DNA of 64,000 nucleotides, taken from positions 1 through 64,000 of the IMG/VR virus record IMGVR_UViG_3300030419_006726. One strand, 5' to 3'. The position numbers and the translations under genes were made by a program. The stretch comes from a virus. The notes under the pieces were generated by a model. It did no database searches. It worked only from the letters and a program-made list of their open reading frames with translations, and was not told where the DNA came from. Below are positions 1-64,000 of this stretch, one piece after another; the stretch's first letter is position 1; the number at the start of each line of letters is the position of its first letter.

Positions 1-14
1 ACCTGAAGCTGACC

Positions 15-473
15 ATGGAAGAATGGGATGCGCTACTCGACCCAGAAGCACTCCGGGTTGATTTGCAAATTGTTGATGTGCTCGTGCTCGCTGGGCTTGC
101 CGAGTGGGACATTGGCGAGCATGCCCGTGATGAGGGCGACTGGCTATTGACCGATTTGGGTCGCGATGCTCGCGATGCGATTGACATGATTTTTGATTGG
201 AGCGAGTTCGCGTATCGGACAGACAGGCCCATCGCAGAGGCTGACACGGTAGAGCTTGCCCCTGAACTTAGGCGCATGACCGTGGGCTCTCTGGTGCGGC
301 ACAAGACCACTGGTGGCGTCGGCCTTATTACCCAGCATGGAATGTGGGATGCCGACTGGGGCTCGTTTCGCGTGCAGTTTAACAAGCCGGTCGATAATGT
401 AATTGATGGTCGAGTGGTCAATCAATTGAACCACGTTACCGACCGTGCCGATAAGTTTGAGTTCACATACTAA
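15..473 (+). CDS. hypothetical protein with C-terminal KOW/SH3-like module
   Basis: ORF track; C-terminal MTVGSLVRH..GVGLI..FRVQF pattern; may begin upstream of the window. Confidence 0.6.
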   Translation: MEEWDALLDPEALRVDLQIVDVLVLAGLAEWDIGEHARDEGDWLLTDLGRDARDAIDMIFDWSEFAYRTDRPIAEADTVELAPELRRMTVGSLVRHKTTGGVGLITQHGMWDADWGSFRVQFNKPVDNVIDGRVVNQLNHVTDRADKFEFTY

Positions 474-486
474 AAAGGAGAAAATC

Positions 487-783
487 GTGAAAGCAGTGAA
501 AAATCAAGAAGTTGTACGTGCCTGGAGTCGAGGAGAGGCAGCGAGAAACCATAAGGGCTCGCTCGTCGCCATGGACTCAGGTGAATTGTATTCGTATGGG
601 TTGAAAATCGGGCAGTACCTCAAGGGAAACGCAGTGCTGTGCGACTACACCGCGAAAAGCGGTGGGTTCTACTCGATGACCACCTCGCAGCATGTGGGCC
701 TTGCCCGTCGTCATGCTGATTTGGTGATGCATCCAAAAATTTGGGAAGCCTCGCCAATGAGCAAGGATGAAGTTCCATTTTGA
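487..783 (+). CDS. hypothetical phage protein
   Basis: GTG at 487 preceded by AAGGAG SD, preferred over the 445 start. Confidence 0.7.
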   Translation: MKAVKNQEVVRAWSRGEAARNHKGSLVAMDSGELYSYGLKIGQYLKGNAVLCDYTAKSGGFYSMTTSQHVGLARRHADLVMHPKIWEASPMSKDEVPF

Positions 784-808
784 ACTAATTAAAAGAAAGT
801 TCATAATT

Positions 809-839
809 CTTTGAATATTTCGGCGCTGCCAACGTCTAA
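809..839 (+). promoter_or_regulatory. ECF-sigma-like promoter, copy 1
   Basis: CTTTGAATA-N14-ACGTCTAA with AT-rich upstream tract; same motif at 2127, 3001, 4240. Confidence 0.8.
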
Positions 840-877
840 CCTATGGTTAGACGGCAAACGCCGAGGAGGTTAACCGC

Positions 878-1699
878 ATGGCTCGTATCTCTTGGAAAAC
901 GCGCTTCGATTCTATGCTCGCGAACCCGCTGCTGGTGGGTCGCGACCGTACATTCATGGAATCCCTGCATCGTCACTGGAGTGGTGGTAAGGCGATGACC
1001 AAGGGGCGCAAGTTCCACTTTCTCAAAATGGAAGAGAAGCTGGAGCGCATGGCGAAAGCCAAGCCCGCCGATGCTGCGCTTGCTGCGCGGCTTGAGCGCG
1101 TTCTGACTCGCACTGGCGAGCGTTCCTGGGCTCGTGGCTTCTGTGAGTCCCTCGTGACTCAGAACCTCTCTGGGCGCCTTCTGAGCGATAAGCAGATGTC
1201 TATCCTGGGCAAAATTGAGGAGGAGCACAGTGATGAAACACTCGCCTCGCGTCAGACCTGGGCGACTGATTACGCGGCAAAGCATCGCGTGACTGCTATT
1301 AAGGTCGCAAAATATTATCAAACAAGCGTATATTTCGGTGACCTTGTGGAGAAGATTTTGAATGACGGTGAATTCGTCCCGACCATGAAGCAGTTCAACG
1401 CGATGACTGAGAACAAGTACGCGAAGAAGGTGCTCGCAGGCTACGAGGCTGCACCCAAGTACGCGAAGGGCTCATATGTCACTCTTCGCTCTACTGCTCC
1501 GAGTTCTGCCCGGTGGCCCGGTGGTGTCGGACGTGGAAAGCGTCTCGATAATTCCACGGTGTGCATCGTGTTGAGCACCGACGAAGACATCACCAGCGCA
1601 TGCGCCGGAAACAAGCGGTATAAGCTACTGCCAGTGGGCGGCGCTCAGACCGTCACCCTTGAGGAACGATACATGAAGAAGGCGCGGGGTGTGAAGTGA
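878..1699 (+). CDS. hypothetical protein with C-terminal SH3-like domain
   Basis: GGAGG SD; 273 aa; KYAKGSYVTL..CIVLS pattern. Confidence 0.8.
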   Translation: MARISWKTRFDSMLANPLLVGRDRTFMESLHRHWSGGKAMTKGRKFHFLKMEEKLERMAKAKPADAALAARLERVLTRTGERSWARGFCESLVTQNLSGRLLSDKQMSILGKIEEEHSDETLASRQTWATDYAAKHRVTAIKVAKYYQTSVYFGDLVEKILNDGEFVPTMKQFNAMTENKYAKKVLAGYEAAPKYAKGSYVTLRSTAPSSARWPGGVGRGKRLDNSTVCIVLSTDEDITSACAGNKRYKLLPVGGAQTVTLEERYMKKARGVK

Positions 1700-1941
1700 T
1701 GAGCTATCACGGAATGGACTTTATGGTGAACAAGGTGGACGGTGAAAAAGAATTTTCACCCCACCCATGGACCGGCGAATTTATTGGAAAACTAATTGCA
1801 GACCATATTAAAAATGGTCGAGCCGACGAAGCTATAGGTTTATGGCGAGGTATCGCCCGTTGGCCGAAAACCCTTGACACTGCTAAAAGATTTATTGAGC
1901 CCGATTACGTTCAGTGGCTTGAAATTAAAGTTAAGTGGTAA
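1696..1941 (+). CDS. hypothetical protein
   Basis: start overlaps the stop of the upstream gene. Confidence 0.55.
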   Translation: MMSYHGMDFMVNKVDGEKEFSPHPWTGEFIGKLIADHIKNGRADEAIGLWRGIARWPKTLDTAKRFIEPDYVQWLEIKVKW

Positions 1942-1973
1942 CAATTCCGTTCCTTGATATGGGGGGTTGTAAT

Positions 1974-2117
1974 ATGCTTTACAAGGTATTTGTGGATGGC
2001 GTGCTAAAAGAGAGCACACGCAGCGCGAACAGAGCGTTCGACTTGTGGCAAAGGCTGGTGGACTTCACCGGTCCAGAAACCAGGGTAAAACTCTGTTATG
2101 AGATTATTTCAAAATAA
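1974..2117 (+). CDS. small hypothetical protein
   Basis: ATG 1974 after a G-rich SD-like run; MLYKVFVDGVLKES. Confidence 0.5.
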   Translation: MLYKVFVDGVLKESTRSANRAFDLWQRLVDFTGPETRVKLCYEIISK

Positions 2118-2126
2118 ATTAAATTT

Positions 2127-2157
2127 CTTTGAATAATTTGAATTTTGACACGTCTAA
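2127..2157 (+). promoter_or_regulatory. ECF-sigma-like promoter, copy 2
   Basis: CTTTGAATA-N14-ACGTCTAA, intergenic. Confidence 0.8.
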
Positions 2158-2184
2158 TCGGTGTCTAACAAAATTGGAGGCTCT

Positions 2185-2934
2185 ATGTCTTGGAACGGAA
2201 CTGTAACCTGTAGCTACTGCTACCAGCGCGGCCACAATCGCCGCTCCTGCCCCGAAATTACCGCGAATGTGCAAGCTGAGTACGACGAGGCTCGCCAATG
2301 GCTTGCGAACGCAGAGAAAGACCCCGATAGCAACAATGTTGACTACTGGACCGGGCGTGTCGATAGGCACGCGAAGGAGCTTGCGAAGCGCACAGGCGTG
2401 GACCCTCGCACGGGTAAGAAGGTCAAGAAGAAGAATACGACTTGTGGCTACTGTTACGAGCAGGGGCACAATCGGCGCTCCTGTCCCAAGCGTAAAGCAG
2501 ACCGCGCAGCAGCAGTCGAGAAAACCGCAACCATGCGAACGGCGGCTGTCGAGTACCTCAAGGCGAAAGGCTTGGCTGTCGGCTCGTTCATCAGGGGCGA
2601 GGTTTACGTTCCAGGCCAAGGCTACACGGTGCATCCTTGTGTCGTTACCGATATCAGGTGGCAGAATTGGTCCTCTGTGACCCCTGGTGCACAGATTTTC
2701 GTATACGAGCGACTCGCCCAGTTGGGCAATAATGCTCGTAAGCAGGCTTTCGGCTTCGATGGTGAGTGCCCACAGGTTCAGGAAATTTTGTTGCCATCCG
2801 GCAGCGGCTCCCGCGCATGGCGTTACGAACACATCGAAATTCTCGGACCTCTGACCGCTTCACAGGTCGAGGCGCAGATTCCGAGCGACTGGACCAAAGG
2901 CCATTCGGACAAGATTAACGAGAGCATCAAGTGA
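2185..2934 (+). CDS. double CCHC zinc-knuckle nucleic-acid-binding protein
   Basis: CSYCYQRGHNRRSC and CGYCYEQGHNRRSC; GGAGG SD before ATG 2185. Confidence 0.8.
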   Translation: MSWNGTVTCSYCYQRGHNRRSCPEITANVQAEYDEARQWLANAEKDPDSNNVDYWTGRVDRHAKELAKRTGVDPRTGKKVKKKNTTCGYCYEQGHNRRSCPKRKADRAAAVEKTATMRTAAVEYLKAKGLAVGSFIRGEVYVPGQGYTVHPCVVTDIRWQNWSSVTPGAQIFVYERLAQLGNNARKQAFGFDGECPQVQEILLPSGSGSRAWRYEHIEILGPLTASQVEAQIPSDWTKGHSDKINESIK

Positions 2935-3000
2935 TTAAACCCACAGTCGAATCTAATTATTTTTAGGAGATTCAAATTATTTTCAGATTTTCTCAAAATA

Positions 3001-3032
3001 CTTTGAATAAAACCGGCACCTGCCACGTCTAA
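3001..3032 (+). promoter_or_regulatory. ECF-sigma-like promoter, copy 3
   Basis: CTTTGAATA-N15-ACGTCTAA, intergenic. Confidence 0.8.
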
Positions 3033-3076
3033 CTAGCGTAGCAAGTTAAGGATACCAAACCCCCTGGAGGCCCATC

Positions 3077-4165
3077 ATGGCAGTCGATTTCGCAACTTTT
3101 CTTTCCACCGCTCCTTTCATTCTCGATGCGCGTCTGCCGATTCTCATTCGCGGGCGTCACGGTGTCGGCAAGTCTCAGGTGGTCTACATGATTGCAGACC
3201 AGTCCTTGAAGTTGCCCGTCATCGAGCGCCGTGCGTCTCAGATGACCGAGGGCGACCTTCTCGGCCTGCCCGACAATCGCGATGTCGAGGTCAATGGTCG
3301 CAAGGCGACCACCTGGAACGCCCCTGACTGGCTGGTGCAGGCTTGCACCGAGCCCGTTTGCCTGTTCTTGGACGAGGTGGACCGTGCGACTCCAGAGGTT
3401 CGCCAGGGTCTTTTCGAGTTGACCGATTCCCGTAAAATCAACGGGTGGCACTTGCACCCTGAGACTCGCATCATCGCAGCCGTCAACGGTGGCGAGCATG
3501 GCTCGCAGTATCAGGTGGGCGAGATGGACCCGGCAGAGCTTGACCGGTGGACCGTGTTCGACGTGGAGCCCACTGTCGAGGACTGGCTCAAGTGGGCCAA
3601 GTCCAACGTCAGTACGGTGGTTTGGGACTTCGTGAACCAGAATCACAATCACCTTGAGCACGCGGGCGACTTTGAGCCTAACAAGGTGTACCCGTCTCGT
3701 CGGTCCTGGCACCGCTTCGACGGCACGTGCGCTGGTGGCTCCCTGCTCGATGACAAGTCGAACCTTGACACGGTTTTCAACCTTGCCTGTGCCTTCGTCG
3801 GCTTTGAGGCCGCCGTCGCGCTCCGTGACTTCGTTGAGAAGTACGAGAAGCAAGTGACCGTCCAAGACATCCTCGATGATGGCAAGGTCGAGCTTACCGC
3901 AGAGTGGGGTATCAATGACCACGCCGCTATGATTGAGAAGATGGAGGCAAGCGAGGCCCTCAAGCCTGCTCTGTCCGATGACCAGATTCAGAATCTGACC
4001 AATTACTTCGTCACTCTGCCTTCCGAGGTGGCTATGAAGCTGTGGACCGTCCTTGGCGAGTCCGATGATGTCCAGAACACCATCAAGCTCCATCAGGCGA
4101 CCTCTACGGACGGTGTGAGCGTCAGCGAGCACCTTGTCGAGCTACTGGGTGGCGGCGCGTCCTAA
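3077..4165 (+). CDS. MoxR-type AAA+ ATPase (AAA_5-like)
   Basis: Walker A GRHGVGKS, Walker B LFLDEVDR, IIAAVN sensor, DPAELDRW Arg finger. Confidence 0.9.
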   Translation: MAVDFATFLSTAPFILDARLPILIRGRHGVGKSQVVYMIADQSLKLPVIERRASQMTEGDLLGLPDNRDVEVNGRKATTWNAPDWLVQACTEPVCLFLDEVDRATPEVRQGLFELTDSRKINGWHLHPETRIIAAVNGGEHGSQYQVGEMDPAELDRWTVFDVEPTVEDWLKWAKSNVSTVVWDFVNQNHNHLEHAGDFEPNKVYPSRRSWHRFDGTCAGGSLLDDKSNLDTVFNLACAFVGFEAAVALRDFVEKYEKQVTVQDILDDGKVELTAEWGINDHAAMIEKMEASEALKPALSDDQIQNLTNYFVTLPSEVAMKLWTVLGESDDVQNTIKLHQATSTDGVSVSEHLVELLGGGAS

Positions 4166-4175
4166 GCCCTTGAAA

Positions 4176-4212
4176 GCCCTCTCAGAGCGTCTGAGAGGGC
4201 ACACTTTTATTT
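4176..4212 (+). terminator. probable intrinsic terminator
   Basis: 11-bp perfect hairpin GCCCTCTCAGA-gcg-TCTGAGAGGGC followed by ACACTTTTATTT. Confidence 0.65.
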
Positions 4213-4239
4213 GGAGAAAATGAGATAAAATGAAAAAAA

Positions 4240-4270
4240 CTTTGAATATTGACGGTCCTGGCACGTCTAA
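4240..4270 (+). promoter_or_regulatory. ECF-sigma-like promoter, copy 4
   Basis: CTTTGAATA-N14-ACGTCTAA upstream of ATG 4299. Confidence 0.8.
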
Positions 4271-4298
4271 GGGGTGTCCAACAAGTGATGGGAGTCCT

Positions 4299-5525
4299 AT
4301 GTCCTTCGACCTCAATAAACACGCCGCCCGCCTGCTCATGCAGGAGCCGTTTTTCGCAGCCCTCTCTCGGACCATCGAGAAGCGGGCCACAACTGCGATT
4401 CCGACTGCCGGTGTGCGCGTGAATCCCCAATCGGCTCAGTTTGAGCTTGTTTACAATCCTGAGTTCATGGGGAGCCTGCCCGATAATCAAAAGCTGGGCG
4501 TACTCAAGCACGAGTTCTACCACTGCATTTTCGGCCATGTGACCAACCGGACACCAGAAGGTGGGCTCAAGAAGCTCGACAACGTGGCTATGGACCTCGC
4601 CATCAATTCGCACTTGCGCGGCGAGTTGCCCGAAATGTGCTGTATGCCCGGTGAGGGTCCATTCGCAGACCTGCCACGTGGCAAGTCTTACGAGTGGTAC
4701 AAGGCTGCGCTTGAGGACAAGTACAGCGACGAGAGCGAGGACGGTGACGGCGATTCTGGTGACGGCGAGGGCGAGGGCGACGGTGGTGGTTCTGGCGACT
4801 CTGGTGACGGTGATAGCTCCGGTGGTGGCGGTCTGCCCGATAGCTTCGATGACCATGGCTCATTCGGTGAGGGTGACGCGACGACTCAGCAAATCGCCAA
4901 GGAGCGGCTCAAGGCGAACGTCAAGAAAGCAGCAGAGGAAGCGCAGAAAGCGCGAAGCTGGGGCACGGTATCCGCAGAGTGCCGCAAGGAAATCATGGAC
5001 GCCATCACCAGCAAGGTGGATTGGAAGAAAGTCCTCCGCTATTTCATCAAGACCAGCACTCGCGCTAACAAGCGTTCGACGGTTCGTCGGCTCAACCGGC
5101 GTTTCCCTCGCATCCACGCAGGAAAGAAGGTCCAGCGTCAGGCGCGTATCGGCGTCTACATCGACCAGTCTGGTTCGGTGGACGATGGCATGCTGGCGAA
5201 GTTCTACGCAGAGCTAAACAAGCTGGCGAACCTCGCAGAGTTCACGGTGGTGCCCTTCGATACGCAGGTCGCAGAGGATAAAATTTATGTCTGGAAGCGT
5301 GGACAGAGCCGCACCTTTGAGCGCGTCTTGACCGGTGGCACCTGCTTTCGCTCTCCGACTGACCACTGCAACCGCGAGGGTTTCGATGGGATGATTGTCT
5401 TGACCGACCTGATGGCTCCCAAGCCTCAAGCCTGCAAGTCGCAGCGTATGTGGATGACGACCGAATATTACGCGAAGCACCCATATTTCAAGACGAATGA
5501 GCTTATCGTCGCCATTCCAGATTAG
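4299..5525 (+). CDS. DUF2201-like metallopeptidase + vWA domain protein (partner of the AAA ATPase)
   Basis: HEFYH zinc motif, acidic Gly-rich linker, MIDAS YIDQSGS, GGT and LTD; start moved to 4299 (GGAG SD, downstream of promoter). Confidence 0.88.
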   Translation: MSFDLNKHAARLLMQEPFFAALSRTIEKRATTAIPTAGVRVNPQSAQFELVYNPEFMGSLPDNQKLGVLKHEFYHCIFGHVTNRTPEGGLKKLDNVAMDLAINSHLRGELPEMCCMPGEGPFADLPRGKSYEWYKAALEDKYSDESEDGDGDSGDGEGEGDGGGSGDSGDGDSSGGGGLPDSFDDHGSFGEGDATTQQIAKERLKANVKKAAEEAQKARSWGTVSAECRKEIMDAITSKVDWKKVLRYFIKTSTRANKRSTVRRLNRRFPRIHAGKKVQRQARIGVYIDQSGSVDDGMLAKFYAELNKLANLAEFTVVPFDTQVAEDKIYVWKRGQSRTFERVLTGGTCFRSPTDHCNREGFDGMIVLTDLMAPKPQACKSQRMWMTTEYYAKHPYFKTNELIVAIPD

Positions 5526-5610
5526 GGTGATAAAATGCGTAAGCAGATAGAAGACAAAATGTTTTTGGTGGCAGAGATAACGGTTATCTCTGCTGCCTTG
5601 TATTTGGTGG

Positions 5611-5862
5611 TTGCTCGTGAAGCAGTCAGATACCAAAAGAGGAGGATTCGTGCTGCCATCAATCGGAGATTTGGTAATAGATTCGGGTCCACTTGAATTC
5701 GGATTCGGTATTGTGCTCGATGTCGATGACACAATGATGAATGAGGAATTTGTACAAGTTGCATGGTTGAAATCAGCATTGGGTATGGCAGATGGCTGCA
5801 TGTGGAGCCCTGCCGACCAATTGAAAATAGTTTCTAAAGGTCGCTGCGATGAAAGTTGGTGA
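5611..5862 (+). CDS. small KOW/SH3-like protein
   Basis: IGDLVID..GIVLDV..VQVAW..LKIVS; real start probably GTG 5650 after GGAGG. Confidence 0.65.
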   Translation: MLVKQSDTKRGGFVLPSIGDLVIDSGPLEFGFGIVLDVDDTMMNEEFVQVAWLKSALGMADGCMWSPADQLKIVSKGRCDESW

Positions 5863-6046
5863 CGTGGTAAAATATAAAAGGACAGCCAAGCCAACGCCGT
5901 CTGATTGGCGTGGAGTGCTGTACGACCGTATTGGTATTGTAACCGAGGTTTGCAGCGATTCCCGTGTGATGGTGACATATCCGGGGCTAAGATACAGCCC
6001 TTATGATTTGTTGGTTCGGGACTTAGAACTTATTTCAGAGGCATAA
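5849..6046 (+). CDS. small KOW/SH3-like protein
   Basis: MKVGDVVKY..GIVTEV..LELIS. Confidence 0.75.
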   Translation: MKVGDVVKYKRTAKPTPSDWRGVLYDRIGIVTEVCSDSRVMVTYPGLRYSPYDLLVRDLELISEA

Positions 6047-6050
6047 TTAA

Positions 6051-6305
6051 ATGGCATTAAAAATGTTTAAGAACAAAAAGGTTAGCCCTAAACTTGGTGA
6101 TTTGGTGCGCCCACGCATGATTGCCGATATGACAGGTATCGTGGTGGAAATCAGGGACAATGAGGAGGACGTAGAGAGTGAATATTATAAAAACGAGCCT
6201 CGAAAAATTTTTGTTGTCAGGTGGATGCATGGGCATGCATGGGCCAAACAATCTATCAAAACAGAGTACCAAGCGCACCAGTTAGAAGTGATATCCAAGG
6301 CATGA
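6051..6305 (+). CDS. small KOW/SH3-like protein
   Basis: KLGDLVRP..GIVVEI..VVRW..LEVIS. Confidence 0.75.
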   Translation: MALKMFKNKKVSPKLGDLVRPRMIADMTGIVVEIRDNEEDVESEYYKNEPRKIFVVRWMHGHAWAKQSIKTEYQAHQLEVISKA

Positions 6306-6514
6306 AACAGTTAAATGTTGGCGACTTGGTGATAATCGAACACGCAGTCACAGGAACAAAACAAGGAATTGTTTTGTGTCATAATTGGCAGGAACGCAAG
6401 GTCGAAGTCTATTTAATCGGTGAGGGGAGGACGCGAACGCTGCACGACAGTCGTGTGAACGTAGTGTCGAAATGCACCAATGACCGAGGACCGAGAGCCA
6501 CAATACAAATTTAA
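6302..6514 (+). CDS. small KOW/SH3-like protein
   Basis: ATGA overlap start at 6302; LNVGDLVII..GIVL..VNVVS. Confidence 0.7.
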   Translation: MKQLNVGDLVIIEHAVTGTKQGIVLCHNWQERKVEVYLIGEGRTRTLHDSRVNVVSKCTNDRGPRATIQI

Positions 6515-6773
6515 TATTGGCCAACTTGTTATCAGGCATGGTTATCAACCATACTTGCGTGACTTGGGTATCATTGTCAGCAGAAACAGATATATTTTCA
6601 ACCTTCCAGAATACGAAATTTATTGGACGATTGAAGCAGCGAGCGAATGGCTAACGCAGTACGAACTTGATGGTTCGCTATATGTCCCTTACACCCTCGC
6701 TTATACGGTAGTCGAGGAAGGACAAGAATATAAAATAGATTTATCTTGGGACGATGGAGGCAATATGGATTGA
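6480..6773 (+). CDS. small KOW/SH3-like protein
   Basis: KFNIGQLVI..GIIVS..YEIYW. Confidence 0.7.
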   Translation: MTEDREPQYKFNIGQLVIRHGYQPYLRDLGIIVSRNRYIFNLPEYEIYWTIEAASEWLTQYELDGSLYVPYTLAYTVVEEGQEYKIDLSWDDGGNMD

Positions 6774-7000
6774 GTCTCTCGCCCAAATATAAAGTTGGTC
6801 AATTGGTATTGATGAAAGGTCTACACTCAGACCGCAGCGAAGAGATACAAGTTATCGGCATCATTACCCGCGTTCAACCTATAGAATACGATGATGAAAA
6901 TGTCGCGTATACATACCGTGTTTACTTCCAAGGCGAAGACCGAGACTATTTATACTTTGAGAACGTCTTAGATGATTTGGTCGAGGTCGTACCAGAATGA
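6746..7000 (+). CDS. small KOW/SH3-like protein
   Basis: KYKVGQLVLM..GIITRV..YRVYF; start uncertain. Confidence 0.7.
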   Translation: MGRWRQYGLSLSPKYKVGQLVLMKGLHSDRSEEIQVIGIITRVQPIEYDDENVAYTYRVYFQGEDRDYLYFENVLDDLVEVVPE

Positions 7001-7209
7001 AGTATTCGATAGGTCAATTAGTTTTTTGGACAAGCCATACATCAGGCCGCAGCCCCATCGGAATTATTCTCAAGAGAGATAAGATAAAAAAGACATATAC
7101 AATCATGTGGACGACAAGAGAACAGAACGGAATATTAACGGTGGGTGATATCATGTTAGAAAATAGCTATCACTTCTATGTATTGAGTAATGACACAGAG
7201 AGAACCTAA
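6997..7209 (+). CDS. small KOW/SH3-like protein
   Basis: MKYSIGQLVFW..GIIL..YTIMW. Confidence 0.7.
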   Translation: MKYSIGQLVFWTSHTSGRSPIGIILKRDKIKKTYTIMWTTREQNGILTVGDIMLENSYHFYVLSNDTERT

Positions 7210-7480
7210 ATACCAAGAGGGTCAATTGATATTCGATGCAGACCCATGGGTTGTTGCACCGGAGGTTGCAGGAGACGCCCTAAGCAAAGACCCGGTAGGA
7301 GTTATCGTATCAATTGGTTTCGATGTATCCTCAGAAGAACCTTTGTACGAGGTCTTTTGGAGAGCGCAGAATAAAAGAACTTATGTATTAGAAAGAATAA
7401 TAGACCACTATTGTATAGTGGTGGATGCAGAAGGCAATACTATCAACGGTGGTCCGTGGTCCCGTAGCAAAGTAAAGTAA
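7190..7480 (+). CDS. small KOW/SH3-like protein
   Basis: KYQEGQLIF..GVIVSI..YEVFW. Confidence 0.7.
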   Translation: MTQREPKYQEGQLIFDADPWVVAPEVAGDALSKDPVGVIVSIGFDVSSEEPLYEVFWRAQNKRTYVLERIIDHYCIVVDAEGNTINGGPWSRSKVK

Positions 7481-7920
7481 TTGTTTGTTAGTTATGTTGT
7501 TATCATAATAAAGAAAGATACGGTTGGTGGTATTGCGTGGGTGACTTAGTACATAGGAGCGACAGAAAGCAAGTCACATTATGTCCGTAACAATGTTACA
7601 TGTATCATGCGACAATGTGACAGCCTGCGATAGTGCAGGTTACACCTACATGTATCACGTGTGTATACAGCATGCGACAAGCCTGTAACACTGTAGCATA
7701 CCATTGTTGACAGCGAGGGTAACAGAACAGGTCCGAGGTTATATTAAAAAATACCTTAAAGAAAGTAAAGGTTAAACCTGTGTTATTGCAGAGGGAGTAC
7801 TCCTACCCCCCTCCTACCCCCGGAGGATATGTCCCTTATAACGCCGACTATCGGCGAGTGCGCTAAGGACGCGTTCACACTGCGGGCAAAATTTTTGAGA
7901 TATTAATAATTACTTAAGGA
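7481..7920. other. palindrome- and repeat-rich non-coding region (candidate origin, packaging site or ncRNA)
   Basis: no ORF of 60 aa or more; TACATGTATCA x2, CATGCGACAA x2, CTCCTACCCCC x2, several short dyads. Confidence 0.45.
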
Positions 7921-7922
7921 AT

Positions 7923-8189
7923 ATGGATAAATCAAACGTACAGTTCAAAGTTGGAGACTTGGTGATGTACAACCCAAGCACAACGTTAATCAAGTCATGG
8001 GCAGAAGGCTCACCTAGGAAATCATTAGCAGTTGTTCTAGAGGTAGATGAAGCTAGTGACTACGCGCTCATGTACTACTTTGCAAACAATCAATCCATAT
8101 GGACATTGATAAGTGAAAGATCAATGGAAAAATACGGTTGCCCGTACCGAATATTGAACAGTCCAAAAAACACCGGTAAAAAAATTTAG
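7923..8189 (+). CDS. small KOW/SH3-like protein
   Basis: FKVGDLVMY..AVVLEV; AAGGA SD. Confidence 0.7.
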   Translation: MDKSNVQFKVGDLVMYNPSTTLIKSWAEGSPRKSLAVVLEVDEASDYALMYYFANNQSIWTLISERSMEKYGCPYRILNSPKNTGKKI

Positions 8190-8192
8190 AGG

Positions 8193-8222
8193 TTGCAAAG
8201 GGCATTGGACATATGTTATAAT
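8193..8222 (+). promoter_or_regulatory. sigma70-type promoter
   Basis: TTGCAA-N18-TATAAT with TG extension. Confidence 0.55.
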
Positions 8223-8263
8223 CAAAAGGTACTGAGGGCGTATATGGGGCGGTTTAAAGCATA

Positions 8264-8614
8264 ATGATTAGTATGAAGATGGGCGCGGCTTGTGCGCTAT
8301 TCGTAATTGGGCAAACGCTGGTATGGTTCCAGCTAAATTCACAGTTCGTGTGGGACTGGTGGAAAGGTAGGCCGTTTTTAGCTACGGCATTATATTCCAT
8401 ACCAGCCGGCCTGTGCTTCTGGTTGGGTGTAAAGCTAGCTTATGAGGAAATGAACGAGGTGTGGGGTCCGCGCTTCCTGATCTTCTGCATGTCGTACATA
8501 ACGTTTCCAGTACTCACATGGTGGCTATTGAACGAAAGCATGTTCACGACCCGAACAATGCTGTGCGTGATTTTATCGTTTTGCATTATATTTGTTCAGC
8601 TATTTGGTAGATAA
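8264..8614 (+). CDS. small multi-pass membrane protein (DMT/SMR-like, about 4 TM)
   Basis: four hydrophobic segments in 116 aa. Confidence 0.65.
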   Translation: MISMKMGAACALFVIGQTLVWFQLNSQFVWDWWKGRPFLATALYSIPAGLCFWLGVKLAYEEMNEVWGPRFLIFCMSYITFPVLTWWLLNESMFTTRTMLCVILSFCIIFVQLFGR

Positions 8615-8640
8615 GCCCATGTACCCTCATACATACATAT

Positions 8641-8931
8641 ATGAGGGATGGCTTGGAGGCTGGCGACATCGTTGAGATGTTGGCTATTGAAGACCGTGGG
8701 ATTCTCGTTGAAAAAACGTGGACCCAAGCCACGTATGCAGGAGACATGGATTACCAGTTCGGGTACTATCTCGGCAAATCTCGCCGAGAAGAGGATCAAA
8801 TTGCAATTTGGAAGATCTTTTGGTTCAAGCGAACCGGCTCGGGTGGATATAATGTTGGATATTATTCTGATAAAGCCTTGCGCGAAAGCATAAAGTGTGG
8901 TAAGATTAGATTACATAAGAAACCGCTATAG
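8641..8931 (+). CDS. small KOW/SH3-like protein
   Basis: LEAGDIVEM..GILVE..WKIFW. Confidence 0.65.
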   Translation: MRDGLEAGDIVEMLAIEDRGILVEKTWTQATYAGDMDYQFGYYLGKSRREEDQIAIWKIFWFKRTGSGGYNVGYYSDKALRESIKCGKIRLHKKPL

Positions 8932-8938
8932 GAGTCGT

Positions 8939-9181
8939 ATGAACAAGCCAAGAACATGTGGGTATTGTTTTGAATCCGGCCATAATCGCCGAACATGCCC
9001 GCTACTAAACAAAAAAACCAAAAAAAAATATGAGGCCAATTTGGAAACTGCAATCGTAATGAGTGAACACACTAACTGGAAATGGCAATGGTGCAAGATT
9101 AAGCCTGCATCGATGCAAGTGATGGAAAAACTTAGTCCCGAGTTTGCTTGCTTCGAAGAAGCAAAAGCGTGGCTAGCGTAA
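8939..9181 (+). CDS. CCHC zinc-knuckle protein
   Basis: CGYCFESGHNRRTC; AGGAG SD before ATG 8939. Confidence 0.75.
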   Translation: MNKPRTCGYCFESGHNRRTCPLLNKKTKKKYEANLETAIVMSEHTNWKWQWCKIKPASMQVMEKLSPEFACFEEAKAWLA

Positions 9182-9277
9182 AAATGCTTGCGCTTTTTGG
9201 CATAAAAAATTTTCCGACACTATTTAACTTTGAATTTTCCCTCCCTTTATTTTGTTTTTTCATGAAAATTCAATCTC

Positions 9278-9308
9278 AAAACCCTCGGTGAATGCTGGGG
9301 GTTTTTTT
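9278..9308 (+). terminator. intrinsic terminator
   Basis: AAAACCCTCGG-tgaatg-CTGGGGGTTTT hairpin followed by a T-run. Confidence 0.75.
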
Positions 9309-9324
9309 ATTGCCTATATATTAT

Positions 9325-9576
9325 GTGGGCGAAAGGTACAAAATTGGAAGTTTAGTGAAGGTTGTGCCATTTTGGAATGCCACCGGCTCCGAAAAAATTG
9401 TAAGCGATGTAGGAATTATCGTATCTAATACTGAAACTTTGTGCGATCATCCCTTTTTCGATATATTCGAATACGAAATGGAGTGCGATGAGTGTTGTTA
9501 CAAGGTGTCGGTACGTGGAAAAATCTTCCTTTTTACTGATCTGGAATTGGAACTAATAAATGCGCCTGAAAAGTAA
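9325..9576 (+). CDS. small KOW/SH3-like protein
   Basis: YKIGSLVKV..GIIVS..LELIN; GTG 9325 lies downstream of the terminator. Confidence 0.65.
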   Translation: MGERYKIGSLVKVVPFWNATGSEKIVSDVGIIVSNTETLCDHPFFDIFEYEMECDECCYKVSVRGKIFLFTDLELELINAPEK

Positions 9577-9654
9577 CATAAAAATTTTACGAAAAAAAAT
9601 TCGCGATTTGTTCCGAAATCAGTTATATTTATAATATACAACAAGGATTATATC

Positions 9655-9969
9655 ATGGATAAAATCGAGGTCTTTTCCACAACGGCTTTGACTGACTTAA
9701 AAGTCGTACTTCAAACTAGACCAAAATTAACTATTGAGCAAAAAGATCAACTATATCACGCAATATTGGATTTGGTCGAAGAATTTGAACAATGCATGCT
9801 AGAGGATACAATCAATACACTCATCGAGCAGAGCACACAACACATTGTAACAGAGTCACTAGACTTGCAAGAAGAAGAAAATATCGAAGAGAAGGAAACT
9901 TATTTGGCCGATACTAGGTGCGAATTTCTCAAAATTGCAAGACCGGTCGATGAAAAGTATGATGACTGA
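9655..9969 (+). CDS. acidic hypothetical protein
   Basis: AAGGA SD; ORF track. Confidence 0.65.
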   Translation: MDKIEVFSTTALTDLKVVLQTRPKLTIEQKDQLYHAILDLVEEFEQCMLEDTINTLIEQSTQHIVTESLDLQEEENIEEKETYLADTRCEFLKIARPVDEKYDD

Positions 9970-10405
9970 TTATACTGTTTATGAAATTGGCGATCTGGTT
10001 CAATGGATCGATCCACTTTATCGTGTATACGATGAACCTCACCCAAGCGCCATGAAGGTTTATGGGATCGTTGTTGGATTTGATAAAGAGAATCCAAAAG
10101 TCTTTTGGTTTGATCGTCTAGATATGAATTCATATTTTATGTCTGCTAATGAAATCTCACTAGTCTCTCGTGCATCTGATAAAAAACACGTTCTTAAGGA
10201 GGAACAAATGGTTGTCAACTCAATCAGAAATCCATATCTTTATTATAAGATAAACAATATTAACTCAAACATAGAAAAAGATGAAAAAACACGCGACAAA
10301 CGATGGCTATGCGTACATTGCAAGGCCGGCGTTGTGTATAAGCTGCCGGCGCGATGTCCGGAGTGTGAAAAAATGTTAGGAGAAGAAATCAAGCGGAATA
10401 AGTAA
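9959..10405 (+). CDS. KOW/SH3-like protein with C-terminal CxxC..CxxC zinc ribbon
   Basis: YEIGDLVQW..GIVVG..KVFW; CVHC..CPEC. Confidence 0.65.
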   Translation: MMTDYTVYEIGDLVQWIDPLYRVYDEPHPSAMKVYGIVVGFDKENPKVFWFDRLDMNSYFMSANEISLVSRASDKKHVLKEEQMVVNSIRNPYLYYKINNINSNIEKDEKTRDKRWLCVHCKAGVVYKLPARCPECEKMLGEEIKRNK

Positions 10406-10453
10406 AAATCAAAGTTTTTTCTCTATATAATTTAGAGAGCGAGGCTTTCGTGA

Positions 10454-10744
10454 ATGGACGAGAAGAAAGATTACAGCATGTATACTTTGTCTGAGATCGA
10501 AAAGGTGATGAAAGAATCTCCGGAATCTCTTGTCGGAGAAACTCCGACTCACTATATATCAGGATCCGGCACAGCGTGGTATTTAGATCCAACCGCCAGA
10601 AGCATGAAATTGGTGATGCGCGGCGCGAACATCGTGACTAGTCCAAACTATGTTGATTCAAAAAATAGAGTATTGGCTTATTTTATAGATGGAAAAGTCT
10701 TACTTGTTCCAAGAGAAGAAATTATTGAATTAGGATATATGTAA
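10454..10744 (+). CDS. hypothetical protein
   Basis: ORF track; GAGG SD. Confidence 0.65.
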   Translation: MDEKKDYSMYTLSEIEKVMKESPESLVGETPTHYISGSGTAWYLDPTARSMKLVMRGANIVTSPNYVDSKNRVLAYFIDGKVLLVPREEIIELGYM

Positions 10745-10884
10745 TGCTTTACAAATTTGATCGATATTGGAAAATGTTCTTTATTATGCTGGGTGCCTGG
10801 ATTGTTAACGCAGTTTGTGGGTTTGAGTTTACTGTAGTTTCCCTGCTTACCATTATGGTTATGAACAGTCTTTTTTCAAGGTAG
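10744..10884 (+). CDS. 46-aa membrane protein (not in ORF track)
   Basis: TAATG overlap; MLYKFDRYWKMFFIMLGAWIVNAVCGFEFTVVSLLTIMVMNSLFSR. Confidence 0.55.
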   Translation: MLYKFDRYWKMFFIMLGAWIVNAVCGFEFTVVSLLTIMVMNSLFSR

Positions 10885-10916
10885 TTAACTAATTAAGAGT
10901 GTTGACAGGAGATCTT

Positions 10917-10962
10917 AAATGACGATTTCAAAAACACGACTTAAGCGAATCATTAAAGAAGA
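10917..10962 (+). repeat. 46-nt direct repeat, copy 1 (copy 2 at 11372-11417)
   Basis: identical AAATGACGATTTCAAAAACACGACTTAAGCGAATCATTAAAGAAGA. Confidence 0.9.
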
Positions 10963-11377
10963 GTTAAAAAAGTCTTTATATGAAGCACAGATGCCCGACA
11001 CGGTGTCTGTTGATCCGCAAGATTGTCCGGAAGGCCAAGGCTTTGGATCGCTAACTGGCAAGCCTTGTGCAGATTGGCTAGCCGGTAACAGCCCCCAAGC
11101 TAAAAAATATATTGAAAAACATGGAGATCCTGGCTGCACTCCTGGCGCTGGTTTTAGCCCGGTCACCGGTGAGAGATGCAAGCCCGGACAACCGGCCGCG
11201 GCGGCCGGGAAAGAAGCCGCCGGGAAAGAAGATGTTCAATCTGCAAAAGCAAAGAAAATGCAATTAAAATTGCAAAAGATGTTACAAAAACCAAACATAA
11301 AAAACAATCCAGAGGCAGTAAAAACGATTAAATCCCAAATGAGTAAGTTACAGTCGTATCTGTTAGATATAAAATGA
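10919..11377 (+). CDS. putative virion protein, IIKEEL N-terminal motif, two Cys-bracketed repeats
   Basis: MTISKTRLKRIIKEEL; CPEGQGFGSLTGKPC and CTPGAGFSPVTGERC. Confidence 0.75.
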   Translation: MTISKTRLKRIIKEELKKSLYEAQMPDTVSVDPQDCPEGQGFGSLTGKPCADWLAGNSPQAKKYIEKHGDPGCTPGAGFSPVTGERCKPGQPAAAAGKEAAGKEDVQSAKAKKMQLKLQKMLQKPNIKNNPEAVKTIKSQMSKLQSYLLDIK

Positions 11378-11820
11378 CGATTTCAAAAACACGACTTAAG
11401 CGAATCATTAAAGAAGAATTGTTGTCCGAAGCAATTGGCCCAGTAGATGGATCTGGTCTTAAAAGTGCCGGCGATGATCTCAAAGCTTCGATCGGACAAA
11501 TTGCTAGCACACTCGATGGTGCTGGCGAAGATGTGCGCACCGGCAGTATAACTGCTGCGGGGCAAGTCGCTTCTATAATGAAAATAATGCAAGAACTTGA
11601 AAAAATGGTTCGAAAATATGAACAACAGACCAATTACAGGCTTGATCAAGCAGAAAAATGGATCAACGGCCTTAAGAAAGATTGGATTTCAATTCGTCAA
11701 AATATCGCACAGATGGCGCCAAAAGATCATGATCATGGAGACGCTGCAGAGGAGCCCAAGGCTGCGCCGACAACCAGTGAAGAAGATCCTACAGCCGGTA
11801 TGCCTGATATTGGCAGTTAA
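11374..11820 (+). CDS. putative virion protein, IIKEEL N-terminal motif, coiled coil
   Basis: first 16 aa identical to the upstream gene. Confidence 0.75.
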   Translation: MTISKTRLKRIIKEELLSEAIGPVDGSGLKSAGDDLKASIGQIASTLDGAGEDVRTGSITAAGQVASIMKIMQELEKMVRKYEQQTNYRLDQAEKWINGLKKDWISIRQNIAQMAPKDHDHGDAAEEPKAAPTTSEEDPTAGMPDIGS

Positions 11821-11872
11821 GCTGACAACTAACTAATTAAATAAGAGTCTGATATCGAAAAGGAAAACAACT

Positions 11873-12181
11873 ATGAAATTTACAAAATCTGAACTTATCA
11901 ACATCATCAAAGAAGAGCTAGCCCACTTAAAAGAGATTGAAACAAAGGCATCTGATGCGAAAATGGCACAGAGAATTATTGATACCATGATTAAGCAGAA
12001 GAAGGGTGTGTTTGAGGCACTAGCAAAAAATCCAGTTGCAGCTAGACAAGTTGTTGGATATCTTGCTAGCATACTCAACGTTGACATGTCGGATACTAAA
12101 GCCCAACGTGCTGTCGGAGTACAGGCAAGAAGAATGGGCGCCGGAAAGGATGAGCAGCCCGAACCCGAAGTGGGCCCGTAG
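11873..12181 (+). CDS. putative virion protein, IIKEEL motif
   Basis: MKFTKSELINIIKEEL. Confidence 0.75.
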   Translation: MKFTKSELINIIKEELAHLKEIETKASDAKMAQRIIDTMIKQKKGVFEALAKNPVAARQVVGYLASILNVDMSDTKAQRAVGVQARRMGAGKDEQPEPEVGP

Positions 12182-12266
12182 GAATCTGGATCTAGAATAA
12201 ATAGAACAGCAAAAAGCAGTAAACTTGTGGTATAATCGATTCAGCTGATCATTTAAGGAGCTGAAC

Positions 12267-12626
12267 ATGCTGATACCACAATTTTTTCGAGATCAAACAA
12301 AAAGTATTCGAGGCGCCAACTTCGAAGAGAAGATTCAAACAGTTGCAAACAGGTGCAAGAAAGTTTACAAAGATTGTATATCCGCGTTTGAAGAAGGCAG
12401 AGACTTGACGCTGTATAGGCAAGACTTCGGAGACGAACATAGAATTTGTTATGATTTAATTTCATCGATTCAAACCCCAGAAGACGTTGAAGTTATAATC
12501 GATATTCTAGCAACTGTCCTCAATGAATCAGAAAGTGTCGGCCAAAAAGAAGCGCTGCGCTATATAATAACAGAGCTTCAAGTGGCGGTAGAAACAAGTG
12601 GACGACAAAAAAGTGCAAAAAGCTAG
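12267..12626 (+). CDS. hypothetical protein
   Basis: TAAGGAG SD; extended -10 TGGTATAAT at 12228-12236. Confidence 0.7.
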   Translation: MLIPQFFRDQTKSIRGANFEEKIQTVANRCKKVYKDCISAFEEGRDLTLYRQDFGDEHRICYDLISSIQTPEDVEVIIDILATVLNESESVGQKEALRYIITELQVAVETSGRQKSAKS

Positions 12627-12870
12627 AACAGCAGAGATTAATAAATATGTTCGCGAGATCAATGATGCATACTATAGAGATGGTTACTCACACCATGGAA
12701 TGCCAATGCCTTTAAATCAAACTTATTTATTCGATTATAGCATTGTTTGTCATTTTGATCCTGTAACATGTAAGACTGTAGAAATCGCATGCTTTGATCA
12801 CAATGATGCACTAAGTAGAATGAAAAATCTCTTATTGAAAGGAGTTTGCGCCTGGATTAAGCAAGAGTAA
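12598..12870 (+). CDS. hypothetical protein
   Basis: ORF track; overlaps the upstream gene. Confidence 0.6.
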   Translation: MDDKKVQKARTAEINKYVREINDAYYRDGYSHHGMPMPLNQTYLFDYSIVCHFDPVTCKTVEIACFDHNDALSRMKNLLLKGVCAWIKQE

Positions 12871-12873
12871 CAC

Positions 12874-13113
12874 ATGAAACAGAGAGAGCCGTTTGGAAGT
12901 TTAGCTGCAAAACACTTAAAAGTAGGCGATCTAGTATTGTGGAAAAACTATCGTAATGAAAAGTTAGGCGTTATCGTCAGTTTTGACATTAAGGTTCTTG
13001 GAGGGCGACCGGTTTCGGTCGCTCGAATTGTTTCTGCAGACGGCAGCTTTGGTCAAGCGGAAGTTTTTACAATTAATTTAAAAGTTATTTCCGAAGCCTC
13101 GATAGCGGAATAA
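12874..13113 (+). CDS. small KOW/SH3-like protein
   Basis: LKVGDLVLW..GVIVS..LKVIS. Confidence 0.75.
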   Translation: MKQREPFGSLAAKHLKVGDLVLWKNYRNEKLGVIVSFDIKVLGGRPVSVARIVSADGSFGQAEVFTINLKVISEASIAE

Positions 13114-13123
13114 TTATATATAC
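13106..13123 (+). repeat. 18-nt direct repeat, copy 1 (copy 2 at 13423-13440)
   Basis: CGGAATAATTATATATAC, each copy 1 nt before an ATG. Confidence 0.9.
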
Positions 13124-13124
13124 C

Positions 13125-13430
13125 ATGACTGATGAACAACTTATAGAAGTATTGAACGATGCTTATTACGATTACACCGAAGATACGACGGGGGAGTGGC
13201 TGGAACACTCTCTAACACGAGAGAACAATACTGAAATAGAGTTTGATAGATTGATGCGAGATCGCTCAGTCAGTGACGAGCGAGTCGCGCAGCTCAAATC
13301 TAATTATGGTCTAGACACAAGCCTTTCGGTCCCCGCGGCCCTAGAGCACTTTATCAATGCTCTTGGTGGCGAAAGGTGGTCCGCAGAAGAGGCTGCAGTC
13401 ATCCGCGGAAAAAGTACAGTAACGGAATAA
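13125..13430 (+). CDS. hypothetical protein bounded by the 18-nt repeats
   Basis: ORF track. Confidence 0.65.
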   Translation: MTDEQLIEVLNDAYYDYTEDTTGEWLEHSLTRENNTEIEFDRLMRDRSVSDERVAQLKSNYGLDTSLSVPAALEHFINALGGERWSAEEAAVIRGKSTVTE

Positions 13431-13441
13431 TTATATATACT

Positions 13442-13840
13442 ATGAACTACTTTGACGAAACAATATGGCGTGATTTTAAACACTTGATTAATGAGCACAA
13501 AAAGCCGCTTATGGAGGACGATCCTTCATACAGGCAATCAACATATGCTATCGACCTTAAGATAAGAATTGAGAAGCGTAAGGGTGGAAACAAAGAGCAA
13601 ACCCTGGATGAAATAAGGGGCATACCTTTTCTCACTGTTGTAAGTATTGTGCCAGATACATCATCAAGTGATGAGGCGGCATATTTAACAACCTTAAAAT
13701 GTAAATTTGCCCTAACACAAAACAAAGATCCAATGGCATATAAGCAGAATGTTTTAATTCCATCGCTGATCAATATAAAAGGACTGAGCATTAAATACAT
13801 CAATAATCCGTCACTACTCGCGAGGCCTCGACAAGCATGA
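13442..13840 (+). CDS. hypothetical (putative virion) protein
   Basis: ATG 13442 directly after repeat copy 2; WRDFKHLINE motif. Confidence 0.7.
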   Translation: MNYFDETIWRDFKHLINEHKKPLMEDDPSYRQSTYAIDLKIRIEKRKGGNKEQTLDEIRGIPFLTVVSIVPDTSSSDEAAYLTTLKCKFALTQNKDPMAYKQNVLIPSLINIKGLSIKYINNPSLLARPRQA

Positions 13841-14811
13841 AGTACGAAGTTCACAACAGATCAAATAAAGACATGTCAGACGTTGAGGGTATGATGCAGT
13901 CTTTTATGCCCTTCGCTCAGAAGCGGATTGGATTCAATAGACCACCGACTATCTTTTTTGATTCTGACGATATTAATGCGAAAAATGCTTTAGGAAAAAC
14001 TGGGTTTTACGATCCTGCAGACATGTCAATAACTGTTTTTGTCGACGGCCGTCATCCAAAAGATGTTTTAAGATCCCTCTCGCACGAACTGGTTCACCAT
14101 GGACAGAACTGTCGCGGGGATCTTGCTGCCGGCGGTGCGGGCGAGCAAGGATATGCTCAAAAGGACCCGCACTTGAGAGAAATGGAGAGGGAAGCTTACG
14201 AGGTTGGAAACCTCTGTTTTAGAGATTGGGAAGACAATTACAAACAACAAACTAATTATGTACAGATCGATGTTTCATTAAATGAAAACAGACAATTAAG
14301 GAGTAAAAAAATGGGAATCAACGATAAGAAATACAACACTCTCCACAAGGGATTGATGGAGCGTTGGGGTTATAAACTAACCGAAGAGGAAGAGGAACTT
14401 GAGGAGACTGCCACCGGACGCCGTAAAGATGGAGAGCGACGGCCGGAAGATCTTCGTAAGCGACCAATGGAAGAGTCTGATGATGTATTCGCACCTAACC
14501 ATTATTGCGTTCATCATGGAGGCGTCCAACACAACGGCAAGATTGAAATGGCTGAAGCTATTAATCACAATTACAATCTTGAGTTGTCTCGCGTAACTCA
14601 CTACGACATGAAATTGGCAGATGGAACTATTTTAGAAAATGTTGCCGCTGAAGATATTCAGGTTACAGAGGCATCGCTAGCAGAAGAGCACAGCCATCCT
14701 GCAAATCGCGACGATGACGACGATGACGACGACAAGAAAAATCTTAAAGAATCTGCGATAAGAAAAATCGTCCGAGAAACAATCAGAAGGAGACTTAAGA
14801 AAAATGGGTAA
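13837..14811 (+). CDS. HExxH zinc metallopeptidase-like virion protein
   Basis: LRSLSHELVHHGQ..EREAYE; acidic C-terminal half with an internal SD+ATG at 14311. Confidence 0.75.
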   Translation: MKYEVHNRSNKDMSDVEGMMQSFMPFAQKRIGFNRPPTIFFDSDDINAKNALGKTGFYDPADMSITVFVDGRHPKDVLRSLSHELVHHGQNCRGDLAAGGAGEQGYAQKDPHLREMEREAYEVGNLCFRDWEDNYKQQTNYVQIDVSLNENRQLRSKKMGINDKKYNTLHKGLMERWGYKLTEEEEELEETATGRRKDGERRPEDLRKRPMEESDDVFAPNHYCVHHGGVQHNGKIEMAEAINHNYNLELSRVTHYDMKLADGTILENVAAEDIQVTEASLAEEHSHPANRDDDDDDDDKKNLKESAIRKIVRETIRRRLKKNG

Positions 14812-15067
14812 ATCATTTAAAAGACGCTGGAACAAACAACGGCTCGCCCGTCTTAGGGCACTCCGCAAGCCAACTGACGAGATTATGATTGCCGGCGCAG
14901 CCGCCTCGGAAACCGTCAAAGAGATCATCGAAGTGCTTTCAGAACCTGAAAAGGTTGACACAACTGTAGCCGAAGATGCGCCTGTGCCGGTCGCGACGGT
15001 TGCTAAAAAACCACGCAAAAGACGAACAAAGAAGACTACCACAACTACTACATCAACGGCGGAATGA
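14804..15067 (+). CDS. basic low-complexity protein
   Basis: KKPRKRRTKKTTTT tail. Confidence 0.6.
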   Translation: MGKSFKRRWNKQRLARLRALRKPTDEIMIAGAAASETVKEIIEVLSEPEKVDTTVAEDAPVPVATVAKKPRKRRTKKTTTTTTSTAE

Positions 15068-15070
15068 TGC

Positions 15071-15283
15071 ATGGTTTATTTTAAAATAAAAAGACCATTT
15101 AATACGTCAAGATCTGGAAGTGTCAGGCGAACCAACTCTGGAAGTCGCACCAGATCTAATGGTTCGACCCGGGCGCCCACGAGGCGAACCACTGCCCGTC
15201 GAAGAACCAGCACTAGCCGCAACTCTCGTACCGGACAAGCCAGAACTAGAGCGATGGGCAGAACGAGAAGAGGAAGGTACTAA
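15071..15283 (+). CDS. protamine-like Arg/Thr/Ser-rich protein
   Basis: 70 aa, very Arg-rich, no acidic residues. Confidence 0.6.
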   Translation: MVYFKIKRPFNTSRSGSVRRTNSGSRTRSNGSTRAPTRRTTARRRTSTSRNSRTGQARTRAMGRTRRGRY

Positions 15284-15546
15284 TGTCTATTAATTTTAAT
15301 AACCTAACAAGAAGATTCTTACTTGGTGAAGAGAGATCTAAATCAAGTATATTTACATATATTCAAGGGCTACAAGAAACTCTAACAAATTTTACTCCAA
15401 GATCAAAAACTGAATCCCGTAGAGTTTCTATAGCCCGCGAACAATTGCGTGAGATTAAACGCTATGCTCGCAAACTTCAAAACGAAGTCGAGCTATTACA
15501 AGAAAAATTAAACGTTTTAGAAGAGCAAGTCGGACCTAAAGAATAA
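15283..15546 (+). CDS. coiled-coil hypothetical protein
   Basis: TAATG coupling; heptad pattern. Confidence 0.7.
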   Translation: MSINFNNLTRRFLLGEERSKSSIFTYIQGLQETLTNFTPRSKTESRRVSIAREQLREIKRYARKLQNEVELLQEKLNVLEEQVGPKE

Positions 15547-18389
15547 TGAAAAAACTACTGTTAGAAGGAGGTGTCGGAGGACACCTCAATCACCTTTATG
15601 ATAATAGGCAGATGACTGCCAATAAGATGATTAGCATATTGAAAAAGGCTTCTAATGGTGAGTTGATTGGAACCGAAAAGGCTGACGGCTATAATATATT
15701 TTTAGGCTATCAAGGCGGTGTTGCTAGAGCAGCAAGGAATAAAACCGATATGCGCCGCGGCGGAATGACAATGGAAGAATTGGCCGTTCGCGAGTTTAAA
15801 GGGGGTGAAAAAGTCCGACAAGCATATATTCAATCATTTAATGCTTACCAAGCCGCTCTTGATAGTCTAACTGATAAAGAAAAAATAAAGATATTTGGCC
15901 CTAACGGTGAAATATTCTACAATACAGAGATAATGGGCCCTGCAGCTGCGCAGGTTATAAACTATGATATCGATGTCTTGTCAATACATAGCGGCGGTCA
16001 TAAAACATATAATAGAGACACAGACACTGTTGAAATTATTGATGCAGCTGAAGCTTCCAAATATCTAGACAGAGCTGTCGACCGCTTTGAACAAGCAACA
16101 GCAGGACAAAGATTCTCAGTTCAACGTACTGCGTTTGTAAAGTTGAATGCACTTGATGGCGATGCTGACTTGAACGTTGCAATTGCCAGACTACAAAAGG
16201 CCGGCTATAGCGGCGCGATGACTATTGAAGAATATTTAGAAATGAAGCTGACACCGGCAGTTGAAGCGGCGCTTCCTTATTTCGATCGAAGAATTAAACA
16301 GGAAATTATTGATAGAATATTAAATAAAGAGAACAAGAAGGGACTTGCACAAATTACAAAAGGGTTTCCCAAAGAGCAGAAAGCCGCTGTCAGCGATCTA
16401 GTATTAAATCAATCTAAAAACTTAATCAAGGATGCCATATGGCCTATCGAAGAAGCTGTACACGACTTCGCTGTTGAAATGCTGCGTGGAATGGAGAGTG
16501 CCTATATTCTTGACAATGCAAAAGAGTTGGAAAGATTAAGGCAAGAAGTTACAACAGCGATTAGAGAAATCCAAGCCTACCGCGGCCCGGGCGAAGAAGA
16601 GGCAAAAGACATTCTTTTGCAACAACTGAAGAAACTAAAACAACTGGATGATGTTAGTTCAACCATGGAAGGGTTTGTGTTTGAAGAAGATGGCATGCTA
16701 TATAAATTTACTGGCAATTACGCTCCTATCAATCAAATCCTAGGATTGTTCAAGTATGGTCGAGGATCTACGCCGGCGCTTAAAAGGCAAGAACTCACGG
16801 AACAAGACGAGGCAGAGGAAGAGACACCAGAACAGTTTACGTCTCCAAACTCTCCAGAAGAAGTGACAGCCAACGATGCACAAATACTGGACAATATCGC
16901 AATCTTCCCGGGAGGTTTTAAGCCGCCCCATAAAGGACATTTTGAGGCAGCTGCCTATCTTTCAAACCAAAGAGGCGTGGATCAAGTATATGTTATTATA
17001 TCTCCGAAGGCTCGCGCAGAGCACGAATATGATTTAAGAATCGAAGTTACCGCAGAGCAGTCAAAAGAGCTTTGGGATTTGTACGCAGCTGCAAATCGAG
17101 ACAAGATCGGAGCGCCAATCATTACAATTATTGGAAAGACCGTAACACCTGTTACAGACGCATATGAATTTATGAAAAAGATGAATCCCGGTCAAACAGT
17201 CACATTTGCAAAAGGATCCAAAGACAAAAAGGATAAGAGATTTAATGGCGCCCAAGCTTGGTCGGACAAAAAAGGATATGGTTTAACAGTGAAATTGATA
17301 GACACTCCAGTATTTGGCCAAGGTATTTCTGGTACAATGATGAGAAAACACATTGCTAAAGAGGATTGGCGATCTTTTATCGACAACACCCCTCTTGAGA
17401 AAGATCAAGATAAACTTCGCGCATGGCAAATCGTTACAGGCAAGATACAGCCGTCACCACAAGCTGGTCCTGTGTTGGAGGAAACTATTTATAAAATGGT
17501 GCGTGAGGCTTTAACCGAGAAAGAGGGGAGAGGAGTTGGTGATAGAATAAGGGGAGTTATGCAGAGTGACCCCGTTAAAAGTGTCATGGGCAAGGTTGAT
17601 AAAGCGGCATGGGCTGGATCAAAAACGACCTCTAGGGGAAAACTAGGAAAGATGTCTATAGCACCGAAAGAGATTAACACTATTGGAGATCTTCGCAAAT
17701 TAATGAAAGTGATGAAGGCCTCCAAGGCCGGCAAAGCTGGTGCTAAGCGCGCTATCTCTGCGCTTGGTGGTGGCGCGTTGTTTCAGGCGATTGACGGTGT
17801 GCGCAAGATTTCCGATTTATATCAAAAAATGTACAACGCTCAAGATAATTTCTTGACAGGAACAGGAATGGATGCACTAAATGTTGACGACAACGTTGCT
17901 AAAATAATTGATGATAGAGTTGAAGACGCTTTTCTTAAGTATTTGATGGTTAAAATGAAAAATGCCTCGGATGATGAACCTTTGCCAAATGCAACCAAAA
18001 TGATACAGGGTTATCTAAAAAATACGTTTGGTGGCTGGTCTGTTGCCCCTGGCCAGAGCGCATCATTCACGATGGCACGTGAAGGTAAAAATAGATCATT
18101 AAACGAAGTGGAAAGCGAAAAGCAAAGACGATGGGCATGCGCGCAAATGGGAGACGATTTCAAAGGAGAACGCAAGTTAACTAAAAAACAGGCCAAGGAA
18201 ATGTGCAAATCAGAGGTTGAAGAATCCGAAGAGATAGAGGAAATGTCAGCCATGGGCGCCGGCGCAGTAGCTGGCCCGGGCACAGCACAAAAAAAGAAGA
18301 AGAGTTTAATCCGAGAAGAAGATCCAACCATTGACGAAGTACTGAACTATTTACTTAATGATCTGGGAGTTATAACAAATGCAAATTGA
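15546..18389 (+). CDS. large multidomain protein: N-terminal KxDG ligase-like domain + HIGH-type nucleotidyltransferase + C-terminal domains
   Basis: EGGVGGHLNHLYD..TEKADG..EGFVF..YKFTG; FPGGFKPPHKGH..ISGTMMR. Confidence 0.75.
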   Translation: MKKLLLEGGVGGHLNHLYDNRQMTANKMISILKKASNGELIGTEKADGYNIFLGYQGGVARAARNKTDMRRGGMTMEELAVREFKGGEKVRQAYIQSFNAYQAALDSLTDKEKIKIFGPNGEIFYNTEIMGPAAAQVINYDIDVLSIHSGGHKTYNRDTDTVEIIDAAEASKYLDRAVDRFEQATAGQRFSVQRTAFVKLNALDGDADLNVAIARLQKAGYSGAMTIEEYLEMKLTPAVEAALPYFDRRIKQEIIDRILNKENKKGLAQITKGFPKEQKAAVSDLVLNQSKNLIKDAIWPIEEAVHDFAVEMLRGMESAYILDNAKELERLRQEVTTAIREIQAYRGPGEEEAKDILLQQLKKLKQLDDVSSTMEGFVFEEDGMLYKFTGNYAPINQILGLFKYGRGSTPALKRQELTEQDEAEEETPEQFTSPNSPEEVTANDAQILDNIAIFPGGFKPPHKGHFEAAAYLSNQRGVDQVYVIISPKARAEHEYDLRIEVTAEQSKELWDLYAAANRDKIGAPIITIIGKTVTPVTDAYEFMKKMNPGQTVTFAKGSKDKKDKRFNGAQAWSDKKGYGLTVKLIDTPVFGQGISGTMMRKHIAKEDWRSFIDNTPLEKDQDKLRAWQIVTGKIQPSPQAGPVLEETIYKMVREALTEKEGRGVGDRIRGVMQSDPVKSVMGKVDKAAWAGSKTTSRGKLGKMSIAPKEINTIGDLRKLMKVMKASKAGKAGAKRAISALGGGALFQAIDGVRKISDLYQKMYNAQDNFLTGTGMDALNVDDNVAKIIDDRVEDAFLKYLMVKMKNASDDEPLPNATKMIQGYLKNTFGGWSVAPGQSASFTMAREGKNRSLNEVESEKQRRWACAQMGDDFKGERKLTKKQAKEMCKSEVEESEEIEEMSAMGAGAVAGPGTAQKKKKSLIREEDPTIDEVLNYLLNDLGVITNAN

Positions 18390-19230
18390 TAGAATTGAAT
18401 TTTTAAAAGAGCTGGAAGAAGAAAAGATATTGAGAGAAAGCATTCGCAATGTTATTTCTATAGTTAAGCAGCGTAAAAAGAAAGAAATTCAGGAAAAACA
18501 AGAAGCTGAAAACCATATTCGTACAATTGTCAGACGACTAATTGCCGAAGCAAAAACAGCAGACACTGATCCCTCTCCCGGGAGAACAACGGGCATCAAC
18601 GTATTAGAAGATCTTCTTAAAAAAATAATTCCTGTTTTACAAGATGATTACAAAATATTAACTACTGATGAGCAACAAAGATCTTCATTTCGTGCACACA
18701 TTCTTAATGGCGTTCTTAAGGCACTTAAGCCAATCGCGGTTTCGAACGAAGCCGGCGCCGAAGGCGCAGAAGCCCCTCAAGAAGATGAATTTATCAATAT
18801 AGCCGAAGCTATAGCTGAAGCTCTTGATGTAGATATAGGTGATGAAGAGAAGTTTATCGATATTGATCCGGACGAAGATCCGGAAACAGAAGAGCTAAGT
18901 CCCCAAGAAGAGTTTGGTGCTGGAGTCGAAGGTCATGATTTGACTGGTAGAAATATGGCTTTTACTAGTTTTAAGAAAATACAATCAAATATTATTGATG
19001 CATTTGAGTTACTGGAAAACGAAGAAGACGAAAACATTTTCCTTGATTACTTGATTACCAATCTTAAACTATATTTTGATAAATTTGAAGCAGAAATTGC
19101 ACCTAATTTAGAAGAACCTACAACCCCAGAATATGAAGATGCTGCAGCTGAAACTCCCGATATGGCTCCAGAAGATGATTTAGGGGGACCAGAAGATGAT
19201 CTAGAAGGTGGGGCAGAATTAGGATTATAA
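18379..19230 (+). CDS. acidic putative head/scaffold-associated protein
   Basis: IRTIVRRLIAE motif; highly acidic. Confidence 0.7.
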   Translation: MQIDRIEFLKELEEEKILRESIRNVISIVKQRKKKEIQEKQEAENHIRTIVRRLIAEAKTADTDPSPGRTTGINVLEDLLKKIIPVLQDDYKILTTDEQQRSSFRAHILNGVLKALKPIAVSNEAGAEGAEAPQEDEFINIAEAIAEALDVDIGDEEKFIDIDPDEDPETEELSPQEEFGAGVEGHDLTGRNMAFTSFKKIQSNIIDAFELLENEEDENIFLDYLITNLKLYFDKFEAEIAPNLEEPTTPEYEDAAAETPDMAPEDDLGGPEDDLEGGAELGL

Positions 19231-19328
19231 TCTTCTTCTTATATAACCTTCTTTTAATATATAATAAAACACCCCATAAACAATTAATTTAAATCTAATC
19301 ACCGATTAAAACACCGTCAAGGTAAAAA

Positions 19329-19703
19329 ATGAACTGGCAACCAAAAAAAAGAAGAATTGGTAAAAATCGGTATTATTCAGTAGTTAGAAAACTGCGACGA
19401 GAGGGCAAGTCCACCGTCGAATTCGAAGTAATGCTTAATAGCCTGAGCATGGAGGATATAATAGCGCTTAAGCTAGAGTTGGCCTCCAAGGTTGCTGGAT
19501 CGAAATTATATGGATTTAAGCTGTGGCATTCTATACCAGACATTGTTAGAGATGCAATGTTGAAGTATGCGATGTCTGCAACAAGAACAAAGAATGAAGC
19601 CCAGAGATTCCTGGGTATCGACGCGCAAAGTTACAAGAAGATGTTAAAAAAGTATCAAACCGAGAGCTTTTTTGAAGAAAATGAGTTGACACTAGAACAA
19701 TAA
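19329..19703 (+). CDS. Fis-type HTH DNA-binding protein
   Basis: C-terminal MLKYAMSATRTKNEAQRFLGIDAQSYKKMLKKY resembles the Fis/HTH_8 pattern. Confidence 0.6.
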   Translation: MNWQPKKRRIGKNRYYSVVRKLRREGKSTVEFEVMLNSLSMEDIIALKLELASKVAGSKLYGFKLWHSIPDIVRDAMLKYAMSATRTKNEAQRFLGIDAQSYKKMLKKYQTESFFEENELTLEQ

Positions 19704-19714
19704 AATGGTAATAT
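19686..19714 (+). promoter_or_regulatory. sigma70 promoter
   Basis: TTGACA-N17-TAATAT with TG extension. Confidence 0.8.
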
Positions 19715-19718
19715 TAAT

Positions 19719-19838
19719 TAATCTTGAGGAACTAAGCAAGGGGTTCATTGTCTCTAACGAATCCTCGCCAGCGCGTGGCAAATTATTAAAGGGAGGCTAG
19801 CATTGGTGGGGAGCTAAGAGAACCACCCCTCAAGATTA
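19719..19838 (+). ncRNA. candidate structured small RNA (~120 nt), family unassigned
   Basis: 11-bp terminal helix TAATCTTGAGG/CCTCAAGATTA starting at the predicted TSS; inner helices GGTTC/GAACC and GCCA/TGGC. Confidence 0.55.
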
Positions 19839-19866
19839 TAATTATGGAGCGAAAAGGAAAAATGTA

Positions 19867-20106
19867 ATGTGGAAATTGTGGAGAGAAAACAATGGATATA
19901 TCCAAGGCGAACTACTTAGTAAGCACTCTTCAGAAAAAGCAGCTTTAAAAAAGGCAAAAGCTGTGGTAGAATATAAACATAAAGTAAAAGAAGAAGACAC
20001 CGAAGAGATTGTCATTTGGCTAGAAGATGAAGACAGAAGCACAATTGGCATTATAACACACAAAAAGGGGACGAAAAGGACTCGACAGGGTAAGAAAGAG
20101 AAATAG
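19867..20106 (+). CDS. hypothetical protein whose 3' end overlaps the tmRNA
   Basis: AAGGA SD; stop codon lies 40 nt inside the tmRNA. Confidence 0.6.
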   Translation: MWKLWRENNGYIQGELLSKHSSEKAALKKAKAVVEYKHKVKEEDTEEIVIWLEDEDRSTIGIITHKKGTKRTRQGKKEK

Positions 20107-20399
20107 TGCAAGTAGGTTAGACACGACCTTAACAGTTCAAAAACATAGTTGCAAATAACAACAATCACTTTGATTCTGTTCGCCTAGCGGCTTAATCAGG
20201 AGGCTGATCAGAGCCTTCTATCCAATCTGATCAAAATAACAGACAAGTTTTAAAAATCAAACCATTTATCGCAACAGGATGGTAAGCGATATCTTAACAC
20301 CATCTATTTTGTCAGCGGCTGATAGAAACTGACTAAACTTGTAAATGACTACAATTGGACTTATTGTGGACGCGGGTTCGACTCCCGCCGTCTCCACCA
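20067..20399 (+). ncRNA. ssrA: tmRNA; tag peptide ANNNNHFDSVRLAA* at 20151-20195
   Basis: acceptor stem GGGGACG/CGTCTCC with G3-U70, ACCA end, T-arm GCGGGTTCGACTCCCGC, GGACTCGAC 5' motif, tag ending LAA. Confidence 0.95.
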
Positions 20400-20424
20400 T
20401 CTCATTAAAAATATAGGAGGAAAA

Positions 20425-20667
20425 ATGAGAACTTTAGCAATTGCCACAATTCTTGTGGCATGTAATACAACAGAAACCACCGAGACCGAAGCTACTAGTA
20501 CGGAAGCGGTGCAAACAGAAGCCACCGAAACGACATTTACACCACCCGTTGATGTTGTTGACGAGGAAGTTCGACGCCTTGAGCGCGAAAACGCAAATAC
20601 TAATAGTGATTTTGACACTATTGAAACACCTGCCAAAACAACAGATTTTGAGCAGGAAGGAAATTAA
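20425..20667 (+). CDS. putative lipoprotein, Thr/Glu-rich
   Basis: MRTLAIATILVAC lipobox-like leader; AGGAGG SD. Confidence 0.65.
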   Translation: MRTLAIATILVACNTTETTETEATSTEAVQTEATETTFTPPVDVVDEEVRRLERENANTNSDFDTIETPAKTTDFEQEGN

Positions 20668-20670
20668 ATT

Positions 20671-21114
20671 ATGAAAGTAACAAACGGAACCATGGTTAAG
20701 GTGCACTATAAGGGCACCCTTTCTGATGGTCGAGAATTTGATAATTCTCACACTCGCGGCCAAACGCTCGACTTTAAAGTTGGCGCTGGTCAAATGATTA
20801 AGGGCTTCAACGATGCTGTTATTGGTATGAAAGCTGGACAAACCAAATCGTTCACGATTCCTGCCGCAGATGCCTATGGAGAATACAATCCTGAAGCTTT
20901 TACAACGGCGCCCAAGGAGGCGTTCCCGCCTAACTTCAATTTTCAAGTTGGAGCAGAGGTACAGGGTACGACACCTACGGGACAGCCCTTTCTTGCGAAG
21001 ATTACGGCTCTTGAAGATGACAATGTTACGTTGGATGTTAATCATCCACTAGCTGGTCAGGATCTCACTTTCGAAGTTGAGTTGGTTGAGATCGAACAAA
21101 CCAACGATGACTAA
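20671..21114 (+). CDS. slyD: FKBP-type peptidyl-prolyl isomerase (SlyD/FkpB-like)
   Basis: VKVHYKGTLSDGREFD..AYGE..NHPLAGQDLTFEVEL. Confidence 0.92.
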   Translation: MKVTNGTMVKVHYKGTLSDGREFDNSHTRGQTLDFKVGAGQMIKGFNDAVIGMKAGQTKSFTIPAADAYGEYNPEAFTTAPKEAFPPNFNFQVGAEVQGTTPTGQPFLAKITALEDDNVTLDVNHPLAGQDLTFEVELVEIEQTNDD

Positions 21115-21163
21115 ATCGTAATAACAATAGGTGTAAACTGGCGGGCAACTACTAGTTAGTGAT

Positions 21164-21703
21164 ATGGAACGACTTTTTGAAAATTGGCGCTCGCACGTTA
21201 GCGAACAAAAACAAAAAGAAGAAGAAGTCGTTCTATATCACGTCTCCTCTGTACCAAACATCGAAGTGTTGGATCCGGATATCGCAATTAAATCCGCTCG
21301 ACACTACACAAAGCAGGAATACCGTACATGGGACCGCCCCCGGGTATTCTTTTTTACCAATTGGGGTCAAGAGGACGTTGGAGTGGGAAAAATTGGCGGA
21401 ATCAATGGACATGTATACAAGGTCAGCATCAAAGAGAACGAGCTGTATCCTGTGTTAAGAGATCCTTTGCAGTTTTCACGCAGAATTGATGAGTATAAAG
21501 AGTTAAGAGAAAAAGAAAGAGGACTACCAAAACATTATCCAACAAATGCATATGAAATTGTGGCAACGTTCGCGGAACGAGAGCTTGGTGTTAAGGGTTT
21601 TATATATCCACAATCCAAGAAACCAAACCACATGATTGTGGCATTGTGGAAAAAGGTGCCGGTAGAAAAAGTTGATAAACCATTCTATAATCAGGAGAAA
21701 TAA
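21164..21703 (+). CDS. putative virion protein with FENW N-terminal motif
   Basis: MERLFENWRSHVSE; VLYHVS start of domain. Confidence 0.7.
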   Translation: MERLFENWRSHVSEQKQKEEEVVLYHVSSVPNIEVLDPDIAIKSARHYTKQEYRTWDRPRVFFFTNWGQEDVGVGKIGGINGHVYKVSIKENELYPVLRDPLQFSRRIDEYKELREKERGLPKHYPTNAYEIVATFAERELGVKGFIYPQSKKPNHMIVALWKKVPVEKVDKPFYNQEK

Positions 21704-21969
21704 TGGGTTTAATTGGAAAATCAGTATATAAGGTATGGGCGTTCAATTCGCTGCGATTTGGAAATATAGTCGCAGAAAAGAAGAAGGATGGCTGGAAATA
21801 TGTTAAAGTTGATTGGAAAGACGATGAGGCGTATGAAATGGACGTTGCTCGTGTAGTTGAGCTACGCAGTGTTAAATATGATGAAAATCACGAGTGGCAT
21901 CGGGTCGATAGTGTTAAGGTTTTCGATCCAATCACAATGACACAAACATTAGGAAAACTTAAAACATGA
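21703..21969 (+). CDS. SH3-like hypothetical protein
   Basis: TAATG coupling; GNIVAE..VKVDW. Confidence 0.65.
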   Translation: MGLIGKSVYKVWAFNSLRFGNIVAEKKKDGWKYVKVDWKDDEAYEMDVARVVELRSVKYDENHEWHRVDSVKVFDPITMTQTLGKLKT

Positions 21970-22544
21970 AGGAAATATTCGAAAACTGGAATAAGTATAT
22001 CTTGTCGGAATCCGGATTATCTAGGGTTTACGAGCATATGATGGAGCACGACAGTGCAATACTTACAGCTTTTCGAAATGAATATTCGAATAAAGAAAAT
22101 TATGAAAGAAATAGAGAACTTAAGGCACAACTTTTAAGTATGGGCTACGGCGTTACAAAAGTCGACGGTTCTTATATTGAAAATTTTCAAACTCCACAAG
22201 CCATAGAAGTATCAGAGCAAAGCTATTTCGTCTCTAATCGGTCTGATGACGCTGGGTTTGTGGAGAGTGTTGAGTCTCTAGGTACACAATACGACCAAGA
22301 TTCTGTTTTGATAATTCCAGCTGGTGGCGAAGGCGCGTATCTGATTGGTACAAGACAAGGAAACGATTTTCCACCCTTCGGAGATAAAATCTCGGTCGGC
22401 AGCTTGCAAATGGGCCGCGAAGCCGAGTTCATGTCGAAGGTTAAGGGAAGGCCAATTGCTTTTAAAGAAGAATTAGAGACATACGATAAATTATCTAGAA
22501 ACCAAAGATGGGCAGTCAAGAAGCTGCTTGAGAGGAATAAGTGA
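21966..22544 (+). CDS. putative virion protein with FENW N-terminal motif
   Basis: MKEIFENWNKYILSESGLSR..ILTAFR..QDSVL. Confidence 0.75.
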   Translation: MKEIFENWNKYILSESGLSRVYEHMMEHDSAILTAFRNEYSNKENYERNRELKAQLLSMGYGVTKVDGSYIENFQTPQAIEVSEQSYFVSNRSDDAGFVESVESLGTQYDQDSVLIIPAGGEGAYLIGTRQGNDFPPFGDKISVGSLQMGREAEFMSKVKGRPIAFKEELETYDKLSRNQRWAVKKLLERNK

Positions 22545-22843
22545 AACAATTAATTTTTGCTATTGTTACTGGCATTGTCAACGAGGTTGAAAACGATACC
22601 GCACAAGTATTTTTCCCCACAGCAGCATCAGGCTTTGTGGTTACAGAGTATATATCAACCGATCTATTGCCGTGCGAAGTTTCCGAAGGCGATACAATCT
22701 ACATTAGAAAAAGCGAAAACGTTACGGAAATAAGATGTACAGAATTTCCAGAATCAGACCCTCCTAGTCTTGAGTTGAGAGTCGATCCAGCTACCGGCGA
22801 GATTCAGTATATAATTAAAGATATTGAGATTGAGTTAGAATAA
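22541..22843 (+). CDS. hypothetical protein
   Basis: GTG start overlapping the upstream stop; GAGG SD. Confidence 0.6.
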   Translation: MKQLIFAIVTGIVNEVENDTAQVFFPTAASGFVVTEYISTDLLPCEVSEGDTIYIRKSENVTEIRCTEFPESDPPSLELRVDPATGEIQYIIKDIEIELE

Positions 22844-22847
22844 ACAC

Positions 22848-22876
22848 TTGACAACTAGTCCGAATGTGGTTATATT
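22848..22876 (+). promoter_or_regulatory. sigma70 promoter for Hsp20
   Basis: TTGACA-N17-TATATT. Confidence 0.75.
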
Positions 22877-22942
22877 ATAAAGGTAAGCAGATCAATGCGA
22901 CTGTTTACTAACTTAGACTAACATAGATAAGGAGATATAACA

Positions 22943-23428
22943 ATGGCTGGTCTTATTCGTAGAAATAACTTTGCGCCACGTGCGCTTTCCCGCAACGAGT
23001 TTCTAACTCCGTTTGATCGGGTTTTTGATGACATGTTTAGCAACATGTTCCCCACGTTCTCACGCGATTTCGGTGAGGATTTTTTTGTAAAGGGATCGTA
23101 TCCAAAGGTTAACGTAGTCGATTTCGATTGCTCGATTGACATTGAAGCTGCTATCCCCGGCATGAACAAGGACGAGGTTACCGTTGAAGTTACTGACGGC
23201 ACCCTCACCATTCAAGGAAACAGCAACCAGCGCGTTGACGCTGACGACGGCCAGTATGTTCGTCGTGAAATCAAGCGTTCAGCATTCCAGCGCTCTTTCC
23301 GACTCGGAGATAATTTGGATCAAGCTGGGATTACTGCTAGCTATGATAACGGCATTCTCACGCTCAACATTCCGAAAATTGTTCCGAATGACGCAGAGCC
23401 AAGCACCAGAAAGATTGAAATTTCATAA
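22943..23428 (+). CDS. small heat-shock protein (Hsp20/alpha-crystallin)
   Basis: YPKVNV..IPGMNK..RREI..FQRSFRL..ASYDNGILTLNIPK. Confidence 0.93.
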   Translation: MAGLIRRNNFAPRALSRNEFLTPFDRVFDDMFSNMFPTFSRDFGEDFFVKGSYPKVNVVDFDCSIDIEAAIPGMNKDEVTVEVTDGTLTIQGNSNQRVDADDGQYVRREIKRSAFQRSFRLGDNLDQAGITASYDNGILTLNIPKIVPNDAEPSTRKIEIS

Positions 23429-23474
23429 ATAATTATTTTCCTACCCACAATTTTGTGTTATACTATATTTAATT

Positions 23475-24047
23475 GTGGGTAGGGATCTTTTTGTGACGGC
23501 TAAAATAAAAGTTGCTTTTTATAAAGCTAAAGGAAATTGGCTTAATAGCTTAATCCGTTGGTGGACAAAAAGCAAATATAGCCACGCAGAACTAGTCCTA
23601 CCTAACAATGTAACTTGGATCGGAATTAGTCCGTTTTTGACTTCAACAGTTGAATCGCGTTTTCATCTAGATTGCGACCATCACAATTGGGATTTTGTTG
23701 AGCTAGAAATAACAAACAAACAACATGCTACAATACTAGATTTTTTCGAAGAAACGAGAGGGTGTAAATATGATTGGGCTGGAATGTTGTTATCTCAGTT
23801 TTTACCGTTTAGCATCAAAAAAAGAAGCAAATGGTATTGTAGTGAATGGATTGCTTACGCTCTAAGAGTTTCAGGCGTCTTGGATTGGCAAACAATTAAG
23901 ATATATGATCAATCTGATTTGTCGCCGGGAACGTTACATAAAATAATACTTAAACAAAAAAGGAAAAATAATGACATCAGAAAGAGCACCGAAGACATGG
24001 AAGACCCGAGGAATTTACAATACTTATCTCGACGCTTCCGAGATTAA
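23475..24047 (+). CDS. permuted papain-like (YiiX/YaeF-type NlpC/P60) protein
   Basis: SKYSHAELV..KYDW..KWYCSEWIAYAL. Confidence 0.8.
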   Translation: MGRDLFVTAKIKVAFYKAKGNWLNSLIRWWTKSKYSHAELVLPNNVTWIGISPFLTSTVESRFHLDCDHHNWDFVELEITNKQHATILDFFEETRGCKYDWAGMLLSQFLPFSIKKRSKWYCSEWIAYALRVSGVLDWQTIKIYDQSDLSPGTLHKIILKQKRKNNDIRKSTEDMEDPRNLQYLSRRFRD

Positions 24048-24219
24048 AGAGCTTTTGTTGTCCAACGATGACACCGGAGAACTTGAGGTTAAAATTCGAC
24101 GCTGCGGCCCTGGTGGAATCAGGTTTAAAATTAAGACCTATTTTCCGGAACCAAAAAATGAAAAAAAACAAACTAATACAAAAACCAAAAGTTCACGTAA
24201 TTCAAAACGAACCAGATGA
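23971..24219 (+). CDS. hypothetical protein
   Basis: AAGGA SD. Confidence 0.6.
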   Translation: MTSERAPKTWKTRGIYNTYLDASEIKELLLSNDDTGELEVKIRRCGPGGIRFKIKTYFPEPKNEKKQTNTKTKSSRNSKRTR

Positions 24220-24352
24220 CTTAACTGCAGAAGTAGCAAAAACCCTAGCAGAGATCAAAGATGAATATGATCTCCCAACAGAAGAGGTCGAGGCAACAAT
24301 CGAAAAGAGTCGATTTAAAAAAATCTTAAAAAAGATCTTGACCAAAGATTAA
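24068..24352 (+). CDS. hypothetical protein (start probably ATG 24158)
   Basis: ORF track. Confidence 0.45.
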   Translation: MTPENLRLKFDAAALVESGLKLRPIFRNQKMKKNKLIQKPKVHVIQNEPDDLTAEVAKTLAEIKDEYDLPTEEVEATIEKSRFKKILKKILTKD

Positions 24353-24366
24353 ATGTGTTGTATTAT
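24338..24366 (+). promoter_or_regulatory. sigma70 promoter upstream of the tRNA region
   Basis: TTGACC-N17-TATTAT. Confidence 0.6.
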
Positions 24367-24395
24367 AATAACATAATACAGCGTCTAGTTACTAT

Positions 24396-24659
24396 ATGAA
24401 GCTAGAATCGCTACTAAAAACAACGGCAAGTTACATGTTGGCAATGAATGACCCTAGCGCGGCTGCTGAGTTTATGTTTTCTAAAGTCGAGCAATCGATC
24501 GCCGATGGCACTTCATCTTCTGAAGAGAGGATAAAGTTTTGGGAATCTGTAACAACCGAACTTACATCCCTGGATCCAGAATATTCATCTGAAGTTGCTG
24601 CGCTGTATTTGAAGATAGTTTTGGACAAATATAAATCAGAATTTCAGGGCCCATGGTGA
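24396..24659 (+). CDS. hypothetical protein
   Basis: ORF track; stop lies inside tRNA-Arg. Confidence 0.55.
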   Translation: MKLESLLKTTASYMLAMNDPSAAAEFMFSKVEQSIADGTSSSEERIKFWESVTTELTSLDPEYSSEVAALYLKIVLDKYKSEFQGPW

Positions 24660-24721
24660 AAGGGATATCACTAGGGTCTTCTAAACCCTCGTTTCAGGTT
24701 CGAATCCTGATGGGCCTACCA
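24647..24721 (+). tRNA. tRNA-Arg(TCT)
   Basis: GGGCCCA/TGGGCCT acceptor, AGGGT-CTTCTAA-ACCCT arm, GGTTCGAATCC, CCA. Confidence 0.92.
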
Positions 24722-24735
24722 TATAAGGAGAAAAA

Positions 24736-25215
24736 ATGGCTACACCCTATGATACAGTTGTTGTTAGCGGCGGTTTCGATCCGCTACATGCTGGTCACGT
24801 TAGAATGATTATTGACGCAGCACGACATGGAAATGTTATTGTTGTTGCAAACTCTGATGCTTGGCTTAAGCGAAAGAAGGGTTATGTTTTTATGCCCTTT
24901 GAAGAGCGCTCTCAAATTCTAGAATCAATCAAGGGCGTACTAAGAGTGGAAGCGGTTGACGATAGTGATGGCACTGTCTGCGAAGCGCTTCGAAGAATTA
25001 AGCCAACCTATTTTGCAAATGGTGGCGATAGAACTAATATTAATACGCCGGAATTGGGTGTCTGCGCCGAGTTGGGTATTCAACCGCTGTGGAATATTGG
25101 TGGAGATAAAATTCAAAGTTCCTCCGATCTCGTCAAGGCTGCTAAGCGCCGCTCGCTGAATTGGACAGGAGACTATGTGCCTGGGGATGTATGGCATATT
25201 TCCGCGAAAGATTAA
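24736..25215 (+). CDS. HIGH-family cytidylyltransferase (TagD/RfaE domain II-like)
   Basis: SGGFDPLHAGH..NSDAWL..ER..SSS. Confidence 0.88.
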   Translation: MATPYDTVVVSGGFDPLHAGHVRMIIDAARHGNVIVVANSDAWLKRKKGYVFMPFEERSQILESIKGVLRVEAVDDSDGTVCEALRRIKPTYFANGGDRTNINTPELGVCAELGIQPLWNIGGDKIQSSSDLVKAAKRRSLNWTGDYVPGDVWHISAKD

Positions 25216-25224
25216 CATCAGCTT

Positions 25225-25308
25225 GGCTTCGTGGTGGAATGGTATACACGGCAGACTCAAAATCTGCTGCTCTAGGGCTTGTGGGTTCGAATCCCACCGA
25301 AGCTACCA
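25225..25308 (+). tRNA. tRNA-Leu(CAA)
   Basis: GCAGA-CTCAAAA-TCTGC arm, long variable arm, CCA. Confidence 0.93.
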
Positions 25309-25326
25309 AATTAAAAACAACTAATT

Positions 25327-25638
25327 TTGACTAAAGGAAAGAACATGCTTAAAAATGTTGCGACAATGATTGCGCTCATGTTTGCTATTGGCAATACAGC
25401 CATGGCAGATGTCGAATTTAACCCTGCCACCCGCCTTGCAGAAGCGGAAGCAGCCACCGGTTTGCAGCTGTATCACCGCGCACCACCTCCGAGACCCCCG
25501 CCCCATCGCCGCCCACCGCCGCGAGCTGCTCCGTCTGTCGCGACAGTTATTATTGTGTGTGCAACTATCATTGTCTTGGCCAGCATTGACGACCAGACGC
25601 GTCCGAGTCCCAATCCGCAAGCTAGAAGAAATAATTGA
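25327..25638 (+). CDS. secreted/membrane Pro-Arg-rich protein
   Basis: signal peptide ending AMA, RAPPPRPPPHRRPPPR, TM segment; start may be ATG 25345. Confidence 0.6.
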   Translation: MTKGKNMLKNVATMIALMFAIGNTAMADVEFNPATRLAEAEAATGLQLYHRAPPPRPPPHRRPPPRAAPSVATVIIVCATIIVLASIDDQTRPSPNPQARRNN

Positions 25639-26210
25639 GAACGGTATTGGCGAATAATCCAAAATTTATTGTATTTACTGGGCCGATGTTCGGATCAAAG
25701 ACTACGCGGCTGTTCGCAGTACTGGATCGCTATAAGTACCAGAAGCGCAAGATAGCAGCATTCAAGCCAAGCATCGATGGCCGATATTCCAAGACAAAGA
25801 TTTCCACTCACTCCGGAGCTTCTATGGAAGCGAGAACGATTGCAACCGGTCAAGAAATTTTAGATTTTATCGAACAGAATGATGAATTCGATGTAATTGC
25901 AGTCGATGAGGCGTTTATGATTCCCGGTGTTTCTGACGCCTTGATATCTGCATATGTACAGGGTAAGACAATTGTTGTCTCATCTCTAGAATTGTCTGCT
26001 ACCGGAAATGTCTTTGAGGAAATGGAGAAGATGCTACCATGGGCAACTTGTATCGAGAAGTGCCCTGCGGTTTGTACTGTTTGCGGAGCAGACGCTTATT
26101 ATACTCATCGAAAGGTTGATGACATAGAGGAGATAACTGTCGGCGGCGCTGAATTATACGAACCTAGGTGCTGGAGCCATCACGGTTATTTTAAAGGTAT
26201 TAATGAATAA
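25635..26210 (+). CDS. tdk: thymidine kinase
   Basis: GPMFGSKT, VIAVDEA, CTVCG..VGGAELYEPRCWSH. Confidence 0.93.
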   Translation: MRTVLANNPKFIVFTGPMFGSKTTRLFAVLDRYKYQKRKIAAFKPSIDGRYSKTKISTHSGASMEARTIATGQEILDFIEQNDEFDVIAVDEAFMIPGVSDALISAYVQGKTIVVSSLELSATGNVFEEMEKMLPWATCIEKCPAVCTVCGADAYYTHRKVDDIEEITVGGAELYEPRCWSHHGYFKGINE

Positions 26211-26211
26211 T

Positions 26212-26287
26212 GCGGGAGTAGCTCAGTTGGTAGAGCACCAGCTTGCCATGCTGGATGTCGCGGGTTCGAATCCCGTCTCCCGCTCCA
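26212..26287 (+). tRNA. tRNA-Gly(GCC)
   Basis: CCAGC-TTGCCAT-GCTGG arm, canonical D and T arms, TCCA end. Confidence 0.95.
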
Positions 26288-26288
26288 A

Positions 26289-26364
26289 GGGAAACTGGCC
26301 AAATGGTTAAGGCAACGGACTCTTAATCCGTCGATTCTGGGTTCGAATCCCAGGTTTCCCACCA
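26289..26364 (+). tRNA. tRNA-Lys(CTT)
   Basis: ACGGA-CTCTTAA-TCCGT arm, GGGAAAC/GTTTCCC acceptor. Confidence 0.93.
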
Positions 26365-26383
26365 TCTTAACATAGGAGAAGAA

Positions 26384-26554
26384 ATGATATCATTCGGAGT
26401 GTATGAAAAGAACACAAAGACAAACAAAGAGCAATTTTTAGAATCAATTAGTGCGGAGAATATTGCTGTTGCGCGGAAGCTGTTTATCAAGCAATATAAT
26501 TGGAAGCCTCGTAAGAATGTAAAGCTTGTTCTTAAAAATCCAATAGGAATTTAA
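26384..26554 (+). CDS. 56-aa hypothetical protein (not in ORF track)
   Basis: AGGAG SD; MISFGVYEKNTKTNKEQFLES..NPIGI. Confidence 0.6.
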   Translation: MISFGVYEKNTKTNKEQFLESISAENIAVARKLFIKQYNWKPRKNVKLVLKNPIGI

Positions 26555-26560
26555 GAAAGC

Positions 26561-26637
26561 GGGCCCTTAGCTCAGTTGGTCAGAGCACCCGGCTCATAAC
26601 CGGAGGGTCGTAGGTTCAAGTCCTACAGGGCCCACCA
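26561..26637 (+). tRNA. tRNA with CAT anticodon, probably Ile2 (lysidine type)
   Basis: CCCGG-CTCATAA-CCGGA arm; GGGCCCT acceptor resembles ileX-type tRNAs; no initiator features. Confidence 0.88.
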
Positions 26638-26644
26638 TATTAAA

Positions 26645-26920
26645 ATGAAATACAAAAAAGGTGACATAGTTTTAGTGCAAAGTTCTGCGGGAGAAGCAAT
26701 ACCGAGATTTCATGTCAAGTTGTTGAAGAGAATTGTTGTTCCTCCATCCAAGGGCAGGACAATCGATTGGCCTGGATATACACACTGGCAAGCTACGCCA
26801 GTGTACCAACATGAAGTGGATATACTCAGAAAAGAGTGGCACATTTCGTTCCGAAAAGCCGGCCAAGATTTGACTTTTATTAGTGAATGTAATATAATCA
26901 AAAAAGTTAAAACTATTTAA
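26645..26920 (+). CDS. small KOW/SH3-like protein
   Basis: MKYKKGDIVLV. Confidence 0.65.
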   Translation: MKYKKGDIVLVQSSAGEAIPRFHVKLLKRIVVPPSKGRTIDWPGYTHWQATPVYQHEVDILRKEWHISFRKAGQDLTFISECNIIKKVKTI

Positions 26921-26936
26921 TAACAAGGCGGTTCAA

Positions 26937-27539
26937 TTGAACAGAGACGAAACAAGAAGACAACGTTATGACGCAAAAAAGAAGACGGCTAAAACGTTTC
27001 CTATCAGCATTGCCGCAGTTAATTTTAAACATGATGGTAATCTCGGCTACCTCATTCGTTCTGCTGCTTGTTTTGGCGCAACTGCTGTCCACGTTATAGG
27101 ATCGATTCCAGAAAGAAAAGTACTAAATCCTCTTTCCGGAAGTCTGGTCGATTATATCGACATAAACAAGTATGCCGACCCTGCAGCTTTTATTCAATAC
27201 GCTAGTGACAATAATATAAAACTTATTTCAGCCGAATTGTGTAAAGAGGCGGAATCAATTGAAACTTATGATTTTAATTTCTCGCATCCTATTTGCATTG
27301 TTGTCGGCCACGAAGAGCTTGGGATCCCTGTTGAAATATTGAACAATAGTGATAAGATATACATTCCTATGCCCGGTGTAGGATATTGCTTAAACACTTC
27401 TCAAACAGCTAACATTCTTTTGTACGAGGCGACAACGCAGTATCAGAATAGTAGAGTTAAAAGCTATTATTTAGATGGCGGCAAGATTTGCAATTCACTG
27501 GAAGAGTGGGCTGAAGCTGGCATGTACAATGTACCGTAG
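26937..27539 (+). CDS. SpoU/TrmH-family RNA 2'-O-methyltransferase
   Basis: GNLGYLIRSAACFG, VVGHEELGI, IPMPG..CLNTS SPOUT motifs. Confidence 0.9.
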   Translation: MNRDETRRQRYDAKKKTAKTFPISIAAVNFKHDGNLGYLIRSAACFGATAVHVIGSIPERKVLNPLSGSLVDYIDINKYADPAAFIQYASDNNIKLISAELCKEAESIETYDFNFSHPICIVVGHEELGIPVEILNNSDKIYIPMPGVGYCLNTSQTANILLYEATTQYQNSRVKSYYLDGGKICNSLEEWAEAGMYNVP

Positions 27540-27548
27540 GAGGTAAAT

Positions 27549-27743
27549 ATGAATTCTAGTGACGCATGGGAGAATCACATCGAAGGGCTGACAAAGCAAG
27601 TCGCCTTTCTGCTGCGAAGAACGCAAGATCTTGAAGATAGATTGGAATACTATGAAGAAGTTTTCATTACATTATTAAAAGCACTTAAACAAAGTGGTAT
27701 CATTGCAGATGATGAGAACGGAAAACATTCTATGCCATCTTAG
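27549..27743 (+). CDS. small coiled-coil protein
   Basis: AGGAGG SD; stop lies inside tRNA-Thr. Confidence 0.65.
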   Translation: MNSSDAWENHIEGLTKQVAFLLRRTQDLEDRLEYYEEVFITLLKALKQSGIIADDENGKHSMPS

Positions 27744-27810
27744 CTCAGTTGGCCAGAGCAACGGTCTTGTAAACCGTAGGTCGTGAGTTCGAATCTCACA
27801 GATGGCTCCA
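27734..27810 (+). tRNA. tRNA-Thr(TGT)
   Basis: ACGGT-CTTGTAA-ACCGT arm, GCCATCT/AGATGGC acceptor, CCA. Confidence 0.94.
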
Positions 27811-27850
27811 TTATTAAATCGAGAACTATTTATAGGAAACAGGTTAACAC

Positions 27851-29173
27851 ATGGCTAGTAAAAAGACGTTTATTTTAGATACAAGCGTTTATTTGACAGA
27901 TGCCGATTCAATAAACGCGTTTAAAAATAATGATATCGTTATACCTCTAAAGGTTTTGGAGGAAATAGATAAGCATAAAAAAAGACAAGATGGAGTCGGC
28001 CTACATGCAAGAAAGACTATCAGAACTCTTGACGAATTGCGATCAAAGGGCTGTTTGCAAAAAGGTGTGCGTCTAGGAAAGGGCAAAGGCATCGTTAGTG
28101 TGAGAACATTCGATCCCTCTGAACTACCACCAGACTTAGATCCTTCTATTCCGGATCATGTAATTATTGCGACTGCTTTGTCTGAAAAATCAAAGAATCC
28201 AAATAGAAAAGTAATATTGGTGTCTCGCGATATTAATATGCGAGTCATCTGCGATGCCGTAGGTGTTCCCTCTGAAGACTATATGGCTCCTACGATTGTT
28301 ACTGAAATGGATCAGATTTACGATGGTTTTGCCTCCGTATTGGTTGATGATGAATTGATTGAGCAATATTATAATGACGAAGAGGTCGTTTTAGAGGAAG
28401 GTCGGGAATTGCATCCAAATCAATATATCATGCTGGTTTCCAATCAGAATGAAAAGAAAACAGCGTTAGCTAGATATATTAATAGCGAAATGCCTCTCAA
28501 AAAGATTGCACAATTTCGAAAAGGTATTTGGGGAATTAAGTCTAGAAACAAAGAGCAGATGTTCGCAATGGATATGCTTCTGAATCCAGAAATACAAGTT
28601 GTTTCTCTGATCGGAAAGGCCGGCTCCGGAAAAACTTTATGCGCAATTGCAGCTGGTCTGGAGCAAAGCATGGAATCTGGTTCCGAAGAGCCAATTTATA
28701 GAAGATTGATTGTTTCTAGACCGGTCCAACCCCTAGGAAAAGATATCGGGTATTTGCCAGGAACATTGGAAGATAAAATGGCGCCATGGCTAGCCCCCGT
28801 ACAAGATAATCTCAGATTCCTAATGGGAGATGATAACGTAACACTAGAGATGTATATGGAGAAGGGAAAGATCGAAATAGAGGCCCTCACGTACATCAGA
28901 GGGCGTTCCATATCGAATTCCTACATAGTCATCGATGAGGCACAAAATTTAACCACGCACGAAATAAAGACGATTATTACTCGTGTTGGCGAAGGGACAA
29001 AGGTCATACTAACTGGCGATATCGAACAGATTGATAATGTTTATTTAGATGAAAAATCAAATGGTTTGGTTTACGCGGTAGAAAAATTTAAATACCACTC
29101 AATCGCTGGCCATGTCACGCTCAAGAAGGGCGAAAGATCAAAAGTCGCAACTATTGCAGCACAAATATTATAA
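27851..29173 (+). CDS. phoH: PIN domain + PhoH ATPase (PhoH2-type)
   Basis: ILDTSV PIN motif; GKAGSGKT, YIRGRS, DEAQN, GDIEQID. Confidence 0.93.
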   Translation: MASKKTFILDTSVYLTDADSINAFKNNDIVIPLKVLEEIDKHKKRQDGVGLHARKTIRTLDELRSKGCLQKGVRLGKGKGIVSVRTFDPSELPPDLDPSIPDHVIIATALSEKSKNPNRKVILVSRDINMRVICDAVGVPSEDYMAPTIVTEMDQIYDGFASVLVDDELIEQYYNDEEVVLEEGRELHPNQYIMLVSNQNEKKTALARYINSEMPLKKIAQFRKGIWGIKSRNKEQMFAMDMLLNPEIQVVSLIGKAGSGKTLCAIAAGLEQSMESGSEEPIYRRLIVSRPVQPLGKDIGYLPGTLEDKMAPWLAPVQDNLRFLMGDDNVTLEMYMEKGKIEIEALTYIRGRSISNSYIVIDEAQNLTTHEIKTIITRVGEGTKVILTGDIEQIDNVYLDEKSNGLVYAVEKFKYHSIAGHVTLKKGERSKVATIAAQIL

Positions 29174-29178
29174 AATAC

Positions 29179-29207
29179 TTGACAAACACTGACTTAGGTG
29201 TTATCTT
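29179..29207 (+). promoter_or_regulatory. sigma70 promoter
   Basis: TTGACA-N17-TATCTT with TG extension. Confidence 0.7.
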
Positions 29208-29223
29208 ATAGAAGAGGTTTATT

Positions 29224-29514
29224 ATGAATATCGAAGATACAAATCCAACACTAAGAGAACCGATCGACAAAACCACTCCTTTAAAAGAGTGGTTAGTTGA
29301 ATATGTCGGGACGCAACATGAGCCAAATGACGGCAACGTTACTGTCGAAATGGTCATTGAAACCGTGGCAAAGGAATTTCCAGAATTTTTGATGGCTATA
29401 GCTGAAGAAAATTGGATCCGCGGATACCATCAAGCGCTTTCAGATGTAACCGAGGGTGATATGTCCTATAATTCTGAATTAAAGGTTCGACAAGAAAATG
29501 GATCAATTGACTGA
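29224..29514 (+). CDS. hypothetical protein
   Basis: GAGG SD; downstream of promoter. Confidence 0.75.
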   Translation: MNIEDTNPTLREPIDKTTPLKEWLVEYVGTQHEPNDGNVTVEMVIETVAKEFPEFLMAIAEENWIRGYHQALSDVTEGDMSYNSELKVRQENGSID

Positions 29515-30190
29515 GTATATAAAGAATTCTTTGATTGCAGCAGAGAACGCACGCAGAGAGTATCAGCTTTTTGATGATATTTTTGTTTATGTCAAAGACG
29601 AGCTTCCAGATTATATTAATTTAAACAATGTACTGAAATCGGTGGAGAGAATAATACCGTTTCACCTGTCAAGAGAGGTTGATGGAATGTATATTGGTCA
29701 ATTTAAAGATTGGGCCGAGCGCGAAGTCAATTCAATGTTTAAAGATGCATCAATATTTGTAACAAACCAACAAGACGATGATGAAGACATGATTGATGAC
29801 ATTGTTCATGAATTTGCTCACTCAATTGAGAGTCCCATGGGAGATATTATATATTCTGACGGAGAATTACAGCAAGAATTTGTTGGAAAACGAAAGCGTT
29901 TATATTTTCTCATCAAGGCCGAGGGTTACGACACCGCATCAGAAAAATTCATGAATCCTGAATACGAAGAGAAGTTTGATGATTTTTTATATAAGAAAAT
30001 TGGATATGACGCTCTATCTTCGATCGCGATGGGACTATTTATTACACCATATGCCGCAACATCGTTAAGAGAATACTTTGCAACCGGCTATGTTGAATAT
30101 TTGATGGGCGATAGAAATTACCTAATGAAAGTAAGTCCCATGCTTTATCGAAAAATCGAACAACTAACTGGAGAAGCAGATGAAGATTGA
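29498..30190 (+). CDS. HExxH zinc metallopeptidase-like protein
   Basis: IVHEFAHS..YAATSLREYFA. Confidence 0.75.
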   Translation: MDQLTEYIKNSLIAAENARREYQLFDDIFVYVKDELPDYINLNNVLKSVERIIPFHLSREVDGMYIGQFKDWAEREVNSMFKDASIFVTNQQDDDEDMIDDIVHEFAHSIESPMGDIIYSDGELQQEFVGKRKRLYFLIKAEGYDTASEKFMNPEYEEKFDDFLYKKIGYDALSSIAMGLFITPYAATSLREYFATGYVEYLMGDRNYLMKVSPMLYRKIEQLTGEADED

Positions 30191-30494
30191 TACAAGAGAG
30201 GAAGACGGGCTACTTATCGTGACCGTGACAGTACCTAGGTACAATAAGAACAACCCCGACACAGCAGAGACAAACAGAAAGATTAAGATCGGAACCTCTG
30301 ATCTAAGGCGTAAATTTCCACAGGTTGCAAATTTATCTCTAAAAGAGGGCAACACCTTGGATAATAGAAGTGCAAGCTCTGCAACGTGGGTTTTCCGTCT
30401 ACCGACACCCCCTCCAGCGCCAGAAAAACCAAAAACAAAACCTAGACGTAGAAGAACTCGCAAAACAACGAAAAAAACCGAAACTGAGGTGTAA
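30180..30494 (+). CDS. hypothetical protein with basic tail
   Basis: KPRRRRTRKTTKK. Confidence 0.65.
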   Translation: MKIDTREEDGLLIVTVTVPRYNKNNPDTAETNRKIKIGTSDLRRKFPQVANLSLKEGNTLDNRSASSATWVFRLPTPPPAPEKPKTKPRRRRTRKTTKKTETEV

Positions 30495-30495
30495 T

Positions 30496-31275
30496 TTGGC
30501 TCACATTTCTTATTCTGAGCTTAAGAACTGGGCTTTTTGCCCTTTTTATCACAAATTAGTCAACATTGACAAGCTAAAGGGCTTCCGAGGCAATGAATTT
30601 ACTGCCTTTGGCACTGCTATGCACGAAGTGTGCGAAAAAACGGCTTTAAAACAGCTAAAAGAGGAAGATCAAGAGGGTTTTTTCATGAAAAAGTTCCTTG
30701 AAGAGCTGATTTCCCTCCCTGATGACGTACAATTGAACGAAAATCTTGTAAATTCGATGCGCGAACAAGGAAAAGCACTAATACCAGAGGTTTTTCCGGC
30801 TTTGGAGGACTATTTTGAGGACTATGAGGTCGTTTCGACCGAAGAAAAGCTATTTGAGCCCATAAATGACCTAAGTTACGCCGAAAATTACCATTTTAAG
30901 GGCTTTATTGACCTAGTTGTACGCACTGGTGACGGCAAATATCACGTTATTGACTGGAAAACATGCTCCTGGGGGTGGGATTCTCGTAAGAGATCGGAAA
31001 AGATGATTACATACCAATTGACCCTATATAAGCACTATTTTGCCCTAAAACACGGTATTGACCCTAAAAATGTCGAAACACACTTCGCACTACTGAAGAG
31101 AACCGCTAAAAACAACCGTGTAGAGCTATTTCGCGTTACTAGCGGCCCAAGAAAAACTGAAAATGCTCTTAAATTGTTAAACAAAGCGTTATATAATATC
31201 TGTAGTAAGAAACACATTAAAAACAAGACAGCTTGTGGTAAATGTGAGTTTCACAATACAAAGCATTGTCCATGA
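30496..31275 (+). CDS. Cas4/RecB-like PD-(D/E)XK exonuclease
   Basis: HISYS..CP, FGTAMHE, GFIDLV..VIDWKT, QL.LY, C-terminal CxxC..C; TTG start at 30496. Confidence 0.88.
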   Translation: MAHISYSELKNWAFCPFYHKLVNIDKLKGFRGNEFTAFGTAMHEVCEKTALKQLKEEDQEGFFMKKFLEELISLPDDVQLNENLVNSMREQGKALIPEVFPALEDYFEDYEVVSTEEKLFEPINDLSYAENYHFKGFIDLVVRTGDGKYHVIDWKTCSWGWDSRKRSEKMITYQLTLYKHYFALKHGIDPKNVETHFALLKRTAKNNRVELFRVTSGPRKTENALKLLNKALYNICSKKHIKNKTACGKCEFHNTKHCP

Positions 31276-31282
31276 GGAATAA

Positions 31283-32542
31283 ATGACAGAAAAAAAGAAG
31301 ATTTTGGTCCTGTCTGACCATCCACTATCACCATCAGGTGTTGGAACACAGACAAAGTACTTTATTGAGTCATTGCTCAAAACAAACAGGTATAAGTTTA
31401 TTTGTTTGGGCGGTGCCATTAAGCACCAGAAATATGACCCTATTAAGGTAGATCCATGGGGTGAAGATTGGATTATCTATCCCGTAGACGGTTATGGAAC
31501 CCATGATATTATTCGCTCTCTCTTGAGAACAGAGCGCCCAGACATCGTATGGTTTATGACTGATCCTAGATTCTGGGGATGGCTGTGGGAGATTGAAGAT
31601 GAGGTCCGACCCCTAGTGCCAATGGTGTATTATCACGTATGGGACAACTACCCATACCCAAATTTCAACGCTAGGTACTACGACTCAACAGATGTTGTTG
31701 TTGCTATCTCAAAATTAACACACGACATCGTTCAAAACGTATCACCAAATGTAGAGTGCCACTATTTGCCACATTCTGTAGACACTGGGGTATTTAAGAA
31801 GCTTCCGGAATCAGAAGTTAAAGATTTTGTAGAAAAAGGCTTTGATTCTAGTGAAGAAAAATTTACAATATTCTGGAATAATCGAAACGCACGTCGAAAA
31901 CAATCTGGCTCACTGATTTGGTGGTTTAATGAGTTTCTAAACAAGGTCGGTCGTGACAAAGCCCGCCTTGTTATGCACACAGACCCTAAAGACAATAATG
32001 GTCAAGACTTGATTGCAATCATGCAAGAGTTGAACCTAGATAATGGAGAGGTTTTCATTTCCAGAGACAAGGTTCCACCCAAGCTTCTAGCTTTCATGTA
32101 TAATATGTCTGATTGTACAATTAATATTTCAGACGCTGAGGGTTTCGGTCTGGCAACGCTGGAATCGTTGGCATGTGAGACTCCGATCATTGCAACAATG
32201 ACTGGTGGCTTACAAGAACAAGTAACTGATGGAGAAGATTGGTTTGGAGTTGGATTGACACCGGTCTCCAAGGCAGTCATTGGATCTCAGGGTGTGCCAT
32301 ATATTTATGAAGACAGAGTAAGCCAAGATGATGTGGTTAATGCTTTGCTCAAGATGTATAACATGACAAAAGAAGAGAGGCAAGCGCTTGGCGCCAAAGG
32401 TCGCCAGCACGTAATGAATAATTATAATTTTGATCAATTTCAATCTAAATGGGTTGAATTGATTGACGGTGTTGTGGAAAATTATGGCTCTTGGGAAACC
32501 AGAGTCGGCTATGATAGATGGGAGATATTAGAAGTAGCATGA
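31283..32542 (+). CDS. GT4-family glycosyltransferase
   Basis: SGVG, NRNARRK, EGFGLATLES. Confidence 0.9.
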   Translation: MTEKKKILVLSDHPLSPSGVGTQTKYFIESLLKTNRYKFICLGGAIKHQKYDPIKVDPWGEDWIIYPVDGYGTHDIIRSLLRTERPDIVWFMTDPRFWGWLWEIEDEVRPLVPMVYYHVWDNYPYPNFNARYYDSTDVVVAISKLTHDIVQNVSPNVECHYLPHSVDTGVFKKLPESEVKDFVEKGFDSSEEKFTIFWNNRNARRKQSGSLIWWFNEFLNKVGRDKARLVMHTDPKDNNGQDLIAIMQELNLDNGEVFISRDKVPPKLLAFMYNMSDCTINISDAEGFGLATLESLACETPIIATMTGGLQEQVTDGEDWFGVGLTPVSKAVIGSQGVPYIYEDRVSQDDVVNALLKMYNMTKEERQALGAKGRQHVMNNYNFDQFQSKWVELIDGVVENYGSWETRVGYDRWEILEVA

Positions 32543-33780
32543 AGAAGATTTTAATTAAAGGCCCAGTGCTAACACGCTCTGGATATGGCGAACAAGCAAG
32601 ATTTGCACTGAGATCACTGGCCTCGCGCCCAGATTTGTATGATTTGTATTTGATGGCCACCGGCTGGGGTAAAACAAGCTGGGTAATAGAGGATAATCCC
32701 GAAAGAGATTGGATCGATCATCTGATTAACAAGACAGCTAGCTTTATTCAGTCTGGTGGCAAATTCGATGAATCTTTGCAGGTTACAATTCCAAATGAAT
32801 GGGAGCGTATCGCTCCATACAATGTTGGGTATACTGCCGGCATCGAAACTACTAAAGTGGCACCCGAATGGATTGAAAAAGCCAACATGATGGACAAAAT
32901 TATTGTTGTATCGAATCATTCAAAAAATGTATTCGAAGATACGGCATACGTTTTACAGAACGATAAGCAACAGAGAGCAAATTTCCAATGCAGCACAGAA
33001 ATCGAAGTTGTCAACTATCCCGTTAAAAAATACGATCCAGTGGATTTGGAGTTGAATCTACCTTATGATTTTAATTTTTTATGTGTCGCTCAATGGGGTC
33101 CGAGAAAGAATGTAAAAAACACTATTAAGTGGTTCGTAGAAGAATTCCATGACGATGAAGTCGGCTTGGTTGTTAAAATGTTTCAAATGAAAAATTGCCA
33201 CATGGATAAGCAGAATTGCATAACTAAACTTACTGAATTATTGAGACAGTATCCGGATAAGAAGTGTAAACTGCATTTGATTCATGGCAACATGACTGAT
33301 GAGGAAATGAATTCCCTATATACGCATCCAAAACTTAAAGCATTTGTTACCCTTACTCATGGAGAGGGTTACGGTCTTCCGCTATTTGAAGCAGCCTATA
33401 ATGGTATGCCGGTAGTAGCCCCAGCCTGGAGCGGTCATTGCGATTTTCTTTTTGCCCCGGTTAAAAAGAAAGGGTCCAACAAAACAAAGATAAGACCTCT
33501 GTTTGCCAAGGTGGATTATGACCTGAAGCCAATTCAAAAAGAGGCAGTGTGGAAAGGGGTGCTGCAGCCAGATTCAATGTGGTGCTATGCGAGAGAAACT
33601 AGCTATAAGAGAAAGCTAAGAGAGGTTTATAAATCACACAGTATGTTTGTTGGTCACGCCAAGAAATTAAAGAAACACCTTAATAGTAATTTTACGAACC
33701 AAATAATGTATTCAAATTTTGTTAATGCTATGGCAAGCAAGAACACCTCCGCAGAAGATAGTTTAGTAATGGTGGTTTGA
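32539..33780 (+). CDS. GT4-family glycosyltransferase
   Basis: SGYG, RKN, GEGYGLPLFEA. Confidence 0.9.
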   Translation: MKKILIKGPVLTRSGYGEQARFALRSLASRPDLYDLYLMATGWGKTSWVIEDNPERDWIDHLINKTASFIQSGGKFDESLQVTIPNEWERIAPYNVGYTAGIETTKVAPEWIEKANMMDKIIVVSNHSKNVFEDTAYVLQNDKQQRANFQCSTEIEVVNYPVKKYDPVDLELNLPYDFNFLCVAQWGPRKNVKNTIKWFVEEFHDDEVGLVVKMFQMKNCHMDKQNCITKLTELLRQYPDKKCKLHLIHGNMTDEEMNSLYTHPKLKAFVTLTHGEGYGLPLFEAAYNGMPVVAPAWSGHCDFLFAPVKKKGSNKTKIRPLFAKVDYDLKPIQKEAVWKGVLQPDSMWCYARETSYKRKLREVYKSHSMFVGHAKKLKKHLNSNFTNQIMYSNFVNAMASKNTSAEDSLVMVV

Positions 33781-35834
33781 TGAATGTTGTTTACGCTGCA
33801 CAGTTTCGAGATTCTAGTGGATATGCGGTAGCAGCTAGAGGATATCTTAAAGCTCTTGATGCTTATTTGACAGAGCACCCGGGAGCCTTCAATCTTAAAA
33901 TATATTCTTCTGTTGTAAACCACTCAGACAAGCTTTTATTAGAAGAAGTCCAATTGATTGAAAAATATGAGTTTAGAGATAACTCGGACATACAGAAAGC
34001 GATAAATCAAGATTATACTTTTGTGTGGCATATGCCGCCACCAATGTTATCTTTTGCAGATGACAGATTTAAGCCTTCGCCAAATTGTAGCCCTTCGCTA
34101 TCTCGTTTGCAAAGATGTTCTTCGAAAAATGTAAACCTTACAGTATGGGAAACAACCACCATACCGATTGAGTGGCGTAGGGATTACGAATATTACAAGC
34201 CTGACAAGATTATCGTACCTTGCAGCTGGAATAAACAAGTATTTGAAGAGTGTGTACCCGATGTACCCTGTGAGATGATTCCGCACATCATTGAGCCGCA
34301 TACCATCTCTACCAATAAAAATGGCCATCCAATGGGTACGCTTCGGCCGCTAAAGTTACCATTCGATCTTACTAATAAGTTTGTTGTTTTAACGATGTCG
34401 CAATGGACAAAGCGAAAAGGTTTTGATACCTTGATTAGATCGTTTACCGCTGAGTTTGGAAATAATAAAGACGCAGTATTGATTATCAAAACTTATGGCG
34501 GGCCCGAAGGCGATGCTGAAAGTATTGGAAGGTATGTAAAGAGCTTAAGAAATTCGATTTTACTTCCAGGCCCAGTCAACACTCATGCATCTGAGAATAA
34601 TATACTATTAATTCCCGGATTTGTTCCTACAGAAAGTATAATGTGGCTGCATCAGCAAGCGAGCGTATTCGCTTTGTTTTCTCGCGGCGAGGGATTTGGT
34701 TTACCAATAGCAGAGGCTATAATGGCCAAAAAACCAGTGATTGTACCAAAGGAAGGCGGTCATGTGGATTATATTAACACAGATAGCGCTTTTTTTGTTG
34801 ATGGCCGCTGGGACACGTGCGCGTATGGAATGACTCCGTATGGGTGCGATGGAGATTGGTACGAGTGCAGTATCAAGTCCGGTCGCGAGCAATTGAGGAA
34901 GGCATATGAAATATGGAAGAAGCGTGGAAACGAATTGGCTGTCATGGGCGTCGACGCGTATACTCACGTAATAGAAGGCCCTTATTCTCGATACAAGGTT
35001 GGATCGACTTTTTATGAGAAGCTCAAGGACCTAAACGAGCCAGATACTAAGCCAAAAACAATACTTGAAAGAAGAACAGCTTTAAAGCGAAAAGTTCAGA
35101 AAGCCCCCACGTTGAAAGAGAAGGTGGCACTATTGAAGGACTCATTTAAGGGCGAGACATGTTATGTGTTATCCTGCGGCCCGTCTATTTCTGACCATAC
35201 TTTGAAACAGTACAAGGAGAAATTACAAGACAAGCTTGTACTATCAGTAAAGCAGACATATGATAAGGTGCCAGATTTAGTTGATTTTCACTTTTTTAAT
35301 TGTGCAAACACTCCAAGGCCCAAGGGATATCCGCTGCTTGAGCATTATCAGTATAACGATAATGAACCGATCATCGTCGCTAGCAGCAATTATCCACTCC
35401 ACTCCCGCTGGAGCCCGTTTCAGAAGCATGATTTGTTCTTTAAGATTCCCATTCGCACTGAAATTAATGATCAGTTTATCTGCAAGACAAAGAACTTTGA
35501 TGACTATGACTTAGGTGTGAATGTCGAACGCCCATGCGGCCCGGGCATAATGTATGAAACCGTTATATTTATGGCCGCCCATTTGGGCGTTAAGAAGATC
35601 ATTGCCGTTGGTTGGGACTTAAGTCAGACAAATCCAAAAAAACCAAATGAATATGAACATTTCTATAAAGATGAAAAAATGCTTATAAAAGGCGACATAT
35701 TGCCTTGGGAAGTTGCTGCCACATGCGAAGCTTCAAAAGAACTATACGAATGGCTACAAGGCCGTGGTATCGAGTTGGAATTAGCATCAAATAAAAGCTC
35801 ATTGTATGAAAAAATTCCAAGAGTTGTGTTATAA
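33777..35834 (+). CDS. GT4 glycosyltransferase fused to a Maf/DUF115-like (nonulosonate transferase-type) domain
   Basis: SGYA, RKG, GEGFGLPIAEA; C-terminal FKGETCYVLSCGPS..AAHLGVKKIIAVGWDL. Confidence 0.82.
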   Translation: MMNVVYAAQFRDSSGYAVAARGYLKALDAYLTEHPGAFNLKIYSSVVNHSDKLLLEEVQLIEKYEFRDNSDIQKAINQDYTFVWHMPPPMLSFADDRFKPSPNCSPSLSRLQRCSSKNVNLTVWETTTIPIEWRRDYEYYKPDKIIVPCSWNKQVFEECVPDVPCEMIPHIIEPHTISTNKNGHPMGTLRPLKLPFDLTNKFVVLTMSQWTKRKGFDTLIRSFTAEFGNNKDAVLIIKTYGGPEGDAESIGRYVKSLRNSILLPGPVNTHASENNILLIPGFVPTESIMWLHQQASVFALFSRGEGFGLPIAEAIMAKKPVIVPKEGGHVDYINTDSAFFVDGRWDTCAYGMTPYGCDGDWYECSIKSGREQLRKAYEIWKKRGNELAVMGVDAYTHVIEGPYSRYKVGSTFYEKLKDLNEPDTKPKTILERRTALKRKVQKAPTLKEKVALLKDSFKGETCYVLSCGPSISDHTLKQYKEKLQDKLVLSVKQTYDKVPDLVDFHFFNCANTPRPKGYPLLEHYQYNDNEPIIVASSNYPLHSRWSPFQKHDLFFKIPIRTEINDQFICKTKNFDDYDLGVNVERPCGPGIMYETVIFMAAHLGVKKIIAVGWDLSQTNPKKPNEYEHFYKDEKMLIKGDILPWEVAATCEASKELYEWLQGRGIELELASNKSSLYEKIPRVVL

Positions 35835-35846
35835 TTTGAGGACCAA

Positions 35847-36680
35847 ATGAAGAATACCTATATCATCGCCGAAATCGGCATTAACCACAATGGCGACTTA
35901 GATGTCGCCAAAAAGCTTATTGATGTTGCGGCCGTATCTGGCTGCGATGCCGTTAAGTTTCAAAAGAGAAACCCAGATGTCTGCGTCCCAGATCATCAGA
36001 AAGGTGTCATGCGCGAGACGCCATGGGGCACAATGACTTATTTAGATTATAAGTATCGCATGGAATTTGAAAAGGATGAGTATGATCAGATTGATGCTTA
36101 CTGCAGTGATAAAAATATTGATTGGTCTGCATCCCCGTGGGACATGGACAGTCTAGATTTCTTATTACAGTATAAGATACCCTTTATCAAAGTGCCATCT
36201 GCTATGATCACGAACGAGCAGTTAATGCGCGCTTGTGCCAGTACTGGAAAGAAAGTGATTTTTTCGGCCGGCATGAGTTCTTTGGACGAGGTTGACGAGG
36301 CCGTTCGCTGGATGCGAGAAGAGAATGCCGATTTTGCACTTTTGCATTGCAACTCTTCATATCCTGCGCCATTGGAAGACTTAAATCTGAGCTGTATCCA
36401 GACGCTTAAGCAAAGATACGATTGCGAGGTGGGATATAGTGGTCATGAATTTAGATTAGGGACGAGTGTTGCTGCAATTTATTTAGGCGCAACGATTGTG
36501 GAGAGACACATTACTCTAGATAGAACGATGTGGGGATCTGATCACCTAGCGTCAGTAGAGCCACAGGGGCTCATAAAGCTGGTAAAGGGAATTAGAGAAT
36601 TAGAAATTGCTCATGGCGATGGAATTAAAAAAGTTACTGAAGCGGAAAAGAAAGTCCGCAAAAAATTGAGAGGTTATTGA
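35847..36680 (+). CDS. neuB: NeuB-family sialic/nonulosonic acid synthase, short form without SAF domain
   Basis: IIAEIGINHNGD, AVKFQ, LLHCNSSYP, GYSGHE, ERHITLD..GSDH. Confidence 0.95.
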   Translation: MKNTYIIAEIGINHNGDLDVAKKLIDVAAVSGCDAVKFQKRNPDVCVPDHQKGVMRETPWGTMTYLDYKYRMEFEKDEYDQIDAYCSDKNIDWSASPWDMDSLDFLLQYKIPFIKVPSAMITNEQLMRACASTGKKVIFSAGMSSLDEVDEAVRWMREENADFALLHCNSSYPAPLEDLNLSCIQTLKQRYDCEVGYSGHEFRLGTSVAAIYLGATIVERHITLDRTMWGSDHLASVEPQGLIKLVKGIRELEIAHGDGIKKVTEAEKKVRKKLRGY

Positions 36681-37652
36681 ATGCCAAAAATTTGGAATAA
36701 TTGTGTAGAGATTTATAAAGATGGAGATTTTGTTGATGATTACGATATAGATCGAACCGTTTTTGCATCATGGCAGAGGTATACTAATATTCTATGCCGT
36801 GAGCCAGCAGCGACGGTGTGGTATGATAAGATATCCAAGCGTTGTTTTGGCTCAGAGCAAGATTTTTATGCAAATCCAAATGACTTTTCATTTTTCTCGC
36901 AAAAAGAAGATTTTGTTTCAAATAGAGCCTGGGGCCTGAACCATGTGATGGATAGGTTTGGAAATCATCTCGGAAACAACGTAATTATAGAGGACGACTA
37001 CATTCTGCAAGACTTAGAAGAGTTGAAAAAGTTTCAAGATAAGAAAATTTTGATTGTTGGCGGCGGCCCAACCGCGAAGGATATTAACTGGCAAGATACT
37101 GAATATGATTACGTTTGGTCTTGTACGAAGTTTTATCTTAACGAGCAACTAAATAATGTGGGTGTTGATTTAGCAACTATTGGCGGCAATGTTGATTTAG
37201 ATGATGTTGAGTTTAATGCATATTTGTCAGAAAACAATACCATTTGTGGTTTCGAGTGTGGAGTTTCTCCGTTCAAGGATCCTCAAGATATGGTGCGATT
37301 CAAAGAAAGATATCCAAACAGAGTATTCTATTACCACCCTAGATATTTCTCCAAGCTTGGCGCCGCCGCTAGGCTTTTGTGCTTGGGATCTTTTGTGGGA
37401 GCGGAACAAGTCAGCTTTGTTGGATTTGATGGAAACCCAGTAGGAAAAAAACATGCTTTTGAAGGCGAAAATAAAGTTCATAATGAACCATGGCGAAACA
37501 ATGAGACAAATGATTTATATAGAAGACAGCTTGTACTGCTTTGGGATTATTTGCTACAGTTTGATACAAAATATCAGAATTTAGGCGAAGGTCATCCTTC
37601 GAATCAATCAAGCGATATTTCAAAAAAGATGTTTCCGCTTGGAGATAGTTGA
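36681..37652 (+). CDS. CstII/GT42-like sialyltransferase paralog 1
   Basis: KKILIVGGGPT..VWSCTKFY..VSFVGFDG, like CstII IIAGNGPS..CNQFY..IYLSGID. Confidence 0.7.
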   Translation: MPKIWNNCVEIYKDGDFVDDYDIDRTVFASWQRYTNILCREPAATVWYDKISKRCFGSEQDFYANPNDFSFFSQKEDFVSNRAWGLNHVMDRFGNHLGNNVIIEDDYILQDLEELKKFQDKKILIVGGGPTAKDINWQDTEYDYVWSCTKFYLNEQLNNVGVDLATIGGNVDLDDVEFNAYLSENNTICGFECGVSPFKDPQDMVRFKERYPNRVFYYHPRYFSKLGAAARLLCLGSFVGAEQVSFVGFDGNPVGKKHAFEGENKVHNEPWRNNETNDLYRRQLVLLWDYLLQFDTKYQNLGEGHPSNQSSDISKKMFPLGDS

Positions 37653-38344
37653 TGAAAAGATTGCAGGATATCGCTGTTGTGATCCAGGCCCGCCTTGGAT
37701 CACAAAGAGTTCCAGGCAAGATGCTCAAGCCTTTTGCCGGTACCACTCTTATGGACATTGCCATCAAGAAGATGATGGATTCTAAGGTCTTTCCAAGAGA
37801 GAACTTCTTTGTCTCGGTCCACGAAAAAGAATTGGTCGATGTTGCGCAGAAATATGGCGCAAACATATATTACCGTAGTGAAAAATCAGCCAATTCTGAA
37901 GGCACGCCACTAACAGAAATGTATGAATGGTGGGACAAATTGCCATTTAAATATTGTGTCTTGGTTAATGCGTGCGCTCCATTCCTAACTGTTGCAACTG
38001 TCGACAGTTTTGTTGAAGCTTATATGAAAACAGAGTCAGATGGGCTGTTTGGGGTCATGGAAAAGAAGAACTATTTTTGGAATACTGACGGAAAGTTAAT
38101 AACAAATTGGCCGGAAGGACAAGCTTGCATGAATACAAAGTTTGTTGAAACTACTTATGAAGCAGCACATTGCCTTTACGCCGGCCGGATGGATCGTATT
38201 AACGATGGTATTTGGATGGGAGATTTCCAAGTCCCAGGCGACATTGAACTGCACGCAATGAGCGAATTTGAATCGTTAGATATTGATTACCCGTGGCAGT
38301 TTGACATGTGCGAATCAATATACAGACAAGTGAAAGGATTATAA
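37649..38344 (+). CDS. neuA: CMP-sialic acid synthetase (acylneuraminate cytidylyltransferase)
   Basis: IQARLGSQRVPGK..SLDIDYPWQF. Confidence 0.9.
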   Translation: MMKRLQDIAVVIQARLGSQRVPGKMLKPFAGTTLMDIAIKKMMDSKVFPRENFFVSVHEKELVDVAQKYGANIYYRSEKSANSEGTPLTEMYEWWDKLPFKYCVLVNACAPFLTVATVDSFVEAYMKTESDGLFGVMEKKNYFWNTDGKLITNWPEGQACMNTKFVETTYEAAHCLYAGRMDRINDGIWMGDFQVPGDIELHAMSEFESLDIDYPWQFDMCESIYRQVKGL

Positions 38345-39819
38345 TGTTTTACATATTTGAAATGGCAAACAATCACCAGGGAAGCGTGAAGCATGCAAAG
38401 TTGATTGTTGATAGGTTTGCAGATATTGCGAAAAAGTACAGTATCAATGCAGGAATCAAGCTGCAGTTTAGACAATTGGATACTTTTATCCATAAAGACT
38501 ATATTGATTCAGATTTAAAATATGTCAAAAGGTTTAAGGATACTCGCTTATCTAAAGAGCAATTTGGAGAAATCACTGATTACATTCGCAGCAAAGATCT
38601 TGTAACTATCGCTACGCCTTTTGACAATGAGTCTTTACCGTGGCTTGAAGATCTAGACATTTCTGTCGTAAAGGTTGCAAGTTGTTCAGTAGATGATTGG
38701 CCATTGCTAAGAGATGTATGCAAGATTAATAAAAGAATTATTATCTCTACTGGCGGTGCATCGATCGATCAGCTAAAAGAAGTTTACACTCTGTTCAAAA
38801 ACCATAATCGTGATTTTGCCTTTATGCATTGTGTTGGAGAGTATCCAACACCTGTAGAGTGCTCCAACTTAAACAGAATTAAGAGACTGAGAGAAGAATT
38901 CCCAGATATTGAAATTGGATTTTCTACGCACGAATCACCAACTCAAAAGTCAATGGCGGGCTATGCCGCGGCCCTGGGGTGTACAATCGTAGAGAAGCAT
39001 GTTGGAGTTGAAACTGACGATGTAAGTCTGAATGCCTACTCGTGCGCACCGTATGACATGGAAAAGGTAATAAAAGAAATTCAATTATTTGAAAGTGCTA
39101 ACAGTGGTATTTCGGCTACAGAAAAGCAGACCCTCTACAAACTTAAAAGAGGTATATATGCCAAGAGAAGCATTAAACAAGGCGAGACAATTACTGCTGA
39201 TGATTTGTATTTTTCAATGCCCTTGGTTGAGAGTCAGCTCGATGCATCAAAAATCGATCAAGTTTTAGAGGGTTTCCGCTGCAATGTGGATGTTTTGGCC
39301 GACGCGCCAATCACTATGTACGATTTTGGCTCAACAGATAGAAAAGACAAAGTTGATAAAATCGCTCACTACACGAAGGGATACTTGGACGCCAACAGAA
39401 TCCCTCTTAGCAACAAAGACACTGCAGAGATTTCTGCACACTATGGAATCGACAATTTTAATGAAACTGGTGTTTTTATTATTAATAAGATCAATAGAGA
39501 ATACTGTAAAAAGATATTGGTTGTCTCACCCGGCCAATCTCATCCGACACACCACCATATCAAGAAAGAGGAGTCGTTTGAGCTATTGAGCGGTGATTGT
39601 ATGTTGATTTTAAATGGAAAAGTCATGGCGCTTGAAAGAGGTCGACCAGTATTGATTCCCCGGGGAGTTAAGCACTCTTTCAAAAGCAGAAGTGGCTGCA
39701 TTATTGAGGAAGTATCGACAACACATTATCCTGGCGACTCTGTATATGAAGATCCAGAGATTAACAAGCTTAAGCTTTCAGAGAGAAAATATGTTGTTGA
39801 TAATTTAAGCGAGTATTAA
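38344..39819 (+). CDS. neuB: second NeuB synthase with SAF domain and C-terminal cupin (lyxose-isomerase-like)
   Basis: IFEMANNHQG, KLQF, MHCVGEYP, GFSTHE, EKH; RGIYAKRSIKQGE SAF; YCKKIL..HPTHHH.KKEESF..HSF cupin. Confidence 0.88.
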   Translation: MFYIFEMANNHQGSVKHAKLIVDRFADIAKKYSINAGIKLQFRQLDTFIHKDYIDSDLKYVKRFKDTRLSKEQFGEITDYIRSKDLVTIATPFDNESLPWLEDLDISVVKVASCSVDDWPLLRDVCKINKRIIISTGGASIDQLKEVYTLFKNHNRDFAFMHCVGEYPTPVECSNLNRIKRLREEFPDIEIGFSTHESPTQKSMAGYAAALGCTIVEKHVGVETDDVSLNAYSCAPYDMEKVIKEIQLFESANSGISATEKQTLYKLKRGIYAKRSIKQGETITADDLYFSMPLVESQLDASKIDQVLEGFRCNVDVLADAPITMYDFGSTDRKDKVDKIAHYTKGYLDANRIPLSNKDTAEISAHYGIDNFNETGVFIINKINREYCKKILVVSPGQSHPTHHHIKKEESFELLSGDCMLILNGKVMALERGRPVLIPRGVKHSFKSRSGCIIEEVSTTHYPGDSVYEDPEINKLKLSERKYVVDNLSEY

Positions 39820-39825
39820 ATTAAA

Positions 39826-40893
39826 ATGTTAAAAAACGGAACTGTTTGGGAAGATTGCGTATTAGTTTCGAAGCAGGGTGAAGACCATAACTATTTCAAT
39901 AATTTTTCTAAAAAGTGCGCAAAGCAATTACAGCTTTATTATGATACTTTGATAAAGTACTATGGACGCGAACTAGCAGGAAAAGAATACCTAGATAATA
40001 ATATTTGGCTTGACACTAAAAGCAATACAGTCTTTTGCAAAGGTCAATACAAGCTTCCAAAGGCTTTTGGAAAAGATCACCATTTCTATGTTAGAGAGAA
40101 GAATTTTAACAAGGACACAAAAAATCATTTTTATAATAGATTAATACGCCCAGATGCAAATTTAAGTAAATTAACATATACTCAGATTGGTGATGATTTG
40201 ATTTATGGAAAAAACAATATTACTGATTTTGATATGTATAAAGGAAAAAGTGTAAAAATAGTTGGCGGTGGTCCAACTACCAAAGAGGTGAAATGGGAAA
40301 ATATCATAACCGATTATACTTGGACATGTAATCAATTTTACAATTATGAAAAAGTCACAAACCAGAAACTAGATTTGATATCAATATCCTCTGATACTCC
40401 AAAGCAGGGATATGATCACATCAGACACCATTGCCAGACAAATAACACTAAAGCATGTTTTCTTTTAGATTGGGGAGATTTCAATATCAATTCTCCAAAA
40501 TACTTATATAATTTGGCAAATCAATATTCAGACAACGTTTTTTATTATCATACGCGATATGCCTCTGCGATTGGGGTTGGTGTTCGGATGATTATTTCTG
40601 CGATTTTGTGGGGGGCAAAGAACATATATTTTGTTGGCATTGACGGCTGGAATGTCTCTAAAGAAACTCATTCTTTTGAGAAGAATAAGCATCTTCCTAG
40701 TTGGTATGCTAAACATGGCAATGATTTTCAAAGAAGGCACTTTGTTGTTTTTTGGGAATATATTATGAAACTTCGTGAAGTATATGATTTTAACTTATAC
40801 AATCTTGGAGAACTTAGTCAAAACAACTCGTATAAAACCATGTCACATCTTTTGTTTCCTTTAAGCAGCAACGTAAAGGAGAAGATAAAATGA
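39826..40893 (+). CDS. CstII/GT42-like sialyltransferase paralog 2
   Basis: VKIVGGGPT..WTCNQFY..GAKNIYFVGIDG. Confidence 0.75.
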   Translation: MLKNGTVWEDCVLVSKQGEDHNYFNNFSKKCAKQLQLYYDTLIKYYGRELAGKEYLDNNIWLDTKSNTVFCKGQYKLPKAFGKDHHFYVREKNFNKDTKNHFYNRLIRPDANLSKLTYTQIGDDLIYGKNNITDFDMYKGKSVKIVGGGPTTKEVKWENIITDYTWTCNQFYNYEKVTNQKLDLISISSDTPKQGYDHIRHHCQTNNTKACFLLDWGDFNINSPKYLYNLANQYSDNVFYYHTRYASAIGVGVRMIISAILWGAKNIYFVGIDGWNVSKETHSFEKNKHLPSWYAKHGNDFQRRHFVVFWEYIMKLREVYDFNLYNLGELSQNNSYKTMSHLLFPLSSNVKEKIK

Positions 40894-41609
40894 GAGATCT
40901 AACATGTCACGCTTGTATGACCACTGCAGGATATCGGGTCATTAATAGTAGATTTCCAGACATCTACAAGTGCACACACTGCAATCACATTTTTAGAAGA
41001 TACAACGGGGATGTATCAGAATTTCACAGGGACCAATATAGAAGTCTAGTTTTACCTAGTGGAAATCTAGGATATGATTTTAAACCGATTGAAGTTAGAA
41101 CGAGACACGTTAATTCTATTTTGGCAAAAATAGATCCTTTTTTAAAAGATTCTCACAAGTGTTTAGAAGTGGGTTTTGGAGATGGTGTATTTACAAGATT
41201 GGTATCCCCACATGTTAAAAAAATTGAATGCTGTGAAATCGATCCCAACTTGGCATTACAAGCAGAGGCAGAAGGTTTTGATGCATATTGTGAAAATGTT
41301 TTAAATCTAAAAGACCTTCAGTATGATTCGGTTTTCGCTTTTGATATAATGGAACATGTTTTAGATATTCAACAATTTAAAGATAAAATGACAGAGTTAA
41401 CTAAGAAAACTCTTGTTATACAAGTTCCTGTAAATAGAATGTTAAAGCCTCCTAACAGACCTCAAGGATTTGATGGCCACTGTCATTATTTTTCTGCCGA
41501 TTCTATTAAGCGAGTATTTGAAAAAGATTTTGAACTAAAACTACTATACACTTCAAGACCCGGTGAGTTTGCCAATGGGTGCGAAATGCTGACCGTATGG
41601 GAGAAATAA
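40890..41609 (+). CDS. class I SAM methyltransferase with N-terminal zinc-binding motif
   Basis: CHAC..CTHC; CLEVGFGDG; FDIMEHV. Confidence 0.85.
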   Translation: MRDLTCHACMTTAGYRVINSRFPDIYKCTHCNHIFRRYNGDVSEFHRDQYRSLVLPSGNLGYDFKPIEVRTRHVNSILAKIDPFLKDSHKCLEVGFGDGVFTRLVSPHVKKIECCEIDPNLALQAEAEGFDAYCENVLNLKDLQYDSVFAFDIMEHVLDIQQFKDKMTELTKKTLVIQVPVNRMLKPPNRPQGFDGHCHYFSADSIKRVFEKDFELKLLYTSRPGEFANGCEMLTVWEK

Positions 41610-42716
41610 GTGCATTTAGGATTCGCTACAGAAAATTACCAAATTATATATAAAAAAGGTAATATTTTAAAAGATTCAAATTGGCTGAAACCTTTAAGTC
41701 CCTCTGAGATAAAAAGCAGATCCGACCAGTTTAGAGAATATATTGATACCTTTCCGGATGCTATAAATCAAAATGTATGGTACGATTTTAAAAATGCACT
41801 CTTCTTCAGTCAGGCACAATATCGTTTTGGCCCAGCCGGAAAGGACCACCATTTTTTAGAAAAAAAAGACGCGTTTATTAAAGATAAAACATGGGGAGTA
41901 AATTCAGCTATCAAATTAGCTAAATTTTTTGACCTTATAGACGATCAAACTTCAAAACAAACCACACAGATATATGTTAATGATGAAATTATATACGGCG
42001 CTCACCCTAATCTTCAATCCGTAAAAGACAAATCTGTTTTAATTGTATGTGGTGGCCCCTCTGCTAGCACCGTTGCATGGGAAAACTTAAACTACGACCA
42101 GATTTGGTCTTGTAATCAATTTTTTATGAATGAGAAATTTGCTACTCGCAAAGTTGATTTAGTCACTGTTGTGGCTGAATTGTTTGATTTTAACAATACA
42201 GAACAATTTATTAAATACATTGAAGATAACAATACTTTGGTATCTTTTGAGCTTGAAAGGGGCTCTTGGATGACTAGCGACGGAAGAGTTGGAGAGGAGT
42301 TTAAGAAAACACGAGATTTTTGTATTAAATATAAAAATAGCTCAACATTTTTTCACACGAGATACAGAGGCCAATTAGGTGTTGGCTTAAGATTGATCGT
42401 TTATGCAATGATGATGGGTTTCAAAGATATATATATTGTGGGTTTAGATGGTAGGTTTGAAATAGAGAAAAATGGTAATTTGCTGCACGCGTTTGAGACA
42501 AATAAGCCAATTCCAAATTGGTATAAAAAGTTTGGCAATGATTTTCAAGATAGGCAAATGATTATTTTTTGGGAATATTTAATGGAATTAAAGCAAAATT
42601 ATCATCCAAATACAAATGTATACAATCTTGGGCAGGATTCAGAGTATAATGTATTGGCGCGCCTTTTTAGCGACTCTTACCCTTTGCCTGATCAAATTAA
42701 AGAGGATATTAAATAA
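41610..42716 (+). CDS. CstII/GT42-like sialyltransferase paralog 3
   Basis: VLIVCGGPS..WSCNQFF..GFKDIYIVGLDG. Confidence 0.75.
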   Translation: MHLGFATENYQIIYKKGNILKDSNWLKPLSPSEIKSRSDQFREYIDTFPDAINQNVWYDFKNALFFSQAQYRFGPAGKDHHFLEKKDAFIKDKTWGVNSAIKLAKFFDLIDDQTSKQTTQIYVNDEIIYGAHPNLQSVKDKSVLIVCGGPSASTVAWENLNYDQIWSCNQFFMNEKFATRKVDLVTVVAELFDFNNTEQFIKYIEDNNTLVSFELERGSWMTSDGRVGEEFKKTRDFCIKYKNSSTFFHTRYRGQLGVGLRLIVYAMMMGFKDIYIVGLDGRFEIEKNGNLLHAFETNKPIPNWYKKFGNDFQDRQMIIFWEYLMELKQNYHPNTNVYNLGQDSEYNVLARLFSDSYPLPDQIKEDIK

Positions 42717-42717
42717 C

Positions 42718-43560
42718 ATGTATACATATGCCGAATATTATAAGCTTTGCAAAGATAGGTATGGAAATTCAAATCAAAAGTTAAACTTGTATGATCTTAA
42801 GATGCACATATGCCAACCAGATGAAAAAAGTGAATTATTTACTTTTCCTAAAAATTATTCCAAATTAATCAACTCTTTGGCTAAAAAAATTAGTGAAAAA
42901 ATCGATGACAAATCACAACACTATCGCGACCCGTCTGCCAAGGGTTATAGCATGGCTATACAAATTAAAAATATTTGGGATTTACCAGAGTTAAACGAAA
43001 TCGCAGCGCACATATTGCCATGTCTGGAGCAAAGCGTTTTTGGCTCAAGGATTCATTGCAGTGCTGTACACGCTTATAGAAATATTCCGACAAAAGAATC
43101 AGAGATTAGTTCATGGCTTTGGCATTATGATAACAATCCTAAAGAAGCAGTCAAGTTATTAATATACTTAACTGATGTAGAGGAAGACACTGGACCGTTT
43201 GAGCTTCTGGAAAAGGATGGTGATTATGTAAAAATGAAAACCAGCCGTACTGGATACAACAACTGGAGACCCCCTTATATACCGGAAAGTAGAATTCCAA
43301 AAAATATGATAAACGATTTCGTTAATCAAGGTTATAATAAAAAGAAGATTGTTGGACCAAAAGGAACTGTTCTATTTTTTGACAATAACATTATACACAA
43401 GGCAAACATTCCAACTCGAAAATACCGCGATGTTGTTATTTTTAACATAAGGCCAACATTGCATAAATTTGAGCCATATATCTCAAAAAACTTTACCGGC
43501 TCCTGGGAGCACAAGAGCCCAATTGTAAATCCAGAAGAAGTTGTGCCAAGATTAAAATAG
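42718..43560 (+). CDS. PhyH-like 2OG-Fe(II) dioxygenase
   Basis: WHYD..LIYLTDV..GPF..GTVLFFD..HKA..R. Confidence 0.82.
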   Translation: MYTYAEYYKLCKDRYGNSNQKLNLYDLKMHICQPDEKSELFTFPKNYSKLINSLAKKISEKIDDKSQHYRDPSAKGYSMAIQIKNIWDLPELNEIAAHILPCLEQSVFGSRIHCSAVHAYRNIPTKESEISSWLWHYDNNPKEAVKLLIYLTDVEEDTGPFELLEKDGDYVKMKTSRTGYNNWRPPYIPESRIPKNMINDFVNQGYNKKKIVGPKGTVLFFDNNIIHKANIPTRKYRDVVIFNIRPTLHKFEPYISKNFTGSWEHKSPIVNPEEVVPRLK

Positions 43561-43569
43561 GAGACTAAT

Positions 43570-44943
43570 ATGAAATTTATAGGAAGTGAAAAGACTTTTA
43601 ATTTAAAATTAAAACAAGGTGGAAACGATTTTGTTTTTGACTTTACGTGTCCATTTAGAAACAAGAAGGTTGGCTTTGCGAAAAAGCCATTTGATTTTGT
43701 TTTGTCTTGTGACAATGAAGAGTTTGTAGGCGCCGGCGCCTTTGGCCAAGATGCATTATGGTTGCCAATTTCTAATGAATCTGGAATAAAAATTATTAGA
43801 GCAAAAGACAACGCAGATCAGATATTAAAAAATATTGAATATATTAAATCTATCAATTGTGATCTTTTTCCTAAAATCGATTGGTTTTGCAAAGCAGCAA
43901 TTAATAACGTTGATTGCGTCTTCGTACAAATGGAGAACATTCATGAACTTGATGAAGGAATGGAAGACATTCCATACTTGCACCACATCGATAGAGAATA
44001 TGTCAACAAGTTGGTTGCAACTCCCATATCCACCATACAAAAGTGTGTACAAGTTTTTGTCAAATACGAATTAATGCCAGAAGATACGTGGTATAAAAAT
44101 GGTGGATTTGGAACTAAGAATCTTATTAACGGAAAGCTAGTCGATTTTCACATGTTTGAACACACCCCAGGCAGATATAAAATGCCGGCAAATAACACGT
44201 CACATGAGATTTGTGAAAACATTTATCAAGCTGCTCTTAAAAGATATAGAAATTGGGCGATTCAAAGAAACGAAAGATTACCAAAATGGAAGGGTAAAAT
44301 TTATCAAGGAATGAAGTTTGATAATGATTACACCATGCCTGGCTATACGTCTGATGGTACATATTTTGATAGCTATACAAAGCTAAACTTTTTACCTCTT
44401 GATAAAATTAAAGGAGGCAAAGTTCTTGATTTAGGATCGAATCAAGGTTTCTTTTCTATGCAGTGTGCACTTCATGGCGCCGGCGAGGTAACAGGTGTTG
44501 AATTGACAACTGAAGATGTTCTACTGGCAAATGAAATTAAAAACAATATTATTAAACTAGATAACGTTAATTTTATCAACACAGATTTAATTGAATATCT
44601 CAATCAAGATACAAACTGGTATGAATTAATTATCATGAGTTCAGTGTTGCACCAAACGCATCCAGATTTATATAAGTGTGATGATTTTCTTCAATTGATA
44701 GGGTCTAAGTGTAGACGTTTCTTTTTCGAAACTCCGATTCGACACAAGCACTATATGTATTCAGTTCAACAAATAGACGAAAAGCTTAAGCAGCATTATC
44801 ACTCGGTTAGATTGGCTTACATTTATGATGCTTATTCTACTGGTGCCCGCGCTGTATTTTTATGCCACCCTTTAGACCCCGGATATAACAGCGAGGGTGA
44901 ATACATGAGGTGGGTTAATCAAGGCAGAGTCGGAAAAAGATGA
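43570..44943 (+). CDS. kinase-like domain fused to SAM methyltransferase
   Basis: VGAGAFG, GIKII, VQMENI, KN..KLVDF; C-terminal VLDLGSNQGFF..GVE..SVLH. Confidence 0.7.
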   Translation: MKFIGSEKTFNLKLKQGGNDFVFDFTCPFRNKKVGFAKKPFDFVLSCDNEEFVGAGAFGQDALWLPISNESGIKIIRAKDNADQILKNIEYIKSINCDLFPKIDWFCKAAINNVDCVFVQMENIHELDEGMEDIPYLHHIDREYVNKLVATPISTIQKCVQVFVKYELMPEDTWYKNGGFGTKNLINGKLVDFHMFEHTPGRYKMPANNTSHEICENIYQAALKRYRNWAIQRNERLPKWKGKIYQGMKFDNDYTMPGYTSDGTYFDSYTKLNFLPLDKIKGGKVLDLGSNQGFFSMQCALHGAGEVTGVELTTEDVLLANEIKNNIIKLDNVNFINTDLIEYLNQDTNWYELIIMSSVLHQTHPDLYKCDDFLQLIGSKCRRFFFETPIRHKHYMYSVQQIDEKLKQHYHSVRLAYIYDAYSTGARAVFLCHPLDPGYNSEGEYMRWVNQGRVGKR

Positions 44944-45776
44944 TTCAATGGTATGATGCAAATAATGCAAACTGTTATCGTGGAGGAAAGCGCGGTGTTG
45001 AGATGTACAATATTGCCTGCACCGATAGAAGACAAGCATATCCTGTAGCTACCGAAAAGTACAAAAATATTATAAACACGCTAAACACAGATGGCTTTTG
45101 CGTTGTAAAAAACGCTGTTGATCCCGCGCTACCCCAACAGCTAAAAAAAGAATTTGATAATCAAGCAACAGCTAACGAGAACCTTAAAGAGCACAATGAG
45201 CATTTTACTGTTGTTGATCAAGCTTTAGTTAACTGTCCGACAGTTAAAGATTTTGCTTTTTCAGATTTGGTCACAGACATCGCTTCTGAATATTTTAATT
45301 GCTTGCCGGCGTTGGGTACGTTCAATTTGAGAAAAAGCTATGTAAATACAGCCAACCCAGTAAAGCATCAGATTTTTCATTCTGATCCAAACAGTATTAA
45401 GTTTATAAAGTTCTTCTTCTATCTCAACGATGTCGATATAGATGGGGGCCCGTTTTGCATCGTAAAGGGCTCTTTGTATAGAAAGTTTTCTGGATGGCTT
45501 GACAAGTATCGATGGACTGAGCAAGAAATGAAAGCAATTTATGGCGATGATAGCATTCATTATTTAACGGCAAATGTTGGTGATATGATTATCGCAAACA
45601 CAACATGTTTTCACAGAGGAGTTCCACCGATTAAGCAAGACAGAATAATGTTGACGCTCAATTACGTGGTGCACCCCGAAGATTGGAAAGAGCCGACATT
45701 TCAAATTAAAAAAGATGATTATGAAAACCTGCCCGACAATGTAAAACCGGTAGCAGATTATTTAGTAAAAATATAA
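44940..45776 (+). CDS. PhyH-like 2OG-Fe(II) dioxygenase
   Basis: DGFCVV, FHSD, FFYLNDV..GGPF..GS, HRG..R. Confidence 0.85.
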   Translation: MIQWYDANNANCYRGGKRGVEMYNIACTDRRQAYPVATEKYKNIINTLNTDGFCVVKNAVDPALPQQLKKEFDNQATANENLKEHNEHFTVVDQALVNCPTVKDFAFSDLVTDIASEYFNCLPALGTFNLRKSYVNTANPVKHQIFHSDPNSIKFIKFFFYLNDVDIDGGPFCIVKGSLYRKFSGWLDKYRWTEQEMKAIYGDDSIHYLTANVGDMIIANTTCFHRGVPPIKQDRIMLTLNYVVHPEDWKEPTFQIKKDDYENLPDNVKPVADYLVKI

Positions 45777-45788
45777 AAGGAGTATACA

Positions 45789-46139
45789 ATGTTAACAGAT
45801 TTAAGACCATGGGGCAAATATGAGGTGCTCCTCGATGCTAAGGCTTGCAAGGTAAAGAGAATTATAGTCAATCCAGATTCTCAGCCAAGTTATCAATATC
45901 ACCACAAGAGAGATGAAATCTGGGTGATTGTATCTGGCGAAGGACTGGTTACGATCGAAAACGTAGAAAGCAATGTTTCGAAAGGAAACGTGATTCATGT
46001 TCCAAGAACCAAGAAGCACAGAATCAAGAACGTCGGAGAAGGCGAATTAGTTTTCATCGAAGTTCAGCTTGGCGAATACTTTGGCGAAGACGATATTGTC
46101 CGAGTCGAAGACGATTACAACAGACAAGATGATATATAA
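45789..46139 (+). CDS. cupin, mannose-6-phosphate isomerase type II-like
   Basis: RPWGKYEVL..SYQYHHKRDEIW..HRIKN..IEVQLG..EDDIVR.EDDY. Confidence 0.9.
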   Translation: MLTDLRPWGKYEVLLDAKACKVKRIIVNPDSQPSYQYHHKRDEIWVIVSGEGLVTIENVESNVSKGNVIHVPRTKKHRIKNVGEGELVFIEVQLGEYFGEDDIVRVEDDYNRQDDI

Positions 46140-47709
46140 AGTCTTTATACCAACTGCTGGCTTGGGTACCCGCCTAGGTCAGCTAAGCAAGAATATAAAC
46201 AAGGCCCTTGTTGCCGTTGACAACAAGCCTGTAATTTCACATGTAATTGAGAAGTTTCCAAAAGATGTGGAATTCGTTTTTGCGCTTGGCTATAAAGGCA
46301 ATTTAGTCCGTGATTATCTGCAGATAGCCCATCCTGACAGATTAATGACGTTTGTGGATGTTGATCCATATTGCGGTCCCGGAAGCGGCCTAGGCCGTAC
46401 TGTGCTCGAATGCGAGAGTTTTTTGCAATGTCCGTTCGTGTTCTGCACAAACGATGCTTTGATCCTAGAAAAGATCCCGCCACCAACTGAAAATTGGATG
46501 GGATTTACAGATATCGAAAATAACGAAAATTATCGTTCTGTCCGAATTGGAAAGCACGATGTTGTCGAAGAATTATACGAAAAGGACGAAGGCATTAATG
46601 CGAAACCATATATCGGATTAGCTGGAATATACGATTACAAGTCGTTTTGGCAAAACATGTCAGATGGCGTATTGTACGGATCAATACAGATCGGTGAATC
46701 ATATGCCTTGAGAAAGATGATCGAGGACAATGTAAAGATTAAAGCCAAGCAATTTACTTGGCACGATACCGGAACTTTGAGCACTTTGGCCCGGGCCAGA
46801 GAGATATTCAAAAGAAAGAATTCTCCGGAGATTCTAGAGAAGCCGAATGAGGCAATTTGGTTTGTAAACAATCGCGCCATCAAATTCGCAGAAGACAAGA
46901 CCTTTATAAGCGATAGAATCGAAAGATCTAAAGTTTTAAAAGGATACGTGCCAGAAATTGTAGATTCAAGCGACAATATGTACTGCTATAAGTTGATTAA
47001 CGGCAATACGATGTCAAAATGCATAACAAAACCGCTATTTTTGCGATTTTTGAGCTGGATTGGACACTTTTGGTCCGATACCGTGGGCGAATTCGGTCTA
47101 AACAAAGAAGAGAAATTGGAGTTTAAGCAGCGTTGTTTGTCATTTTATGAGGCCAAAACGAAAAGTCGCGTGCACCAATACTTTAATAGATTCAGCGTTT
47201 CAGACGCCGAAGAGGTGATTAACGGCGTAAAAGTGCCGAAATTATCATATTTGCTGCAAAAAGTCGATTGGGATCTGTTGTCTGACGGAAAGCCTTCAAG
47301 ATTTCATGGAGATTTGCACTTTGAAAACATATTGGTTGCTGAGAATGGCGAATTCTGCCTTTTAGACTGGAGACAGAATTTTTCGGGATTAAAAAAGTAT
47401 GGTGATATTTACTATGATTTAGCAAAACTCTATCACGGAATTGTTGTTTCTCACGAATTGGTAAACAAGAACTACTTCAATATCGACCGCGATGGTGGTA
47501 TTATTACTTTTGATATTCTTAGGAACCACAAACTGGTTGAGGCCGAGAAAGTATTCGAAAAATTTATAGTTGAAAAGGGATATGACCTGTATAAAGTGAA
47601 GTTGCTAACAGCACTGATTTTCTTAAACATCGCTGCGCTGCATCATTATCCATATTCTGAGTTTTTGTTTTATTTAGGAAAATATCAATTGAGTGAGTTG
47701 GTGAGTTAG
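46129..47709 (+). CDS. sugar nucleotidyltransferase fused to APH/choline-kinase-like phosphotransferase
   Basis: IPTAGLGTR..NKAL, WHDTG; FHGDLHFENI..LLDWR..GDIYYDLAKL. Confidence 0.88.
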   Translation: MIYKVFIPTAGLGTRLGQLSKNINKALVAVDNKPVISHVIEKFPKDVEFVFALGYKGNLVRDYLQIAHPDRLMTFVDVDPYCGPGSGLGRTVLECESFLQCPFVFCTNDALILEKIPPPTENWMGFTDIENNENYRSVRIGKHDVVEELYEKDEGINAKPYIGLAGIYDYKSFWQNMSDGVLYGSIQIGESYALRKMIEDNVKIKAKQFTWHDTGTLSTLARAREIFKRKNSPEILEKPNEAIWFVNNRAIKFAEDKTFISDRIERSKVLKGYVPEIVDSSDNMYCYKLINGNTMSKCITKPLFLRFLSWIGHFWSDTVGEFGLNKEEKLEFKQRCLSFYEAKTKSRVHQYFNRFSVSDAEEVINGVKVPKLSYLLQKVDWDLLSDGKPSRFHGDLHFENILVAENGEFCLLDWRQNFSGLKKYGDIYYDLAKLYHGIVVSHELVNKNYFNIDRDGGIITFDILRNHKLVEAEKVFEKFIVEKGYDLYKVKLLTALIFLNIAALHHYPYSEFLFYLGKYQLSELVS

Positions 47710-48704
47710 TGATTGAGTATCCAAAATTGTTTATCGGACCAATGACGAAAAATGTTGTTGATGCAATTATTAAATTTTGCGATGCCGAAAAGGAGAATAT
47801 TGGCTTGATTCCTTCGCGTCGACAGGTGGAGTGCGATGGAGGATACGTCAATAATTGGACGACTCAACGCTTTGCAGATTATGTCAAGCAGAGGTCGACA
47901 TTAATATTGCAACGCGATCATGGCGGCATAGGACAGGGCGACTGTTCCGCTAGAGCATCTTTTACGTCTGACGCATCTAGTGGATTTGATTTAATTCATA
48001 TTGATCCATGGAAGGTGTTCACAAATGTTGAGTCCGCTGCAGCTGAAACAGTGGCGAATATGAGATTTATCAATAGCATCAATCCCAATTGCAGATTTGA
48101 GGTCGGCACCGAAGAGGCGATAAGAAAATATGAGGTTGACGAGTTGGAGCAGTTTCTTGAGATTCTAGCACACAAGGATCCTGCATTGTTTGATAAGATA
48201 ATTTTCGTTGTTATACAGTCCGGAACGGGAATTCAGGGTACACAAAATATTGGTACGTTTGACGAGCAAAGATGCGCAGATATGATTGCATTGTGTAACA
48301 GATATAACGTCTTAAGCAAAGAGCACAACGGCGATTATCTCACTTCAGAACAGCTTGTTAAAAGGTTTAATTTGGGACTATCGGCAATTAACATCGCACC
48401 AGAATTCGGCGTCCTTGAAACCAAGTGTATATTGGATGCGATTGAAACTAAAGAGCAGTTTGATACATTTTTTGATTTATGTTATCAGTCTAATCGCTGG
48501 CAAAAATGGTTGCCAGAAGATTTTGAATTAACAAATAAAAACAAACGTGATATAGTAATGGTTAGTGGTCATTATGTTTTCGCATGCAATCAGTTTATCG
48601 AACTTAAACAGCAACTGCAAGGCATCGACACCAGAATTCGTAACATAATATACCATAGATTGAAGGAGCTATCGTGCGCGATAAAGTCATCGCTTTTGAT
48701 TTAG
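47709..48704 (+). CDS. GatZ/KbaZ-like TIM-barrel protein (aldolase/epimerase-like)
   Basis: SRRQV..GGY, RDHGG, IHIDP, EVGTEE, KEHNGDY, NIAPEFG. Confidence 0.8.
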   Translation: MIEYPKLFIGPMTKNVVDAIIKFCDAEKENIGLIPSRRQVECDGGYVNNWTTQRFADYVKQRSTLILQRDHGGIGQGDCSARASFTSDASSGFDLIHIDPWKVFTNVESAAAETVANMRFINSINPNCRFEVGTEEAIRKYEVDELEQFLEILAHKDPALFDKIIFVVIQSGTGIQGTQNIGTFDEQRCADMIALCNRYNVLSKEHNGDYLTSEQLVKRFNLGLSAINIAPEFGVLETKCILDAIETKEQFDTFFDLCYQSNRWQKWLPEDFELTNKNKRDIVMVSGHYVFACNQFIELKQQLQGIDTRIRNIIYHRLKELSCAIKSSLLI

Positions 48705-49042
48705 ATGATGTGATTTGCTACAGAGACGAAGAAGAGGGAAAAATAAAGAAATATTTTTCTTGCAAGCCTTATTACGACATGATTGAGATTGTCAATCAAT
48801 GTCACGAACAGGGCGCCTACATAGTCATCTACACAGCCAGAGGAATGACATCTTTTGCTGGCAATCTTCATGATGTGTACGATAATTTATATCAACTTAC
48901 AAAAAATCAGCTAGATGATTGGGGCGTAAAATATCACAAACTTGCAATGGGCAAGCTTCACTATGATTTATTGATCGATGATAAGGCGGTAAGCTCATAT
49001 GACGTTGCAGGAATTGACTATATAAAGGAAAAGTTACAATGA
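48674..49042 (+). CDS. small HAD phosphatase (capsule-biosynthesis type)
   Basis: FDLDDVI, YTARG, GK..D..IDDK. Confidence 0.88.
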   Translation: MRDKVIAFDLDDVICYRDEEEGKIKKYFSCKPYYDMIEIVNQCHEQGAYIVIYTARGMTSFAGNLHDVYDNLYQLTKNQLDDWGVKYHKLAMGKLHYDLLIDDKAVSSYDVAGIDYIKEKLQ

Positions 49043-50640
49043 AAAGAGAAGATTTTAGAGTTTTGATTATATATCCAAACTTGAGCATGATGCTGACGCC
49101 CTCTTATGCTATTGGGCTGTGGACCACGATTCTTAAAGAACAAAAATATGATGTAGATCTTTTTGATTGTACTCCCTATATGCCAACTTATGAATTTATT
49201 GGCAAACAGGACGAGGATGTTGTCGAAATTCAGAAGTCCATGGATGAATCAGCTAGCGCAACTCGTGCCAACAAATTTATGGCCAGTCGCAAGTATGATC
49301 CCATCAAATTGTTTGGTAGTCCAAAGACAGATCTTCTTGGTGATTTCACCGCAAAACTTGAAGAATTCAAGCCACATGTGGCGATCATATCAACGTTGGT
49401 TGAGGACACGTGGCCCCAAGCAAAGGATCTATTAAAAGCGCTTTCGAAATATCCAGAGATCAAATCAATCGTTGGTGGCGTTTTCCCAACTATGGCACCG
49501 GAAGAAGTGATCGCAGATCCCAATGTCAATTGCATTGCCGAAGGCGAGGGGGAGCACACTATACCTGAATTTTGTGAAGCTGTTCGAAATGGGATTGCTC
49601 CAGTCAATATTAGGGGCACGCGTGTTAAGGGTGAGGACGGAACCATCCGGACAAATTCTCCAAGAGCCTTGGTGGATGTCAATGATTTAATTCCAGACTT
49701 CTCTCTGTTTGACGAACGACGATTTTTAAGACCACTTGGTGCGAAAATCTGGAAAGCAATGCCGATTGAGACATACAGGGGTTGTCCGTATAAGTGTGCT
49801 TTTTGCAATTCTCCTACTCAGGTATTTCTTGCAAAGCAGAAGAATCAAGGTCGATACACCAGACGAAAGACCATGGACACTCTACGTCGAGAACTTGAGG
49901 CAATGGTTGAAAGGTATAATCCTAACTTTTTATATATCAATGATGATGCCTTCATGGCTCGACCTACCAGCGAGATCAAAGAGTTTGCAGAAATGTATAA
50001 GGACTTCAAAATGCCTTTCTGGTGCCAGACTAGGTTTGAGGATGTTAGCGAGGATAAAATTGGATGGCTTACTGAAGTCGGTCTTTATCGTATGTCTTTT
50101 GGACTGGAGCATGGAAACCAAGAGTTTCGTAGAAAAAAATTGTTTCGAAATATCACCAACAAATCTATGATAGAGAAGGCTAAAATACTCGGAGATTTTA
50201 AAGTCCCATATTCTATGAACATTATTATTGGTATGCCTTATGAAACGCGTGAGTTAATCTTTGACACCATCAATCTAGCCATAGACATAGAGACATTTGA
50301 TTCTCTTGCTGTTAATATTTTTGCCCCCTATCGCGGCACCGTGTTGCGCAAGAATGCTATTGACGAAGGTTGGCTAGATCCAACACTACAGTGTACTTCA
50401 TTCATCGAGAAATCTGTATTAAGAATGCCGAAACCATATCTGCAACCTGAAGAGATGTTAGGCCTGCAGAGAGTGTTTCCACTATACGTTACAATGCCGA
50501 AATCTTATTATCCGGATATTGAAAGGGCAGAAAAGTTCGATAGCGTGGGAAATGAAATATTCGAAAGATTATCAGAGAAGTATTATATTGATAAATATGG
50601 AACCAGTGAAGCTGATAGGATGCTTACCTATGCTGGCTAA
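49039..50640 (+). CDS. B12-binding radical SAM enzyme (class B-like)
   Basis: VGGVFPT, GEGE, RGCPYKCAFC, DDAF, GLEHG, IIGMPYET. Confidence 0.92.
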   Translation: MKREDFRVLIIYPNLSMMLTPSYAIGLWTTILKEQKYDVDLFDCTPYMPTYEFIGKQDEDVVEIQKSMDESASATRANKFMASRKYDPIKLFGSPKTDLLGDFTAKLEEFKPHVAIISTLVEDTWPQAKDLLKALSKYPEIKSIVGGVFPTMAPEEVIADPNVNCIAEGEGEHTIPEFCEAVRNGIAPVNIRGTRVKGEDGTIRTNSPRALVDVNDLIPDFSLFDERRFLRPLGAKIWKAMPIETYRGCPYKCAFCNSPTQVFLAKQKNQGRYTRRKTMDTLRRELEAMVERYNPNFLYINDDAFMARPTSEIKEFAEMYKDFKMPFWCQTRFEDVSEDKIGWLTEVGLYRMSFGLEHGNQEFRRKKLFRNITNKSMIEKAKILGDFKVPYSMNIIIGMPYETRELIFDTINLAIDIETFDSLAVNIFAPYRGTVLRKNAIDEGWLDPTLQCTSFIEKSVLRMPKPYLQPEEMLGLQRVFPLYVTMPKSYYPDIERAEKFDSVGNEIFERLSEKYYIDKYGTSEADRMLTYAG

Positions 50641-50658
50641 TAAACAGGAGAGAATAAA

Positions 50659-51006
50659 ATGAATTTAGAAAATGTTGCTAGAGATTATTTTTCTGCCTTT
50701 GAAGGTAAAAAGTTGGATACGTTGTTCGACATGTTTCATGAAGATGTATCTCTTAAGGATTGGAATCTATCGGCCCAAGGTAGACGGTCTGTGTTGGTTG
50801 CGAATGCTGAAATATTTGACGCTATCGATAAAATAAGTGTAAATGTACAAAATCTATATTTATGTGGTATGACAGTTGTAGCAGAGCTTTTGATACTGGC
50901 CGATGATCAGGAGCCCTTGCCAGTTGTTGATATCATTAAATTCCATCCAGAATCTGTTGATGGCAATTTTAAGATCGAATCGATTGTCGCCTATAGGGGC
51001 AATTAA
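50659..51006 (+). CDS. SnoaL/NTF2-like protein
   Basis: YFSAFE..MFHEDVSLKDW..VVDIIKF..I.AYRG. Confidence 0.75.
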   Translation: MNLENVARDYFSAFEGKKLDTLFDMFHEDVSLKDWNLSAQGRRSVLVANAEIFDAIDKISVNVQNLYLCGMTVVAELLILADDQEPLPVVDIIKFHPESVDGNFKIESIVAYRGN

Positions 51007-51825
51007 ATGAAAACAGCAGTTTGCTTTAGTGGTCTTGTTGGAAGCACAAAAGGGAAAAGCCAAGAATTGATAGGCGATTTCAGTAAGTGTTTTGAAATTA
51101 GCTCCACTCTTTACAAGGAACACATCTTGGCCAAAAATGATGTAGATGTGTTTGTGCACTCTTGGTCAACGGGGGTCAAAGATCAGATCCTTGAAGCATA
51201 CGAGCCTAAAAAACACATCATTGAGAAGCAGAGAGTGTTTAATACTCCCAAGTATGACATCTTGAGAGAGACACCTGAAATTCGAAAACAAACCCACTAT
51301 AGTCTGTGGTACAGTCGCAAGATGGCAACACAACTTAAGTCAGAATACGAAAAAGAGCACGGTTTCAAATATGACTGTGTAATGTTGGCGCGATTTGATT
51401 TAGCGTGGCAAACCGATCTTATTTTTGAAGACCACGATCAACAGTATTTTTGGACCCAGAAATGGCCAAAGAAAATCTTAAATGGGCGAATGCTCAAAGA
51501 CTTAGACTATTGGAAGTTGCGTGAGCGCAATCTTGACTTTAAGACAAAGTGGTGGGGATACCCTCACAACAACGATGGTTTGCTGGGGATGTGGTTTTTC
51601 TCAAACTCAGATAATATTGATCAATTTGTGACCATGTATGATCGTTTGGACGAATATTCTTTGCCCAACAAGTGTCCGTTAGATGGATCTGGAAGGATGT
51701 CAGCTCACCAACAGTGCCTGTATCACTTGCAACAGTTGGGTATAGAAGATCGATTAAGATTTTGCGACAAAAACTGGCACGATGACTGCCCATCTGTAAG
51801 AAGAAAATATTACAAGGAAAAATAA
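51007..51825 (+). CDS. putative glycosyltransferase-like protein
   Basis: AVCFSG..DVFVHSW..YDCVMLARFD pattern recalled from viral glycan clusters. Confidence 0.6.
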   Translation: MKTAVCFSGLVGSTKGKSQELIGDFSKCFEISSTLYKEHILAKNDVDVFVHSWSTGVKDQILEAYEPKKHIIEKQRVFNTPKYDILRETPEIRKQTHYSLWYSRKMATQLKSEYEKEHGFKYDCVMLARFDLAWQTDLIFEDHDQQYFWTQKWPKKILNGRMLKDLDYWKLRERNLDFKTKWWGYPHNNDGLLGMWFFSNSDNIDQFVTMYDRLDEYSLPNKCPLDGSGRMSAHQQCLYHLQQLGIEDRLRFCDKNWHDDCPSVRRKYYKEK

Positions 51826-51826
51826 C

Positions 51827-52741
51827 ATGAAAAAATATGCGATTTGTATACCAAGTTCTGATGATTTTGCACTGCCCACGGCTGTGTTGATTTATTCATT
51901 AGAGAAAAACTTTAAAGCTTATGAGGATTGTGATATCATTGTTCCATACAACACTTTAACTGAAGTTGGTATGAGTATAATTCGCAAAGCTGCACCAAAC
52001 GTTATTTTTAAAAAACCGAAGGATTCTTCATTTTATGAGATCATTCCTGGCACATTTTATGGTAAAGATAACTATGATGTATATTTGTCATTTGAGGCTT
52101 TTTCTCAAGAGGGTTATGAAAAAACTATTTACATGGATGCTGATATGTTGTGCATTAAAGATTTTTCGGATGCCCTTAAATATCCTCACGATGTTACATG
52201 GAGAAATCCAAATCTTGGAATTCTTATAGCAGACAAAAAGTGTGTGCCCTCTGCGTATTACAAATTAATTGATTTAGTAAAAAGAGATAGTAAAATTAGA
52301 AATGATTCCGGAGGTGACCAAAAGGCCGTAAGACATATGTATGGAAGAGAGTCTAAAAAAGTTAAGTTTATTTCAGAGTTGTATAATTTTCAATCTTGGG
52401 GTGGCGGTGGAAAAGGAAGTAATAAAAATTTCTTAAAGTACAAGGACCAGATAAAAGTCATTCACTATTCTGGATCCAGAAAGCCATGGGGTAATGTGTG
52501 GGATGGCACGCGTTATGATAAAAATAGTATAAAATATCCTTATCTAATGTTTCATTGCGAGGCAGTTAAGATTTGGCATGAATATTATGAAGATTTTAAA
52601 AACTACCGAATAGGCGAAACCTTAAGTCCTTTTGAAAAGTATGAAATTCAAAACAATGTATTTCTCAAAGACACCCCTGGCAGTGTTGACGGTTTATCGA
52701 AAATAGAAGAACAGTATCTTTGCAAAAGAGGGGACAAATAG
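51827..52741 (+). CDS. GT8-family glycosyltransferase
   Basis: IYMDADML, GDQ, YN, IHYSGSRKPW. Confidence 0.85.
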   Translation: MKKYAICIPSSDDFALPTAVLIYSLEKNFKAYEDCDIIVPYNTLTEVGMSIIRKAAPNVIFKKPKDSSFYEIIPGTFYGKDNYDVYLSFEAFSQEGYEKTIYMDADMLCIKDFSDALKYPHDVTWRNPNLGILIADKKCVPSAYYKLIDLVKRDSKIRNDSGGDQKAVRHMYGRESKKVKFISELYNFQSWGGGGKGSNKNFLKYKDQIKVIHYSGSRKPWGNVWDGTRYDKNSIKYPYLMFHCEAVKIWHEYYEDFKNYRIGETLSPFEKYEIQNNVFLKDTPGSVDGLSKIEEQYLCKRGDK

Positions 52742-53736
52742 TGAAGGTATTTGTTGCTGGCGGCGCCGGATATATCGGAACCAGATTGTCTAATGATCTT
52801 TGCGCATCCGGTCACGATGTCACTGTGCTGGATAGGTTTTGGTTTGGAAATCACCTAGACCATAGAATAAAACAAATCTGCACTGGCGTGCTTAAGATCA
52901 AAGATGATGCTTTAATTGGCTATGATGCTGTAGTTTTTCTAGCTGGTCTATCGAATGATCCAATGGCAGATTTTGATCCTGCCGGCAATTTTATTGAAAA
53001 CGGCGCGGCTCCTGCATATTTGGCATATGTTGCCAAAAAATGCGGCGTTCCAAGATATGTTTACGCAAGTTCTTGCAGCGTATATGGATTTACCGATAAT
53101 GAAGAAATGGATGAAAATTCAGAACCCAGCCCACAATATCCATATGGCATTGCAAAACTTCAAGCAGAAAAAGCTATTATGATGCTTGAGGACGAGAGCT
53201 TCAGGCCCATATCGATAAGAAAGGGAACTGTAGGTGGTTGGTCGCCAAGAATGAGGTATGATCTTGTAGTAAATACAATGACAAAATACGCTCTTACAGA
53301 GGGTAGGATTACTGTTAATAATCCAACCTTGTGGCGGCCACTAGTTGATATCCGCGATGTTGTACAGGCATATAAATTGTCGATAGAGGCCGATCTAAAT
53401 ACAGCTGGAATATTCAACATTTCTTATGAAAACTATACCATCAAGAGAATCGCCACCGAGATAAAGGACGCTTTGTTGCAATTTGGACACTCGACAGATA
53501 TATTGATCAACAACGTTGCAGATATTAGAAACTATAAAGCGACAAACCAGAGAGCAAAAGATCTCTTGGGCTTTGATCCAAAGTACACCGTAGCAGACTC
53601 TGTGGCTGAAATAATGAATAATATTACTAAAGTACATGGGTCATATGATTTCTCTGATGATTCTTACTATAACATAGCAACATATAAAAAGTTTTTTAGC
53701 TTGGAGCAGGACAATGACCATTCAAGAATACTATGA
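52741..53736 (+). CDS. NAD-dependent epimerase/dehydratase (extended SDR)
   Basis: GGAGYIG, LAGLSNDP, ASSCSVYG, YGIAK. Confidence 0.92.
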   Translation: MKVFVAGGAGYIGTRLSNDLCASGHDVTVLDRFWFGNHLDHRIKQICTGVLKIKDDALIGYDAVVFLAGLSNDPMADFDPAGNFIENGAAPAYLAYVAKKCGVPRYVYASSCSVYGFTDNEEMDENSEPSPQYPYGIAKLQAEKAIMMLEDESFRPISIRKGTVGGWSPRMRYDLVVNTMTKYALTEGRITVNNPTLWRPLVDIRDVVQAYKLSIEADLNTAGIFNISYENYTIKRIATEIKDALLQFGHSTDILINNVADIRNYKATNQRAKDLLGFDPKYTVADSVAEIMNNITKVHGSYDFSDDSYYNIATYKKFFSLEQDNDHSRIL

Positions 53737-54007
53737 ACATTATTTGACACTACATCAGAATAAGTGGTGTAGGCGCCTACATGCGTTGGGTCAAATTGCA
53801 ACCGTTGGGTATGTTATTGCAATTGTATCTGCACAACTATGGTGGCTGTTATTGGCCGCACCATTTGTAGTTTATCCATTTGCTTGGAGTGGTCACTTCT
53901 TTTTTGAAAAAAATAAGCCCGCCGCATGGTTTAATCCAGTTAAAGCAAAGATTTGCGACTGGATCATGTGTCGCGACATGATTATGGGAAGATTGAATAA
54001 TGATTAA
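53714..54007 (+). CDS. DUF962/Mpo1-like membrane protein
   Basis: YLTLHQN..RRLH..AWSGHFFFEKNKPA. Confidence 0.85.
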   Translation: MTIQEYYEHYLTLHQNKWCRRLHALGQIATVGYVIAIVSAQLWWLLLAAPFVVYPFAWSGHFFFEKNKPAAWFNPVKAKICDWIMCRDMIMGRLNND

Positions 54008-54932
54008 TTTAATGCATGTTAACGATTATATTATTGACACAAGACAATTTCGACCCTTGTTGAATGATAAAATAGTTGAACAGTTGGAACAAAGAGTCGC
54101 CGAGTTTGTTGGAGCGAAATACGCCTGCTCCCTACACAGCGCAACGTTTGCTATTTTCTTGTGCTTAAACGAATTAGAAAAGCAAACAATCACAGTTCCA
54201 AGCATCATACCCCCGGTTGTTCCAAATGCGATCCTAACTTCTGGTCAAGATTTAAATTTTAACGATAATATTGCCTGGGTGGGTCATTCATATATCCTGC
54301 ATGATTTTGGAGATTATAAAATTATCGACTCCGCACAGCAGCTATCTAAGAATCAATTTGCCGATCAAGCAAATGATGAAGACCTGATGATCTTTAGCTT
54401 TTATCCAACGAAGCCAGTTGGAAGCAGTGATGGCGGAATGATTGTTTCAAACGACAGGGATAAGATCAATAGATTCAAAATGATGTCTCGCTATGGAACA
54501 TCATTTGAGAATAACAGCTGGGAGCGCAAGATAGCCGTCCCTGGTTGGAAACTATATATGAATTCTATCCAGGCATATATTGCGAATGAAAATATGAACC
54601 TGTTGGAAGAGAAGACAGAAAAGTATTCTGAAATTTGTCAACAATATAACCATGCATTCGGATTAGAAAATACAAGCAAACACCTGTACAGGATCAACGT
54701 CACCAGCAATGATCAGTTTGTACACGATATGAAAGAGAGGGGAATTCAATGCGGCGTACATTATCGTGCCGCACACATGATGGATTGTTACGGGCTTAAG
54801 CAACTTAGTCTGCCTAGTTCTGAGTATGAATCTAGCAGCACTGTTAGCATCCCATATCATGAAAAATTAACAAAAGAACAGATTGAGTATATTATTAAGG
54901 AGGTTAAACCACATGTTATCTCATCACATTGA
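54000..54932 (+). CDS. DegT/DnrJ/EryC1/StrS PLP aminotransferase
   Basis: SATFA, IDSAQ, FSFYPTK..DGGMI. Confidence 0.88.
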   Translation: MINLMHVNDYIIDTRQFRPLLNDKIVEQLEQRVAEFVGAKYACSLHSATFAIFLCLNELEKQTITVPSIIPPVVPNAILTSGQDLNFNDNIAWVGHSYILHDFGDYKIIDSAQQLSKNQFADQANDEDLMIFSFYPTKPVGSSDGGMIVSNDRDKINRFKMMSRYGTSFENNSWERKIAVPGWKLYMNSIQAYIANENMNLLEEKTEKYSEICQQYNHAFGLENTSKHLYRINVTSNDQFVHDMKERGIQCGVHYRAAHMMDCYGLKQLSLPSSEYESSSTVSIPYHEKLTKEQIEYIIKEVKPHVISSH

Positions 54933-55278
54933 AGAAAGAGGAACGCTTAGCTATATGGAGCTAAGCGATTTAGGCTTTGAGCCAAAGAGGATGTACTATA
55001 TCACAGGAGTGCCACAAGGAGAGGTTCGTGGCAATCACGGACACAGGACAGACTTACAGTACCTAATTTGCGTAAAAGGGCAAATCCGCGTCACATTAAC
55101 TTCGAAGAATGAAGTGGAAACGACAATGCTAGATGCCGGCGATATGGTATTTATGGACAAGATGGTTTGGGGCGAGCAAGAATACATGACAGGTGAAGAC
55201 ATCCTGCTTGTATTGTGCTCTACTAGCTATGACAAGAGCGACTACATTACAGATATAAATGAGATTTTAGAGGCATAA
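54913..55278 (+). CDS. FdtA/QdtA-like sugar 3,4-ketoisomerase (cupin)
   Basis: RGTL..KRMYYI..RGNHGH..LLVLCSTSYD.SDYI. Confidence 0.88.
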   Translation: MLSHHIEERGTLSYMELSDLGFEPKRMYYITGVPQGEVRGNHGHRTDLQYLICVKGQIRVTLTSKNEVETTMLDAGDMVFMDKMVWGEQEYMTGEDILLVLCSTSYDKSDYITDINEILEA

Positions 55279-55279
55279 A

Positions 55280-55615
55280 ATGATAATTTACGTTGATGTC
55301 GATGAGACAATTTGTATAACGCCGGATGATAGAAATTACGCCATGGCCGATCCAATACTAGAAAACATTGAAAAGATCAACGCATTGTATGAGGCCGACC
55401 ACACGATCATTTATTGGACAGCTCGTGGTTCCGGTAGCGGGATTGATTGGCGAGAAATTACTGAAGATCAGTTTGCACTTTGGGGGGTTAAACACCATGA
55501 GTTAAAATTTGGAAAACCAGTGTATGATCTTTTTATTGACGACAAGAATTACAACACCGACATCTTTTTTAAAGCATCGACAGAGCAATTGGTTGAGGCG
55601 CTTGAAGAAGAATGA
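55280..55615 (+). CDS. small HAD phosphatase
   Basis: VDVDETI, WTARG, GKP.YD.FIDDK. Confidence 0.88.
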   Translation: MIIYVDVDETICITPDDRNYAMADPILENIEKINALYEADHTIIYWTARGSGSGIDWREITEDQFALWGVKHHELKFGKPVYDLFIDDKNYNTDIFFKASTEQLVEALEEE

Positions 55616-56421
55616 TAATTACTGATAATCATATCTTTGTTCATGTTCCAAAAACTGGTGGAAAATCAGTTACGGAATTTATTGATCAGAACAAGGCGTG
55701 TTTATCATCGCGACAAGGCAACTACATTATAAAAATCAGAGAGCCGGAAGAGGGCACCCCTGATAAGCCTTTTGTACCGTTGAGTGCATTGGACTATTGC
55801 TCTCATATACCGATCCGCTGGGTCAATAGATATGACATGGAGCACAGTTTTAAGGTAAAATTCTGCACAATCAGAAATCCATGGGACTGGTACATTTCAT
55901 ATTATTTTTATTCAAAAGTTTATGAAAGAGAATATTGGCAACAAATTTTGGATAAAGAGTCAGTAGGCAACTTTAACCAATGGGTTCAAAAGATGTTGAA
56001 TCACGAATATCTCAATGTTGAGTATAACGATTGGGAGTGCGAAAATTATCCTTTATTGCGAAGATTTCGACATATGGAAAAATTTGACATCGGACTTTGT
56101 ACACAAATGTTTTTAGACTACTGTCTTGTTTTGGATTTGGGCGACATTGAAAAAGAACAATTTAATGCAGATTTGATCGAATCTAGGCTAGGCATCAACA
56201 AAGTGTGTAAGCTAGAGACACTAGAAAACGATCTATTACGCATATTTAAAGAAAGTAAAATACAGTTGCGAAATGAGAGTATTCCACACATACAAAACAA
56301 AAAGCGACCGTATCCTTTTAATTTTTTAAAATCTCGTTATGATTTTTACGAGGAAGAAACAAAAAATCTAATTTATGAAAAAGACAAATTGTTTGTCGAA
56401 AAATATGGATATCAATTTTAA
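55612..56421 (+). CDS. sulfotransferase (family 2)
   Basis: FVHVPKTGGKS PAPS loop; IRNPWDWYISYY. Confidence 0.88.
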   Translation: MIITDNHIFVHVPKTGGKSVTEFIDQNKACLSSRQGNYIIKIREPEEGTPDKPFVPLSALDYCSHIPIRWVNRYDMEHSFKVKFCTIRNPWDWYISYYFYSKVYEREYWQQILDKESVGNFNQWVQKMLNHEYLNVEYNDWECENYPLLRRFRHMEKFDIGLCTQMFLDYCLVLDLGDIEKEQFNADLIESRLGINKVCKLETLENDLLRIFKESKIQLRNESIPHIQNKKRPYPFNFLKSRYDFYEEETKNLIYEKDKLFVEKYGYQF

Positions 56422-56432
56422 AGGAGTAAGAG

Positions 56433-56654
56433 ATGACATCTATGACATTATCAAATCAAGCACTTGGAGCCATCATGATGGCACTTCAAAAGTCACTAAT
56501 GGAGCAGTCGGATATCGTCCCGGTTTTACAAGGGTTCGAATTCGTTGACACGACTGAGGGCTTAACGGTGCAAAATCCACCGGCATTTCAGGTGAAGAAT
56601 GCTGAATTTAATAAGCAGAAAGAAGAAGGTACCCTTACGTCCGACGAGGAGTAA
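56433..56654 (+). CDS. hypothetical protein
   Basis: AAGGAG SD. Confidence 0.7.
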   Translation: MTSMTLSNQALGAIMMALQKSLMEQSDIVPVLQGFEFVDTTEGLTVQNPPAFQVKNAEFNKQKEEGTLTSDEE

Positions 56655-56656
56655 AG

Positions 56657-56923
56657 ATGCCGAAATATATTTATCGTTGTAATGAGTGTGAAGATCAATT
56701 TGAAATCTATCATTCAATGAGCGATAAGTTGAGAGATTGTGACTCTTGCGAAATAACGGGATCGTTAATACGTGTGCCTTCTTTTACTACCAAAGTGACT
56801 AGAAGCGCCAATGACAATGTAAAAGTTGGACACGTTGTGACATCTCACATTGAAGACGCAAGACAGCAGTTAAAAAAAGAAAAAGAGAAATTAACAAAAA
56901 TTACTTATAAACCAAAAAAATGA
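56657..56923 (+). CDS. FmdB-family zinc-ribbon protein
   Basis: MPKYIYRCNEC..FE..CDSC. Confidence 0.85.
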   Translation: MPKYIYRCNECEDQFEIYHSMSDKLRDCDSCEITGSLIRVPSFTTKVTRSANDNVKVGHVVTSHIEDARQQLKKEKEKLTKITYKPKK

Positions 56924-57261
56924 ATACAATTTTAACACTTTCAATAATGCTGACGATATCGATTGCAATAAACATATTGCTTTTTGTCTACCTCAGAAAT
57001 GTCTTATCTAAGTTGTTATTCGTATCTGAAAATTTAGGAGATTTAGAGCAAATGCTTGTAAACTTCAACAATCATTTAGCAGCTGTTTATGAGCTTGAAA
57101 CTTTTTATGGCGACGATACATTGCATCATTTGCTAGAGCATGTTGGCGATTTATCCGAACAGTTGCAAGAATTTGAAGATATTTTCTCTTTAACAAATGA
57201 GGAGAATATAGAAGTTGAGCAAGACACAGCAGAGCAGCCCGCCGAAAAGACGCCGGCGTAG
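56920..57261 (+). CDS. N-terminal TM protein with coiled coil
   Basis: hydrophobic first 25 aa. Confidence 0.7.
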   Translation: MNTILTLSIMLTISIAINILLFVYLRNVLSKLLFVSENLGDLEQMLVNFNNHLAAVYELETFYGDDTLHHLLEHVGDLSEQLQEFEDIFSLTNEENIEVEQDTAEQPAEKTPA

Positions 57262-57934
57262 AAGAACAAAAAGACATTATTTCACACAGGTGCATGAAGA
57301 TGCAATTATAAGATATAACAACACCTCCTGCAATATAGAGAGAGGAGAGTTGTATGTGCAGTTTATTCAACCGGCTTTTGATGAGATGGTCGACAAAATC
57401 GTCTTTACCTATAAGTTCACAAACCTTCCAAATTGCGATGAGTTGAGGGAGGAATGTAAAATATGGTTAACGACAATCTTAGAAAAATATGATCCATCAA
57501 AGGGCTCCAAGGCCTTTTCTTATTTCAGTGTTATTACAAAAAATTGGTTTATTCACAAGGTCAAAAAGAATCAGAAACGTATTAAAAGAGAAGTAGATAT
57601 TGGTGAAATATCCAAAGACATGGAAATAAAGCACCTTGCGGCATATAACGATTATCACGAACAACGTGAGGACAGGGAATTTTGGGAGCATCTCTGGGAA
57701 GAAATAGGCACGTGGTCGACAGATAACATGAAAGAGAACGAGAAGAGGGTCTTAGAGGCAATAAAGATACTTCTTTCCAATCCAGATGACATAGAAATTT
57801 TTAATAAAAAAGCTATTTATTTGTACATTAGAGAGATTACTGGCTTAAATACGAAACAAGTTGTCAACAATTTGAATAAATTGAGACAAAAATATTTTGC
57901 TTTTAAATCGGATTGGAATGAGGGAAATTTATGA
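57215..57934 (+). CDS. phage sigma factor (T4 gp55-like late sigma)
   Basis: region-2-like KYDPSKGSKAFSYFSVITKNWFI; N-terminal HYFT; C-terminal HTH-like segment. Confidence 0.75.
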   Translation: MSKTQQSSPPKRRRRRRTKRHYFTQVHEDAIIRYNNTSCNIERGELYVQFIQPAFDEMVDKIVFTYKFTNLPNCDELREECKIWLTTILEKYDPSKGSKAFSYFSVITKNWFIHKVKKNQKRIKREVDIGEISKDMEIKHLAAYNDYHEQREDREFWEHLWEEIGTWSTDNMKENEKRVLEAIKILLSNPDDIEIFNKKAIYLYIREITGLNTKQVVNNLNKLRQKYFAFKSDWNEGNL

Positions 57935-58236
57935 AAAAAGACCTTGAAACTTTAATTGAAGAGGCACTAGAAAACATAAGAGACGATAGGGAGATAGCTA
58001 AAGAGCTTTTAAATGATACGGCAAATCTGATAGCAAACAAGCCTGATGATAGTCGCTATTTAGGTCCAGTTGCCGCAAAGCACGTCGAGACCTTGCAAAG
58101 ATCAAATGAGCAGCTTGTCAAACTTATTGGCATCCGACAAAAGGAAACAACAAAATCTGTTGAGCTGACAGAGGAAGACAAGTCAGAAATATTTAATATA
58201 TTAAACTCAGGAGAAATAACGCCAAATGACAATTAA
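57931..58236 (+). CDS. hypothetical protein
   Basis: ATGA coupling. Confidence 0.7.
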   Translation: MKKDLETLIEEALENIRDDREIAKELLNDTANLIANKPDDSRYLGPVAAKHVETLQRSNEQLVKLIGIRQKETTKSVELTEEDKSEIFNILNSGEITPNDN

Positions 58237-59764
58237 TCCCTACACATTTATATCCCCCGATGGTTCCGATCGGGTCGCCACATCGATGAACATGTCGAAC
58301 ATGTCAGAGTTTATGCATGCGCTAAATACAATGACAGTTCAATACGCCCTAGGAGATGTTGATCAGTTCGCCGGTACTAATTCTTTTCCAGCTATTGTTT
58401 TGACGGAGCCGCTAGTACTTGATGTTACAAACCCTGATAATTCGTCTAGCGAGCCAATGGAGACTATCGTTAGCGCTTTGGGCGATAACGCCGGCGTTTC
58501 ATTTGGCACTTTGACGAATCGTGGCATAACTCAGACTACTCTATTTAAAGCAAGAGTTATCGGATACCCAGGGCGCCCAGGCCCAGACGACTGTTTGCCG
58601 CTCCCAGATAATATGAATATTGAAGATCCGGTAACTAGATCTAGATTAAGGCAACACAAGACATTTTATTGGTGGAAAAGTCCGGAAGAAGAAATGCCAA
58701 CGTTGGCAATTGGCGATGTGGTAATGGTGACTTTTGAAAACAGAGAGACTTTTGACAATGGATACGCGACCCATATAATCGAAAGGACTGAGACTCCCGG
58801 AGCTATCTCTGGAGATCCAAATAGCTTGTCGGCTGATTCAATGTCCCTCTTCGATATGCAGAGTTTATTTTCTAACGGTTCTGCTAGAGAAATATTGGCA
58901 GCCGGCGAATCCGGTCCCACTGCGTTGGAAGCTTCAGCTGAATCACTTGCAGCCGTTCAATCTGTTGTTGATGAGCTGTGTAGGTGGACTGGCCCGTATC
59001 CGCTAACGGATGGTTCCGGCGCCGAAATAACTGGAGTTTATATTCAAGGCGTATTGGTCAAAGAGAGCGAAGCCGGCGCAACAGTATTGTTGCTTCGAGG
59101 TATGCAAAGAGACGGATTAGAGCCACCCAGATTTAATAGTGGCTGGAGACCGGCATATGCGAGCGCCGTCCGCGGTGGAGCCGCGCCGGCCGGCCAAATA
59201 ACCGCCGGCGACATGGAGGGCAACACAATAGGAGAGACGACCCCGGCAAACTGTAAAGACTGGGACGGCCGCTCCCCATCCAGAGCCAACCCTGGAATGA
59301 AGTCGCAAGAATTACTGATGTGGAGAAACTGTAATCCGTCCCGAGGCCGCCGCGGCCAAGAGGGATATCCCAGCTATTTTGACGGAACAGCTGGTGATAG
59401 AGCCGGCACCACTGGAGCAAATGCCTGTTCTCCATTGACTGGTCGACCCAGTGCCACAGCGCCACACGGCACGGGAAGAGCAATGGATATTAACGTTGGT
59501 AGCCGCGGCGGATTAGATGACATTGGTGATGCATACATGTGGCTGATAAATAATGCATGGAAATATGGATTTATTAGAACGGTGAGGTCAGAAAGGTGGC
59601 ACTGGGAGTATCGCCCGGGCACCAGTATGTTTAGATTTGTTGCAAATGATCATGAAACTTGGAATTCGTATTTTACGACGGCCGGCCGCGTACCCATTAG
59701 CGTTCCGCCAACTTCACCGGTTCAGACTGAAGAAGATGTAATTGCTTCTACTGGAGATTTGTAA
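58226..59764 (+). CDS. putative baseplate/tail protein with M15B (VanY-like) peptidoglycan peptidase domain
   Basis: FNSGWR..PHGTGRAMDI..WLINNAWKYGF..ERWHWEY; N-terminal IGDVVMVTF OB-like segment. Confidence 0.78.
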   Translation: MTINPYTFISPDGSDRVATSMNMSNMSEFMHALNTMTVQYALGDVDQFAGTNSFPAIVLTEPLVLDVTNPDNSSSEPMETIVSALGDNAGVSFGTLTNRGITQTTLFKARVIGYPGRPGPDDCLPLPDNMNIEDPVTRSRLRQHKTFYWWKSPEEEMPTLAIGDVVMVTFENRETFDNGYATHIIERTETPGAISGDPNSLSADSMSLFDMQSLFSNGSAREILAAGESGPTALEASAESLAAVQSVVDELCRWTGPYPLTDGSGAEITGVYIQGVLVKESEAGATVLLLRGMQRDGLEPPRFNSGWRPAYASAVRGGAAPAGQITAGDMEGNTIGETTPANCKDWDGRSPSRANPGMKSQELLMWRNCNPSRGRRGQEGYPSYFDGTAGDRAGTTGANACSPLTGRPSATAPHGTGRAMDINVGSRGGLDDIGDAYMWLINNAWKYGFIRTVRSERWHWEYRPGTSMFRFVANDHETWNSYFTTAGRVPISVPPTSPVQTEEDVIASTGDL

Positions 59765-60750
59765 TGTCAGACGATAAAAGTTGCGTAAATGTAGAGAACA
59801 TTTCAGATGTTGCGTCCGATATGTTGTCCGGCATCAATAGGAGGACAAAAGATCATTATGGCCGCGGTATTTGGAACGATGTGAGTGTCCAAGCCAGCCC
59901 AAAATTTAATGCCGCTCCAAGCGAGAAAGTTATCTCTAATGGCAATGCCTGGATAGTTGTTGGCGGGCAAGATCGCTTGGGCCCATTGGAGGGCCCTGGT
60001 GGCCTAGGTGCCCGGGGCCACACCCACACTGACAAGATTGACTTGGTTGTTGGCAGACAATCCGCAGACCCAGATTACAACACCGCAACAAATCCGAGTC
60101 CTTTTAGTGACGCAGCTAGAATTTATATTTCACAAAGAACATATTGTGACAAAACTTTCGCAATCGATCACAACGATGCAAATGCAGTCCATGAGGGCAA
60201 TGAAAATAGATCTGCGGTTGTAGCAAAGGCAGATGGAGTGCGCATCATAGGCAGGGAAAGCATTAAAATTGTAACTGGAAAAGGAAAAGATGTGAAAGGC
60301 GGCCGCCATGGCGAAAGAAATTCCCAGGGCGGTAAAATTACACATATCGGCAAAATTGATCTAATTGCCGGAAACAATCTAGATGATGACGAATTCAATA
60401 GGGTCAAGACTCTACAACCCATGGTCCGCGGAAACAATTTGGTCGATGCAATACAAGATCTAACAGAGATCATAGAGAGTATACAATCGGCTACTTTAAA
60501 TTTCATTAGAAAACAAAATCGCATCAATATGTGTCTGGCATCACACACTCACATCGCATCCGGCCCGGGCATGCCTACGGGCCCATCTGTTCGGTTGGCC
60601 ACGAATGTAACTGTGAACAGCCCCACCATATTGATATCAAAAGCGACTTTGCAATTTGTAAAATACGGCCTGCTTAACTATCGTTTAAAGTTCATACAGA
60701 ATCCCGCTGCCCCAAGATATATATGCAGCAGAGGATGCAGGCTTACATAG
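59764..60750 (+). CDS. putative baseplate central spike protein
   Basis: DAARIYISQ..KADGVRIIGRE beta-rich segment; C-terminal SHTH..GP spike-tip motif. Confidence 0.6.
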   Translation: MSDDKSCVNVENISDVASDMLSGINRRTKDHYGRGIWNDVSVQASPKFNAAPSEKVISNGNAWIVVGGQDRLGPLEGPGGLGARGHTHTDKIDLVVGRQSADPDYNTATNPSPFSDAARIYISQRTYCDKTFAIDHNDANAVHEGNENRSAVVAKADGVRIIGRESIKIVTGKGKDVKGGRHGERNSQGGKITHIGKIDLIAGNNLDDDEFNRVKTLQPMVRGNNLVDAIQDLTEIIESIQSATLNFIRKQNRINMCLASHTHIASGPGMPTGPSVRLATNVTVNSPTILISKATLQFVKYGLLNYRLKFIQNPAAPRYICSRGCRLT

Positions 60751-60760
60751 GAGCTATTAG

Positions 60761-63700
60761 ATGGCAGAATCTATATTTAGACAATTCCAAGACGCCGACA
60801 GCGATGGCAAGCATGATGTTTGCGCAGATGTTTCAGTTCCTGCTGTAGAGCCAGAACCATGTCCATCATGTGTGCCGAATGCAGAAGCCGTTGTGCCAAA
60901 CTGGATCGAGCAAACAGAGCCGTTTCTTAATCAAAAGACGTGTCAATATTCTGTCACGATAGATACCGATTATGATGGAACAGGTGGTGATGAGTTAGAG
61001 TCTCGTATGGCCGATGAGGACTATACATACATTGATCAGGCGATCGAAAGACTTTTAAGATTTTATGGTAAATTAGAATCTAGAGAAGATGATTTTGTAG
61101 ACGAAGATGGCAACCTCACTGGTGAACTGGGCACGGTCGACGCTTTGCGATTGGTTGCTAAAGTAACTGATTATCATTTAGGTGGCGACTCCATAATACC
61201 AAGAACGGGCGCCAAAATGAAGTTTCTGGTAACAATACCAGCATTCAATTTTGATGCTATACCGGCGTCTCAAGACACCGACGCCGAGGATTCTGGCCCC
61301 GAAATCGGCGGGGACTCCGCTTTTATCGACAGCATAGAAATGGACGTGCACGAGATAAAGGGATACTCCAGAAAAGTTAGGGCACTGCTTAGAAGGTATA
61401 CTTCGTATCATAAAATTTTTCACCAACTTGAGGCTGGAAAATTGGTCTTTGAAAATGGGAAACCATGGAATGGCCGCGATTATGCAGAAAGACTAAAAGA
61501 TGCGATCGGTGAATTGTTTGATTTTATTAAAAACAAGGATTATAAGCCATCAAAGGGTCCTGGCTTCGATCGAGCAGGTTCTGGTCGAAGGTATGCGAAT
61601 AAGGTCACGCTTGGATTTGGACAAGATGACAATGGCGGCATGAAGTTGACATACGTCACAATTACACAAACTGGATGCGAAGACGCAGCCACCACTTTTT
61701 CTTGCGATAGAGAAAAGCTCACAGGATTGTTAGCGGCTCAAGACAGCGCTTGGACTGATCCGGTGATTGTGGGCTACGCTTCCCAACTACAAGATATGGC
61801 TGAGATGGCCTCCGCTAGAGAGCCGATGCCATGGAAAGATTATGTAATTAAATATACCAATCCTTCGCTTTCTGTTTCTTATATGAACAATGCTGATAAG
61901 TTCACTTCCTGCGCCGCAGGAGATTTAAATTCTGGCATAAGAGATGGTGTTGAAGACTTCTTAAGTGGCATAATCGACTTTTCTGATATTATTGCGTACA
62001 AATTTGCAATAGGGGGATGTATAGAACTCGGAAATGACGGGCCCACCGGAGCCCTAACCCCCGCAGAAGAGAGAAGACTTAAAGATAGAATATTTGATGA
62101 AGAGTCTAGGAGAAGTTACGCAAATAGCATGGATGCGTGTAAAGATTTGCCAGCACTCCTATCAAGCCTGATCGCAAAAGAAGGTCCAGTAATTGAGAAC
62201 TTTTGGGCTGATATAGCCGACACACTAAGGCAGTGCGGCATGTACGCAGTTATGTTTGAGGCCATGTCTTGCTTATTGGGTGGTTTGTCGTTAGACGTTG
62301 CTTTGAATAAGATGTTGACAGCCGCATTTAGAAACATGTCGATGAAACATATGGAGGCGATGTGGTTGGGTCTGCCGCATGAAAGGAAGGGCCAGATCAA
62401 TGAAGAGCTTATAAGAATTTATGGCTCTCAAGACAAGCCATGGTTTGATCAATACGATGCAAGTATTAGCACCACCAACCCTGTTATGATGAGATCCACA
62501 CTGGGCGCAAGGGTTAGCGAATCAAATGAGATGATTCTTGATGCATATATTGAAGCGGTATTTGGTGTGTATACTGATGTTGATAGTTTGATGGAATTGT
62601 TGGCAGAGCTTGATAAGTTCCCCGGCCAAGAAATTATCGCTAGGGTTCTTTCTGTAATGGATTGCCCAATGCCCCCGATATTTTCTCCACCACTTGGAGA
62701 CTTTTTAAAAGATTTAGATTTGCCGTTTTGTAGAAATACGGATCCAATAGTTATACCAGAATTTGTATTTGCAAACCCGTTTACAAACTTTTCTTTACGA
62801 TTTGATTTATTAAAATTAGCTTTTGATCTCGCGTTGGATCAGTTGCTTGATTTAATCGCAAGATTAATTATAGAACTAATAAACAAGATTTTGTCTGCCC
62901 TATGTTCATTTTTATGTGCTGCAGTTGATTTAACAAATTTGGCTTCCTTGGCCTCAGAAAGCACAACCATGATACAGGATATGGTCAGCAGCGCCTTTTG
63001 TACCGAAGAGCCCACTAACGAGGATGTTACCGCAACGTTAGAAGAATTGTTCGGAAACTTTTCAGATGCATCTACCGATCAATTGCAGGCAATGTCCAAT
63101 GAAACTACAGTTTCGGACCTTACAACTGGGATGTCTAGCGTGCTAACACCCGATGAGTTGAATGATTTAATCACAGGCCAAGCTGGTACAAATACTTTAA
63201 ACTTGTTATATAATTTAATCAAAACACAGTATCCAGAATTTTTAGGAGCTTTTAGAAGCCCAACTAGTATTGGCGATATGTTTAGAGGCATAGGAGACTT
63301 ATTGCCGGCCGATTTGAAACGGGACATGCAAAACAGGTTAGACAATCGAGAAAATTTGGATGAAACTAAGCCATGTTTTTCAATATGTCCTACGCCGAGT
63401 CAGCTAGATGATTTCCAGGCATTAAGGTGCGCCTTGTTGTCCGGACTCGATGGTACAACAGAGGATCAGTGCGATGAGCAGTTTCAAAAGCTAAAAGATA
63501 GAACGGCCGATGACCTGGGTAAGTTATCTGATATCGCGCAAAAGGGAATAGGCCAACATATAGCCGATGGCTTGCCAGATATTGGCACTGGTTGTGACGC
63601 GATTGCATCGATTAATTCCGATGAGATGTTGAGTATGTCATCGGAAGCTAACGCGGATGTTTCAAACTTTTTACAAGAAATACTCATTCACGATTTGATT

Positions 63701-64000
63701 GGAAGAAAAGGGTTCTTATCTTATATTTTGTCTGACACCATGGGTGTTCCCTACACAAGACACTTGTCGCGCACAAGAGTGAGGCTTTTTTATTACAACT
63801 CCGTAGATGAGGTTCCGACCTGGGCGCAGAGCGGCACCTTCACAGATGTGTCTAAAGGGTTTCTCCCATCCACAGTCGCAGTTTGGCTACAAGACAGTTT
63901 ACAGAGTTCAGATTTTATATACAGCGCCACAAATTCGTCTGCTGGCAGCATAGACCTTGAACAAATGATACAACTGCGATCGGATGCCGGCACGGCCGAC
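60761..64000 (+). CDS. very large Cys-rich putative virion protein, partial (runs off the window)
   Basis: AGGAG SD, ATG 60761 MAESIFRQFQDAD..; frame open at all spot-checked positions through ..LRSDAGTAD; absent from the track presumably because no stop occurs in the window. Confidence 0.8.
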   Translation, partial: MAESIFRQFQDADSDGKHDVCADVSVPAVEPEPCPSCVPNAEAVVPNWIEQTEPFLNQKTCQYSVTIDTDYDGTGGDELESRMADEDYTYIDQAIERLLRFYGKLESREDDFVDEDGNLTGELGTVDALRLVAKVTDYHLGGDSIIPRTGAKMKFLVTIPAFNFDAIPASQDTDAEDSGPEIGGDSAFIDSIEMDVHEIKGYSRKVRALLRRYTSYHKIFHQLEAGKLVFENGKPWNGRDYAERLKDAIGELFDFIKNKDYKPSKGPGFDRAGSGRRYANKVTLGFGQDDNGGMKLTYVTITQTGCEDAATTFSCDREKLTGLLAAQDSAWTDPVIVGYASQLQDMAEMASAREPMPWKDYVIKYTNPSLSVSYMNNADKFTSCAAGDLNSGIRDGVEDFLSGIIDFSDIIAYKFAIGGCIELGNDGPTGALTPAEERRLKDRIFDEESRRSYANSMDACKDLPALLSSLIAKEGPVIENFWADIADTLRQCGMYAVMFEAMSCLLGGLSLDVALNKMLTAAFRNMSMKHMEAMWLGLPHERKGQINEELIRIYGSQDKPWFDQYDASISTTNPVMMRSTLGARVSESNEMILDAYIEAVFGVYTDVDSLMELLAELDKFPGQEIIARVLSVMDCPMPPIFSPPLGDFLKDLDLPFCRNTDPIVIPEFVFANPFTNFSLRFDLLKLAFDLALDQLLDLIARLIIELINKILSALCSFLCAAVDLTNLASLASESTTMIQDMVSSAFCTEEPTNEDVTATLEELFGNFSDASTDQLQAMSNETTVSDLTTGMSSVLTPDELNDLITGQAGTNTLNLLYNLIKTQYPEFLGAFRSPTSIGDMFRGIGDLLPADLKRDMQNRLDNRENLDETKPCFSICPTPSQLDDFQALRCALLSGLDGTTEDQCDEQFQKLKDRTADDLGKLSDIAQKGIGQHIADGLPDIGTGCDAIASINSDEMLSMSSEANADVSNFLQEILIHDLIGRKGFLSYILSDTMGVPYTRHLSRTRVRLFYYNSVDEVPTWAQSGTFTDVSKGFLPSTVAVWLQDSLQSSDFIYSATNSSAGSIDLEQMIQLRSDAGTAD

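Follow-up and report, generated by a model that had tools for sequence, protein, structure and literature searches.

At positions 31283-56421 of the window, by which the whole analysed stretch of 64,000 nucleotides is meant, lies a sugar-gene island of 27 open reading frames (g01-g27). All of them are on the plus strand and form a gap-free string, with neighbouring frames spaced by 18 nt or less or overlapping. An earlier note had described about 25 contiguous and mostly coupled genes here, which agrees with this count. The frames were assigned by profile searches against Pfam, NCBIfam, PHROGs and PDB as well as by fold comparison, and most of the assignments made earlier were upheld. On the left, the island is flanked by a conserved PD-(D/E)XK nuclease (30370-31275, plus strand; PF12705, E 3.7e-17), and close to its right end lies a conserved core gene, the phosphatase-type HAD g26. 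The island had also been placed just before the late sigma and baseplate genes. A sigma-like gene does follow at 57215, its match being weak (E 9e-5), but the first recognisable baseplate gene comes only at 67547.

The contig, of 154,915 bp, belongs to an uncultured marine T4-like phage, and the record is 85% complete. It carries terminase, portal, gp23-type capsid, sheath and baseplate wedge genes, which confirms the phage context. The island is part of a true phage genome and did not arise from a chimera with a host locus. The earlier note had seen no priming phosphoglycosyl transferase, Wzx/Wzy or ABC exporter. In agreement, a Bac_transf match was absent from the contig at this completeness, and a tape-measure-like ORF was its only polytopic membrane protein. 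A bacterial capsule or O-antigen locus, recognised by a priming transferase together with Wzx/Wzy or an ABC exporter, was rejected on this 85% complete record. By gene content, virus-encoded transferases and sugar-nucleotide enzymes occur together, as in virion glycosylation systems.

Two NeuB-family synthases are encoded, as previously claimed. NeuB1 (g04, 35847-36680; PF03102, E 5.5e-79) is a nonulosonate synthase without the SAF domain. NeuB2 (g07, 38308-39819; PF03102, E 4e-44) carries SAF and a C-terminal cupin resembling lyxose/mannose isomerases (Cupin_2, Lyx_isomer). Both belong to the NeuB family, with PF03102 scores of 265.5 bits (g04) and 151.3 bits (g07) at a cut-off of 22.1. Neither scores as N-acetylneuraminate synthase proper (TIGR03569; 276 bits for g04, which has no SAF, and 148 bits for g07; cut-off 399.65) or PseI (TIGR03586; 200 and 143 bits; cut-off 340.25), and among the equivalog profiles, the cut-off of no ulosonate type was reached by the island genes. 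The gene named as NeuA is a CMP-ulosonate synthetase of the NeuA/PseF/KdsB superfamily (g06, 37649-38344). Its cytidylyltransferase domain is confirmed by PF02348 (E 2.8e-15; 57.1 bits, cut-off 22.6), it lies under the PseF and KdsB equivalog cut-offs, and it is found in 74 of 80 related loci.

The two HADs noticed earlier are small phosphatases: g17 (48674-49042; DxDxT/DxDxV motif; phrog_1238, E 3e-27) and its paralog g26 (55280-55615; DxDxT motif), with a family profile that matches PDB 9iqw (E 5e-23). g26 occurs in 50 of the 80 loci at a median identity of 61%. Its homologue adjoins NeuB in AG-345-L05 and lies about 3 kb from NeuB in LR756508.1. A mannose-6-phosphate-isomerase-type cupin is also present (g14, 45789-46139; PF01050, E 3.4e-30).

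The transferases start with three GT4 enzymes, as had been claimed. The most conserved of them, g01 (31283-32542; PF00534, E 9e-13), has homologues in the phages immuto (E 2e-64), Mel-JY01 and RM378 and in LR756508.1, and its best PDB match is chlorovirus B736L (E 8e-13). The divergent g02 (32518-33780; PF00534, E 7.5e-6) narrowly misses the Pfam cut-off (26.0 against 26.4 bits), is related to the GT4 part of g03 (blastp, E 2e-13) and is found in 52 of 80 loci. In g03 (33777-35834; PF00534, E 1e-11), the N-terminal GT4 is fused to a sialyltransferase-fold domain (aa ~425-685), which had been called Maf-like. This was borne out in part. The Pfam profile for Maf/MptE-like proteins (PF01973) gives 28.6 bits, short of its 34.6-bit cut-off, yet the model of the domain (pLDDT 85) resembles MptE 8sd5, CstII 1ro8, Maf 5mu5 and GT29 (E 3e-5 to 1e-3), a fold unable to discriminate Maf from Cst. 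A GT8 enzyme, also named before, completes the set (g21, 51827-52741; PF01501, E 6e-11). No TM helix was found in any island transferase, as the earlier reading had it.

Three CstII/GT42-like paralogs were likewise expected. g08 (39826-40893; 28.7 bits) and g10 (41610-42716; 29.6 bits; 33% identity to g08) exceed the CST-I cut-off (PF06002, 25 bits), and g05 (36681-37652) is counted as GT42-like solely through paralogy (blastp to g08 E 3e-36, to g10 E 4e-39). The profile of alignment A1, which includes g05, matches CstII and CstI at E 1e-8. The top folds for the g08 model (pLDDT 82) are CstI, P. multocida sialyltransferase and CstII, and all top Foldseek matches are GT42. With the Campylobacter CstI/CstII (GT42) enzymes of LOS sialylation, the paralogs share the fold and aligned GPS and G-x-D motifs. 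However, identity is 17-20% in structural alignments, and the island proteins have an extra N-terminal module of ~120 aa. The sequence alignment stops short of the catalytic-His region of CstII; the family-invariant His282, 9 residues after G-x-D, aligns with a CstII Tyr. Relatives of this family were found only in metagenomes; cellular relatives were not seen, nor did any relative adjoin a cellular NeuB gene.

Another group of genes forms the amino-sugar branch, of the nucleotide-sugar amino-deoxyhexose type, all three members of which were confirmed by Pfam: the SDR epimerase/dehydratase g22 (52720-53736; PF01370, E 3e-28), the DegT-family aminotransferase g24 with a short N-terminus (54000-54932; PF01041, E 4e-32) and the FdtA-type 3,4-ketoisomerase cupin g25 (54883-55278; PF05523, E 1.2e-29). 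The tailoring enzymes described earlier were mostly recovered as well. Pfam supports the SAM methyltransferase g09 (40890-41609; PF13489, E 3e-11), the methyltransferase g12 (43570-44943; PF13847, PF13649), whose 265-aa N-terminal part gave no match in a PDB sequence search, and the B12-binding radical-SAM enzyme g18 of the methyltransferase class (49039-50640; PF04055, E 1.5e-14; PF02310, E 2e-10), which reaches no equivalog cut-off. Of two claimed PhyH dioxygenases, g13 (44940-45776; PF05721, 23.6 bits, cut-off 22) stands, but g11 (42616-43560; 17.2 bits, under the cut-off; 34 of 80 loci) is only weakly PhyH/2OG-oxygenase-like. The sulfotransferase g27 (55612-56421; Sulfotransfer_2-like) is supported by its PKTGG motif, phrog_3347 (E 3e-6), ESM Atlas features (0.96) and structure (TM 0.6-0.7).

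One of two claimed kinase domains was recovered, as the APH part of a nucleotidyltransferase-APH-type kinase fusion (g15, 46069-47709; NTP_transferase and APH), and the second was not found. The best PDB matches of g15 are LicC (9e-5) and an HddC-like protein (1e-3). Next to it stands g16 (47709-48704; PF08013 weak), of a virus-specific, aldolase-like family related to GatZ/KbaZ with ESM Atlas scores of 0.95-0.98 to viral clusters. g20 (51007-51825; phrog_13607, no Pfam match) is a companion of both. These three occur together in the loci L075 and L083, and with g14 and g17 in L017. The remaining genes are a SnoaL-like small protein (g19, 50659-51006; PF12680, E 9e-7) and an Mpo1-like (DUF962) small hydrophobic protein (g23, 53714-54007; PF06127, E 3e-27), which has the only TM-like segment within the island.

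The start of the island is widely conserved. Of 48 related IMG/VR loci, 47 keep the nuclease, the two GT4 genes and NeuB in the same order, and a g01 homologue follows the nuclease in 49 of 80; in the phages immuto and Mel-JY01, one small gene stands between them. The recurrence of this leading GT4 and its post-nuclease site in cultured phages of Flavobacterium and Microcystis is new. Rhodothermus phage RM378 keeps the homologue too, its GT pair lying among DNA-metabolism and replication genes. In a tree, the NeuB1 of the window groups with 80 IMG/VR copies (68-86% identical) in a clade of 81 rows that contains viruses only (local support 99), and NeuB2 falls in a separate, mostly viral NeuB clade. 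This NeuB1 clade and the collinear core order point to a long-standing phage trait. The ulosonate module is an addition of the marine clade, described here for the first time, and the GT42-like family with its purely metagenomic relatives is also new. Enzyme sets differ among relatives that have both island flanks, and the span from the nuclease to the sigma-like gene is 10-18 kb in 11 such relatives and 25.9 kb here. The sugar island is conserved yet hypervariable across the lineage, and such hypervariable enzyme content is typical of exposed glycans.

These findings bear out in part the earlier reading of a pathway that coats virion proteins: they support a phage-encoded, apparently soluble pathway that makes, activates and transfers a nonulosonic acid and lacks export genes of its own, with the virion as a proposed acceptor. 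It is very probable that CMP-activated ulosonates are made and transferred by the island's enzymes. The sugar is most likely of the KDN type, made via a 9-phosphate route, as judged from context. The route from Man-6-P through Kdn-9-P and Kdn to CMP-Kdn is established (PMC6200933), and gene types of this pathway, including the PMI-type cupin, are present in the island. The assignment draws on the missing SAF domain of NeuB1 and on a conserved HAD that accompanies NeuB in this phage and in two further phage lineages. It draws further on the nearest cellular NeuB1 homologues (52-58% identity), many of them from Streptomyces, where the neighbouring gene is a CMP-transferase-HAD fusion.

The proposal is that the island equips a lytic marine myovirus with a self-sufficient glycan-making apparatus that works in the cytoplasm. 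NeuB1 would condense a hexose 6-phosphate, most likely mannose-6-P with the PMI-type cupin as a possible supplier, with PEP to a ulosonate 9-phosphate. The HAD would then dephosphorylate it, and g06 would CMP-activate the product, probably KDN-type. The kinase-nucleotidyltransferase cassette may provide further donors, as may the SDR/DegT/FdtA genes and NeuB2 together with its cupin. The lineage-conserved GT4 pair would begin the glycan on a phage-encoded acceptor, the best guess being Ser/Thr-rich regions exposed on virion proteins, for example fibres or the insertion domain of the capsid. Acidic ulosonate units, which may be methylated or sulfated, would then be added by the three GT42-like paralogs and by the fusion of GT4 with a sialyltransferase-fold domain. 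The outcome would be an acidic, strain-variable coat on the particle, produced alongside the late structural proteins. Taken as a whole, from the KDN-type route to the acidic coat and the virion acceptor, this explanation is offered tentatively, its chances being a little short of even.

The timing is suggested by a promoter-like motif. A copy, ACTATTTA, stands at 27825-27832 on the plus strand, 26 nt before PhoH (27851), and heads the nearly gap-free, co-directional PhoH string that runs through the island. In the genome, the motif occurs 38 times on the plus strand and once on the minus strand, and copies of ACTAHTTA precede the sheath and scaffold genes; co-production of the coat with late proteins was proposed from this sharing. 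In 10 of 22 relatives, an exact copy is found 10-36 nt ahead of the start of PhoH, compared with a background density of 0.084 per kb. As further copies precede small genes within the first 27 kb, the motif may not be specific to late genes.

As for the acceptor, a hypervariable insertion rich in Ser, Thr, Gly and Asp is found in the capsid protein; it is longer in the island-bearing clade and is a possible glycan acceptor. Together with the conservation of g01 and its site and the shared motif, it gives circumstantial, non-decisive support for a phage-encoded acceptor, and the virion is plausible in this role. Maf, with which the C-terminal domain of g03 shares its fold (5mu5, E 1.5e-4), transfers ulosonates straight to Ser/Thr residues of a structural protein in the cytoplasm, the very mechanism that a glycosylated virion needs. 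However, g03 is below the Pfam cut-off and is fused to GT4, and no flagellin-like substrate is known. In mycobacteriophages, soluble phage-encoded transferases O-glycosylate capsid and tail proteins in the cytoplasm. Unlike the island, these systems comprise one or few transferases and use host sugar nucleotides; we know of none with a ulosonate pathway or a 25-kb island.

A serious rival, with a smaller but real chance of being correct, is remodelling of the host envelope. Here, the soluble enzymes would act on lipid carriers of the host (Und-P-linked units, lipid A-core or a capsule primer), either assembling a glycan on them or capping one, and host flippases, ligases or transporters would export it, altering the surface of the infected cell either to block superinfection or to keep progeny from sticking to debris. 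CstI, CstII and the P. multocida sialyltransferase, the best fold matches of the GT42-like paralogs, act on LOS. Characterised GT42 enzymes are soluble or peripheral without a TM anchor, and their substrates are lipid-linked glycans that the host later exports; solubility, the main argument of the earlier note, is therefore weak support for a virion acceptor and is compatible with host glycolipids. The variable gene content is like that of O-antigen and capsule loci, and the 24 'LPS genes' of cyanophage P-SSM2 have been interpreted as such envelope remodelling (PMC1079782). Against this, all membrane steps would have to be borrowed, as the contig lacks a priming transferase, flippase, polymerase and exporter. 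The GT42-like relatives are only metagenomic and never beside cellular NeuB genes. Further, phages of hosts from different phyla, with different surface glycans, retain g01 and its site, although this is compatible with a host acceptor, because Und-P carriers and lipid A-core are common to all the named hosts, which are Gram-negative.

A product that is neither exported nor on the virion, and that would act inside the cell as a free acidic polymer, for example, or as a glycan on non-structural or host proteins, is unlikely. Streptomyces makes Gal-Kdn repeat polymers (PMC11481543), the g03 fusion recalls hexose-sialic acid capsule polymerases, and the absence of export genes would fit. Hypervariable tailoring, however, is hard to account for by such a product. 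To our knowledge, phages offer no precedent for an internal free polymer.

Decoration of modified phage bases, like the glucosylation of hmC in T-even phages, is very improbable. The GT-B enzymes do adjoin a nuclease, the RM378 pair lies among replication genes, and B736L is also a top HHpred match of T4 alpha-glucosyltransferase (PMC6024577). But no thymidylate-synthase-family hydroxymethylase (PF00303) was found in the contig or in two complete relatives, one of them with terminal repeats. We also know of no precedent on DNA for eight transferase domains, CMP-ulosonates, sulfation and methylation. A host capsule locus misassembled onto the phage contig has a negligible chance: GC content does fall to 0.34 at 40-44 kb, but strand and gene density match the remaining genome, dozens of independent IMG/VR contigs show the same gene order across both junctions, the variable part recurs at 99-100% identity in short contigs from three other marine studies, and the virus-only NeuB1 clade likewise contradicts the chimera that the earlier note had considered.

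With a virion coat as the preferred reading, the island is a further form of the virus-encoded glycosylation islands. P-SSM2 (24 genes) and other marine T4-like cyanophages have 'LPS' sugar-gene clusters (PMC1079782). These are likewise large sets of epimerases, transferases and synthases in lytic marine phages, with no export genes noted and a function never demonstrated, as that of the island is predicted. In contrast, what defines the island is the synthesis of ulosonates, their CMP activation and its four domains of sialyltransferase fold, and synteny of its locus extends across a 'far-T4' lineage outside the cyanophages. Among giant viruses, CroV has a 38-kb glycogene cluster with a predicted Kdo pathway, and the clusters of Mimivirus are clade-specific (PMC9614988). 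The island resembles them in its isomerase, PEP-condensing synthase, phosphatase, CMP activation, transferases and methyltransferases and in its clade-specific content. The glycans of Mimivirus coat the particle, as is proposed for the island; the CroV glycan itself is unverified. Unlike CroV, the island belongs to a bacteriophage and is directed to a nine-carbon sugar (NeuB family), not Kdo (KdsA family).

Like the KDN pathways of Bacteroides and Prymnesium (PMC6200933), the island has a NeuB-family synthase, a phosphatase and a CMP-synthetase, with specificity being predicted. The walls of Streptomyces, whose genes are among the nearest cellular homologues of NeuB1, contain Gal-Kdn polymers (teichulosonic acid; PMC11481543). 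In contrast to the Streptomyces arrangement, the phage HADs are separate proteins of 111-122 aa, not fused to a CMP-transferase, and the transferases are unrelated.

The record is a single linear sequence of 154,915 bp, of which the window is the first 64 kb, and its completeness is estimated by CheckV at 85%. Sizeable ORFs are almost all on the + strand, and the coding density is 97%. The phage context of the contig was confirmed by genes that all lie outside the window (genome coordinates refer to the whole record): the large terminase (genome 103245-104861), the portal (genome 104865-106814), a gp23-type major head protein (genome 122756-124612; L004:8756-10612 in a separately compared stretch of the record), a baseplate wedge subunit (genome 67547-69349) and the tail sheath (genome 128907-131960). 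The closest kin of the capsid protein are found in LR756508.1 (a 484-kb uncultured phage), Flavobacterium phage immuto, Microcystis phage Mel-JY01 and Rhodothermus phage RM378; the phage is, therefore, a distant T4-like myovirus. It also carries SbcD-like and SbcC-like parts fused in one 1051-aa ORF (genome 96042-99197; L003:42-3197, another such stretch). Near-identical DNA is present in marine and seawater metagenomes, namely 10 runs from 9 studies, each with at least a fifth of the sampled words. A nucleotide search of the 7.6 kb downstream of the island against GenBank phages gave no match.

The island (window 31283-56421) makes up about 16% of the contig and comprises 27 ORFs, adjacent ones overlapping or spaced by at most 18 nt. 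It opens with three GT4 ORFs at 31283 (g01), 32518 (g02) and 33777 (g03), followed by a 277-aa NeuB without the SAF domain (g04 or NeuB1, 35847), a cytidylyltransferase (g06, 37649) and a NeuB joined to SAF and a lyxose-isomerase-like cupin (g07 or NeuB2, 38308). Further on are methyltransferases at 40890 (g09) and 43570 (g12), a mannose-6-P-isomerase-type cupin (g14, 45789), a B12 radical-SAM enzyme (g18, 49039), a SnoaL-like protein (g19, 50659), a GT8 (g21, 51827), an SDR (g22, 52720), a DegT (g24, 54000) and an FdtA (g25, 54883). Two PhyH enzymes had been claimed in the earlier note; the one at 44940 (g13) is sound, whereas 42616 (g11) gives only a weak match. Similarly, of two supposed kinase domains, only the APH part of a nucleotidyltransferase-APH kinase fusion (g15, 46069) was found. 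The small HAD phosphatases at 48674 (g17) and 55280 (g26) are paralogous, with DxDxT/V motifs, and their family profile matches PDB 9iqw (‘capsule biosynthesis protein’) at E 5e-23. The sulfotransferase (g27, 55612) was recognised through language-model and structure neighbours and a PHROG match; PDB sequence searches with g27, g16 and the N-terminal part of g12 gave no significant match. The sole hydrophobic island protein is the 97-aa Mpo1-like (DUF962) g23 (window 53714-54007). The pathway enzymes tested all score below the NCBIfam equivalog cut-offs, so the exact products cannot be named.

The three CstII/GT42-like transferases proposed earlier were upheld. Those at 39826 (g08) and 41610 (g10) score above the CST-I (GT42) cut-off, and g05 at 36681 belongs with them by paralogy (E 1e-36 to 1e-39 against g08/g10). 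A profile of the three with 15 relatives matches CstII, CstI and a Pasteurella sialyltransferase at E 1e-8 to 1e-6, and the top fold matches of an AlphaFold model (pLDDT 82) are GT42 structures. The family carries an additional N-terminal module of about 120 aa. Its relatives in a search of 5.8 billion proteins are metagenomic only, and it has no PHROG match; similar folds are common in uncultured Caudovirales. The supposed Maf-like transferase is the C-terminal 260 aa of g03. It scores under the Pfam MptE-like cut-off, but its model (pLDDT 85) resembles archaeal MptE, CstII, Maf and animal GT29 enzymes. A comparison of its profile with the one for the GT42-like proteins aligned no more than the region of the G-x-D...H motif, at a probability of 19%. 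The modelled folds thus give the island four predicted ulosonate-transferase-type domains, for none of which can the fold separate a Maf-like (protein-acceptor) function from others.

That CMP-activated ulosonates are made and transferred into a tailored heteroglycan is well supported as the general function of the island. NeuB1 is accompanied by a phosphatase and a CMP-transferase. Its closest cellular homologues (52-58% identity) come from many phyla, with dozens of Streptomyces among them. In the one Streptomyces neighbourhood compared (L131:7520-10846), a SAF-less NeuB adjoins a cytidylyltransferase-HAD fusion, which is probably the precursor pathway of Kdn teichulosonic acid; this NeuB is conserved in dozens of Streptomyces. 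The main decoration of Streptomyces walls is a Gal-Kdn polymer that often carries methyl groups (PMC11481543). Bacteroides and Prymnesium convert Man-6-P and PEP to Kdn-9-P, on which a phosphatase and a CMP-Kdn synthetase then act (PMC6200933). Considering these parallels, the context of NeuB1 and the isomerase-type cupin at 45789, our best inference is that NeuB1 would yield a KDN-type product via the 9-phosphate. NeuB2, with its SAF domain and sugar-isomerase cupin, probably makes a second ulosonate. Another cassette, g14-g17 with g20 (isomerase-type cupin, kinase-nucleotidyltransferase, aldolase-like protein, HAD and an unassigned protein), recurs as a unit in one relative (L017), and g15, g16 and g20 occur together in two others (L075 and L083). 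It matches the isomerase, kinase, phosphatase and nucleotidyltransferase logic of NDP-heptose synthesis, and the best PDB matches of the g15 nucleotidyltransferase are LicC and an HddC-like enzyme.

Relatives of NeuB1 occur in just 3 of 50,697 GenBank phage records and in at least 219 stretches of IMG/VR; the top 80 show 68-86% identity. The usual locus order is PhoH, two small genes, a PD-(D/E)XK nuclease, GT4, GT4, GT4/sialyltransferase-fold, NeuB, a variable part, HAD, a zinc-ribbon protein and a sigma-like gene. From nuclease to sigma-like gene, the span is 25.9 kb here versus 10.4-17.7 kb in 11 comparable relatives, a comparison biased to short islands by flanks limited to 10 kb; one more locus, with weak flank matches, spans 2.9 kb. 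The widely shared core consists of g01-g06, the GT42-like family and g26, and g09 and g11-g25 are patchy. The variable parts of relatives encode other sugar enzymes (GDP-mannose dehydratase, PseB-type dehydratases, FkbM methyltransferases, GT2, GNAT, pyruvyl transferase), and some hold second NeuB/CMP-transferase sets. Such variation resembles that of a surface-antigen locus. The possibility that the island is a chimeric assembly of a host capsule locus is contradicted by several results. The order nuclease-GT4-GT4-NeuB is collinear in 47 of the 48 loci having all four. In a tree whose viral and cellular rows were both chosen by similarity to the window’s NeuB1, the 80 IMG/VR copies group with that of the window in a clade of viruses only (local support 99), separate from the best cellular matches. 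Further, short contigs of three other marine studies, too short to bridge the island, cover 26-30 of 30 bins of its variable half, in many cases at 99-100% identity. The island is genuine and carried by a phage; it is widespread, and its chemistry is unusual among phages.

The cultured phages with a related capsid protein also encode homologues of the g01 GT4, as does LR756508.1. The identity is 31% to immuto (99% coverage, E 2e-64), 33% to Mel-JY01 and 29% to RM378. Behind the nuclease, immuto and Mel-JY01 have one further gene, then two GT genes and a variable set with GT2, aminotransferase, methyltransferase, mannosyltransferase, acetyltransferase and epimerase genes; RM378 has just the GT and a following 425-aa protein amid replication genes. 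These homologues and the shared order indicate that a sugar island at this site is older than the marine clade. The ulosonate module is that clade’s elaboration of it; NeuB and a small HAD are also present in LR756508.1 and a Kyanoviridae single-virus genome.

The octamer ACTAHTTA has 38 copies on the + strand of the whole contig and one on the - strand, examples being window 10888, 11832, 26912 and 27825 and genome 92823, 121573, 126109 and 128847. For nineteen copies an ORF start follows within about 100 nt; among them are one 60 nt upstream of the sheath gene, one 43 nt upstream of the likely scaffold gene and one 26 nt upstream of PhoH, which heads the gene string of the island. With a background of 0.084 per kb, 10 of 22 relatives have the exact motif 10-36 nt upstream of PhoH; in some it directly follows a terminator-like hairpin. 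The octamer is probably the phage’s own promoter element. The T4 late promoter TATAAATA has no copy on the + strand, and generic sigma-70 and terminator scans remained near shuffled expectation.

The leading reading, to which we assign close to an even chance, is that the virion is the target of the glycan. No transferase of the island has a TM helix. Across the contig, in this 85%-complete record, neither a Bac_transf match nor any polytopic membrane protein save a tape-measure-like ORF was found, which agrees with the earlier note, where no priming transferase, exporter or obvious TM anchor on the transferases was seen. Soluble transferases of this kind fit a glycosylation that would take place in the cytoplasm. 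A phage-encoded acceptor is favoured by the conservation of the leading GT4 across phages of unrelated hosts, by ACTAHTTA before the sheath, the scaffold and the PhoH-island string, and by a hypervariable Ser/Thr/Gly/Asp-rich insertion in the gp23-type capsid (residues ~120-350), which in the island-bearing marine clade exceeds its counterpart in immuto or LR756508.1 by 60-100 aa. We tentatively extend this into a fuller proposal: the virions of an abundant marine myovirus lineage may bear a phage-made coat of acidic ulosonate glycan, KDN-type and variable between strains, as a viral counterpart of the O-antigen. A phage-specific branch of the sialyltransferase fold would assemble this glycan entirely in the cytoplasm, and the ancestral GT4 pair would already glycosylate the virions of cultured relatives, which come from three bacterial phyla.

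Ranked after the virion is remodelling of the host envelope, which we regard as less likely but a serious contender. Soluble enzymes are compatible with it, since CstII-type enzymes act on lipid-linked glycans. Moreover, ACTAHTTA is also found ahead of small genes within the first 27 kb, the named hosts are all Gram-negative with lipid carriers in common, and the RM378 GT pair sits amid DNA-metabolism genes, all of which speak against a phage acceptor. Glycosylation of DNA is unlikely, as neither the contig nor two complete relatives have a ThyA-family hydroxymethylase. That g01 and g03 resemble chlorovirus B736L was dropped as a clue to the acceptor, for the acceptor of B736L is itself unknown (PMC9614988) and the protein also matches DNA glucosyltransferases (PMC6024577).

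Sugar-gene islands of marine T4-like phages have been known since 2005; to our knowledge, no function has been demonstrated for them. No paper describing the present island was found among the literature searched. Virus-encoded islands of the same general kind are the ‘LPS’ clusters of P-SSM2 (PMC1079782) and the clusters of CroV and Mimivirus (PMC9614988). If the glycan is on the virion, the surfaces of marine phage particles (charge, stickiness, grazing, decay, host recognition) would need rethinking, and ulosonic acids would join the list of virus-made glycans. The finding also yields a phage-only new branch of GT42-like transferases and a candidate KDN-pathway enzyme set, and the cultured relatives immuto and Mel-JY01 allow a direct test of the conserved GT4 pair.

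Among the structural-region proteins, [ST][GA]S tripeptides are enriched in four (z 6-9). They are 4-9 times commoner than in composition-matched shuffles (z 6-9) in the ORFs at genome 90685-92271, 69349-70971 and 70973-80731, which lack obvious internal repeats. The tripeptide was set aside as a ‘sequon’, its enrichment being partly due to internal repeats in an 832-aa and a 1531-aa protein of the head-gene region (genome 113237-120330; L003:17237-19735, L004:1735-6330). Their repeat units, with motifs such as TNNFTGD-TASQGL-IPDD, explain much of the enrichment; both are probably fibrous or decoration proteins. The scaffold and capsid genes are closely preceded by the gene for a 401-aa protein (genome 120330-121535; L004:6330-7535). 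Its matches to BNR/Asp-box and Sortilin-Vps10 are weak and fall under the cut-off; they suggest a putative beta-propeller, the fold class of sialidases, and some of the protein’s tripeptide copies lie within apparent Asp-box repeats. Giant ORFs of 2106 aa (genome 60761-67081) and 3252 aa (genome 70973-80731) stand on either side of the baseplate wedge gene, the latter with a Laminin_G_3 (concanavalin-like lectin) domain and a 10-N run at genome 73966. At the start of the contig, window 1-6000 has a GC content of 52-55%, against about 40% elsewhere in the genome, and encodes an AAA_5 (MoxR/CobS-like) ATPase with a DUF2201 metallopeptidase/VWA protein (a CobT-like pair) and a zinc-finger protein; it could be a recently acquired module.
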